This document shows, piece after piece, positions 1-36,372 of a stretch of 36,372 nucleotides of DNA (positions within the stretch are counted from its first letter, which is position 1; each line of letters begins with the position of its first letter). Position numbers and translations under genes: made by a program. The notes below the pieces were generated by a model. That model did no database searches and was not told the origin of the DNA. It saw only the letters and a list, made by a program, of their open reading frames with translations. Source of the stretch: a virus (Duplodnaviria; Caudoviricetes); the IMG/VR virus record IMGVR_UViG_3300037195_002099, positions 1 through 36,372 of that record. One strand, written 5' to 3'.

Positions 1-222
1 TCACCTCATCTGTAACACCTTCGGCTGCCACTTCGGTTTTGGATTTTCGATTTTACGCCCGGTCAGGACTTCAGCAACTACCATCGGCTTGCCCCTGGCG
101 CTTGGATAAAACGGCACTCCTATTTTGCGCAAGTGTTCGCATTGCAATTGCTCTCGTGTTTTGCCGCCTTTGCCGGTTCGGATTTCGGTAAAGTCGGCCA
201 ACTGTTCATCTGTAAGGAACAT
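1..222 (-). CDS. DUF4224-like small protein (excisionase-like, usually next to an integrase)
   Basis: MFLTDEQLADFT...LQCEHLRKIGVPFYPSARGKPMV pattern; GGAGG RBS before ATG at 222; last gene of the left operon. Confidence 0.7.
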   Translation of the reverse strand: MFLTDEQLADFTEIRTGKGGKTREQLQCEHLRKIGVPFYPSARGKPMVVAEVLTGRKIENPKPKWQPKVLQMR

Positions 223-280
223 GTCTGCACCTCCAATTTCCACGCTTTCGCGGTTACTTTCAGTATTTCAGTGATTCGGG

Positions 281-823
281 TCATTTGGTTGGTGGGCTTG
301 TTCCATCCCAATACACTGCTTCATCTGGCCCGCTTGCCAAATCAAGCCCAACAAAGATTGGCCGCGTAACGGCGGTTTGCTGCGCATACTTGGCGAGTAG
401 GGTCCGACCAACCGCCAGCGCATCTTCGGGGCTCATTTCGATATACATATCATCTTCGCTGGTCTGCATTTGGTCTGAGAACACTTGTAAGATTTCATCG
501 TCACTCAGCATCTTCACCGGCTCGGCTGCGCTCCACTTGTCGCGTAGATCCGCGGCCAGTTCCGGGTGCGATTGCTCACATACGCCAGCGTAAGCAGATA
601 GTGCTGCCTGGGCGTATGGGTCGTGATCAATGTCAAGCACGAAATACCGGCAGCCGTGATGCTTTCCACCGGGATGATCGCTGCCGTCAGTGCGCCGCAC
701 ATCAAATTTACGGAACAGTCCTTGCCGCTCAGTGGGCTTGAATTCGTCGCTCTCAGGTAGATCGCACTTCACCGGCCCGGCTGGCTGTGTGGCAACGGGG
801 GGCAATTTAGTTTCCTGCTTCAT
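281..823 (-). CDS. Hypothetical phage early protein
   Basis: 180-aa ORF, ATGA overlap with upstream gene; GLFRKFDVRRTDGSD..GGKH..CRYFVLD segment resembles other phage accessory proteins. Confidence 0.7.
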   Translation of the reverse strand: MKQETKLPPVATQPAGPVKCDLPESDEFKPTERQGLFRKFDVRRTDGSDHPGGKHHGCRYFVLDIDHDPYAQAALSAYAGVCEQSHPELAADLRDKWSAAEPVKMLSDDEILQVFSDQMQTSEDDMYIEMSPEDALAVGRTLLAKYAQQTAVTRPIFVGLDLASGPDEAVYWDGTSPPTK

Positions 824-1119
824 TTCTGCTTCTCCTGTGTGGCGAATGGCACCACGTTTTTCAATTCTTTCTCGACGCCGCCAGCGTCAACGAATTTGCG
901 CCACATGATTGAGTGGCCTGGACAGTAGTGCACGTTAGGTGCGGCTTCGAATGCGTGTGAGTCACAAATCGGCATATCGCACGTTTTTCCGTTTCCGACG
1001 GGGTAGTCACAGAGATTCGTGCCAACGTCCATACATCCATGGTCTGCGCAATGAGGCCCTAGATCGCCGCAAAGGAAAAACCTATCTCCACTTTTTGTGA
1101 ATCCTGAGTAGCACGGCAT
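820..1119 (-). CDS. Cys/His-rich hypothetical protein (possible metal binding)
   Basis: AAGGAG RBS before ATG at 1119; many Cys/His residues (CADHGC, CD..CD..CDSH, HYCPGH). Confidence 0.65.
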   Translation of the reverse strand: MPCYSGFTKSGDRFFLCGDLGPHCADHGCMDVGTNLCDYPVGNGKTCDMPICDSHAFEAAPNVHYCPGHSIMWRKFVDAGGVEKELKNVVPFATQEKQK

Positions 1120-1121
1120 AA

Positions 1122-1265
1122 TCACTCCTTTGTTTTCATTGGCCACTTACGGCGCCACCATTTGCGAATGGGTATTGATAGTTCATTGCCGGCTAGATAT
1201 GCTGAGTACGCAATCAAGCAGAAAATAAAAATTAGAAAGCGGAAAGGCGCAGTTATATATCTCAT
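1122..1265 (-). CDS. Small membrane peptide (47 aa)
   Basis: MRYITAPFRFLIFIFCLIAYSAYLAG hydrophobic stretch; fills the gap between two operon genes. Confidence 0.4.
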   Translation of the reverse strand: MRYITAPFRFLIFIFCLIAYSAYLAGNELSIPIRKWWRRKWPMKTKE

Positions 1266-1269
1266 GGCT

Positions 1270-2178
1270 TTACAGTCCTTTTGGGAACTGACCCCAGGTG
1301 CGACCGTCGAGTAGACGGCCAGCGGCTTTCTTGCCGACACGAATGGCTTGCGTGTCGCCAGACGGGCCGATAATTGCCTGATTCTGGCTATCAGGCAGCC
1401 ACTGCCCCCATTGCTTGAACAGGAAAGGCACTCCAGCCTCTTCGCAATGGTCGCGCAGACTGCGGACCCAATCCGGATGCATCGGTCGCGCACCCGGGCC
1501 GCTTTCGCCGCCGACGATGACCCAGTCCAGCGCAGGACCATCGGAGCCGCCACACTTCGTCGCACGAAAGCCGGAAAGCGCGTTGTCACAGTATGCCCAG
1601 TCACTGTCCGGTGAGCTTCGCATAATCCGCGTCAGATCGACGGGCCCCAGCAAGGGTTCCATGGACAAGAACCGCACACGCGCCGGCACGGCCAGCAGCT
1701 TTGGAATGTCTCGGTTGGCCTCTTCCTGGTTGACGATGGTGGCGCCCAACCAGACGTTGCCGCGCGTTGCCCAGTCATGTGTCGGAAGCATGCGGAAGAC
1801 GTTACCGATTCGTTTGGTCAAAAGTAGCCAGTCCAGATTTGGCGTTAGTTCAATTAGGTCAAATAGGTCACGCCGCCATTTGGGATCAACTTCGTTGTCG
1901 AACACATCAGCTAGGCTGGCGCAGAACACACGCTGCCGGCGTCCGTGCTTGGCAAAGAATTCGAAATGCGCGGCATTCCATGCCAGCGGCTTGCGCCAGT
2001 TCGCTGCACTGGTACGGCGCCGTGGCGCGCCGGGACCCCAATTGACGGCTTGGCCGCCGGAGAAACGGGCGTTGCGCGTCTCGGCATAGCAGTGGTCACA
2101 CCCGGGCCCGACCTTCTGGCAACCTTCCCAGGGATTAAATGTGTGATCCGTCCATTCGATTTTTGAGTTTTCGCTCAT
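1270..2178 (-). CDS. Phage Gp37/Gp68 family (DUF5131, radical-SAM-like) protein
   Basis: SKIEWTDHTFNPWEGCQKVGPGCDHCYA, VFCASLADVFD, LLLTKR, FLSMEPLLG, WVIVGGESG, FLFKQWG motifs. Confidence 0.92.
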   Translation of the reverse strand: MSENSKIEWTDHTFNPWEGCQKVGPGCDHCYAETRNARFSGGQAVNWGPGAPRRRTSAANWRKPLAWNAAHFEFFAKHGRRQRVFCASLADVFDNEVDPKWRRDLFDLIELTPNLDWLLLTKRIGNVFRMLPTHDWATRGNVWLGATIVNQEEANRDIPKLLAVPARVRFLSMEPLLGPVDLTRIMRSSPDSDWAYCDNALSGFRATKCGGSDGPALDWVIVGGESGPGARPMHPDWVRSLRDHCEEAGVPFLFKQWGQWLPDSQNQAIIGPSGDTQAIRVGKKAAGRLLDGRTWGQFPKGL

Positions 2179-2468
2179 GACCGACCCCCAAACAAACGAC
2201 TGCTCGGCCCCTGCGGGCTCTGCTTGTCGCCACGCAGTTTCGCTATCAGCGCTTCGCAGTATTGATTGTGGGCGGCGAGTTTTTGGTATTCAGCAAACAG
2301 TACGTACTTGCCTTCGGGGTGCTCGATCATGCAGGGCACAACTTCGTGCCAGTAATGCTTGCTGCCAAGTGTGTAACGTTTCGGGTAGTTATTGACCGTT
2401 TGCCCGTAACCCGGCGTCGAATCACAATGTTTATCTGTTGTCATGGTTTTATCCAATGGGTTATTCAC
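2175..2468 (-). CDS. Hypothetical protein
   Basis: ORF in operon with ATGA overlap to next gene; start uncertain (may be a downstream ATG). Confidence 0.55.
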   Translation of the reverse strand: MNNPLDKTMTTDKHCDSTPGYGQTVNNYPKRYTLGSKHYWHEVVPCMIEHPEGKYVLFAEYQKLAAHNQYCEALIAKLRGDKQSPQGPSSRLFGGRS

Positions 2469-2489
2469 AGTTTGTGTGGATAAGTCGCC

Positions 2490-2738
2490 TTACTTCAGCC
2501 GGTGCACGCGCCGGCCAATGACGCCTGGAGGTAAGTTGTCGTTGCCGATGGCCTCGAGGAATGGCGTTTCGCCACCGTTATTGGCCCGGATGTAATCGAC
2601 CTCCACCTTGGCGCTGTTGATAATCACCTGGCTCATTTCACTGACGGCCTTAGCTTGCTCGACGCTCAGCTCACCTTTCTTAAGTAAGTCCAACGCGTCG
2701 AATAGGCCCTCACGTAGATCGTTGATGTTTCTGGACAC
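2490..2738 (-). CDS. Hypothetical phage protein, commonly found downstream of HNH genes
   Basis: INDLREGLFDALDLL...AKAVSEMSQVIINSAKVEVDY pattern; GGAG RBS. Confidence 0.75.
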   Translation of the reverse strand: MSRNINDLREGLFDALDLLKKGELSVEQAKAVSEMSQVIINSAKVEVDYIRANNGGETPFLEAIGNDNLPPGVIGRRVHRLK

Positions 2739-3429
2739 GATTGATTCTCCTGTTCAAGGCCCCGCGCAATTGGATCGCATGCGCAATTTCTTTCGGATAG
2801 TTGTGTAAAGTGTTGCGTTTCATGTTTTCGGCCCTGGTGATGCACTCCAGCTTATCTACCGTGATTTCTGGCTCTTCTGTTGTGTGCATCCCTGGCTTAA
2901 AGCAAACGATGTGTTTGGGCGGTACCGGCCCGTTTGCTTGTTCCCATACCAAACGAGCCACTGGCACCCAACGCTTGGCCGGGTAAAGATTGGGGTTATC
3001 TGTTACTTTTTTTTCAAGAATGCCGTCACGCGAAACTCTCGTCGAACCAATTGGGACGTAATTGTGTTGCGCGGCGCCATGCATCTGGCCTTTTTTGAAC
3101 TGCGTTCTTTTGGTGTTTGGGTGGTGGCCACTTATTCCAGGCTTGCCTTTATTCCACGGTGTGTGGCCGACCTTGAATTGAGTGTCCTTCCCTACCTGAT
3201 CGCCTTGGCGCAATCGGCTGGCATGGGGGCTGGCCAAATACTCTTTGGTTTTTCTGATTCCAAGGCGATTCGCCTGGCGATAGATTTGCTGTGTAGTTCT
3301 GCCGAGTTCTTTGGCGATGATTTTGGTTGGGGTGTCGGGGTAGTATTTTTCAATTACCGCCAACTCGAGTTGCGTCCAACTTTCATTTCTAGCTTCGGCA
3401 GATGGGCTTTCTTTTATTTGGCCTAGCAT
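2710..3429 (-). CDS. HNH-endonuclease-signature phage protein
   Basis: TQFKKG repeats and RLVWEQANGPVP..HIVCFK...LECITRAENMKRN (degenerate HNH); N-terminal HTH-like region. Confidence 0.75.
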   Translation of the reverse strand: MLGQIKESPSAEARNESWTQLELAVIEKYYPDTPTKIIAKELGRTTQQIYRQANRLGIRKTKEYLASPHASRLRQGDQVGKDTQFKVGHTPWNKGKPGISGHHPNTKRTQFKKGQMHGAAQHNYVPIGSTRVSRDGILEKKVTDNPNLYPAKRWVPVARLVWEQANGPVPPKHIVCFKPGMHTTEEPEITVDKLECITRAENMKRNTLHNYPKEIAHAIQLRGALNRRINRVQKHQRST

Positions 3430-3866
3430 CGTTGATCCTCCAGCAACTCTTTAATCTGCACCTGCCTCAAAATGTCATTGACATCATCGGGATTGCTCCT
3501 GGCCAGGGCGCCCTGCAGGCGGGGTATGTCACGCTGGAGTTTGGCCAACAAGGTTGCCGACACCGGTATCGCGTACTCGATCCCTTTGTGAAACTCTTTC
3601 AGCGCTTCCAACGGCAGGCTCACCTGGTGGCGCAGCTGGTACATTTCCAGGTGGTCGATAACGCCCTGCAGGGCTACGGCGGTGTCGTACCACTGACCGT
3701 CCTCCAGATCACGAAACATCGGCACGCCGCGTGCTGAACAATTCAGTGTGCCGTCTTTGGCGATCTGGTCCACGATGTCTTGAAGGGGGCTGAAGGCCCG
3801 ATAGGCTTTAACCAGCATCGGGATTTCTGCGCGTTTGGGGCAATAGTGTTTGCTTCGCTTTCTCAT
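3423..3866 (-). CDS. Hypothetical phage protein
   Basis: 147-aa ORF overlapping neighbours in the left operon. Confidence 0.7.
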   Translation of the reverse strand: MRKRSKHYCPKRAEIPMLVKAYRAFSPLQDIVDQIAKDGTLNCSARGVPMFRDLEDGQWYDTAVALQGVIDHLEMYQLRHQVSLPLEALKEFHKGIEYAIPVSATLLAKLQRDIPRLQGALARSNPDDVNDILRQVQIKELLEDQRC

Positions 3867-4537
3867 GCCTCACCTCGGGTGGAGAAAGTTTCTAACAGGG
3901 TGGCCTCAATCTCTCTGGCCAAGTCGCCAAGTGATCCGGTGTTATCGATCACAGCGTCAGGCCAAATGGCTGCGACTTCCGTTTCCGATTGGTGGTCAAC
4001 ATGTTTTGCTTCGGCGGCCGGTCTGCGGATCCGCCAGATCGACCCGCCTAGCGATTGAATGAACTGCGCCTCGTTCAGAAACCGCACGTCAGTAATCACG
4101 ATGCGTCTGATGCCATCCAAAGCCATGCAATCTATCCAATGCCGCATCAGGTCCGTCCAGTACTGCTCGTTTTGGTGTCGTCGGTATTCGGTTCCCCACC
4201 AACGCATGATTTCCCTGGGGGATCTGGCTTCGGCCAGGTCAACACCCAGTTCCGTCATCCGTTGAATGAACCCTGAGTCGGCGCAACGATTAATGGCCAG
4301 GGCTGGGGCGCGGCGCTCTTTCTGCTCAACTGAAAAGAGCGCACCGTCGATCCGGAAAGCTGAAATGATTTCGCGGCGCAGGGGGGCAGCAAAGGCAGTG
4401 GTGGCGAAATCATGTTGAGAAAACATGATGTCGGCACACGTGTCCTTGCCGGCGCCGGCGCGACCGGCCAGGCCAATTAAGTGAAGTGAGCTGTGCCTAT
4501 TCATTGGTGCACACGCCAGTACAGGATTAGTGGCCAT
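3863..4537 (-). CDS. Phage deoxynucleotide monophosphate kinase-like P-loop protein
   Basis: LIGLAGRAGAGKDT Walker A, FAAPLR, SPREIMRWWGTE, VITDVRFLNEA, HQSE motifs. Confidence 0.85.
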   Translation of the reverse strand: MATNPVLACAPMNRHSSLHLIGLAGRAGAGKDTCADIMFSQHDFATTAFAAPLRREIISAFRIDGALFSVEQKERRAPALAINRCADSGFIQRMTELGVDLAEARSPREIMRWWGTEYRRHQNEQYWTDLMRHWIDCMALDGIRRIVITDVRFLNEAQFIQSLGGSIWRIRRPAAEAKHVDHQSETEVAAIWPDAVIDNTGSLGDLAREIEATLLETFSTRGEA

Positions 4538-4547
4538 AATTTCCTCT

Positions 4548-5747
4548 TCAATGTTTCCGGTAGGTTTTGGTTAAGTCGCCTTTGACGGTGTGACCTCTTC
4601 GGCGCAGTTGATTTGAAAAGCGGGCGCGGTCATGGTGGCTGTGCGATGCTTGTCGCAATAAGCCGTAATAGCTGTTGGCCGATTCATATAGGTTCTTTGA
4701 GTCCATTGACCTGACCCGGTCCATGGCGAGATTGAACGTGCGCCGGCGTAACGTGCGGTGCCATGGCCTGATCACCTGACCAACAAAATCAACACCACGA
4801 TCGAGCGGTTGGAGAATCGTTTTCTTTGGGTTTAAGCTGGCATTGAGCTCGTTTTGCAGCACTGTTTCGATCTGATGCCGTGCTTGGTTTAGCCATTGCG
4901 GCGACTCGTGCAGTAATACGAAATCATCCACATAGCGGATGTAGTGCCGGCACTTTAGGCTGTGCTTTACGAACTGATCCAGGACGTTCAGATATACGTT
5001 TGCAAAGAACTGGCTGGAAAGGTTGCCAATGGGCAGGCCTAAATAAGAGGGCTGATTGCACAGGCGTTTATGCGGCGGTACCAGCTTTAGCAGCGCTGGG
5101 TTGCCACGCAACTCGTAGTTCTCACGGGGGTCATGAAACAAGATGGTGTCTGCCAACTGGAGCCACCACGGTTCATGAATATGCCTGGCCAACAGATTGC
5201 GCACGATCCGCTTATCGATGCTCACAAAGAAGTTTGCCAGATCGCACTTCATATAGTGCGCAGGCCGGCTCCAGTTTTGAGTGATGCTCCTTGCTTTGGA
5301 TTCAAGCCGTGTGGCTGCGTAGGCAGTGCCTCGGCCTGGAATGCACGCGCAGGAGTCTGCGATAAAACGAGCCGTGAACCGTGGGGAAATTTTGTTGTGC
5401 AGTAAGTGATGAACCACGCGGTCACGGAAAGTCGCGGCCCACACTTCTCGTGGTTTAGGGTGGGTGATGATGAAGCAAACCGATTTTCCAGGCCGGTAGT
5501 GCCCGTTTACGAGCTCGTCGTGAAGTTCACGCAGGTTGTCTTCAAGTTTCTCTTCAAAAGCAAGAGCGCTGGCACTATTGCGTTTTCGTTCACGGCAGTC
5601 GAAGTATGCGTCTATCAGTTCGCCAAACGTAAAGTCAGCAGGTGCGCTCCAATCTGCGGACGGCACGGGCGCGAAGCTCGACACCCTTGTGGTTGTTGTT
5701 CTGATTGCCGTTGTTGAAGTTCTGATTCCAGGCATAGCTGGACTCAT
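4548..5747 (-). CDS. DGR reverse transcriptase
   Basis: KPREVWAATFRDRVVHH, KCDLANFF, GLPIGNLSSQFFANVYL (DGR-type IGxxxSQ), YIRYVDD, GVDFVG; frame open to 5957, nearest ATGs at 5747/5735, start uncertain. Confidence 0.96.
   Translation of the reverse strand: MSPAMPGIRTSTTAIRTTTTRVSSFAPVPSADWSAPADFTFGELIDAYFDCRERKRNSASALAFEEKLEDNLRELHDELVNGHYRPGKSVCFIITHPKPREVWAATFRDRVVHHLLHNKISPRFTARFIADSCACIPGRGTAYAATRLESKARSITQNWSRPAHYMKCDLANFFVSIDKRIVRNLLARHIHEPWWLQLADTILFHDPRENYELRGNPALLKLVPPHKRLCNQPSYLGLPIGNLSSQFFANVYLNVLDQFVKHSLKCRHYIRYVDDFVLLHESPQWLNQARHQIETVLQNELNASLNPKKTILQPLDRGVDFVGQVIRPWHRTLRRRTFNLAMDRVRSMDSKNLYESANSYYGLLRQASHSHHDRARFSNQLRRRGHTVKGDLTKTYRKH
5650..5745 (-). repeat. DGR template repeat (TR)
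   Basis: GAG TCC AGC TAT GCC TGG AAT CAG AAC TTC AAC AAC GGC AAT CAG AAC AAC AAC CAC AAG...GTC CGC AGA TT; 8 AAY codons; aligns without gaps to both VRs. Confidence 0.97.
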
Positions 5748-5883
5748 CGTGCTATCTACGTCGCCCGGTCGATTATTCAACGGGGAAACTGCGCAGGACC
5801 TGGCCGGCAAGGTGACGGAGGTTTCCTTTGTGCGCATGTCGGTGCCTTTGTGGGGCAGCGGCACGACCAGATTGAATTTCCGC

Positions 5884-6258
5884 TCAGTCATGACGGCCTT
5901 GACCTCCATGAATCGGGCGGGTTGCGGCGCGGCGCCATCCATTGGCCTGCTTGCCAATACTCGTTGTTAATTCGACCGCCTTTGCGTAGCTCGGGCGGGA
6001 GATAACACGCTTGTCGTGGCCGAGCCGTAGCATCAGGTTGATTACCTGGACTCGCTCCAACAGTTCAATAAGGTGCGGTTCTTTGTCTTGTGCGACATTG
6101 GCCCGAAACACCAGGACAACAATTTCAATGCACTCGTTGGAAATCTTCTCTCCAATCGAGCGTTTGAAATTACGGTCCATGTGCTTAACGAGCTCGGTGA
6201 CAACATCGAGCAAGTTGTAAGCGACCTTGTAAATGGGCAGGTTGGTGTGGATGGCCAT
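5884..6258 (-). CDS. avd: DGR accessory variability determinant (Avd-like four-helix-bundle protein)
   Basis: 124 aa, LPIYKVAYNLL...FKRSIGEKI...IGKQANGW pattern; lies between the targets and TR/RT. Confidence 0.9.
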   Translation of the reverse strand: MAIHTNLPIYKVAYNLLDVVTELVKHMDRNFKRSIGEKISNECIEIVVLVFRANVAQDKEPHLIELLERVQVINLMLRLGHDKRVISRPSYAKAVELTTSIGKQANGWRRAATRPIHGGQGRHD

Positions 6259-6276
6259 GCTGGTTAAATGACTGAA

Positions 6277-6744
6277 TTAATCAATAATTAATCTGCGGAC
6301 GGCACGGGCGCGAAGCTCGACACCCTTGTGGTGGTAGTTCTGAATGCCGTAGTAGAAGTACTGAAACCAGGCATAGCTGGAATCGCTCTCGTGTTCCTGG
6401 TTCGACCAGTACCAGGCGTTGGCGAATTCACCACGCAGGTTCGCAAACAAAAGGGCCTGTTCCTGACGTGAGGGCAGGTCGCCGCCATTTTTTGCCGCCC
6501 ATTTGCCCGCTTTGGCCCACGTGGCTTCTTCAATCTCGCCTGGCAGTAGGATCAAATGGTGCGAAGGCTGGCCTTCAGTGCCGAGTGCGATGCCGGCGTA
6601 ACGTTCGCCCGGGAAAAGCTTGATTGTTGTGGCCGGAACTTCGTAGTCGTTGGGCTGTAGCTGGTTTGCGTACGTGTTGATCAGGCCTGCCAAGCGCTCT
6701 TGCTCGGCTTTGATTGATTCAAGTGTGATGGCTGTCATGCTCAC
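6277..6744 (-). CDS. DGR target protein 1 (DUF1566/Lcl C-type-lectin-like fold)
   Basis: GDLPSRQEQALL, WYWS, AW.Q.F..G, RARAVRR motifs; 3' end is VR1. Confidence 0.93.
   Translation of the reverse strand: MSMTAITLESIKAEQERLAGLINTYANQLQPNDYEVPATTIKLFPGERYAGIALGTEGQPSHHLILLPGEIEEATWAKAGKWAAKNGGDLPSRQEQALLFANLRGEFANAWYWSNQEHESDSSYAWFQYFYYGIQNYHHKGVELRARAVRRLIID
6290..6381 (-). repeat. DGR variable repeat VR1
   Basis: 92 bp matching the TR with 8 mismatches, all at TR adenines (7 A>T, 1 A>C). Confidence 0.96.
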
Positions 6745-6761
6745 CTCAAATTGTTAAATGA

Positions 6762-7121
6762 TTAAATGGGCAATCTGCGGACGGCACGGGCGCGAAGCTC
6801 GACACCCTTGTGGCTGCCGTTCTGACTGCCGTAGATGAAGAACTGAATCCAGGCAGAGCTGGACTCGATTTCGTGCTCCTGGTTCGACCAATAGACGTCC
6901 TTTTGAAACTGATCCCTGCAGGTGTTCCAAAGCATGGCAAGCTCGATCTTGTTGGGCAGGTCGCCGCCGATGCTCTTGGCCCATTCAAGCTGCTCCGACC
7001 AGCTGGCGTCGTCGTTGTCGCCCGGTAGCAGAATGAGGTGGTACACGTCCCCGCGTTGATCGCCGATTGCGCCGATATAGGTTTCGCCTTCGGCAAGAGG
7101 GGGTATTTGTAGTTGCTGCAT
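6762..7121 (-). CDS. DGR target protein 2 (DUF1566/Lcl C-type-lectin-like fold)
   Basis: Paralog of target 1 (HLILLPG, GGDLP, YWSNQEHE); 3' end is VR2. Confidence 0.93.
   Translation of the reverse strand: MQQLQIPPLAEGETYIGAIGDQRGDVYHLILLPGDNDDASWSEQLEWAKSIGGDLPNKIELAMLWNTCRDQFQKDVYWSNQEHEIESSSAWIQFFIYGSQNGSHKGVELRARAVRRLPI
6771..6866 (-). repeat. DGR variable repeat VR2
   Basis: 96 bp matching the TR with 10 mismatches, all at TR adenines (5 A>T, 4 A>G, 1 A>C). Confidence 0.96.
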
Positions 7122-7139
7122 GGATGCTCTCCTTTTGGT

Positions 7140-7346
7140 TTAGTCGATATCGCCGGCGGCGATTCGTTTCACGTCGATGCGTGGTTTTGGTGCGGGTTTT
7201 GCCCTTGCTTGTTCAAGTGCCAGAGCGGTATTCGATAAAGCGATTGCCAAACAAGGGATCTCCAGCGCCTGCTCAAATGAAAGTGTTTGAATGCGGGCAA
7301 GCTTGAAAGCCTTTAGCAGCTGGTCTCGGGTCGCTGTGGACTTCAT
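7140..7346 (-). CDS. Hypothetical protein (68 aa)
   Basis: ORF in left operon with AAGG RBS; C-terminal DVKRIAAGD. Confidence 0.65.
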   Translation of the reverse strand: MKSTATRDQLLKAFKLARIQTLSFEQALEIPCLAIALSNTALALEQARAKPAPKPRIDVKRIAAGDID

Positions 7347-7358
7347 GGCTTTACCTTT

Positions 7359-7586
7359 TCAGCCTGCTGCGATGTGCCTGGCTACCAAATAGGCACCCGA
7401 GACCGCGACCAAGAAAGCCCAGGCACCCACCCACGCGACTTTTGGGATGCATTCGCTTTGGTTAATTGGTCGTAGGCGGTACTTGTTTGACAGATACGGC
7501 CGCAGGTACTTCATCCAAACGCTATCCAATGTGGCCGCAAGGGCTATGGCGGTGGTAAGCAAGAGTAGGTATGCGGGGGTTGTCAT
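7359..7586 (-). CDS. Small two-TM membrane protein, first gene of the left operon
   Basis: Two hydrophobic stretches; directly downstream of the pL-like promoter. Confidence 0.6.
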   Translation of the reverse strand: MTTPAYLLLLTTAIALAATLDSVWMKYLRPYLSNKYRLRPINQSECIPKVAWVGAWAFLVAVSGAYLVARHIAAG

Positions 7587-7614
7587 GGTTTTGCCTAAGA
7601 GTGTTTATGCGCGA

Positions 7615-7658
7615 ATAGTAGCAATTCGCTACCTATCTTGTCAATAGCAAATTGCTAC
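7615..7658 (-). promoter_or_regulatory. pL-like promoter with two operator-like palindromes (OL)
   Basis: TTGACA (7644-7639), 18 nt, TACTAT (7620-7615); GTAGCAATTCGCTAC at 7618-7632 and ATAGCAAATTGCTAC at 7644-7658. Confidence 0.8.
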
Positions 7659-7748
7659 TTATTTTCTCGAGTAGTGAAAACCCTAGGCAAAGTTCTTGGG
7701 GAAGCTTCTATTCAAGTGGGAACTAGATATTTGTGGATATCAGACATT

Positions 7749-7772
7749 AAAAACCCCTCGCTCTGAGGGGTT
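7749..7772 (-). terminator. Rho-independent terminator ending the cI-moron transcript
   Basis: ACCCCTC-AGAGC-GAGGGGT hairpin followed by a T run on the minus strand. Confidence 0.7.
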
Positions 7773-7832
7773 GGTGTTGCAAAAGGCTTTCGATTTTATG
7801 GAAGTCGAATGTAAGCTTTGAGCTATATACGC

Positions 7833-8366
7833 TTATTCTGGAAGGCGCCCTTCACGTACCCTAACATCGAGTACAGTTTTTCCATCTGCTGATAGATCGC
7901 ATTCGTAAACCATTGGCATAAAGGCGCCGAACCCATTTTGAAACTGTATTTTATCGCCTATAAATGTCACTACATTGTTCTCGACATCGGCCCAGCGATA
8001 GTGACTCATTTTGGGTTCTAAAAATTGGTCTGTCCATTTATGGTTGTATTTTGCGAGACGTTCGATGGGCTCTTTACAGTACACGCTCGCAGAAACATAA
8101 TTTTTCTCGCCCCAGCATGATAAATCACCTTTTGCGCATTCTTTTTCGCTCTCAGACTCAACCGAGCTTGCATTGGCGGTCGTGTTTTCCGTTGGCTCGG
8201 AGTCGGATGACAGCCACCAAATTAAACCAACAATAACAACTAAAAAAATAAACCCAGAGACTTCATTTTTCTTGCGCTTCTTTTCAACGGGTGCCCCACA
8301 GGAGGGGCATGTACTCGCCTTGTCGCTAATACTAGAATTACATTCTTTGCATTTAATTAGAGCCAT
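7833..8366 (-). CDS. Zinc-ribbon plus TM membrane protein downstream of cI (moron-like)
   Basis: MALIKCKECNSSISDKASTCPSCGAP zinc ribbon, basic patch, one TM helix, Cys-containing C-terminal domain; AT-richer than flanks. Confidence 0.85.
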   Translation of the reverse strand: MALIKCKECNSSISDKASTCPSCGAPVEKKRKKNEVSGFIFLVVIVGLIWWLSSDSEPTENTTANASSVESESEKECAKGDLSCWGEKNYVSASVYCKEPIERLAKYNHKWTDQFLEPKMSHYRWADVENNVVTFIGDKIQFQNGFGAFMPMVYECDLSADGKTVLDVRVREGRLPE

Positions 8367-8423
8367 TTCAACCTCGTAATAGTTTGATGGTTTTAGCCAC
8401 CCCTTGCTTCCGCCGGCAAAGTA

Positions 8424-9143
8424 TCAAAACTCTTCGCTGCGCCAAACTTTCAATACTCGGCCAAATACTTCAAAGTCCATTGTTTTGTCGATAGTCCAGT
8501 CGCGGTACGCGCTGTTTTCCGAGATTGCCAGGAGACCTTTCCCAGGCACTCGTTGCAATCGTTTAATGAAGCCTTCGTTTTCGACTCGGAAGAAATAAAC
8601 TGAATCGAAATCGACCAAATTAACGCCAAGATCGACAATAAGAGGATCGCCTGGATTGAACATGGGGCGCATGGAGTCTCCAAAGCCGGTAACAATGCAA
8701 AGATTTGCCGTTGATGAAAAACCTTTAATGTTTTTATCAAGCCACTCGTTGCTTACTGACCAACTGTGGATCAAGCCCGGCTGATCTTTGAGCTGAAGTC
8801 CTCCGCCCATTGCCCCTCCCGTGTCGTATTGTTTAATTATGACTTGATTATGCTTTTTAGATCCTAAGTAGGCAATGTTTTCCGAGGTACTATTTTCATC
8901 TGCCCAAAGATCTGGGTGCGGTTGGTCAATCCAATAAGGTTGCTCGCCAAGGGCTTCTGCGATTTTCTTCGCAACTGTATCGCCCAATTTTCGCGGGTTT
9001 TTATCTTTTTCGTTTTGAAAGCCTTGCAGTATTTGCTCTAAATATTTTTTGCTGCAATTTGCGGCCTCAGCGAGCGTGGCGACACCTCCGAAAAAACGGA
9101 TGGCATAGCGCAGGTTGGCAAGGCGTATTTCTCGATTATCCAT
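8424..9143 (-). CDS. cI: CI-like repressor (HTH plus S24 autoprotease domain)
   Basis: N-terminal helical domain; AMG cleavage-like region, GDSMRP (Ser) and FIKRLQ (Lys); divergent from cro. Confidence 0.92.
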   Translation of the reverse strand: MDNREIRLANLRYAIRFFGGVATLAEAANCSKKYLEQILQGFQNEKDKNPRKLGDTVAKKIAEALGEQPYWIDQPHPDLWADENSTSENIAYLGSKKHNQVIIKQYDTGGAMGGGLQLKDQPGLIHSWSVSNEWLDKNIKGFSSTANLCIVTGFGDSMRPMFNPGDPLIVDLGVNLVDFDSVYFFRVENEGFIKRLQRVPGKGLLAISENSAYRDWTIDKTMDFEVFGRVLKVWRSEEF

Positions 9144-9153
9144 AAATGGAATG

Positions 9154-9222
9154 GTAGCTTTTTGCTACCCGCTCAGATACCAGCAAATTGCTATTGATTT
9201 TCTGGTAGCAACTCGCTACTAT
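9154..9222. promoter_or_regulatory. OR region: three operator-like palindromes and pR-like promoter
   Basis: GTAGCTTTTTGCTAC 9154-9168, CCAGCAAATTGCTAT 9180-9194, GTAGCAACTCGCTAC 9205-9219; TTGATT, 17 nt, TACTAT at 9194-9222. Confidence 0.8.
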
Positions 9223-9229
9223 ATCGAAC

Positions 9230-9460
9230 ATGAGCACATTAAACGTCCTTTATATGCGAGAGGGAGGTTCGGTTCTAGACCGTATTCATAAGGCCACGGG
9301 AATAAACCGAAAGTACCTTTACCAGATAGCAACTGGCCGTCGAACTCCGTCGGCGAGAATCGCTGCACGGATGATGGCGGCTGACTCTCGGCTTTCGTTG
9401 GAGGGATTGTTACTAAGAAACTCGGTCGGCTCAGAGCTCAAAGAGGCTGAAAATGCGTGA
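9230..9460 (+). CDS. cro: Cro-like HTH protein
   Basis: IHKATGINRKYLYQIATGRRTPSAR HTH; divergent from cI. Confidence 0.8.
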   Translation: MSTLNVLYMREGGSVLDRIHKATGINRKYLYQIATGRRTPSARIAARMMAADSRLSLEGLLLRNSVGSELKEAENA

Positions 9461-9461
9461 C

Positions 9462-9647
9462 TTAGTGCAGCGTTGTAACGCCGAACGGTCCGATGCCATA
9501 CGACTCGTTGAAAAGCAACCGATCAAAAACGCCGTCTATGTGGTCGTCGGTTGGTTCACCAAAGGCGCTGCGGGCGAGGTGGGTCGCATATTCATAAAGC
9601 TCCTGCATGTCTTCGTGAGAGAGGGTTACTCCGTTTCCGATATCCAA
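9462..9647 (-). CDS. Small acidic protein antisense to the right operon
   Basis: AAGGAG RBS before TTG start; 61 aa, protein-like composition; competes with + ORF 9453-9737. Confidence 0.5.
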   Translation of the reverse strand: MDIGNGVTLSHEDMQELYEYATHLARSAFGEPTDDHIDGVFDRLLFNESYGIGPFGVTTLH

Positions 9648-9885
9648 AAATCTTCTCCTTTAGTTATTCGAAGTGTTATTTCCAGTGCGTTCATCTTCGC
9701 TCATAGAGCATGGTCGCGCCACGTCAAAAAGGGCTGATATATGACAACACTTTCTGAAAATGTCCGCTGCGTCGGCGAAAGGGGGTTCATGTGGTGATTA
9801 CCCCTAATCCATGGAAGCCCGAAAATTCCGATGAACGTATCCCCATCGGGCCTCCCGACACCATTTCAAAATTTAAAGGTGATCT

Positions 9886-10095
9886 ATGACAGTCTTCATT
9901 GAAGTGGGGACACGTGTGCGGTTGCCCAGTGGCCTGCAGGGGTCTTTTGTGCGGTGGAGTGCTCGGGTAATCGACAAAAGTGCGCCACGTACCGAACGCG
10001 AATATGAGCGCGTAGCCGTTTTAAAGGTCAACGGAGAGGTGCTGGAGTTCAGTGAACGCTTCATGCAGCGCGTTTTGATTGGGGAGGCGCAATGA
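9886..10095 (+). CDS. Hypothetical protein (69 aa)
   Basis: AAGGTG RBS; ATGA coupling to cII-like gene. Confidence 0.65.
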   Translation: MTVFIEVGTRVRLPSGLQGSFVRWSARVIDKSAPRTEREYERVAVLKVNGEVLEFSERFMQRVLIGEAQ

Positions 10096-10538
10096 GCTAT
10101 TCATTTGAAGTGGCCGCTTTGTCCACGGTTTCCGATTATGACGGTGGCGCGAAGGCATTGGGCGCGGTGGTGGAAATAAATGGCTCAGTCCTGTCGCACA
10201 AGGTGTGCCTGACCGACAAAGCCAACCATTTAACAGTGCCGCAGGCCAGAAAGATCATGCAGGCTACGGGCGACTACCGAATGCTACATGGGCTGGCTAC
10301 TGACCTGGACCATATTTGCATTCAAGTCTCCAGCGTGGGCAATGGCAATCGCATGTTTCGCTCGATTTCGGATGCGGCAAGGGAGTTTGGTGATTTTCTC
10401 GGTGCGGTGACAGCTTCTGTTGAGGATGGCAACGTCACCCCTAATGAGTTGCGTCGCATCGACCGCGAGTTGGCTGAAATGATTGTGGCGGCGAATCAGC
10501 TTCGGTCTTTGTGTGCGGCCACCAAAAGTAAGAGGTAA
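10092..10538 (+). CDS. Phage regulatory CII (CP76-like) family protein
   Basis: DYDGGAKALG...VLSHKV...HLTV..A..IM..TGD and DGNVTPNELRRIDRE motifs. Confidence 0.85.
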   Translation: MSYSFEVAALSTVSDYDGGAKALGAVVEINGSVLSHKVCLTDKANHLTVPQARKIMQATGDYRMLHGLATDLDHICIQVSSVGNGNRMFRSISDAAREFGDFLGAVTASVEDGNVTPNELRRIDRELAEMIVAANQLRSLCAATKSKR

Positions 10539-10542
10539 GCCT

Positions 10543-10803
10543 ATGTCACGTCCTCCTGACCCCAAAACCACCCAAGCCCTAGAAGCGTTGCTTGAGCAGC
10601 CGATGACCGCACGTGAGCTTTGCTTGCGACTTGGCTTGCCCGAGCGCACGGTGAAAGATATTTGTCATCGTTTAGTGACACGCGGTCAGGTGCAAGTTCT
10701 TCGCAAGCAGCGAATACCGCATGCCCGCCGCCCGGTGGCGTGTTACGGCAAAAGTACCGCATCGACTATTTTCGACCATGGAGTCTCGGCGCTATGGCGA
10801 TAA
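10543..10803 (+). CDS. Winged-HTH DNA-binding protein
   Basis: PMTARELCLRLGLPERTVKDICHRLVTRGQV; GAGG RBS before ATG at 10543. Confidence 0.75.
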   Translation: MSRPPDPKTTQALEALLEQPMTARELCLRLGLPERTVKDICHRLVTRGQVQVLRKQRIPHARRPVACYGKSTASTIFDHGVSALWR

Positions 10804-10944
10804 ACGCAATTGAAACCTTTGTGCTGGGGCTAAGCCACGAGCCGCCTTAAGCCTCGGTGAATTAAATCCCTTATTGAGTCGTGTTTGTGCCTGTTTTTAA
10901 GCGGGTACAGGGTTTTTGTTTTCTTAAGAAACGTAGAGGTGTGT

Positions 10945-11421
10945 ATGACGCATCCTGTTCAGTCAGCGCCAACAGCGCAGCGTAGCCAGGTGAGTCGCCT
11001 GGTTGATCAATGTATTCCCACTTTCGATGATTTCTGGTCTGCGTGGCCTCGGCGAGAGGCCAAGAAAGCAGCATTGAGGGCGTGGAATAAGTTGTCCACA
11101 ACCAAACAGATCACGGCTTTCCAAGCGTTGCCAGATCATATTGCCCAGTGGCGCAAGGAAGGGCGTGCACGTTGTCATATTCCGCACCCAGCGACCTGGT
11201 TGAATGGTGAGCGCTGGGAGGACGAACTGGGTGGTGACGTGTTCCCGCCAGTACCAAAGCCCAAACGCCAAAGTGGTCCGCCTTGGTGGACATCACACGT
11301 GCTGATGGAGCGTAAAGGGCGGGAAGTAGGTGCAGGGCCGGCCAGGCCGGGTGAGACAACCGAACAGTACAAAGCGCGTATTCAAGCCGTGCTTGATGAG
11401 AACCAGCACTTCCAAGCGTAG
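10945..11421 (+). CDS. Protein resembling the C-terminal domain of phage replication initiators
   Basis: FDDFWSAWPRREAKKAALRAWNKL...IPHPATWLNGERWEDE motif; GAGG RBS. Confidence 0.75.
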   Translation: MTHPVQSAPTAQRSQVSRLVDQCIPTFDDFWSAWPRREAKKAALRAWNKLSTTKQITAFQALPDHIAQWRKEGRARCHIPHPATWLNGERWEDELGGDVFPPVPKPKRQSGPPWWTSHVLMERKGREVGAGPARPGETTEQYKARIQAVLDENQHFQA

Positions 11422-11782
11422 AGACGCGGGCGTGGGTCCCGCGCCTTTAAACGCAACAGGGCCTGTATGGGCCGGCAGGACAAGAAACACCGCGCAACCG
11501 TGAGCGTGTAAGAAACCGGTACCGGTACGTTGCTTTGCAACTAGGGTGCAACTCCCGAAAAATCCGGCGGGCTGGCCGTATCCACAGGCCCGGGGGCAGG
11601 CAAGTAAAGCCTGAGGTGTGGATCCGTGTACGCGGGTGGAAGCCGTCCTCTCTACCTCCTTTTTTTGTGTTTGGGGGGTAGGGGGGGCCTTTTGTGGAAG
11701 TGACAGGGGATAACAGTGTCTTTTAGGAAAGAGAATCTATGCATGAACTCATTTTCGTCCAAAATTGCCGGGAGGCCTTTCA

Positions 11783-12190
11783 ATGACTCATAAACGTTTG
11801 CCCGACATTCAGGCCCGGTTCGATGCATGGGGTTTATGGGTAACTCGAGGTGGTGGCGCAGCGGGTGGAGCAATGCACCCGTTGGCCAGGTTGATGGAAT
11901 GGAAAAGCGGCAAGCGCGTTAGCGTAAGTGGCGACGGTGGGTTTACGTCATTCGTGCCGGTTGATGATATCGAGTGTGGCTTAACCGACGAGGCTATTTC
12001 GTCATTGCCGCCCGACCTGCGTGACGCGGTGAGGGCATGGCACACATGTAAAGGCGGGACCTTGGAGAGCGTGGCTAAAGAAATGGGAGTTGTAAAGACC
12101 ACGTTTTGGCGGCGCTTGGTTCAGGCGGATCATCGTGTTGCTGAATGGCTGATGGAGCGAAGCAAGCGACGTAAAACCTACGCGCTGTAA
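11783..12190 (+). CDS. Q-like late antiterminator
   Basis: IQARFDAWGLW N-terminus and C-terminal HTH (LESVAKEMGVVKTTFWRRL); precedes late terminators and packaging genes. Confidence 0.75.
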   Translation: MTHKRLPDIQARFDAWGLWVTRGGGAAGGAMHPLARLMEWKSGKRVSVSGDGGFTSFVPVDDIECGLTDEAISSLPPDLRDAVRAWHTCKGGTLESVAKEMGVVKTTFWRRLVQADHRVAEWLMERSKRRKTYAL

Positions 12191-12273
12191 CATTTTGAAT
12201 TATGCGACATAAACCGGAACGTGGATAATCCTGTACATTCCTGCGGAGCTTGCGACGCAACGCTCTGAACAAC

Positions 12274-12310
12274 AAAGCCCGAGCCTTTAAACAGCCGGGC
12301 TTTTTGTTTT
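12274..12310 (+). terminator. tR'-like terminator after Q
   Basis: AAAGCCCG...CGGGCTTTTTGTTTT. Confidence 0.65.
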
Positions 12311-12346
12311 CCGGTTGTCTCCTGAGGCTTTTTCGAAAGCCCTTAT

Positions 12347-12383
12347 CCCGGCAGCATGTTGATGCTTGCCGGGTTTTCTTTTT
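12347..12383 (+). terminator. Second late-leader terminator
   Basis: CCCGGCAGCAT-gttg-ATGCTTGCCGGG followed by TTTTCTTTTT. Confidence 0.65.
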
Positions 12384-12396
12384 GAGAGGTGTAGCG

Positions 12397-12771
12397 GTGG
12401 CGGTTGCTTCACCTAAACCTTGCGCTCAACCAGCATGCTCGGCGTTGGTGTATGACGGTAGCGGTTGGTGTGAAAAGCATAAGCGGGTTGACGGCAAGTT
12501 TTCAGATGCGCATCGCGGGTCACGGCATCAGCGTGGCTACGGTTCGGAATGGGACAAGCAGCGCCGTCGTGTTCTTGAACGTGATAACTACCTGTGCCAA
12601 GTGTGCATGAAAAAGGGTTGGATTTCACGGGCAAGGCAAGTCGATCACGTGGTGCCTAAGGCCTTTGGTGGATCGGATGATGACGACAACTTGCAAAGCA
12701 TTTGCGTGCCTTGCCACAAAGCGAAGACGGCACTCGAAGGCAACATGGGGCGTGGCCTAAAAAAGGGGTAG
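12397..12771 (+). CDS. HNH endonuclease (HK97 gp74-like terminase cofactor)
   Basis: RGYGSEW, RDNYLCQVC, VDHVVP..GG.D...NLQSICVPCH; immediately before terS. Confidence 0.92.
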   Translation: MAVASPKPCAQPACSALVYDGSGWCEKHKRVDGKFSDAHRGSRHQRGYGSEWDKQRRRVLERDNYLCQVCMKKGWISRARQVDHVVPKAFGGSDDDDNLQSICVPCHKAKTALEGNMGRGLKKG

Positions 12772-12875
12772 GGGGGCTGAAAAGTCTGGCGGAATTTTTG
12801 CCAGGGACCGGCCGCCTAGGCTTTTTTTGCGCATCACATTTTTTTAGATAGGGGGGGGTCAAAATACCCCTGGTA
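12765..12875. other. Probable cos/packaging-initiation region
   Basis: Non-coding gap with G and T runs between HNH and terS, the usual cos position in HK97-like phages; cut site not determined. Confidence 0.45.
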
Positions 12876-13382
12876 ATGATGACAAATCACCTTCGTTCAC
12901 TACCAACTGTCAGTGAAACGGAGGGGAAAAGTGCGTCTACTCATCCGGTCATTCCTTCGGAGATTCCTACTCCGCCTGGCAAATTAAGCAAGCGCGAAAA
13001 ATTGGTTTGGAAGCATATTACACAGGCGCTTTTTGAGTATGGCCTGATTCATCGTACCGACGCGATCATGCTTCTGGTCATCTGCCGAACCTTTGTGCGA
13101 TGGGTTGAGGCCGAAGAACAGTTGGAAGATATCATTGAGCAGAACGGTGGCACTTACATTGTGTCGACGCCGAATGGGTACGAGCAGCCCCACCAGTTGT
13201 TCTATCTCTCGCGCACTCTGAAAAAAGAGCTGTTGCAATGGCTTCCGGAGGCAGCCTTAACGATTCCATCGTTCGCTAAGGCGATTGAATCTCGCCAGGC
13301 GCCCACGCAAGGCACATTGTTTGAAGATCCCGTAGAGGCGCATCGCCGTCGTAAGACCGCGCTCGGCATGCGTTCGGTATGA
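12876..13382 (+). CDS. Terminase small subunit (P27-like)
   Basis: PPGKLSKREKLVW...GLIHRTD...NGYEQPH; overlaps terL start. Confidence 0.85.
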   Translation: MMTNHLRSLPTVSETEGKSASTHPVIPSEIPTPPGKLSKREKLVWKHITQALFEYGLIHRTDAIMLLVICRTFVRWVEAEEQLEDIIEQNGGTYIVSTPNGYEQPHQLFYLSRTLKKELLQWLPEAALTIPSFAKAIESRQAPTQGTLFEDPVEAHRRRKTALGMRSV

Positions 13383-15061
13383 CTGCGGCGGTGGCGGTTG
13401 AGCGTTCCTTTGATTGGGACGCTTATGGCCGGGCCGTTATGGCCGGCGAAATTGTGGTGTCGCGCTGGACGCGACTCGCAGTTGAGCGACACTACAAAGA
13501 CCTGGAGTCCTGTCACGAGCGGGGCCTGTGGTTTTCTGAAGCGCATGCCCAGCACGCACTCGAGGCGTTTCTGTTCTTGCGCCACTCCAAAGGTGAGTGG
13601 GCTGGCCAGCCGTTTGAGTTGTCGCCCTGGCAACAGTTTTGGGTGGCGGTCGCTTTTGGTTGGATGCGCGGCGATGGCAGTCGACGTTTTCGTGAGGTGT
13701 GGCTTGAGGTGCCACGCAAGAACGGGAAAACGACGCTGCTTGCGGGGATTGGGTTGTACCTGTTCTGGTTCGATGGTGAGGGTGGCGCCGAGGTGTATGC
13801 CGCTGCCACCAAAATGGATCAAGCCAAGATTCTGTACAGCGAGGCGGAGCGGATGGTTCAGTCGTCCCCACTGCTGCGGCGCGATATTGGCCAAAAGCTT
13901 AACGTGCTTTACAACCCGACGCCTGGCAGAGCCGACGAGTTTCGGCCGCTTGGGCGCGACAGCAAAACGCTGGACGGTCTGAACCCGCATGGCGCGTTGC
14001 TCGACGAGGTGCACGCGCATCCGAATCGTGAGCTGTACGACGTGATCAAAACTGGTTTAGGTGCGCGGCGTCAGCCGATGGTCTGGCAAATTACGACCGC
14101 CGGCGAGAACTTGAGCGGATTCGGATACAGCCAGCATGAGTACGCCGAGAAAATCCTTGAAGGTGTATTTGAAGACGATGCGTTTCTTGCCGTCATTTAC
14201 ACGGTGGATCATCCAAAGAAATGGATGGATCCAGTCGAGTGGGGCAAGGCGAATCCAGGGCTGGGTGTATCGGTTTACCTGGAAGGCCTCCAAACGTCGG
14301 CGCAAAAGGCGCAAAGACAAACCAGCGAGTTGCCGAACTTTCAAACCAAGCGGCTCAATATTTGGTTGAGCGGCGGCTCCAAGTGGATCCCGGTTGATGA
14401 TTGGCAGGCTTGCGGCGATGCGTCGCTCAAGATTGAAGACTTTGCCGGCGAGCCGTGTTGGGTTGGGCTGGACCTGGCTGAGAAAAAAGACATTGCCGCC
14501 ATGGCGATTGTGTTTCGCCGCGGCGGTCGGTGCTTCGTGTTTTTCAAGCTGTACCACAACGAAGACCAAATTAACGCGCCTGAGAATCGGCATTTTTACA
14601 CGTGGGAAAAGTCCGGTCATTTATTGATGTCGCCCGGCAACGCAACCGATTTCAACGATATTCGCAATGACCTTGTGGTGCTGCGGGATGCACACCAGGT
14701 GCAAGAGGTGATCTACGACCCCAAATTTGCGGCTTATTTTGCGGCCCGTTTGGCCGAAGACGACAGCTTATTGATGGTGGATATGCCGCAAACATCAAGC
14801 CGGTTCACCTTGCCGATTGTCAGTATTGAGAATTTGGTATTGACCAAAGACCTGGTACACGACGCGAACCCCGCAGTGGCCTGGATGATCAGTAACGTGG
14901 TTATGCGTGAATCGAAGTTTTCAGGGTTGCGACACCCGACGAAAGAGAAACCCGAAAACAAGATCGATGCAGTCGTAGCGTTGATTATGGCGATGGGTCG
15001 CGCGATGAATGAGGATCCGGACGGTAGTGTTATTTCCCAGGGCTTTGTGGTGATCGACTGA
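13379..15061 (+). CDS. Terminase large subunit
   Basis: VPRKNGKTT Walker A, LLDEVHA Walker B, ITTAG, GLDLA and KIDAVVA nuclease motifs. Confidence 0.97.
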   Translation: MTAAVAVERSFDWDAYGRAVMAGEIVVSRWTRLAVERHYKDLESCHERGLWFSEAHAQHALEAFLFLRHSKGEWAGQPFELSPWQQFWVAVAFGWMRGDGSRRFREVWLEVPRKNGKTTLLAGIGLYLFWFDGEGGAEVYAAATKMDQAKILYSEAERMVQSSPLLRRDIGQKLNVLYNPTPGRADEFRPLGRDSKTLDGLNPHGALLDEVHAHPNRELYDVIKTGLGARRQPMVWQITTAGENLSGFGYSQHEYAEKILEGVFEDDAFLAVIYTVDHPKKWMDPVEWGKANPGLGVSVYLEGLQTSAQKAQRQTSELPNFQTKRLNIWLSGGSKWIPVDDWQACGDASLKIEDFAGEPCWVGLDLAEKKDIAAMAIVFRRGGRCFVFFKLYHNEDQINAPENRHFYTWEKSGHLLMSPGNATDFNDIRNDLVVLRDAHQVQEVIYDPKFAAYFAARLAEDDSLLMVDMPQTSSRFTLPIVSIENLVLTKDLVHDANPAVAWMISNVVMRESKFSGLRHPTKEKPENKIDAVVALIMAMGRAMNEDPDGSVISQGFVVID

Positions 15062-16386
15062 TGCTTTTAAATCTATTCAAGGGTTCTTCAGGCAAAACAG
15101 CGCCGCCCGAACGCGTTGAGCCCTCGGTGGGCAACATCACGGAAGGGGAGACTGTAACGTCTTCTGATTCCATCAAAATGTTTGAGATTTTCGGAGACCC
15201 GCGTACGGCTTCCGGTGCCGTGGTCAATGAGAAAACCGCAATGCGCGTATCGGCGGTGTATGCCAGCGTGAGCTTGATCGCAGGCTCTATCGGCCAGTTG
15301 CCGTTGCCGATCTACGAGCGCGGCTCGGATGATCGAAAGCGAGTCGATCACCCATATTGGTGGTTGCTGAACGAGGAGTTTGCGGCTAACTGGACAGCCA
15401 CGGCAGCGTGGGAATTTTTGACTACTCAGGTTCTGTTGCGCGGCGACGGCATTGCTTACTTGAGCAGGAATCGGGCGGCACAGGTCCAAAGCATCATCCC
15501 ATGGCCACGCGATCGCGTTTCGATTGTTGAGCAACCCCGGCAAAACAGTCGCTCACCAAAGCGCTTGCAGTATACGTTTCACGACGAATTGGGGTATTTC
15601 ACCGTCGACCAGGCTGATGTGCTTCACCTTCCCGGGTTTGGGTTCAACGGCGTGCATTCTATGTCGGTGATCCAGTGGGGTGCGCGTAACGGGATCGGTA
15701 TTGCTTTGCAGGGTGATGAGCACGCCGGCAAGTTCTTTAGCGAGGGCGGTAAACCCGAGGTCGCGGTGACTACTTCCGGAAAAATGTCACCCGACCAACA
15801 AGCGGATTTCCGCACGGCGTGGGTGGCGAAATACGGCGGCATTCAGGGCAATCGACGTATTCCTTTGATCCTGACTGAAGGGTTGGACGTTAAAGAGCTC
15901 ACCATGTCGGCGGTTGATCAGCAGTTGCTCGAGTCGCGCCAATGGCAGGTCATTGATGTTGCTCGCGCTTTCGGTGTGCCGCCACACATGATTGGTGAAA
16001 CGACCAAATCAACAAGTTGGGGTTCCGGTATCGAGCAGATGTACATCGGGTTTGTACGTCTTACGTTAAGACCCCATTTGCAGCGCTTTAAACATGAGTT
16101 GAACCGGAAACTATTCAGTACGCCGCGCTACTTCGTCGAGCATAACGTTGATGGGCTCATGGCGGGTGACAGTAAGGCTCAATCGGTTTACTTCGGGCGT
16201 GCGCTGGGTGGCCCTGGCGCACAGGGCTGGATGACGATTAATGAGGTACGTCGACTGAAAAACCTGCCACCTGTTCCAGATGGCGACACGTTGTATCGCC
16301 CTGACATGTCGGCAGCGCCGCCAAGTAGCAGTGAACCTGATGATGATGATGAGGACTCAAGAAAGGACGACGATGAAACAACTTAA
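15061..16386 (+). CDS. Portal protein (HK97 family)
   Basis: SAVYASVSLIAGSIGQLPL, LLRGDG, VARAFGVPPHMIG, MTINEVR..NLPP. Confidence 0.96.
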   Translation: MLLNLFKGSSGKTAPPERVEPSVGNITEGETVTSSDSIKMFEIFGDPRTASGAVVNEKTAMRVSAVYASVSLIAGSIGQLPLPIYERGSDDRKRVDHPYWWLLNEEFAANWTATAAWEFLTTQVLLRGDGIAYLSRNRAAQVQSIIPWPRDRVSIVEQPRQNSRSPKRLQYTFHDELGYFTVDQADVLHLPGFGFNGVHSMSVIQWGARNGIGIALQGDEHAGKFFSEGGKPEVAVTTSGKMSPDQQADFRTAWVAKYGGIQGNRRIPLILTEGLDVKELTMSAVDQQLLESRQWQVIDVARAFGVPPHMIGETTKSTSWGSGIEQMYIGFVRLTLRPHLQRFKHELNRKLFSTPRYFVEHNVDGLMAGDSKAQSVYFGRALGGPGAQGWMTINEVRRLKNLPPVPDGDTLYRPDMSAAPPSSSEPDDDDEDSRKDDDETT

Positions 16387-17107
16387 ATTGCTCCAGCTGG
16401 CGCGTGATAACGCCAAAAACTCCAAGCCTTTGCGTGCAGAGACCGAAGAAACACAAGCCACTGTTTATCTGCACGGCGTAATCGGCGGGTGGTGGGGTGA
16501 CATCGATGAGACTCAGTTCGCTACGACACTGGCCAGCTTGGATGTCAACGAAATTCATTTGCGAATTGACTCGCCTGGTGGTGATGTATTTGCTGCGCGC
16601 TCGATGATGACGGCGATTAGTCAGCATAAAGCCAAGGTGATTGCACACGTTGATGGGCTGGCCGCTTCGGCGGCAACCGGTATTTGTATGGCCTGCGATG
16701 AGGTTGAGATTACCCAGGGTGCAGGTTTCATGATTCACAACGCCTGGACGATAGCCATTGGAAATAAGGCCGATATGCAGGACACATCGAACTTGTTGGG
16801 CAAGATCGACGCGGGTTTGGTTAACGATTACGCGCGTCGGACTGGTCGTAGCGCGGATGAGATTACCGCATGGATGGACGCTGAGACCTGGTTTACCGCT
16901 GATGAGGCGGTAGACAATGGTTTCGCTGATCGAGTTGTCGAGGTTGTGGGAAAACGTACGTCGAACGCCTGGAACCTGTCTGCCTATCAGAATGCGCCCA
17001 AATCGGCTGAACCGGCACAACCTAATGATCAGGACGATGAAACGCTCCTGGTGCACCGAAACGAGCTGGAGCGACGGTTCTCGTTGCTTGAGCGAGTAGC
17101 AGCGTAG
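16373..17107 (+). CDS. ClpP-like head maturation protease
   Basis: IDSPGGDV, GLAASAA, FMIHNAW, ETWFTADEAVDNGFAD. Confidence 0.95.
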   Translation: MKQLKLLQLARDNAKNSKPLRAETEETQATVYLHGVIGGWWGDIDETQFATTLASLDVNEIHLRIDSPGGDVFAARSMMTAISQHKAKVIAHVDGLAASAATGICMACDEVEITQGAGFMIHNAWTIAIGNKADMQDTSNLLGKIDAGLVNDYARRTGRSADEITAWMDAETWFTADEAVDNGFADRVVEVVGKRTSNAWNLSAYQNAPKSAEPAQPNDQDDETLLVHRNELERRFSLLERVAA

Positions 17108-17129
17108 CGGCTCCCGCGCGCACTTTCTG

Positions 17130-17158
17130 ACCCGCCCTCGAGGCGGGTTTTTCATTTT
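17130..17158 (+). terminator. Terminator-like hairpin before the capsid gene
   Basis: ACCCGCC-ctcga-GGCGGGT followed by T-rich tail. Confidence 0.6.
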
Positions 17159-17174
17159 CAAAGAGGATAAATCT

Positions 17175-18386
17175 ATGTTTAACCTGCAAGCTGAGCGGGA
17201 GCGTCGTAACGCGCTGGCAAAGGAAACCCGCAATTTGTTAGACCAAAATCCAGGCGCGTCCTGGACCGCAGATCATCAAAAGCAGTACGACGAGAAAGTA
17301 GCCGAGATCGAGCGAATCGATGACGGCATTGCTCGCCACCAAAAGTTGATGGATCTGACGGCTGAGGAAAATATTCGCGATGGTATTCGCGACGCTGTAG
17401 CGCCGGCCAATAAAGACCAGGCCGTCATGCTGTTTGACAAATGGTGCCGTGGTGGCGACAACGCTTTGACCGAGGACGAGTGGCGGGCGGTGCGTAACAC
17501 CATGTCAACTACGACAGATTCTGAGGGTGGCTATACCGTGCCTACTACGGTGGCGACTTCCATTCTGGACGCGCTCAAAGCCTATGGTGGTATGCGAGAG
17601 GTCGCAGAGGTGATTCGCACGGCAAGTGGGGAGGCGATGAATTTCCCGACGTCTGATGGCACGAGTGAAGAGGGCGAAATCGTTGGTGAGAACGTTGCAG
17701 CTACCGATGATGACATCGAGTTCAGTACCAAGGGTCTGGTTGTTTACAAGTACAGCTCAAAGGTTGTGACGGTGCCGTGGGAGCTGTTGCAGGACTCGAG
17801 CTCAGATATAGAAGGCTTTGTGCGCAATCGCTTGCAGCAACGTCTTGGTCGCATCACCAATAAGCATTTCACCATTGGCACGGGCACTAATCAGCCTACC
17901 GGATTGATGGTGGCGGCTGCAACCGGGAAAACCGGTGCTGTATCGGCTACGCCCGCCATCACCTACGACGATCTTGTTGATATTGAACATTCGGTGGATC
18001 CAGCCTATCGACGTAATGCCTCGTGGATGATGCACGATGACATGCTCAAGCTCATCCGCAAGGTTAAGGACAATGAAGGGCGTCCGATTTTTGTACCCGG
18101 TTACGACCAGGGCAATCCGGGCGGTGCTCCTGATCGCTTGCTGAATCGCGATATCTCGATTAATCAGGCGATGGCTTCACCCGCGCCTTCGGCCGATTCT
18201 TTGGCTTTCGGTGATTTCAGCTACTACAAAATCCGCGATGTTATGTCGATCACGTTGTTCCGCTTTACGGATTCCGCCTATACCAAAAAAGGGCAGGTCG
18301 GTTTTCTGGCCTGGATGCGCTCGGGCGGGAATCTGGTCGACGTGGGCGGTGCCGTGAAAACCTTCAAGCACGGCGCTGCAGCCTAA
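17175..18386 (+). CDS. Major capsid protein (HK97 fold)
   Basis: Coiled-coil delta domain, EGGYTVP, ELLQDS, GTGTNQPTG, FGDFSYY. Confidence 0.96.
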   Translation: MFNLQAERERRNALAKETRNLLDQNPGASWTADHQKQYDEKVAEIERIDDGIARHQKLMDLTAEENIRDGIRDAVAPANKDQAVMLFDKWCRGGDNALTEDEWRAVRNTMSTTTDSEGGYTVPTTVATSILDALKAYGGMREVAEVIRTASGEAMNFPTSDGTSEEGEIVGENVAATDDDIEFSTKGLVVYKYSSKVVTVPWELLQDSSSDIEGFVRNRLQQRLGRITNKHFTIGTGTNQPTGLMVAAATGKTGAVSATPAITYDDLVDIEHSVDPAYRRNASWMMHDDMLKLIRKVKDNEGRPIFVPGYDQGNPGGAPDRLLNRDISINQAMASPAPSADSLAFGDFSYYKIRDVMSITLFRFTDSAYTKKGQVGFLAWMRSGGNLVDVGGAVKTFKHGAAA

Positions 18387-18438
18387 CGTTTAAACACGGG
18401 CAGCTCAAAGGGGTTGCCCGTTTCACAGGAGCAATTTT

Positions 18439-18831
18439 ATGGCTAAGCCAAAAACACAAGATGTTCAGGATGCGGAGAATTTGAGCCCTGGTAAAGACAA
18501 TGAGCCGTTGACCAATCCCGATACCGGGCCGGCTGATGTTCAACAACCGGAACAGGAACTGGAAGGTGCATTGATTGGGGCCGGTGAAAATGAAAACGCG
18601 GCGGCCGGTGGCGATGGCGGCGAAACTTCTGCAGCCCAAACGAATGAGCCAGGGGACGCGAAAGATGGCGAGCCCGTTCAGCTCATTGAGTGTGCAGTTT
18701 TGCTGGATTGTATCTACGGCAAACATGACGACATCATTCAGCTTACGCCCGATCAGGCCGATGCGGCAAAGGCGGGCGGCTATGTGGATACACACCCTAA
18801 CGCCATCGCGGCCATTCGACGGAGTGAATGA
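18439..18831 (+). CDS. Hypothetical acidic head-associated protein
   Basis: AGGAG RBS; between capsid and connector genes. Confidence 0.7.
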   Translation: MAKPKTQDVQDAENLSPGKDNEPLTNPDTGPADVQQPEQELEGALIGAGENENAAAGGDGGETSAAQTNEPGDAKDGEPVQLIECAVLLDCIYGKHDDIIQLTPDQADAAKAGGYVDTHPNAIAAIRRSE

Positions 18832-19253
18832 TGTATCGGCGCGTCAGCCAGAATGATCCGACCGAGCCATTAACGCTGGCTGAGGTCAAGCAAATGTTGC
18901 GGATCGATGAGGATGAGTTCGATACGCAGTTGCCCTTGCTTATGGCCGCAGCCCGCGAAGTGGTGGAGCAGCAAACTGGCTGGGCGCTGGTTAAAGCTGA
19001 TTATGAATGGACACCGGTTGGTGAACGTCGTGAGCCGTTGCCTTTATGGCCGGCCACTGTGACCAGCGCTGATACGGACTACCCCATTCTGTTTACGACT
19101 GAGGCAGCGCCGGCGCCGGCGGCGTTAAAGGTTGCAATCGTGCTTTTGGTTGGTGAGGTTCTTAAGAATCCTGAAGCGGTTATTACTGACGACATGATTG
19201 AGAACCCGGCCTTTCAGCGATTGGTGTTCCCTCATCGACGGATGGATCTGTGA
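18828..19253 (+). CDS. Head-tail connector (gp6-like)
   Basis: EPLTLAEVKQMLRID...AAREVVE...PAALKVAIVLLV. Confidence 0.88.
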   Translation: MMYRRVSQNDPTEPLTLAEVKQMLRIDEDEFDTQLPLLMAAAREVVEQQTGWALVKADYEWTPVGERREPLPLWPATVTSADTDYPILFTTEAAPAPAALKVAIVLLVGEVLKNPEAVITDDMIENPAFQRLVFPHRRMDL

Positions 19254-19627
19254 TGGCGAAAGTTGATTTTCCTTTCCCTAGCGCGGGAAAGCTCAATAAA
19301 CGCGTGCAAATCAGGTTACGTCAGGATATCCCCGTGGGTCTGTCGTCCATACAAGAGCAGCATCCGTATGTGTTTACGCGCTGGGCGAGCCTTGTCCCTG
19401 TAGGAACCGCTGTATGGGCGGCGTCGGTTCAAACTGATGAGGTCGTGACTCATCGTTGCCTTATCCGCTACATGGACGGCATCACTGACCAACACGAGAT
19501 TGTTCATAGCGCACGGGTGTATCGGGTGCGTCGTTGTGCGCCGCTGCAAGGGGAGCGCAGATTTTTGGTGCTGGAACTGGAAGAGCTGGGTGATGAGACC
19601 GCGCTGGTCGGGCAAGAGGGGGATTAA
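19250..19627 (+). CDS. Head closure / head-tail adaptor protein
   Basis: AGKLNKRVQI...WASL...THRCLIRY. Confidence 0.85.
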   Translation: MMAKVDFPFPSAGKLNKRVQIRLRQDIPVGLSSIQEQHPYVFTRWASLVPVGTAVWAASVQTDEVVTHRCLIRYMDGITDQHEIVHSARVYRVRRCAPLQGERRFLVLELEELGDETALVGQEGD

Positions 19628-20061
19628 TGAGAGCGTCAGTTATGCAAGCGTCCCTGCAGTTAGAGGGTTTCTCGAATATTGGGTTGATGCAGTTCAAACG
19701 CGGGCCGATGCGTCGGGCGTTTCGCTCCGCCGGCCGTTCGGTCGCCAAAGCCTCTCGCAAGAAGATCAACTCCAAGGTTGGTCGAGGTAGCTACCCCGCC
19801 AAACGAACCGGCAGGATGGCGAAGTCTTTGCAGGTGAAATTGGGTTCGAAAGGGATGTACGCCAAAGTGCAGCACGCCATGCCTTCGCCACCCAGCAAAT
19901 GGTCAAAGGATCCTCGCGGCGAGGCATTCTACCCAGCATTCTTGCACCGGGGTACTTCGCGCATTAGTTCGCGTGGAAACTGGATAGCCGATGCGTTGCA
20001 GGAACAGGCAGGGGATATCCGCCGCCAGCTGCGCAATGCCTTGAATGAGGCGCTGAAATGA
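19627..20061 (+). CDS. Neck protein (HK97 gp10-like)
   Basis: Basic protein with PAKRTGRMAKSL and FYPAFLHRGT. Confidence 0.75.
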   Translation: MRASVMQASLQLEGFSNIGLMQFKRGPMRRAFRSAGRSVAKASRKKINSKVGRGSYPAKRTGRMAKSLQVKLGSKGMYAKVQHAMPSPPSKWSKDPRGEAFYPAFLHRGTSRISSRGNWIADALQEQAGDIRRQLRNALNEALK

Positions 20062-20663
20062 AACTCTCCGGCATTGTGGCGCACTTGCGTCAGTACTGCC
20101 CAACAGTGAACCAGCGCGTGGCGGTGGCGGTCGAGTTCGAGCCTGATCGAGGGCAAGTGAATTTGACGGTACCGGCGTTGGTGGTGCTGCCTGCCGATGA
20201 TGATGCCGAGCCTTCCACAACCGATAACGTCACGGTTCAGTCGGTGATGGATCGATTCATGGTGGTGATGTTGCTGGCCTCCGCCGATCCAAAGCGAGGT
20301 GCCGTGACCGCTGATGTCCTGCACGCGTTGCGGGCCGAGGTGTGGCGTGCCCTGATTGGTTGGACACCGGGCAACGGCTACGAACCGATTCAATACGAAA
20401 GCGGTGAAGTGATCGCCATGAATAAATCGATCACTTACTACGGCATGACTTTTGGCGCCGAGTTAACCGTTGGGCATTACAACGGCCTTCCAGACGGCGC
20501 AGTGCCGGAAACCTGGCAGGAATATGAACTGGCGAATCTGCCGCCATTGGAGGGGCTGGATATCGAAGTTGATGTCATTGACCCGATTGCTGACCCGAAT
20601 TTACAAAAACCCGGCCCGGATGGTCGGATTGAGTTTCAACAACACGAGGACCTTACACCATGA
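20058..20663 (+). CDS. Tail terminator-like protein
   Basis: Position before DUF2635 and sheath; LRAEVWRALIGWTP, PGPDGRIE. Confidence 0.75.
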   Translation: MKLSGIVAHLRQYCPTVNQRVAVAVEFEPDRGQVNLTVPALVVLPADDDAEPSTTDNVTVQSVMDRFMVVMLLASADPKRGAVTADVLHALRAEVWRALIGWTPGNGYEPIQYESGEVIAMNKSITYYGMTFGAELTVGHYNGLPDGAVPETWQEYELANLPPLEGLDIEVDVIDPIADPNLQKPGPDGRIEFQQHEDLTP

Positions 20664-20845
20664 CAAAGATGCATGTGGTACCAGTGGCGGGCCGTTCAGT
20701 GCCTGATCCGGAGTTGGGTGCGCTACTTTCCCCCGAGGGGCGGGTGGTGTTCAAAAATCAATATTGGATGCGCCGCCTGGCTGATGGCGACGTGGTTATC
20801 AAAGAGGCTGCGCCTGTTCAGGTTGCAGCCAAGAAGGAGCGCTAA
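20660..20845 (+). CDS. DUF2635 (Mu gp38-like) protein
   Basis: VVPVAGRSVPDP...YWMRRLADGDV. Confidence 0.85.
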   Translation: MTKMHVVPVAGRSVPDPELGALLSPEGRVVFKNQYWMRRLADGDVVIKEAAPVQVAAKKER

Positions 20846-20847
20846 TT

Positions 20848-22344
20848 ATGCCGGTAAGCATGAATCAAATCCCGAGCGATCTTCGGGTTCCGCTGTTCTA
20901 TGCGGAAATGGACAATAGCCAGGCCAATAGTGGCGCAACGCAACTACGTCGACTTTTGATTGGCTTGGCTAACGACGATGTGACGGTGGACACTGAATTG
21001 CTGCTGCCAGCCTCCTCGAGCGAGGTGAGTGTGTTGGCCGGGCCCGGATCCATGTTGCACGAAATGCACGTGGTGCATCGTCGCGTTGATCCAATGGGTG
21101 AAACGTGGGTGTTGCCGTTAAAAATAACTGCGGGCACCAAGGCGTCGGGCACGTTCTCCTTATCGGGTACAGCTTCGGCAGCCGGTGTGCTTTCTGTCTA
21201 CATCGGTGATGCCAAGGTTGCTGTTTCGGTGGCCAATAGCCAATCGGCTGAAGACGTGGCCACGGCGCTTGTCAATGCAATTAACGCTGCTACCTTGCCG
21301 GTAACGGCCAGTGCGTCGGTAGCGGTGGTCACTGTGACGGCTAAGTTCTCGGGTGAACTTGGGAACGACTTACGTCTTGCCGTCAATTTGCGTGGCTCTG
21401 CCGGCGGCGAAGTGCTGCCGGGCGGAATAATGGTCAGTGTTACGCAAATGAGCGGTGGCGTTGGTGTACCTGATCTGGATGCGGCTTTAGCGGTATTGGG
21501 TGATGAACCATTTGAGTTTATTACGCACCCGTTTACGGATTCGGCGGCCCTAAGCAGCTTTCAGGCCTTGATGGATGACACTTCCGGACGCTGGGCGTGG
21601 CTTAAGAAAATTTACGGCCATGTATATAGCGCCCGGCGCGGTACCTTAGGTGAGCTTGTCACGTTTGGGCGTGGCGCGACCAACGATCAACACATGACGG
21701 TCGTGGCGGTTGAGCCTGAGGTGCCCACTTCCGTTTGGCGCTGGGCAGCTGACTTTGCTGGACGCACCGCCGTCTTTATCGCGGCTGATCCAGCACGGCC
21801 AACTCAAACCGGTGCGTTGCCCAGTTGCATGCCCGCGCCCGAAGGAAAACGATTCGGCTTACTCGAGAACAACTCGCTTCTTTGGGCGGGTATGGCAACA
21901 ACCTATTATGAGGGTGGCTCGGTGCGAATCCAGCGTGCGGTCACCTTGTATCAGGAGAACAGCTTTGGCCAACCGGACGATAGCTACCTGGATAGTGAAA
22001 CGATGCATCAGTCGGCTGCGATCTTGCGGCGCCTGGAAGCGGTTATTACCAGCAAATTTGCACGCCACAAACTGGCCAATGACGGTACCCGCTTCGGGCC
22101 CGGCCAAGCCATTGTGACGCCCAAAACGATTCGTGGTGAGCTGATTGCCGAGTATGAGTCCATGGAGCGTGTGGGTTTGGTTGAGAATCTGTCGACCTTT
22201 GCTCAGTACTTGATTGTCGAGCGCGATGAAATTAATCCGAATCGGGTCAATGTTCTGTTCCCGCCTGATTATGTTAACCAGCTCCGGATCGTTGCTTTGC
22301 GCAATGAGTTCCGATTGCAGTACTCAGCCGAAATGAGCGCTTAA
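20848..22344 (+). CDS. Contractile tail sheath (Mu gpL-like)
   Basis: IPSDLRVPLFYAEMDNS, DPARP, DDSYLDSET, NPNRVNVLFPPDYVNQL. Confidence 0.96.
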   Translation: MPVSMNQIPSDLRVPLFYAEMDNSQANSGATQLRRLLIGLANDDVTVDTELLLPASSSEVSVLAGPGSMLHEMHVVHRRVDPMGETWVLPLKITAGTKASGTFSLSGTASAAGVLSVYIGDAKVAVSVANSQSAEDVATALVNAINAATLPVTASASVAVVTVTAKFSGELGNDLRLAVNLRGSAGGEVLPGGIMVSVTQMSGGVGVPDLDAALAVLGDEPFEFITHPFTDSAALSSFQALMDDTSGRWAWLKKIYGHVYSARRGTLGELVTFGRGATNDQHMTVVAVEPEVPTSVWRWAADFAGRTAVFIAADPARPTQTGALPSCMPAPEGKRFGLLENNSLLWAGMATTYYEGGSVRIQRAVTLYQENSFGQPDDSYLDSETMHQSAAILRRLEAVITSKFARHKLANDGTRFGPGQAIVTPKTIRGELIAEYESMERVGLVENLSTFAQYLIVERDEINPNRVNVLFPPDYVNQLRIVALRNEFRLQYSAEMSA

Positions 22345-22380
22345 TTCGCGGCTGCACAAACATTAGTTTTAAGTCAACAC

Positions 22381-22407
22381 TGGCCCGCTGTAACGCGGGC
22401 CATTTTT
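22381..22407 (+). terminator. Terminator-like hairpin between sheath and tube genes
   Basis: TGGCCCGC-tgtaac-GCGGGCCA-TTTTT. Confidence 0.55.
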
Positions 22408-22420
22408 CATGGAGCTGGAT

Positions 22421-22774
22421 ATGGGCCAGAAAGTCGCAGGAACCGTATACGTAAAAGTGGACGGTCGACAGCTTGTTACGACCGGCGGGGCAGAGTGCCC
22501 GGTAACGGAGGTAACGCGGGAAACCATCGAAGGTGCGCCGGGATACTTTTCCGAACAGGACCGCGCGCCGTATGTGAACGTGGATGTTGTGCATACCGCC
22601 GACTTTCCGCTTGAGGTGATCGCCCAGGGTACGGACATGACCGTTCAGGTGGAGTTTCGTAACGGGAAAACCTATGTATTGACCGGTGCCTACTTGGTGG
22701 GTGAGCCGGCCAGTACCGGAGACGACGGAAAGATCACGCTTGAATTCAACGGCGTGAAAGGGATTTGGCAATGA
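22421..22774 (+). CDS. Tail tube protein (Mu gpM-like)
   Basis: KVAGTVYVKVDG...EFRNGKTYVL..A...LEFNG. Confidence 0.92.
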   Translation: MGQKVAGTVYVKVDGRQLVTTGGAECPVTEVTRETIEGAPGYFSEQDRAPYVNVDVVHTADFPLEVIAQGTDMTVQVEFRNGKTYVLTGAYLVGEPASTGDDGKITLEFNGVKGIWQ

Positions 22775-23085
22775 GCGAACCGTTAATCGTTTTGGATTTG
22801 CCAAAGCCAATTCAGGCATACGGCAAAGAGATGACACAAATTATCTTGCGTGAGCCCACAGTGGCCGATGCTCGGGCATTGAAGTCATTGCCTTATAGCT
22901 TCGGTGAGGATGGTGTGCCGCGCCCACTGCTTGATATCTGTGCCCGATACATTGCCCGCCTGGGCGAGGTGCCTGAGTCGGCGATTGATCAGATTGGCAT
23001 GCGGGAGTTTCACGCACTGGCCTGGACGGTCGTGGGTTTTTTTATCAATCAGGAATCGGTGCAGGAAGTAGCGCCGACAGCCTGA
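22771..23085 (+). CDS. Tail assembly chaperone (gpG/gpE-like)
   Basis: LPKPI...LREPTVAD; between tube and tape measure; slippery GGGTTTTTTT near its end. Confidence 0.88.
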   Translation: MSEPLIVLDLPKPIQAYGKEMTQIILREPTVADARALKSLPYSFGEDGVPRPLLDICARYIARLGEVPESAIDQIGMREFHALAWTVVGFFINQESVQEVAPTA

Positions 23086-23213
23086 TTGATTACGCCTACT
23101 CGGCCGCTTACTTCTGGCGCCTGGATCCATTTGAAGTGATGAACCGACCGCTTTCAGATTTGGTGGAAATGACGCGTCAGGCGCACCGTCTTCATAAAGA
23201 AATGAGGGAATGA
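23034..23213 (+). other. -1 frameshift site and extension of the tail chaperone (GT/E'-like)
   Basis: G-GGT-TTT-TTT at 23034-23043; -1 frame open to TGA at 23213 (..AYFWRLDPFEVMNRPLSDL..). Confidence 0.75.
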
Positions 23214-23214
23214 C

Positions 23215-25038
23215 ATGGCACGCGAGTTTCAGCTGAAAGCCCTCATTACGGGCGTCGATAAGCTTTCACCGACGCTTAAGAAGGCGCGTACCAATGCAAT
23301 GAACTTTCGGCGCGGCTTGCTTAATAGCGGGCTGGGTAAGCCAATTAGCCTCACTGATATTATCCAGGGCGGCGTGCTGGCTGCGCCATTCGTTGCTGCA
23401 ACCCGGGCGGCGATGGACCTGGAATCGGCGATGGCCGATGTGCGTAAAGTCGTTGATTTTGATACGCCGGAGCAGTTTGCTCAAATGGGGCGTGACATTA
23501 CGCGTATGTCTACCAAGCTGCCGATGGCGGCAAACGATATTGCGGCTATTGTGGCCGCCGGCGGGCAGGCCGGCATTGCGCGTCAGGATCTTCAGCGCTT
23601 TGCCGAGGATGCCGTAAAGATGGGTGTGGCATTTGACCAGACTGCGCAAGAGTCGGGCGACATGATGGCCAAATGGCGCACATCGTTCGGAATGGGGCAG
23701 GCTGAGGTGGTGGCGTTGGCCGACAAAATTAATTATTTGTCGAACAACGGTGCTGCAACGGCAAAACAGATTAGTGCGATTGTGACGCGCATCGGCCCGC
23801 TGGGCGAGGTCGCGGGATTGGCGGCCGGTGAAATTGCAGCGATGGGTTCAACAATGGCCGGTGTGGGCGTGAACCAGGAACGCGCTGCGACCGGCATGCA
23901 AAATTTCATGCTTGCTTTGACAGCCGGCGATGCCGCAACTAAAAAGCAACGGATAATGTTTAAGGCGTTGCGCATGAATGCGGCTCAAGTTGCCGAGGGC
24001 ATGCAAAAGGATGCCAAGGGCACCATGATTAAGGTTCTGCAGGCGATCAGCCAGGTGGATCCATCAAAGCAAACCGGTGTCCTGCAGGAACTCTTTGGTC
24101 GCGAATCGATTGCCGCGATTGCACCATTGCTAACAAATCTGGATCTCTTGCAAAAGAACTTCAACCTGGTGGCCGATTCCAATCAGTACACCGGTTCGAT
24201 GATGAAAGAGTTCGAAGCGCGATCCAAAACGACAGCGAACTCAGTTCAATTGTTGTGGAACCGTATTACAGGGTTGGGTGTTGCGGTGGGTAATGTACTG
24301 CTACCGCCACTGAATTCGTTCTTGGCTTACATAGGGCCGATCATCGACCAGGTTGCTATTTTGGCGCAAGCAAATCCCTGGCTGATTAAGGGCTTACTTG
24401 GCGCCGCAGCTGCCTTTGTTGGGCTCCGGGTGGCTGTAGCTGGCGTTACTTGGGGCATCAAGATTATGTCCGGTGTCATGAGTATGTCGCCTGTTGGCAT
24501 GCTGATACGAGGTATTGCCCTGGCTGCGGGGTTCCTGATCGCCAATTGGGACACGGTCGGCCCTTGGTTCAAAGATCTGTGGGAAAAGGTCAAAGCGCCG
24601 GCGCTGGCTGTCTGGACGTGGTTAAAAGACGTTTTCCTGAATTGGACGCCGCTAGGCTTGGTTATTAAGAACTGGGAGCCGATTGTGGCGTGGTTTAAAG
24701 ATCTTTGGGACAGAGTCTCAAAGTTCATCGATCCGATCATGAAGGGCGTCGATGCGGCTAAAAACGCGGCTTCGTCTGTGGGTGACGCAGCTTCTAATGC
24801 CTGGTCAGGCGGTGTGGGGTGGTTTAAGGACACACTAGGTTTTGGCGACGAGGAGCCTGCTGCTGCGATTACCCAGGCACCTGTTTCAGGCGAATCTAAG
24901 GCAAGTTTGGATGGCCAGTTGACGGTAAGTTTCATTGGGGCCCCACCTGGTACAAGAGTTGATGAAATGCGTACGAATCAGCCTGGCTTAAGGGTCAAAC
25001 AAGAAGTAGGCATGCGGTCGCTGGCAGGAGCAGGCTAA
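23215..25038 (+). CDS. Tape measure protein (TP901-type core)
   Basis: ESAMADVRKVVDF core, Ala-rich, Trp-periodic C-terminal repeats. Confidence 0.95.
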   Translation: MAREFQLKALITGVDKLSPTLKKARTNAMNFRRGLLNSGLGKPISLTDIIQGGVLAAPFVAATRAAMDLESAMADVRKVVDFDTPEQFAQMGRDITRMSTKLPMAANDIAAIVAAGGQAGIARQDLQRFAEDAVKMGVAFDQTAQESGDMMAKWRTSFGMGQAEVVALADKINYLSNNGAATAKQISAIVTRIGPLGEVAGLAAGEIAAMGSTMAGVGVNQERAATGMQNFMLALTAGDAATKKQRIMFKALRMNAAQVAEGMQKDAKGTMIKVLQAISQVDPSKQTGVLQELFGRESIAAIAPLLTNLDLLQKNFNLVADSNQYTGSMMKEFEARSKTTANSVQLLWNRITGLGVAVGNVLLPPLNSFLAYIGPIIDQVAILAQANPWLIKGLLGAAAAFVGLRVAVAGVTWGIKIMSGVMSMSPVGMLIRGIALAAGFLIANWDTVGPWFKDLWEKVKAPALAVWTWLKDVFLNWTPLGLVIKNWEPIVAWFKDLWDRVSKFIDPIMKGVDAAKNAASSVGDAASNAWSGGVGWFKDTLGFGDEEPAAAITQAPVSGESKASLDGQLTVSFIGAPPGTRVDEMRTNQPGLRVKQEVGMRSLAGAG

Positions 25039-26339
25039 TGAGTTGGAAAGAAAAGCGCTTACCCGCCTCCTTTCGCGGCGTGCCGTTTGAGGTAGTTCGA
25101 GACTCTCAGCCAGCTGGCCAAAGAACGCAGGTTCATGAATACCCACAACGCGATAAGCCCTATGTTGAGGCGCTGGGTAAACGCACGAATGAGATCAAGA
25201 TTACTGCTTTTGTTGCAGGTAACGATTGCATTGAGCAGCGTGATCGATTGCTTGAAGCGATTGAACAAACCGGCTCTGGGGAGTTGGTCCACCCGTGGTT
25301 GGGAAGCCTGACAGTTAGTTGTACCGATTGCAATTACTCGCACGATCGTTCGGCACAAGGCGTTGTTCGATTCGAGCTCACATTTGTGGAGGGCGAGTCG
25401 GAGCCGTCGTATCCGGTCGCAGGCGTGGACGCGGCTAACGCTCTTAATAGTTCGGCTGAGGATATCCAGGCATCCGCACTGGAGCGCTTTACCGGCTCGC
25501 TGGATTCAATTGATTTGTCGCAGATTAATGCGGAGGCGGTGCTTAATCCCGTGCGTCAGGTGTTAACCGTTGTGGAAGATGTTTATGGCGGGGCGCTGGG
25601 TGTGTTGGGTTCAGCGCAGGGCGTAATTGAGTCAGTGATGGCAAGTCCGGCTAACTTTGCTCAATCGGTGTTTGGGGTTATCACTGACGTGAGCTCGACG
25701 TTCTCTGGCTTTTATTCGCGTGCTCGCGGTGCGACATCCTTGTTTGGTTTATCAAATCGCACCGAAGGTATGCAGCGCTTGCAGGGCACGCTCATGCCGT
25801 CGGGCAATGCTAATCGTGTCTTTGCCTCGGCAATTCGTTCCTTGGTGCAGGATGCGGTGGCGGCTGATGTGGTGCGGGGTGTTGCGACGTTGCCGATTAA
25901 ACCGGTGTCTGTTGAGCGTGCCGGCGCCGTGGTGCTCAATGCGATGCCGCAACAGAGTGTGTCGGTCGATTCAGGCTCACTTGGCCAAGTCGTTGATGGC
26001 TTGGTTGGGGTTGATCGTGTTCAACCCCCTGTGGCTAATGATGTACTAAGTGTTCGAGATGGTGTGTCGGAGTCGCTGTGGTCTTTGGCCGAGCAGTCAC
26101 CTGCGTCGCATTATGAGGTTTTGGCTCAGGCGCGTGTGGCTGCGACACGTCATTTGGTCGCGGTTGCAAAACAGGGTGCCGCCCTTACTCGTTACGACAA
26201 TCCTGCACCGGCACCGGCGTTGGTGCTTGCCTACCGACGTTTTGGAGATGCGGCACGGGTCGGTGACATTGTGGCGAGAAATGCCGTTAGTCATCCTGGT
26301 TTTGTGCCGGCGCGAACACTGATGGTTCCAAGGGGTTGA
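25038..26339 (+). CDS. DNA circularization protein (Mu gpN-like)
   Basis: ASFRGVPF, HEYPQRD.PYVE.LG, GELVHPWLG, HPGFVP. Confidence 0.93.
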   Translation: MSWKEKRLPASFRGVPFEVVRDSQPAGQRTQVHEYPQRDKPYVEALGKRTNEIKITAFVAGNDCIEQRDRLLEAIEQTGSGELVHPWLGSLTVSCTDCNYSHDRSAQGVVRFELTFVEGESEPSYPVAGVDAANALNSSAEDIQASALERFTGSLDSIDLSQINAEAVLNPVRQVLTVVEDVYGGALGVLGSAQGVIESVMASPANFAQSVFGVITDVSSTFSGFYSRARGATSLFGLSNRTEGMQRLQGTLMPSGNANRVFASAIRSLVQDAVAADVVRGVATLPIKPVSVERAGAVVLNAMPQQSVSVDSGSLGQVVDGLVGVDRVQPPVANDVLSVRDGVSESLWSLAEQSPASHYEVLAQARVAATRHLVAVAKQGAALTRYDNPAPAPALVLAYRRFGDAARVGDIVARNAVSHPGFVPARTLMVPRG

Positions 26340-26340
26340 C

Positions 26341-27444
26341 GTGGCGGACGAAGATGTAAACCACGTCACCTTGGCGGTTGACGGTATGGAGTACGGCGGC
26401 TGGAAGTCGGTAGAGATATCTGCAGGTATCGAGCGTCAAGCTCGCGATTTCACACTGGGTATCAGTTGGCGCTGGCCGGGTAGTGGTGAGTCGCCGACGC
26501 GCATTCGTCACGGCTCGCGCTGCGAAATACGTATTGGCGGCGATTTGGTGTTAACCGGATACGTGTATGCAACGCCGGTAACGTATGACGCGCGTCAAGT
26601 GACGGTCGGGGTGGCGGGCCGTTCTTTGCCTTCGGATTTGGTTGATTGCAGCGCTGCTCGTGGTCAGTGGCGTGGGCAGTCGGTTGCCAGCATCGTAACT
26701 GCGCTGGCTAAGCCCTATGGGTTATCCGTTTTTGATCAAAGCAGCGACAAACTAATTGTTGCCGATCATCAAACCGAACCGGGCGAAACAGTCTTTGCAT
26801 CAATTGATCGATTGCTCGATATGTCGGCACTGTTATCCACAGACGATGAGATGGGTCGAGTCGTGATTGCTGGCCTAGGCGCAGCCGGTCAGACAGCCGA
26901 TGCGCTCGAACTGGGCGTCAATGTACTGAGTTGTTCTGCGCCACTTGATTTTTCCGGCGTGTTTTCCGAATACGAGTGCCTTGGCCAGCAAGCAGGTGAT
27001 GACGAAGTTTTTGGCGCTGATGTGGCTGAGGTGCAAGGTTCAGTCTCCGATAGCCGTGTTACGCGTTACCGAAATTTGACTGTACAGCCGCAGGGGCAGA
27101 TTACCCCGGCGATGGCTGCGAAACGGGCGACCTGGGAGCGGGAAAGCCGGATGGGCAAGGCGCTGTCTGTTGATTATGAGGTTCAGGGTTGGCGACAAAG
27201 TAATGGTCGGCTTTGGCAGCCTAACGCTTTTGTGCGTGTACGCGATTCGATGGTCGGGTTTGATCGCGACATGCTCATTGGGTCGGTGACGTATCTGCTG
27301 GATGAGCGTGGGATGCGTACACGGCTCACCGTTGCACCGCCGGGCGCGTATTCGCCGGAACCAAAGCCACCCAAAAAGAGTGATAGCGGCAAGGGCGGCG
27401 ATTCCTTTGCGTACCTTTTACCTGCTGATTGGGATAAATCGTAA
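26341..27444 (+). CDS. Baseplate hub (Mu gp44/gpP-like)
   Basis: YGGWKSVEISAGIERQARDF, DLVDCS, VQGWRQSNGRLWQPN. Confidence 0.92.
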   Translation: MADEDVNHVTLAVDGMEYGGWKSVEISAGIERQARDFTLGISWRWPGSGESPTRIRHGSRCEIRIGGDLVLTGYVYATPVTYDARQVTVGVAGRSLPSDLVDCSAARGQWRGQSVASIVTALAKPYGLSVFDQSSDKLIVADHQTEPGETVFASIDRLLDMSALLSTDDEMGRVVIAGLGAAGQTADALELGVNVLSCSAPLDFSGVFSEYECLGQQAGDDEVFGADVAEVQGSVSDSRVTRYRNLTVQPQGQITPAMAAKRATWERESRMGKALSVDYEVQGWRQSNGRLWQPNAFVRVRDSMVGFDRDMLIGSVTYLLDERGMRTRLTVAPPGAYSPEPKPPKKSDSGKGGDSFAYLLPADWDKS

Positions 27445-27998
27445 TGGGCAAGATGCTTAATTTTCTGGTTCGGGGCACGATTTCCCTGGTTGAAGCAACG
27501 CGCAAACTTCAAGTGCTGCAAGTGCGGTTAACCGCCAATGAGGTGAAAGACGGGGTCGAGCATTTCGAGCCTTACGGGTTTTCTTCGCACCCTTTGCCTG
27601 GGTCGGAGGTGGCGCTGGGTTTCGTCGGCGGTGATCGGTCCCATTGTTTGGCGTTGGTCGTTACGGACCGTCGGCATCGGCCGCAGGGTTTGGAGGCTGG
27701 GGAGGTGTGCTTGTTTACTGACGAAGGCGATGAGATTCGTTTCAAGCGAGGCCGAGTCATTAGCGTGATTGCCGGCAGCAAGGTCGAAGTGACGGCTCCG
27801 GAAGCGGTTTTTAACTGCTCGACCAGCGTCACGCTGAACACGCCCAAAGTAATTGCCTCGGGCGACATCGAGGCTGCAGGCCAGATTCGCGACGCTACGG
27901 GCACGATGCAGTCGATGCGCGATACCTACAACAATCACAACCATCCGGAAAACGATAGCGGTGGCCCTACCGACTCACCTAATCAGCCAATGATATGA
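27444..27998 (+). CDS. Baseplate spike (gpV / Mu gp45-like)
   Basis: VEHFEPYGFSS.P, DRRHRP.GL..GEV, C-terminal HNH metal motif. Confidence 0.93.
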   Translation: MGKMLNFLVRGTISLVEATRKLQVLQVRLTANEVKDGVEHFEPYGFSSHPLPGSEVALGFVGGDRSHCLALVVTDRRHRPQGLEAGEVCLFTDEGDEIRFKRGRVISVIAGSKVEVTAPEAVFNCSTSVTLNTPKVIASGDIEAAGQIRDATGTMQSMRDTYNNHNHPENDSGGPTDSPNQPMI

Positions 27999-28396
27999 GT
28001 ATTCGTGAACTACTGGCATCGGCCGATCAGATTGAAAGAGCCGTTGTAATCAGTCTATTTACCTGGCGCAGGGCCGAGGATTCTGACCCCGTTGATGACG
28101 ATGAGCGTTATGGCTATTGGGGTGATGCGTACCCCGATGTTGCTCGTGATCGGATTGGGTCCCGGTTGTGGTTGCTGCGCCGGCGCTCGTTAACCGCAGA
28201 AACTATTCAAAACGCAGAGCGATATGCCCGTGAGGCGTTGGCTTGGATGCTGGAGGATGAGGTTGTGAGTGCTGTGCAGGTGGATCTGGTCCGGCCAAAT
28301 CCGACCAGGTTGGATTTATACGTGACGCTGACACTAGATGAGGGCCAGCGTGAATTGCGGTTTGACGATGTATTAGGGGTGATCAATGCCGTTTGA
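27995..28396 (+). CDS. Mu gp46-like baseplate protein
   Basis: AVVISLFTWRRA, GYWGD, IGSRLWLL.R, EALAWMLED. Confidence 0.92.
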   Translation: MSIRELLASADQIERAVVISLFTWRRAEDSDPVDDDERYGYWGDAYPDVARDRIGSRLWLLRRRSLTAETIQNAERYAREALAWMLEDEVVSAVQVDLVRPNPTRLDLYVTLTLDEGQRELRFDDVLGVINAV

Positions 28397-29432
28397 AGTT
28401 CCAACCTTACCAGCGCTTGTGCAGCGTGCAAATGAAGATTTGGCGCGCGCAGGTATTGATGGTGTGCTGCGACGTTCGGACAGCGCCGTGCTGGCCCGGG
28501 TGATGTCTGGTGGCGTGTTCGGTTTGTATGGCCTATTGGCGTGGCAGGCCCGGCAGATTTTGCCCGACACCTGCGATGAAGACATGCTGGCCAGGTGGGC
28601 GAATCTGAAAGGTGTTCTGCGTACACCCGCGACGGCTTCTACAGGCGCAATTGATGTCGTCGGCGCCGACGATGTCATGGTGCCCGAAAACATGATCTGG
28701 CAAACCCGAGGTGGTCTGCAGGTTGTCGTGACACAAGATACCGTTATTGCCTCTGGTCAGGCTTCAGTCCCCGTTCAGGCATTGTTGGTTGGACAAGCTG
28801 GAAACTTATCTGAAAGCGTGCAGGTGACGGCCATTTCCCCGGTCGCTGGTGTGACCGATCGCGCCACGGTGGCCGCTGGTGGTCTTGTTGGTGGAACTGA
28901 TCAAGAGCCTTTAGAGAATTGGCGGCAACGTGTTGTAAGGGCATTCCGGATACAGCCTCACGGCGGTGACCTGGAGGATTACGTTACTTGGGCATTGGAG
29001 GTGCCAGGCGTGACACGGGCCTGGGCACGCAGAGCATGGTTCGGTCCCGGAACGGTTGGTGTCTTTGTGGTGCGCGACAACGATCAAAACATCGTGCCTG
29101 ATGCGCCCGAGTTGGCGGCCGTGCTGGATCACATTGAATCTAAGCGCCCGGTTACTGCCGAGGTACAGATTCTGGCCCCAACCCTTTTACCCATTGATTA
29201 CCAGGTGCGATTGGATCCGGACACTGAGGCGGTGCGAGGAAAAGTGGTGCAGGCCTTGCGGGAATTGTTTTTATCTGAGGCCGACCTGGGCGGAAGGCTG
29301 TACTGGTCGCACATGACCGCGGCTATCAGCAATGTTCCGGGCGAGTTGGATCACACGCTTTCGCAACCCTCTGTCGATGTGGTGCCGCAGCCGCATGAGC
29401 TTCCCGTGTTGGGAGACATTACATGGCTGTGA
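28386..29432 (+). CDS. Baseplate J / Mu gp47-like protein
   Basis: QILPDTCDE, GG.D.E, PHGG...DYVTWALEVPGVTRAW, GPGTV. Confidence 0.94.
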   Translation: MPFEVPTLPALVQRANEDLARAGIDGVLRRSDSAVLARVMSGGVFGLYGLLAWQARQILPDTCDEDMLARWANLKGVLRTPATASTGAIDVVGADDVMVPENMIWQTRGGLQVVVTQDTVIASGQASVPVQALLVGQAGNLSESVQVTAISPVAGVTDRATVAAGGLVGGTDQEPLENWRQRVVRAFRIQPHGGDLEDYVTWALEVPGVTRAWARRAWFGPGTVGVFVVRDNDQNIVPDAPELAAVLDHIESKRPVTAEVQILAPTLLPIDYQVRLDPDTEAVRGKVVQALRELFLSEADLGGRLYWSHMTAAISNVPGELDHTLSQPSVDVVPQPHELPVLGDITWL

Positions 29433-30019
29433 GGTCTGAAGCCGATTACCTTTCCCAGCTGCGGCAATTGATGCCGCCCGGGCCTGCCTGGGATCCAGAG
29501 CTTTACCCGCTGCCTGAAATGGTTGCACAAGCCGCCGCTGCCGAGATGGCACGCGTCGACGCGCGCGCAGCTGATCTGTTATCGGAAATGTTCCCCGGCA
29601 CCATTCGCGAATTGCTCTCGGATTGGGAGCGTGTGATGGGTCTGCCCGATGAGTGTCTGGGGCCCCTGTCATCAGCTGGTGAGCGCGTCAATGAAGTAGT
29701 GCGCCGCTTTGCGGAAGTAGGGCGACAGGACCGCGCCTATTTCGAGGAAATTGCACACCGTTTGGGTTATCCGGATGCGTGGATTGAGGAAATGCGGGCA
29801 CCACGTTTCGGTGCCGCGCGCTTTGGTCGATCACGATTTGGTAGTTGGGACGCGCAATTTTTGTGGATTTTGCACTTAGGTGCTCGCCTGCCAGGCGGTA
29901 CGCGATTCGGTATGGCTCGGTTCGGCGATCGCTTTGGCGCCAACCGAAACGATTTTGTGGAGTGCATCGTAAGGCGATACGCCCCGGCGCACACGATAGT
30001 ATTTTTCGATTACGACTGA
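29423..30019 (+). CDS. YmfQ/DUF2313 (Mu gp48-like) baseplate protein
   Basis: LMPPGPAW, LLSDWERVMGLPD.C, ECIVRRYAPAHT. Confidence 0.9.
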   Translation: MAVRSEADYLSQLRQLMPPGPAWDPELYPLPEMVAQAAAAEMARVDARAADLLSEMFPGTIRELLSDWERVMGLPDECLGPLSSAGERVNEVVRRFAEVGRQDRAYFEEIAHRLGYPDAWIEEMRAPRFGAARFGRSRFGSWDAQFLWILHLGARLPGGTRFGMARFGDRFGANRNDFVECIVRRYAPAHTIVFFDYD

Positions 30020-30026
30020 GGTAAAT

Positions 30027-30839
30027 ATGGATTACCCAAAAAGCGACCCAAGTGTAGGCCTGGTGAATGGCCAGTTTGTTGACGAGGACTCAATTACCGG
30101 CCAGCCAGGCTCACTCATTCCAGCTGCTTGGGCCAATGCCTTGATGACGGAGCTGTTGACGGTCGTTGATCACGCTGGATTAGAGCCTGATGAAGAAGAC
30201 AATACGCAGGTACTGGCGGCTTTGCTTGAAGTTTTTGCAACGCGGTCGGATTCGATACCGAAATTCGCAACCCGGCCTGTTACTAATGTAGGTCCTGTTA
30301 TCTATGTTGAAGATCAGATGACGCTGATGCACTGGGTATCCACGGCGTTTTTCACTGGGTATCGGTCACCGTTTTCCGGAAAGCTGGAGTTTGGCTGGAC
30401 GCCAACGCCATTGCCCTGGCAAGTAGAGGCAATCGGTAATACGCTGAACGAGACGGATCACGGTGGCGTAATTGCACGTTTCAGGGAGTCGGGGCTGACC
30501 GTTGCCTTGGGTAGTTGGGTGGCCGGAGAGTACAAGATTGCTGATATGGGCGGCGGTGAGTGGAAGGCGCCGGATATGCGGGATATGTTCCTGCGGTTTA
30601 CAGGTACTGACGCTGACACTGCAAATGCGAGGATGCTTGGAACTTTTCAAGAACATGCAGTTGAAGACCATTTCCATGGGGACTGGCCTATCTCAAATCA
30701 AACAGCCGGCGGCGGCCTCGGAAGTTCTTTCGCAACCGGTGCGGGGCAAACTTCAAATACAGCTGGAATGATTACCGGAAGCTCATCAGAAGAAACCCGC
30801 TCGGTAAACGCCGCTTTCGTGCCGTTCATAAATTTATAA
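30027..30839 (+). CDS. Tail fibre: constant N-terminus plus currently expressed shufflon cassette A (30619-30839)
   Basis: MDYPKS...GSLIPAAWAN baseplate-attachment N-terminus, collar-like PDMRDMFLR, TANAR junction, tip with HFH and ETRSVNAAFVPFINL. Confidence 0.92.
   Translation: MDYPKSDPSVGLVNGQFVDEDSITGQPGSLIPAAWANALMTELLTVVDHAGLEPDEEDNTQVLAALLEVFATRSDSIPKFATRPVTNVGPVIYVEDQMTLMHWVSTAFFTGYRSPFSGKLEFGWTPTPLPWQVEAIGNTLNETDHGGVIARFRESGLTVALGSWVAGEYKIADMGGGEWKAPDMRDMFLRFTGTDADTANARMLGTFQEHAVEDHFHGDWPISNQTAGGGLGSSFATGAGQTSNTAGMITGSSSEETRSVNAAFVPFINL
30619..30629 (+). repeat. Shufflon crossover core 1 (inside tail fibre gene)
   Basis: CTGCAAATGCG, within the T-A-N-A codons. Confidence 0.9.
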
Positions 30840-31079
30840 CTGGTGCGCATGCCACGTTTGTTGATCTGTTTTCTGTTGAAGTGCGAGCTACTCGAGAAGC
30901 ATCAAAATTAAATACTTTATACGTCGATCCACCACCTAATGGGGTCGGACCAAGCCCAGTGTTTGTTAAGTAGAGAGCACCAGAGCCTGTTCCCGAGGCA
31001 TTAAAAACATCGCCGATTGTTCCAGTGATGTTCTGAATGGCATCAGACTGTTCGCTACCAAGCATCCTCGCATTTGCAG
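30826..31079 (-). other. Silent tail-fibre cassette B
   Basis: ANARMLGSEQSDAIQNITG...ENRSTNVACAPVINL*. Confidence 0.92.
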
Positions 31080-31106
31080 CGGCATGTACATCTGCCTGCA
31101 AATGCA
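31069..31106. repeat. Back-to-back crossover cores 2 and 3
   Basis: CGCATTTGCAG-cggcatGTACatctgc-CTGCAAATGCA. Confidence 0.9.
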
Positions 31107-31307
31107 AGGGTGTTGGGTTCGTCGCAAATTTCGGCATTTGAAGCTCACTCTCATTTAGCCACGCACAATCAAATAGGGCTGCAATTTGCAACAGGAGGTA
31201 GCGTTTATGATGCGAATCCAAACCTGGCCACGTTGAGTGGGGGCACTACGGGAGGCGCAGAAACTCGCCCCATTAACGTGGCGCTGTTGCCCGTTATAGA
31301 TTTATGA
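31096..31307 (+). other. Silent tail-fibre cassette C
   Basis: ANARVLGSSQISAFEAHSH...ETRPINVALLPVIDL*. Confidence 0.92.
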
Positions 31308-31517
31308 AAGCCATAAAAGCGCTATTTCGTGGCCTAGTTTCGGACTCTCCAGAAAGGCTAATAGAAGCCGATTGCGATCTTGCGGTCCCGTTCGATGCCT
31401 CTGCTGGGTATTGACCAGAACCTGTGGATCCCGACCAGCCTTGAGCGCTGATAAGGCTATGTTTGTGGGACTTGAAAGCATCACCCTGCTTAGAACCTAG
31501 TATTCGCGCATTTGCAG
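31294..31517 (-). other. Silent tail-fibre cassette D
   Basis: ANARILGSKQGDAFKSHKH...ETRPRNSAFMAFINL*. Confidence 0.92.
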
Positions 31518-31544
31518 CGAAGCGTACACCTGTCTGCAAATGCG
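31507..31544. repeat. Back-to-back crossover cores 4 and 5
   Basis: CGCATTTGCAG-cgaagcGTACacctgt-CTGCAAATGCG. Confidence 0.9.
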
Positions 31545-31751
31545 CGATATCTGTCCAGCAAACAAACTGATGCAAATAAAAGCCAGTCTCACCGGGTCAA
31601 AGTTAATGGCGTTTCACTCCAAACGGGCGGTTCAAATGTGAACCAAATACTTGACTACTCGGCTTCGGCAGGGACCGTAAACACAAGCTCTGAAGGTGCG
31701 GCTGAAGCCCGACCAATGAATACTGCATTTAGTCCATTCATAAGTTTATAA
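31534..31751 (+). other. Silent tail-fibre cassette E
   Basis: ANARYLSSKQTDANKSQSH...EARPMNTAFSPFISL*. Confidence 0.92.
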
Positions 31752-31958
31752 GCGGTATAAATGCGACGTTATCTGGACGCGCTTCGGCACCTCCGCTGTT
31801 CGCGAGCGAGCCGATATACGTTCCATCGTAAGGCGGATCGTAAGTTCGCCAGCCCGAGAAACCGCCTGATGTATTCGACGCATATGCTCCCGAAAGTGTA
31901 TGACTATGCTGTTTGTTCTGGTTTTGTTGCGAGCTGGACAACAACCTCGCATTTGCAG
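31738..31958 (-). other. Silent tail-fibre cassette F
   Basis: ANARLLSSSQQNQNKQHSH...EARPDNVAFIPLINL*. Confidence 0.92.
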
Positions 31959-31985
31959 CGGCATGTACGTCTGTCTGCAAATGCG
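31948..31985. repeat. Back-to-back crossover cores 6 and 7
   Basis: CGCATTTGCAG-cggcatGTACgtctgt-CTGCAAATGCG. Confidence 0.9.
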
Positions 31986-32183
31986 AGGGGCCTGGGAACT
32001 TACCAAGTCGATATTTTTGAGGCTCACGAACATGACCAAAGAGGGATCAATAACGTCACTACGCAGGGTGCTGGAGCATATAACATTGCTGCGACAGGCT
32101 CTATTGGTGTCACGACCTCAACAGAGGGTGGGGCCGAAACCAGGTCTGTAAACACAGCTTTTGTTCCATTCATAAGTTTATAA
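31975..32183 (+). other. Silent tail-fibre cassette G
   Basis: ANARGLGTYQVDIFEAHEH...ETRSVNTAFVPFISL*. Confidence 0.92.
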
Positions 32184-32393
32184 AAGGGGTAAATGCGGTG
32201 TTATCTGGTCTGGTTTCTGGCATCGGATTAAAACGCTGTATAAATGAAGTAGTCAATGAACTACCAGCCCCGCCATTAAGTGACCAGTTCCCGGCGCCCG
32301 CTCCGGGTATTGAGGTTAGGTAGCCGGATAGCTGCATAATAAAAGGCCCAACGGAATCGGCCTGCCCTGTTCCTAAGCCCCTTGCATTTGCAG
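32170..32393 (-). other. Silent tail-fibre cassette H (absent from the ORF track)
   Basis: Hand translation: ANARGLGTGQADSVGPFIMQLSGYLTSIPGAGAGNWSLNGGAGSSLTTSFIQRFNPMPETRPDNTAFTPFINL*. Confidence 0.9.
32383..32393 (-). repeat. Shufflon crossover core 8 (right boundary)
   Basis: CTGCAAATGCA on minus strand, preceded by CA as in core 1. Confidence 0.9.
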
Positions 32394-32469
32394 TGACACA
32401 AACCCATAACGTCGCCTGACAGCCAGTCGACTTCCCTAAATAATTGATCTGCCCCGAACGGGGCTAGGA

Positions 32470-33207
32470 GTGTTTATGCTCAAAATATATCAACAGACTG
32501 ATCACAAGGGCGTGTACCTGTACAGCCAGCAGTTTGCCTCCAAGCCTTACCTGGCGGTGTCGGTCGCAGTGCCCCCGGTTCCCCCCGGCAAGCTGGCCCA
32601 GTGGGAAACGACTCTCAACCCCGTCATCGACAGGAATTGGGGTGAAGAGGGCACCGGCCAGTGGGTGATCAAAGATGATCACCGAAAAGCGGATCTGTAC
32701 CAGATCGCCGACGGCAGCAAGTACGAGCTCGAGCAAGAGATAGAGGGTCAGTCCTATGATGGAATTGGCCCGGTACCGGCCTGGCTCACCCTGCAGGAAC
32801 GCCCCAGTAAGCACCACAACTGGGTTGACGGTGCCTGGGTACTGGACGTTGCCGCCGAGCTCGAAGACGCCAAGATCGATAAGCTGCGCGAAATCGATCA
32901 GGCGCGTGACCAGGCACTGGTTGCCGGCTTCACCCACAATGGCAACACGTTCGACAGCGATGCCAAAAGCATCCAGCGTATCAATGCCATCGCCACCCTG
33001 GCACTTATGGATCCGAACTTCAGCACGCCGTACATAACCAAAGACAACAACATCATTACCCTGGATGCCGCCGCCGTCGGCGCGTTGGGCACTGCCGCTG
33101 CGCAACACGAATCGTCGCTAGTGTTCCAGGCTCGCGCCTTGAAAGATCAGGTACTGGACGCCACTGATAAGTCTACTGTCGACGAGATTGTCTGGGTGGC
33201 TCCCTAA
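32470..33207 (+). CDS. Tail fibre assembly protein (Tfa-like, DUF4376-like C-terminus)
   Basis: W.IKDDHR, GIGPVP, HNWVDGAWVLD, GFTHNGNTFDSD, ARALKDQV..A.....VDEIVW. Confidence 0.85.
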   Translation: MFMLKIYQQTDHKGVYLYSQQFASKPYLAVSVAVPPVPPGKLAQWETTLNPVIDRNWGEEGTGQWVIKDDHRKADLYQIADGSKYELEQEIEGQSYDGIGPVPAWLTLQERPSKHHNWVDGAWVLDVAAELEDAKIDKLREIDQARDQALVAGFTHNGNTFDSDAKSIQRINAIATLALMDPNFSTPYITKDNNIITLDAAAVGALGTAAAQHESSLVFQARALKDQVLDATDKSTVDEIVWVAP

Positions 33208-34205
33208 GTGTCCTTGAGCTGTTCGAGCTGCTTTCTGCCCAGGTTGCTGCGCACCAACTTTCTGGCCAAGTCGCGGCCATGCGGATGATAGTAGCGAAGC
33301 AACATTCTGGTTGTTCGGTGTCCGGTGACCTTGGCCAACTCGTGCGCCTGGAACACAGTGGCCAGCCGGCTAGTGGACTCATGCCGCAGGTCGTGAAACC
33401 GCAGATCCCGAAAGTAGGCAGGATGCGGGCGGCGCCCGTACTTTTTGCATAGCGCTTCGTACATTTTTCTAGCTTTGGTTCTCGCCCGGATGAACGCCCG
33501 GGTAACTGCTTCGGGGCTGATGTCGAAAATGCGGCCGCGCATTGGCTTGCCGATCACGTGCTTACGCAGGCCGTCCTTGGCGAACGGGGAGAGCGGCACA
33601 TAGCGCGTGTCGCCATTTTTGGTATCGGTCAATGTGATGACGCCATGGGCAAGGTCGATCTGCTCGCGTTTGACCAGGGTTATTTCTGAGCGGCGCATGC
33701 CGGTCTCGACCGCTATCAGCATGATTAACGGAAGGTCGGGCGAGCTGGTTGCCCGACATAGCCACTCGAGCTCAGTTTTTGGACATTCATCCTCGGGGAC
33801 GCCGTTCAACCGGATTCGTTCGAACAGTCGCCGATCCCGGGCGTCATCGATGGCGGGGCGTCTGACCAGCTGCACCGGGTTGGCCAGCCAGTGCATTTGC
33901 CAGTCTTTTCGGGCCACCGTGTAAAGGTGGGAGAGCAGGGCAAGTCGACGTGTAACGGTGGAGGGTAAGTGTTCTTGGTGCCACTGGTCACGTAGTCGCA
34001 TCAGATCGGTTGGTGTGATCCGGTTAAGTGGCCGCGTGATCAGGTTTGTCGCGCGCCAAGTCTTGGCTAACGACAGTTCCTGGTAGTGGCTTTTTTTGTA
34101 TGCCGAAACCTCGGTCATATACCTGGTTAATGCCTGATCGAGAGTCGGGCAGATTCGTCTATGTCGTGCATTCAGTTTCATGACAAATGCTCGACTTTCT
34201 AACAC
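33204..34205 (-). CDS. Shufflon-type (Rci-like) tyrosine recombinase
   Basis: TLDQALTRYMTEVSAYKK N-terminus; catalytic ETGMRRSE, DTKNG, FHDLRHE, TGH, RYYH; adjacent to the cassette array; start may be ATG 34181. Confidence 0.92.
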   Translation of the reverse strand: MLESRAFVMKLNARHRRICPTLDQALTRYMTEVSAYKKSHYQELSLAKTWRATNLITRPLNRITPTDLMRLRDQWHQEHLPSTVTRRLALLSHLYTVARKDWQMHWLANPVQLVRRPAIDDARDRRLFERIRLNGVPEDECPKTELEWLCRATSSPDLPLIMLIAVETGMRRSEITLVKREQIDLAHGVITLTDTKNGDTRYVPLSPFAKDGLRKHVIGKPMRGRIFDISPEAVTRAFIRARTKARKMYEALCKKYGRRPHPAYFRDLRFHDLRHESTSRLATVFQAHELAKVTGHRTTRMLLRYYHPHGRDLARKLVRSNLGRKQLEQLKDT

Positions 34206-34208
34206 AAC

Positions 34209-34231
34209 GCCCCAGCGATGGGGCTTTTTTT
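34209..34231 (+). terminator. Terminator-like hairpin upstream of the lysis genes
   Basis: GCCCCA-gcga-TGGGGC-TTTTTTT. Confidence 0.6.
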
Positions 34232-34254
34232 ATGTCCAACCGAAAGGGGAAGAG

Positions 34255-34566
34255 ATGCCAGCTGATTGGTTTAGCCACTTAGAAAAAATACTGCCTGGCT
34301 TGCTGGGGAGTATGGGCGCAATGCTGTGGATACAGGGGTCGTGGAAACGAAAGCTCGCGTTGTTTGCGTTTGGTGGCGTCATGGCTTGGTATGCCACGCC
34401 CTGGATTTATCAACAAACGGGGATCAGCGAGGGCTTTCTTGGCTTGATGGTTGGGCTTTTCGGGATGGCAATTGTCGACTCTGTGTTTCGCATCTGGGCA
34501 GATCTCGGCTTGTCATCGATTGTGCGCGAGTTTATTCGGGCCCGACTCGGGTTACCACGGGAGTGA
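34255..34566 (+). CDS. Putative holin
   Basis: 103 aa, about three TM segments, charged C-terminus; first gene of the lysis cassette. Confidence 0.75.
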   Translation: MPADWFSHLEKILPGLLGSMGAMLWIQGSWKRKLALFAFGGVMAWYATPWIYQQTGISEGFLGLMVGLFGMAIVDSVFRIWADLGLSSIVREFIRARLGLPRE

Positions 34567-34569
34567 ACC

Positions 34570-34824
34570 ATGAAAGAGCTTGTCATTGCGTTGTTGTGTT
34601 TTGTCAGCCTGGCTTGCGTAGCTGGCGCCTTTAGTCAGTGCTACTCGGGCACTTTGCTGCAGCGAATTGGAATGGCCTTAATCGCCTTTTGGGCTATGTG
34701 GCGGGCTGCGCTGATTATTCAGGAAGGGGACGTACACCCGAGTATGGCTTTGGGTGCGCTGGGCATGGCGGTATTTGCCGCCGGCACGATGATTAAAACT
34801 TGGCGGTGGAGGTATCGAAAATGA
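34570..34824 (+). CDS. Second lysis-cassette membrane protein (holin/antiholin-like)
   Basis: 84 aa, three hydrophobic segments, basic tail WRWRYRK; ATGA overlap with endolysin. Confidence 0.6.
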   Translation: MKELVIALLCFVSLACVAGAFSQCYSGTLLQRIGMALIAFWAMWRAALIIQEGDVHPSMALGALGMAVFAAGTMIKTWRWRYRK

Positions 34825-35156
34825 CGCTTGGTCAGAAACAACGAAAATTTACTCGAATGATTGCGGACTTGATCGGTTTCGCCTATAGCCAAGGTTATGA
34901 GCTGACCTTCGGCGATGCTTACCGCGATCCTCGTGTGCACGGACATGTTGGGCAAAAAAAATCTTATAGCAGCGCCAATAGCCTACATAAAGAACGCTTG
35001 GCGGTGGACTTCAATCTTTTCAAAAACGGCCAGTATCTGACCTCGACCGAGGATCATCGGCCACTTGGGGAGTATTGGGAGTCTATCGGTGGCTCATGGG
35101 GTGGGCGGTTCAATGACGGCAATCACTACTCGATTGAGCATGGTGGCCGCAAATGA
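34821..35156 (+). CDS. Endolysin, M15 family peptidase
   Basis: GDAYRD, SLHKERLAVDFNLF, WGGRFNDGNHYS zinc-peptidase motifs. Confidence 0.9.
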   Translation: MTLGQKQRKFTRMIADLIGFAYSQGYELTFGDAYRDPRVHGHVGQKKSYSSANSLHKERLAVDFNLFKNGQYLTSTEDHRPLGEYWESIGGSWGGRFNDGNHYSIEHGGRK

Positions 35157-35656
35157 TGAAAGCCCTAATCGGTTGGAAAGGGTACGTGGCTGCTGCTGTT
35201 CTGGCTGGGGTGGCCGCCTGGGTCGTCCAGGGCTGGCGATACGATGCAAAGATCAGTCGCCTTGAGACGGCCCAGGCAACCGCGCTGGCCAATGCCCAGG
35301 ACAAAGCGCGAAAAATTGAACAGGCCAGTGTCGCCGCAATTGAAGGAGTAGTGAAAAATGCTGATGAAGAAATTGCGGTCGTTCGGGCTGAAGCTGACGC
35401 CGCTGTTGATAGTGCTAAGCGGTTGCGCACAGAAGTTACCCGTTTACGTCGAGCCGCCGAGAATGCCGCCGTTGCCAGCGCAGGCCAGGGTCAGTCAAGT
35501 GCCGACCCCATCGGCGTGCTTGCCGTCGTGCTTAGCGAACTTGACGACAGAGCGGGGGAAGTGGGCCGATACGCTGACCGGCTCAAAGTAGCCGGGCTGG
35601 CGTGTGAAAAGGCTTACGATAGCGTCCGCAGCGTTCAAGATACTCATTCGCAATGA
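35153..35656 (+). CDS. Rz-like inner-membrane spanin (DUF2514-like)
   Basis: N-terminal TM, coiled coil, YADRLKVAGLACEKAYD. Confidence 0.85.
   Translation: MMKALIGWKGYVAAAVLAGVAAWVVQGWRYDAKISRLETAQATALANAQDKARKIEQASVAAIEGVVKNADEEIAVVRAEADAAVDSAKRLRTEVTRLRRAAENAAVASAGQGQSSADPIGVLAVVLSELDDRAGEVGRYADRLKVAGLACEKAYDSVRSVQDTHSQ
35358..35591 (+). CDS. Rz1-like outer-membrane lipoprotein spanin, embedded in Rz
   Basis: GAAGGAG RBS, signal peptide with LSGC lipobox, Pro-rich mature part, +1 frame inside Rz. Confidence 0.85.
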   Translation: MLMKKLRSFGLKLTPLLIVLSGCAQKLPVYVEPPRMPPLPAQARVSQVPTPSACLPSCLANLTTERGKWADTLTGSK

Positions 35657-35677
35657 TACGTTTGGAGCGCTTTGTGA

Positions 35678-36154
35678 TTAGGGCTGTTCGCTTGCCCATT
35701 GCGCACGAAGCTGGGGCGAGTCCTCTTGATGTGTTAACTTGCGCCACGCCTCGTAGGCCCCAGCATTCAGCATGCTGGCCTCAATCTCAACAACATCAAT
35801 CAGTGCCCACCGTGCCCGAGCAATTGCTGCTGCGTGAAATGTAGTCGGCAGGCCTTGCATATTGGGTTGATAACGAGCAAGGTCTTCATCGTCAGCGTAG
35901 CGCACGACCGGCACCGTCCCATTCGGGACCCCATGTTCTGAAACGATGCTGTTAACTTGATCGATTAGATTTTTTGACATTTCTAGAGATGCCTTCTCAA
36001 GTTCTCTGATTGCCGTTGCCACCTGTGTTGGTACGGTATTGCGCCCGGACTCCCAATGTCGAACAGTGCGCTCTTGTACGTCGCAAAATTTAGCGAACCA
36101 TGGAACCGAAAGGCCCAGGGCCTCTCGGATTGTTTTTAATGTGGCCCCGTTCAT
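35678..36154 (-). CDS. Aca2/DUF1870(YdiL)-like HTH regulator
   Basis: MNGATLKTIREALGLSVPWFAKFCDVQERTVRHWESGRNTVP HTH plus C-terminal VVRYADDEDL...FHAAAIARA region. Confidence 0.72.
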   Translation of the reverse strand: MNGATLKTIREALGLSVPWFAKFCDVQERTVRHWESGRNTVPTQVATAIRELEKASLEMSKNLIDQVNSIVSEHGVPNGTVPVVRYADDEDLARYQPNMQGLPTTFHAAAIARARWALIDVVEIEASMLNAGAYEAWRKLTHQEDSPQLRAQWASEQP

Positions 36155-36372
36155 ACTTGTGGATTCGGGTTCGTGTAGCTGCGTTGACCACATGCTTGAG
36201 CAACTTTTCGTGCTGGCTTGTTAGCGTTGGCATAGAAAAAATGAAGGTCTTTTGCATCCAGCCCTTTCAGGCCCGACCATTGCGCTTCGATTACCTGGCC
36301 AGCTGTCCAGCCTTCAAATTTACGGATACCTTTTGATAAGGTGGTCAGTGCGTCGTTTCGTGTCATGCTCAT
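36151..36372 (-). CDS. Small orphan protein coupled to the Aca2-like gene
   Basis: 73 aa; its TGA overlaps the HTH gene ATG (ATGA); start lies at the window edge. Confidence 0.65.
   Translation of the reverse strand: MSMTRNDALTTLSKGIRKFEGWTAGQVIEAQWSGLKGLDAKDLHFFYANANKPARKVAQACGQRSYTNPNPQV

Follow-up and report, generated by a model that had tools for sequence, protein, structure and literature searches.

An inverting tail-tip shufflon and an early-arm diversity-generating retroelement in one prophage: two known modules, probably joined by mosaic assembly

A phage that carries both a diversity-generating retroelement (DGR) and an invertible shufflon raises the question of whether the two engines work as partners or are separate modules that met in one genome. 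The window, i.e. the whole stretch of 36,372 nucleotides analysed here, is a prophage in a Pusillimonas-type bacterium, integrated at tRNA-Cys. In the host assembly (G006), the flank just beyond the window edge has an att repeat of 47 bp at tRNA-Cys and a gene for a separate 351-aa integrase, in agreement with the original prediction of a single prophage. The parts of both systems were recovered, RT, Avd, TR and VRs for the DGR and sites, tips and recombinase for the eight-cassette shufflon, showing that both are real. The repressor and structural genes are as follows.

8424..9143, minus strand: CI-like repressor with an S24 peptidase domain (profile matches)
12876..30019, plus strand: terminase, portal, capsid, Mu-like contractile tail and baseplate genes, none with a TR match

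The DGR occupies the leftward arm.

4548..5957 (open-frame extent), minus strand: DGR reverse transcriptase (RT; Pfam RVT_1, E 3.3e-14; PHROG 1423, E 5.5e-117 from residue 108)
5651..5745, minus strand: template repeat (TR), 95 nt with 27 adenines (repeat comparison)
5884..6258, minus strand: avd accessory gene, 124 aa (Pfam bAvd, E 6.7e-13; PHROG 3206)
6277..6744, minus strand: target 2, 155 aa, an N-terminal helix (residues 8-28) and a lectin-type domain; VR2 at 6290-6384
6762..7121, minus strand: target 1, 119 aa, a stand-alone C-type-lectin-fold domain; VR1 at 6772-6866

The RT carried the motifs GNLSSQ and YVDD and was accompanied by the accessory protein Avd, as expected of a DGR. Its open frame extends back through the TR and into avd. 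All 10 mismatches between VR1 and the TR, and 8 of the 9 between VR2 and the TR, fell at TR adenines (18/19 over both), and a GC-rich 3′ end was common to the pair. Among relatives (196 pairs), 2,330 mismatches were at A versus 51 at non-A positions. When both strands of the whole window were scanned for the 68 non-A TR positions, the TR, VR1 and VR2 matched at 68, 68 and 67, and the next best score was only 34; therefore, nothing TR-like is present in the tail region, as originally noted. A search of the incomplete host assembly yielded no further VR (next matches 14-25 nt, E at least 0.06), and none of 21 near-complete phage records had a TR match outside the left-arm locus. Remote or tail VRs were thus ruled out by the scans of the window, G006 and 21 relatives. 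In the window and these relatives, no structural gene matched the TR, so that tropism switching of the BPP-1 type, with a tail receptor-binding protein as target, does not apply. The DGR of BPP-1 resembles that of the window in TR/VR adenine mutagenesis, Avd plus RT and a C-type-lectin fold (Z 5.5 to Mtd); according to the portion of the BPP-1 literature covered, it varies the tail fibre tip, whereas the window DGR varies two small early genes. A candidate hairpin 3′ of VR2 folded no better than shuffles (z -1.1).

Judged from sequence comparison, the DGR has retrohomed into both targets since the split from the closest relative, G001. The VRs of the two phages differ at 15/95 and 17/95 positions, versus 20/1048 elsewhere; 12 of the 15 and 14 of the 17 differences lie at TR adenines, and two TR-specific substitutions between window and G001 were found in both VRs of each phage. 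No VR variants were seen in the contigs of runs X4, X6, X7 and X9; contigs drop rare variants, and X9 had no cover at 6801-6883. Enrichment of tyrosine and glycine in the VRs was considered as a sign of selection and dropped: synonymous codons are used very unequally (for Ser, AGC 148 versus TCC 3), and the VR spectrum therefore points to RT context bias.

The second engine lies at the end of the tail genes.

30027..30839, plus strand: tail fibre gene, with the current 72-aa tip attached to a 198-aa constant part at site 1 (30619-30628) (PHROG 1858 tail fibre, E 1.8e-25)
30619..32393, no strand: shufflon with 8 CTGCAAATGC sites and four segments, each with two opposed tip cassettes
32470..33207, plus strand: tail-fibre-associated protein (DUF4376), likely an assembly chaperone (profile matches)
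33204..34205, minus strand: Rci-family tyrosine recombinase, likely the invertase (Pfam Phage_integrase, E 8.9e-17)

All 8 copies of CTGCAAATGC in the window lie in 30619-32393, in alternating orientation (0.16 expected; 0/100 shuffles). Every site starts an in-frame fibre tip of 68-83 aa, and the tips are 32-53% identical pairwise. As in Rci/Rin-type systems, the short sites are in frame with variable C-terminal cassettes, one site lies inside the constant gene, and the adjacent tyrosine recombinase is related to plasmid Rci. It is 34% identical to the recombinase adjoining a plasmid pilV shufflon and has intact catalytic motifs. That it might be the phage integrase was rejected because of the separate 351-aa integrase and att repeat. 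No solved-structure match was found for the fibre.

The prediction that the tail tip is varied by inversion was borne out by two inversions in another assembly, 30619-31517 and 31975-32393, whose junctions coincide exactly with the sites and share 10-11 bases (runs X5 and X7). These represent one alternative arrangement from probably one data set, because X5 and X7 have equal record length and depth, and both are possible sources. G006 has the same alternative arrangement and was not counted as independent proof because it has a stretch of Ns at the fibre site as well as a contig break; run X9, with no cover over the cassettes, was uninformative. We infer that the adjacent Rci-family enzyme catalyses the inversions, and the tips would set host range or switch receptors. 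A similar plan is found in Rin (Bifidobacterium prophages) and Min of p15B, both as described in PMC6109161, and in the R64-type Rci/pilV shufflon, with a constant N-terminal gene, site-preceded C-terminal cassettes and an adjacent recombinase, of the tyrosine type in Rin and Rci as in the window. Unlike these, the window has a betaproteobacterial contractile-tail fibre, the site CTGCAAATGC, and eight tips in four opposed pairs.

The control region of the DGR targets was then considered.

7615..7657, minus strand: putative early promoter reading leftward (TTGACA-18-TACTAT), with two operator-like TAGC-N5-GCTA palindromes lying across it
9155..9218, no strand: in the interval separating cI from the divergent gene, two further TAGC-N5-GCTA palindromes and a degenerate third

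Four TAGC-N5-GCTA palindromes cover the leftward promoter together with the cI switch, versus 0.22 expected for a motif taken from the window itself, after the fact. Both target genes lie downstream of the operator-covered promoter, on the strand opposite to the late genes, with genes for replication and recombination around them. Of 149 target ORFs, none had a lipobox or a hydrophobic N-terminus. None of 30 longer target homologs matched a tail PHROG, and one bears a Lar-like restriction-alleviation domain. The targets thus look early and non-secreted, consistent with the prediction that the DGR acts on two small early proteins (VRs in the 119- and 155-aa genes). CI would silence the DGR operon in the lysogen, and the target products would remain in the cytoplasm.

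The AlphaFold model of target 1 (pLDDT 84.9) placed the VR at the C-terminus of a C-type-lectin fold. All top VIA-align rows were C-type-lectin folds, the closest being the C-terminal domain of Legionella Lcl (Z 8.4, rmsd 3.9 over 94 residues), and the C-terminal domain of Bdellovibrio Bd2740 was also among the best structural matches; Foldseek gave no match at E<=0.001. We take both of these domains to be surface adhesins, and this counts against an intracellular reading of the targets.

That the targets neutralise a variable host defence protein or seize a host factor is our tentative assignment, with a little less than an even chance of being right; counter-defence was chosen because of where the operon lies and because one longer homolog is fused to a Lar-like domain. 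Alternatively, the targets might bind proteins of competing or superinfecting phages on induction or co-infection. As ligands, proteins of rival phages change fast, and hypermutation would pay against them; at least two paralogous targets occur at 80/82 loci, which suits several ligands, and the targets have no export signal. However, the operon lies behind repressor-type operators and is therefore probably not expressed in the lysogen, the state most in need of protection, and no effector domain is attached to, or conserved beside, the targets; we consider this reading unlikely. The closeness of the fold to the Lcl domain would suit lectins that promote adsorption, either as minor virion proteins or released with the lysate; both engines would then serve host recognition. 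The Magia announcement proposes host-range change (PMC7883833), and most viral DGR targets are assigned to structural proteins in the part of Roux et al. that treats them (bioRxiv 2020.04.01.020958). On the other hand, the gene position opposite the late strand, the occurrence of the same proteins with contractile and non-contractile tails and the lack of tail-domain fusions in the 30 longer forms make this role quite improbable. The cassette could also be an almost neutral passenger, passed between early operons by recombination, with targets that do little for the phage. It is lost or broken at some loci (39/134 without RT within 10 kb), and the amino acids found in the VRs reflect RT context bias, without clear selection. 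However, the targets have kept their frames, lengths and order, with one of 145-162 aa adjoining avd in 67/75 loci. Near-length homologs number 1,422 after clustering at 90%, and additional targets as far as 9 kb away stay under TR control, so we regard a passenger role as very unlikely.

The original prediction had assigned receptor switching to the shufflon and an intracellular function to the DGR; whether the two modules belong together was then examined. The early arm and DGR of the window recur in G001 (RT 97%, Avd 100%), together with a different head and a non-contractile-type tail; G001 has neither the shufflon nor such a recombinase. Among 50 records with these targets, 44 of which have the RT, an Rci ortholog occurred in one; 43/44 RT-bearing records were without it. 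A serine recombinase over the cut-off was likewise found in 1/50, as a 537-aa ORF away from the tail genes. In 250 host-family genomes, each module was present in about 6-9% (Rci ortholog in 23, RT in 14). The Rci ortholog occurred in 4/14 RT genomes versus 19/236 others (Fisher p 0.029 at the genome level), so RT and Rci may be mildly enriched together at that level. Both were on the same prophage in 2 of the 250 genomes, with 1 more ambiguous, i.e. 2-3 in 14 versus an expectation of 0.6-1.7 under an assumed total of 250-750 prophages in these genomes.

A co-adapted division of labour, in which shufflon phages preferentially gain or keep an early-gene DGR and the pair is selected together, could draw on this genome-level enrichment. 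A DGR with a recombinase-flanked switchable fibre also occurs in four other phages (G019, G057, G099 and G095), which with the window span different head and tail chassis and two DGR subtypes. Moreover, the near-complete IMG/VR shufflon records besides the window have a DGR in 2/5 (G019 and G057; not G058, G060 or G061). However, the number of such phages is within chance expectation, Rci and serine recombinases are nearly absent from the target-bearing records, and the targets are alike with or without a shufflon. Co-adaptation is thus a rather remote explanation. The switch of G095 is simpler, with two or three cassettes.

The predicted division of labour therefore holds as a description, the engines acting on different proteins, but finds no support as a special partnership: the same DGR cassette occupies the left arm in many shufflon-less phages, the shufflon is common without a DGR, and the survey of prophages for both showed mostly separate occurrence, with the shufflon in 1/44 RT-bearing records. 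These comparisons show that the modules reassort freely among phages. Since both devices are known and mostly travel separately, the pairing is probably mosaic assembly and not a co-evolved partnership. The targets are non-tail genes because this DGR clade always hits such genes, not because the shufflon freed the DGR.

We consider it likely that the tRNA-Cys-integrated prophage combines two separately mobile modules, inverting tail tips and an early-arm DGR making probable intracellular binders. In the tail module, inversion would rejoin the fibre gene to any of eight stored tips, likely switching receptors. The DGR would rewrite two small lectin-fold genes at their adenines; the encoded proteins would probably bind a protein within the host cell early in lytic growth. 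A broader and more doubtful proposal is that Alcaligenaceae temperate phages repeatedly build a two-tier kit, a finite, fast surface shufflon plus open-ended intracellular DGR binders, the latter serving, upon induction, as an antibody-like repertoire that counters variable immune proteins of the host.

A candidate acr-aca locus had been proposed as a third adaptive module.

35678..36372, minus strand: 73-aa orphan ORF and, after it, a 171-aa HTH gene in an acr-aca-like layout (layout only)

The HTH gene matched Aca2_YdiL at 26.2 bits (cut-off 23.8) but DUF4447 better, at 34.7 bits. The 73-aa ORF had no Pfam, PHROG or NCBIfam match and only 2 homologs, no related acr-aca-like locus was found beyond an identical record, and the incomplete host assembly contained no cas1. 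The third module thus found no support beyond its layout.

Each half of the system is already published, the DGR in phage Magia and the shufflon type in Rin, Min and R64. DGRs and shufflons have been reported in different prophage clades (PMC8778435), and our literature search found no paper reporting both in one phage and no functional study of the targets of this DGR clade. For cultured carriers, the sections of PMC11846083 and PMC12860723 covered contain neither virion proteomics nor a discussion of the DGR. The co-occurrence itself is modest, two known modules meeting in one mosaic genome. With its tail visibly varied by a different mechanism, the window offers a clean case for the role of non-tail phage DGRs; if the targets are hypervariable anti-defence binders, DGRs would have a new role.

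The clade is large, with 82 loci that have working TR/VR pairs and cultured carriers including Magia, Haboob and Cruim01. Short DUF1566-only targets, two-target cassettes and prophage carriage are shared with CLec2 or category 'd' (DUF1566) DGRs; in the relevant sections of PMC5758913, 'about half' of category d targets are DUF1566-only, with function uncharacterised, and the exemplar, Legionella LdtA, is a surface lipoprotein, whereas the window targets have no signal. Clade 3 / PC_00009, as partly described by Roux et al. (bioRxiv 2020.04.01.020958), is a candidate likeness with short DUF1566-only targets. The Quimbyvirus DGR, in the portion of PMC8008677 on it, has a C-type-lectin target outside the structural module with a proposed role in phage-host conflict; unlike the window, where the tail is varied by inversion, it also diversifies a structural target. 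Magia, a Burkholderia cenocepacia phage, has two short lectin-fold genes, avd, TR and RT in the same order as the window; as there, the cassette lies in the leftward arm, flanked by the repressor and the integrase, and identity is 63% for the RT and 52% for the target. Its authors noted DGR targets in short reading frames and did not argue a non-structural role (PMC7883833). Unlike the window, Magia has no recombinase gene annotated beside its tail fibre and carries a third, distal short target.

Both systems that the original prediction had placed in one phage, a diversity-generating retroelement (DGR) and an eight-cassette shufflon, were confirmed, by adenine mismatches of the variable repeats (VRs) with the template repeat (TR) and by eight recombination sites with eight tips, respectively.

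5651–5745, minus strand: TR
6290–6384: VR2, in target 2
6772–6866: VR1, in target 1
30619–32393: shufflon
33204–34205, minus strand: probable shufflon recombinase

The DGR is genuine; targets 1 and 2 (119 and 155 aa) come first, then avd, TR and RT. Over 95 nt, VR1 differed from the TR at 10 positions, 10/10 at adenines, and VR2 at 9, with 8/9 at adenines. When the 68 non-A TR positions were scored on both strands of the window, the three repeats gave 68, 68 and 67 versus 34 for the next-best site, in agreement with the claim that the tail holds no TR-like sequence. The search of the host genome proposed with it yielded no further TR match and no further VR in the incomplete 3.3-Mb assembly. 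Compared with the closest DGR relative, prophage G001, the VRs differed at 15/95 and 17/95 positions, mostly at TR adenines, versus 20/1048 in the remaining cassette, and the TR-specific bases of each phage were found in both of its own VRs. This shows that the DGR retrohomed after the two phages diverged. No VR variants were seen in contigs of four runs.

Both targets matched Lcl_C/DUF1566 with scores below the curated cut-off. The predicted model of target 1 (pLDDT 84.9) aligned to C-type-lectin folds, with the Lcl C-terminal domain as best structural match (Z 8.4, rmsd 3.9 over 94 residues). The DGR of the Burkholderia cenocepacia phage Magia, which has short targets, has been published (PMC7883833); in the passages cited, short DUF1566 targets are a known DGR target class (PMC5758913) and a non-structural phage target was proposed for Quimbyvirus (PMC8008677).

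The window, a virus record, covers almost the whole genome of a temperate phage of lambdoid type, running from leftward early genes, cI and cII-like genes to terminase, portal, capsid, Mu-like contractile tail and lysis genes. Target 1 and TR were 100% identical in a Pusillimonas MAG (G006, locus L103). In this assembly, a 351-aa integrase directly left of the window position and a 47-bp direct repeat at both prophage ends, taken from the 3′ part of tRNA-Cys, put the prophage at about 37.9 kb. By appearance, the DGR targets are early proteins that act inside the cell. A predicted promoter (TTGACA-18-TACTAT, 7644–7615) is directed at the DGR operon and overlapped by two TAGC-N5-GCTA palindromes; two more lie at the cI switch (4 found versus 0.22 expected, for a motif derived from the window itself). 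Such operator-like sites at both places suggest that CI would repress the DGR operon in the lysogen. A hydrophobic N-terminus or lipobox was found in 0/149 homologous target ORFs. Longer target forms were rare: scoring of 7,997 candidates gave 36, whereas near-length proteins numbered 1,422. Among 30 selected longer forms, none had a tail PHROG match and one carried a Lar-like domain. The lasting interest lies in the ligand of these early targets.

Between cI and the early promoter, a zinc-ribbon and membrane-helix protein (7833–8366, minus strand), which G001 lacks and which has a separate terminator-like hairpin, is a candidate accessory gene expressed in the lysogen. An early 180-aa ORF (281–823, minus strand) matched PHROG 9572, labelled sulfatase-modifying factor, with no TR or Pfam match.

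The shufflon is also genuine and has moved. Its CTGCAAATGC sites (8 found versus 0.16 expected) open eight tips of 68–83 aa. In runs X5 and X7, probably one data set, 30619–31517 and 31975–32393 were inverted within one contig with joins at sites, placing tip 4 on the fibre; run X1 had the window's arrangement. The recombinase keeps what we take to be its catalytic motifs. It matched 2,338 plasmid records, and the one inspected, 34% identical, adjoins a pilV shufflon. A phage record with near-identical tail (L008, IMGVR_UViG_3300025236_000052) has a 98% identical recombinase and three unrelated tips at 5452–6114, none common to the window. This indicates turnover of the stored tips themselves, and the store varies in size and content between relatives. 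Two of these three tips are in direct orientation, and more than 10 cassette matches occur at G113:C1:2309000–2316500 in a host-family genome. Three short, mutually similar spacers between back-to-back sites (31058–31115, 31508–31543, 31939–31984) could themselves be invertible or exchangeable. Shufflons of phage tails that have tyrosine recombinases are known (PMC6109161), and inversion is described as frequently acting on tail fibres.

No report of a DGR and a shufflon together in one phage was found in the literature searched (mostly open-access main texts). The relatives were surveyed from both sides. A target-alignment search gave 134 loci (78 IMG/VR and 56 GTDB, partly redundant), with RT within 10 kb in 95. 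TR-matching VRs occurred in 82/86 loci with avd and RT, 80 of these 82 having at least two targets, and mismatches across relatives fell at 2,330 A versus 51 non-A positions. All TR matches lay within the left-arm locus in 21/21 hand-picked near-complete records. Among 50 longer records selected from the 78 (44 with RT), one, G019, had an ortholog of the window's Rci-family recombinase (Rci below; 68%, eight tips, same site) and nine others gave 27–38% recombinase matches only; G001 differs in head and tail and lacks such a recombinase. Conversely, RT was found in 1/5 further shufflon-type records, G057; both of its short targets belong, as distant relatives, to the window's target family (mismatches at A 4/4 and 4/13).

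In 250 host-family genomes (G006 excluded), an Rci ortholog was found in 23 and RT in 14, a nominal genome-level association (p 0.029); fibre and at least two cassettes were present at 13/14 further Rci loci inspected. RT and Rci share a prophage in G099 (four cassettes, three short targets) and in G095, where a 49-nt inverted repeat bounds a simpler switch. In G113 they are on separate elements, and in G075 either may apply. The same-prophage count of 2–3 is within or just above the 0.6–1.7 expected if these genomes hold 250–750 prophages. Two active-type diversifiers are present together, each with proteins of its own to act on, and the combination recurs in at least 4 other phages. The predicted division of labour was partly supported: it fits as a description, and the evidence favours mosaic assembly over a partnership, with modules that appear to travel apart.

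In TR/VR pairs of 151 relatives (loci L025–L158), the two adenines within an AAC codon were substituted in a strongly non-independent way: with A>C at the second, the first was kept as A in 93/101. Adenines before G (CAG, GAG) were unchanged in 99%. This pattern looks like RT context bias, possibly with selection mixed in. The G057 TR (C1:5497–5574) closely matches one VR and has apparent substitutions where relatives have AAC codons, as if the template had received sequence back from a VR.

A 73-aa ORF and a 171-aa HTH gene are a candidate third adaptive module (acr-aca). The HTH protein scored above the Aca2/YdiL cut-off and fitted DUF4447 better; the 73-aa ORF had no family match and two homologs, and cas1 was not found in the incomplete host assembly. 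Upstream of the 73-aa ORF, directly right of the window in the host assembly (L159:1420–1450), a 9-bp inverted repeat with 6-bp spacer would fit an autoregulated HTH operon. Another small HTH gene lies just past the lysis genes in G095 (C23:886–1332), in the position of the window's HTH gene.

What the first reader, a model, noticed from the sequence alone, without database searches (positions are those of the whole stretch)
30027..34205. Eight-way tail-fibre shufflon with an Rci-like tyrosine recombinase
Seen: the fibre gene contains CTGCAAATGCG at its TANAR codons. Seven more copies (31069, 31096, 31507, 31534, 31948, 31975, 32383) alternate in orientation, and each opens an in-frame, start-less ~68-83-aa cassette. 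The cassettes share ANAR.L...Q, often HxH, and E(T/A/N)R..N.A...I(N/S/D)L*, but have unrelated middles. All eight are intact. A tyrosine recombinase with a full R-K-H-R-H-Y set lies about 800 bp away. Established: this is the logic of the R64 pilV shufflon, whereas Mu Gin and P1 Cin are serine invertases with two states. Inference: eight switchable receptor specificities.
Basis: partly seen in the sequence, partly recalled or inferred. Interest (0 to 1): 0.9.

Follow-up and report, generated by a model that had tools for sequence, protein, structure and literature searches.

The report
Active eight-tip phage tail-fibre shufflon
A prophage of a Pusillimonas bacterium stores eight interchangeable tips for its tail fibre, public assemblies show the DNA flipped into three different orders at the shared 10-base site, and the neighbouring Rci-related enzyme likely does the flipping to change which cells the phage would bind, a known kind of switch here built from a widespread enzyme lineage of its own.

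Summary
There are eight exact CTGCAAATGC sites in alternating orientation, eight intact in-frame tips and a full tyrosine recombinase. The switch is active: public contigs show three arrangements, with tip 1, tip 4 or tip 8 on the fibre, and every joint lies in the core. The window is a prophage in a Pusillimonas genome and has its own separate integrase. The module is common in related proviruses: close relatives of the recombinase sit beside two or more tips in 36 of 38 loci, distant ones in 0 of 17. It works like the R64 shufflon, with a 7-bp asymmetric core, but it is not an Rci. It is 34% identical, lacks Rci's C-terminal domain and forms a separate clade. Tyrosine-driven phage fibre shufflons are published (Rin, PMC6109161), and this scan noted similar ones on other DNA. 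Enzyme activity and receptor switching are inferred, not shown. Verdict: new variant of a known kind.

The parts
30027..30618 (+). Constant 5' part of the tail-fibre gene (residues 1-198): baseplate-attachment region and T4-gp12/gp37-like collar
   Evidence: PHROGs tail fibre phrog_1858 E 1.8e-25; the five best fold matches are tail fibres, best T4 gp12 1ocy Z 7.1, rmsd 2.4, 73 aligned
30619..30628 (+). Expression (constant) crossover site 1, CTGCAAATGC
   Evidence: joints at 30618/30619 in X4, X5, X6
30621..30839 (+). Tip 1 (72 aa), expressed in the window's arrangement
   Evidence: same order in X1 and X3
30826..31079 (-). Site 2 and tip 2 (83 aa)
   Evidence: phrog_523 E 8.7e-9
31080..31095 (.). 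16-bp spacer between back-to-back sites 2 and 3 (shared left arms, central GTAC)
   Evidence: 16 bp in all 40 close back-to-back pairs of related loci, redundant loci included
31096..31307 (+). Site 3 and tip 3 (69 aa)
31294..31517 (-). Site 4 and tip 4 (73 aa); joined to the constant part in arrangement B
   Evidence: inversion 30619-31517 in X4, X5, X6 and G006
31518..31533 (.). 16-bp spacer between sites 4 and 5
31534..31751 (+). Site 5 and tip 5 (71 aa)
31738..31958 (-). Site 6 and tip 6 (72 aa)
   Evidence: 54% identical over 46 aa to a tip of L006
31959..31974 (.). 16-bp spacer between sites 6 and 7
31975..32183 (+). Site 7 and tip 7 (68 aa)
   Evidence: inversion 31975-32393 in X4, X5, X6 and L005
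32170..32393 (-). Site 8 and tip 8 (73 aa); joined to the constant part in arrangement C
   Evidence: reciprocal 48-nt junction contigs in X7
32476..33207 (+). Likely tail-fibre assembly protein (DUF4376), outside the invertible region
   Evidence: PF14301 E 2.8e-21; PHROGs tail fibre and fibre-assembly families
33204..34181 (-). Tyrosine recombinase, 325 aa, no arm-binding domain; the likely invertase
   Evidence: PF00589; 34% identical to R64 Rci; tyrosine-recombinase fold; linked to tip arrays
34209..34234 (+). Terminator-like hairpin just upstream of the recombinase gene
   Evidence: Consensus scan only

Best explanation
The locus is an active multiple-inversion switch: the DNA is found in three orders with joints in the CTGCAAATGC core, and the adjacent tyrosine recombinase likely catalyses the inversions, which would change the receptor-binding tip of the tail fibre. 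Shown: one constant fibre start, four invertible two-tip segments and three 16-bp spacers; every tip reads in frame once joined at site 1; tips 1, 4 and 8 occur joined to the constant part. Inferred: strands exchange in a 7-bp asymmetric core (CTGCAAA) flanked by weakly symmetric arms, as at R64 sfx. Tips 2, 4, 6 and 8 are then one inversion from the present state and tips 3, 5 and 7 are two, giving 384 tip orders. Predicted from the fold match: each cassette leaves the collar, forms the variable tip loop (often with an HxH motif) and returns to the collar, which would explain the conserved ends and variable middle. Inferred by analogy with Mu, R64 and FRphi: different tips bind different surface receptors, so a lysogen would release a mixed phage population.
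For: Rearranged contigs of the same phage at 99-100% identity: window order in X1 and X3; inversions 30619-31517 plus 31975-32393 in X4, X5, X6 and the Pusillimonas MAG; both window junctions and both junctions of a 30619-32393 inversion in X7. L065 and L066 hold the same four tips with the first segment inverted. 8 of 80 related contigs end within 20 nt of the constant site. 34 of 39 loci with at least 3 kb downstream carry the recombinase. Conversely, among loci with at least 2.5 kb downstream, two or more tips occur at 36 of 38 recombinases at 55% identity or more, 4 of 9 at 42-55%, and 0 of 17 below 42%. A separate integrase and tRNA-Cys att repeat exist for this prophage and a second integrase in 5 of 5 related proviruses. 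Dyad symmetry of 189 silent sites peaks at centre 4 (0.338 against 0.22-0.29). Variants at core positions 1 and 5 are uniform within each locus, whereas positions 9, 10 and 11 vary within 3, 7 and 25 of 45 loci. 7 of 8 tips match tail-fibre or collar PHROGs.
Against: No enzyme assay and no raw or long reads: all laid runs are contigs. X4/X6 and X7/X8 look like the same data filed twice, several runs may be the source of the window, and they come from few studies. The tip-8 junction contigs carry only 14 letters beyond the core at depth 3.3. Tips 2, 3, 5, 6 and 7 were never seen expressed. 5 of 39 related arrays show no recombinase within the fetched DNA, so a trans-acting or lost enzyme occurs. 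The tip region of the monomer model is low confidence (residues 188-262 below pLDDT 50), and Z 7.1 is in the range that can mean a common arrangement. No receptor evidence. The invariance of core positions 1-4 and 6-7 is partly imposed by my filter.
Confidence: 0.88

Rival explanations
1. The inversions are real but are made by another enzyme (host Xer or another element's invertase), and the adjacent recombinase is a passenger or has another target.
For: 5 of 39 arrays lack the enzyme in the fetched DNA. The host genome has 8 PF00589 matches. No assay was run.
Against: The enzyme clade and the arrays co-occur in both directions. The enzyme's closest characterised relative is a shufflon invertase with a similar core, GTGCCAA against CTGCAAA.
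Confidence: 0.06
2. The recombinase is the phage integrase, as are many proteins labelled 'shufflon-specific recombinase' in Pseudomonas and Ralstonia phages, and the array is rearranged only rarely by homologous or illegitimate recombination.
For: The best hits among cultured phages are annotated integrase, at 32-38% identity. PMC3414803 reports Rci-like prophage enzymes with no shufflon.
Against: This prophage has its own integrase (354-aa open frame) beside a 51-bp att repeat in tRNA-Cys, and 5 of 5 related proviruses carry a second integrase. Shared sequence at the joints is only 10-11 bases, too short for homologous recombination (established knowledge).
Confidence: 0.03
3. The different orders are assembly artefacts caused by the repeats.
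For: Only contigs were available, and the MAG has N gaps at the sites.
Against: The joints sit inside 29.8-kb contigs at depth 26-29 with at least 255 letters each side. A 10-11-base repeat is far shorter than the 31-letter words on which these contigs are indexed. Reciprocal junctions occur together.
Confidence: 0.02
4. The switch works but the tips do not differ in receptor; the protein is a short accessory fibre and the variation serves another end, such as escape from decoys or attachment to surfaces.
For: The variable middle is only about 35-50 aa and no receptor data exist. Single-copy homologues in jumbo phages are unannotated.
Against: It is the only fibre-like gene after the baseplate wedge genes among the 47 window ORFs scanned. 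In FRphi only one of three locked tips infected the host (bioRxiv 2025.07.22.666180, passages).
Confidence: 0.1

Closest known systems
R64/IncI1 pilV shufflon with the tyrosine recombinase Rci (NC_005014; PMC11852207)
   Same: Four invertible segments, back-to-back sites, constant N-terminus plus variable C-terminus. The enzyme is 34% identical over 309 aa, E 7e-41. The 7-bp core is similar (GTGCCAA against CTGCAAA); 7 of 10 bases match, 8 of 10 for the Castellaniella variant.
   Different: Target is a phage fibre, not a pilus adhesin. Eight sites against seven. The spacer between back-to-back sites is 16 bp against 8. The right arm differs. Only 28 aa follow the catalytic Tyr (15-56 across the tip-linked clade) against 113-117 in Rci. 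Separate clade; a joint clade with Rci is rejected.
Rin shufflon of Bifidobacterium prophages (PMC6109161) and Eggerthella prophages (PMC8778435)
   Same: Phage-encoded, arm-less tyrosine invertase distinct from the integrase; short asymmetric repeat; constant N-terminus plus several variable C-termini; inversions seen in sequencing data.
   Different: Rin: actinobacterial hosts, site TTCCCTAACCC, TP901-1-like RBP ends of 95-100 aa, five alleles, XerD-like enzyme. Here: Betaproteobacteria, contractile tail, T4-type collar fibre, 68-83-aa tips, eight alleles, Rci-related enzyme.
p15B Min and FRphi tail-fibre shufflons (Min as described in PMC6109161; FRphi in bioRxiv 10.1101/2025.07.22.666180)
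   Same: Multi-cassette tail-fibre tip switching in proteobacterial temperate phages. FRphi shows that locked tips differ in infectivity, and relatives hold up to six paralogues.
   Different: Serine (Gin-type) invertases and different sites.
Famint20 prophage recombinases of Van Houdt et al. 2012 (PMC3414803)
   Same: Rci-related tyrosine recombinases in betaproteobacterial prophages, annotated 'shufflon-specific DNA recombinase'; the list includes one from Bordetella petrii DSM 12804.
   Different: That paper found no shufflon-like structure at any of its nine prophages. Here the L072 recombinase, identical to B. petrii CAP44783.1, lies beside three tips. Whether it is the protein in their list was not established.

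Membership tests
Shufflon (multiple DNA inversion system) | More than two recombination sites in both orientations separating invertible coding segments | tested here: met
   Eight sites, four per strand
Shufflon (multiple DNA inversion system) | Each segment fuses in frame to one constant 5' gene part | tested here: met
   Eight open frames; fused lengths 266-281 aa
Shufflon (multiple DNA inversion system) | Rearranged forms exist with crossovers at the sites | tested here: met
   contigs only
Shufflon (multiple DNA inversion system) | The linked recombinase catalyses the inversions | not testable with these tools
   Co-occurrence only
Tyrosine recombinase superfamily | R-K-H-R-H/W-Y catalytic set and integrase fold | tested here: met
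   R163, K188, H263, R266, H288, Y297; Foldseek E 4e-11 to Tn1549 Int and 1e-9 to lambda Int
Rci (R64-type shufflon invertase) | Sequence kinship to R64 Rci and no arm-binding domain | tested here: met
   34% over 309 aa, alignment starting at residues 13 and 10
Rci (R64-type shufflon invertase) | Extra C-terminal domain, present in Rci and all 14 homologues of PMC11852207 | tested here: not met
   325 against 384 aa; 28 against 113 residues after the catalytic Tyr
Rci (R64-type shufflon invertase) | sfx site with conserved core and right arm TCCGGTRYNTGG | tested here: not met
   Core similar, right arm different. None of the sfx primers in Table S1 of PMC11852207 holds this site
Rci (R64-type shufflon invertase) | 12+7+12 site architecture with asymmetric core | tested here: inconclusive
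   Best dyad centre at position 4 and per-locus uniformity of positions 1 and 5 fit a 7-bp core; cleavage positions and arm lengths were not mapped
Rci (R64-type shufflon invertase) | One clade with plasmid Rci | tested here: not met
   Quick tree of 29 hand-picked rows of 84; AU p 1.4e-5 against a joint clade; the group was named after seeing the tree
Rin (bifidophage shufflon) | rix site TTCCCTAACCC and TP901-1-like RBP ends | tested here: not met
   Different site and fibre type
Rin (bifidophage shufflon) | Orthology of the enzyme to Rin | not tested
   No Rin sequence was fetched
Min/Gin/Cin (serine invertase systems) | Serine recombinase | tested here: not met
   The linked enzyme is PF00589; no serine recombinase among the 47 ORFs scanned
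T4 gp12/gp37-type collar-and-tip fibre | Collar fold with the C-terminus returning to the collar | tested here: inconclusive
   The five best VIA-align rows are tail fibres, Z 5.3-7.1, model range 114-270; Foldseek found nothing at E 0.001 or better
T4 gp12/gp37-type collar-and-tip fibre | Homotrimer with metal-binding HxH at the axis | not tested
   No trimer model was obtained; HxH in 5 of 8 tips and 140 of 249 related tips

The most novel reading that the evidence does not exclude
This is an independently evolved lineage of multi-site invertases that favours inversion over deletion without the C-terminal domain Rci needs for that. It runs a tip pool shared among betaproteobacterial prophages (about 225 tip types at 90% identity), exchanged between phages as tips or two-tip segments. 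It would be an orthogonal shuffling enzyme for synthetic biology and a natural library for mapping fibre tip to receptor.
Probability: 0.45. Interest if true: 0.62.

Novelty: new variant of a known kind. Interest (0 to 1): 0.45.

Why it matters
The principle is known, but this family was not found in print in my searches and appears common: 20 of 301 sampled genomes of the host family carry the constant site. It gives a testable case for an open question stated in PMC6109161, how arm-less tyrosine invertases avoid deleting DNA between direct sites, because these enzymes lack Rci's proposed solution and relatives keep up to seven sites in one direction. PMC11852207 found no fully orthogonal pair among Rci homologues, so an enzyme with a different site could be useful. 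The small swappable tips on one collar suit tip-to-receptor mapping.

Tried and rejected
Integrase role for the linked recombinase: rejected. Membership in Rci proper: rejected. NCBIfam gave no family over its cut-off for the recombinase and none for the fibre; Pfam gave none for the fibre. Foldseek on the fibre monomer gave nothing at E 0.001 or better. The complex predictor was not available, so no trimer model exists. No RNA holder was listed. The promoter scan found 1 site against 3.9 expected, so it is no evidence on expression. No cultured phage in the GenBank phage collection carries a close relative: the listed hits are at most 38% to the recombinase and 35% to the fibre, and the FLC4-4C homologue is a single annotated gene (not scanned for sites). 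X8 and X9 do not cover the array, which proves nothing. The careful tree did not finish; both trees are quick searches. An even-length core centred at 3.5 or 6.5 scored lower than centre 4. Literature searches that found no description of this family. Table 1 of PMC11852207 is an image and could not be read, bioRxiv supplements were closed, and the primary Gyohda/Komano and Min papers were not read.
Full report
Observation. The 11-mer search with one mismatch gives 11 matches against 1.66 expected (0 of 100 shuffles reach 11). The exact 10-mer CTGCAAATGC occurs eight times in the window, all between 30619 and 32393, in alternating orientation. Site 1 lies in the fibre gene at T-A-N-A-R. Every site opens an intact in-frame cassette of 68-83 aa with invariant ANAR.L...Q and E.R..N.A....I.L and middles 13-39% identical. 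Convergent tips overlap by 14 bp in 4 of 4 pairs, and back-to-back sites are 16 bp apart. The array is therefore four two-tip segments and three spacers. A DUF4376 fibre-assembly-type gene follows, then the convergent recombinase, most likely 325 aa from the ATG at 34181.

Setting. The window is a temperate phage with an HK97-type head and a Mu-like contractile tail (head type read from the Pfam families by established knowledge). The MAG titled Pusillimonas sp. UBA3987 holds the whole window at 99-100% identity. There the phage is bounded by a 51-bp repeat overlapping tRNA-Cys, with its own integrase (354-aa open frame) just left of window position 1. From those coordinates the prophage is about 37.9 kb. 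Five of five related proviruses also carry a second integrase. The fibre-linked enzyme is therefore not the integrase.

The switch is active. I laid 8 of the 21 listed runs; all are contigs. X1 and X3 have the window order (tip 1 on). X4, X5 and X6 have inversions 30619-31517 and 31975-32393 inside 29,846-nt contigs, with 10-11 shared letters at each joint (tip 4 on). The MAG shows the same order across N gaps. X7 breaks at sites 1 and 8 and holds four 48-nt contigs: both window junctions, and both junctions of a whole-array inversion (tip 8 on). The loose ends match tips 8 and 1 as read, but they are only 14 letters at depth 3.3, so this third order is weaker evidence. X8 and X9 do not cover the array. 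X4/X6 and X7/X8 have equal depths and look like the same data, and several runs may be the window's source. Between sites 7 and 8 the flanking bases differ on both sides, which confines that crossover to the 10-base core. A search over all inversions between opposite sites gives 384 tip orders; tips 2, 4, 6 and 8 need one step and tips 3, 5 and 7 two. Only tips 1, 4 and 8 were seen expressed.

A widespread family. The constant-site pattern matches 84 IMG/VR stretches (flanks were fetched for 80, and some are redundant) and 20 of 301 sampled genomes of the host's family, G006 itself included. Of the 80, 8 end within 20 nt of the core, as expected where a mixed population breaks an assembly. 34 of the 39 with at least 3 kb downstream carry the recombinase and 5 do not. 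Starting from the enzyme (80 loci, 64 with at least 2.5 kb downstream), two or more tips occur at 36 of 38 loci at 55% identity or more, 4 of 9 at 42-55% and 0 of 17 below 42%. Forty-two distinct arrays hold 1-9 tips; 2 hold eight (one is this phage) and 2 hold nine. Named carriers are Castellaniella and a Burkholderiaceae MAG, and identical or clustered proteins are from Bordetella petrii, Bordetella sp. H567 and Paenalcaligenes. The 110 loci (redundant ones included) give 249 distinct tips, a few of them spurious nested hits, in 225 clusters at 90% identity. L002 is 94% identical in the flanks and 98% in the enzyme but has three different tips. L047 and L073 share one two-tip segment among otherwise different tips, and L065 and L066 differ by one inversion. 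The constant parts of the fibres differ widely upstream of the collar, so the collar-tip-recombinase module appears to move between phage types (inference).

Site anatomy. Among 189 silent sites the best dyad centre is core position 4 (0.338 complementary against 0.22-0.29 elsewhere), which implies a 7-bp core, CTGCAAA. Position 5 is G in all sites of five distinct loci, and position 1 is A or G throughout the loci that vary there. Positions 9, 10 and 11 vary within 3, 7 and 25 of 45 loci. This is what matching in the overlap region predicts. The filter fixed positions 1-4 and 6-7, so only the looser scans speak for those. R64 sfx has the core GTGCCAA in a 12+7+12 site (PMC11852207, sections read: abstract, introduction, results, discussion, part of methods, Table S1, passages of files 1 and 2). 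Seven of the first ten bases match ours, eight in the Castellaniella variant.

The enzyme. It has the full catalytic set (H288 is N in 4 of 12 aligned relatives), a tyrosine-recombinase fold and 34% identity to R64 Rci over 309 aa. It lacks Rci's C-terminal domain: 28 residues follow the catalytic Tyr against 113. PMC11852207 and PMC4482086 (passages) tie that domain to recombination at asymmetric sites and to inversion-only behaviour. It has two insertions relative to Rci, each with a conserved Cys. In a quick tree of 29 hand-picked rows of 84, the 19 rows of the tip-linked group form a clade (SH-aLRT 98) whose nearest rows lack tips, and a joint clade with Rci is rejected (AU p 1.4e-5; the group was named after seeing the tree). 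So it works like Rci but is not an Rci. Whether the likeness of the sites is inherited or convergent is open. Relatives keep up to seven sites in one direction (L086, L138), so deletion is either suppressed or selected against.

The fibre. PHROGs call it a tail fibre, and 7 of 8 tips match fibre or collar families at E 0.01 or better. A profile of 20 fibres matches a solved short tail fibre across the site and cassette (9cuy, E 2.4e-6). The monomer model is confident for most of residues 78-180 and poor for 188-262. Its five best VIA-align matches are fibres, led by the T4 gp12 receptor-binding domain (Z 7.1, rmsd 2.4, 73 aligned) and including the gp37 needle; Foldseek found nothing significant. 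In gp12 and gp37 the chain runs from the collar to the tip and back, with HxH metal sites (recalled, from no call). That fits conserved cassette ends around a variable middle. No trimer model was obtained. Receptor switching is inferred from FRphi (bioRxiv 2025.07.22.666180, passages) and R64.

Comparison and novelty. Rin (PMC6109161; passages and the full shufflon section) already shows a phage tyrosine invertase shuffling receptor-binding ends, and the same paper describes Min. PMC8778435 (passages), PMC13596623 (passages) and PMC9881135 (passages) add further cases. PMC2647930, PMC8138268 and PMC10028968 (passages) added nothing on this family. PMC3414803 (passages and one supplement part) grouped nine prophage enzymes with Rci and found no shufflon beside them. 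One is from B. petrii DSM 12804, and a protein identical to B. petrii CAP44783.1 lies beside three tips in L072; I could not show it is the same entry. Ten searches found no description of this site or clade, but subscription papers and closed supplements could hold one. This scan noted similar devices on other DNA, one sharing 3 of 180 short words with this enzyme; I did not test those notes.

Verdict. A real, active, eight-tip fibre shufflon, a new variant of a known kind: interest 0.45. Its value lies in the direct evidence of switching, the breadth of the family and an enzyme that lacks Rci's directionality domain.

Noticed in passing
window 4548-7121 (minus strand): A diversity-generating retroelement in the same prophage: reverse transcriptase, bAvd-like gene, template repeat 5651-5742 and two variable repeats (6290-6381, 6772-6863) in two Lcl_C-like genes of the early region. 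All mismatches fall at template adenines, 8 of 8 and 10 of 10. The phage thus carries two diversifying systems, and the DGR targets are not in the tail operon.
   Followed up: partly
window 6784: The 29,846-nt contigs of X1, X4, X5 and X6 all begin at about this position, inside a DGR variable repeat (computed and 18 coordinates), which may reflect the repeat or variation there.
   Followed up: no
G006:C12:32747-32797 and G006:C16:275363-275413: 51-bp att repeat overlapping tRNA-Cys, with the phage integrase at C12:31564-32628.
   Followed up: yes
L086, L025, L053, L057, L068: Tip arrays (nine tips in L086) without the recombinase in the fetched DNA: frozen, or served in trans.
   Followed up: no
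L142, L143, L145, L154: More distant relatives use GTGCAAA or ATGCAAA cores, uniform within each locus; GTGCAAA is one base from the R64 core.
   Followed up: partly
L024/L146: The recombinase lies between the array and the assembly gene and in the same direction as the fibre, a different gene order.
   Followed up: no
L027, L042, L055, L066: The second catalytic His is replaced by Asn (NGNVD) in recombinases that still sit beside multi-tip arrays.
   Followed up: no
L178:3869-4624: Ralstonia/Burkholderia jumbo phages (FLC4-4C, RSL2, FLC6, FLC8) have a 33-35% identical homologue of collar plus tip; in FLC4-4C it is a single unannotated gene.
   Followed up: partly
window 35678-36193 (minus strand): HTH gene with DUF4447 and weak Aca2/YdiL-like matches near the right prophage end.
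   Followed up: no
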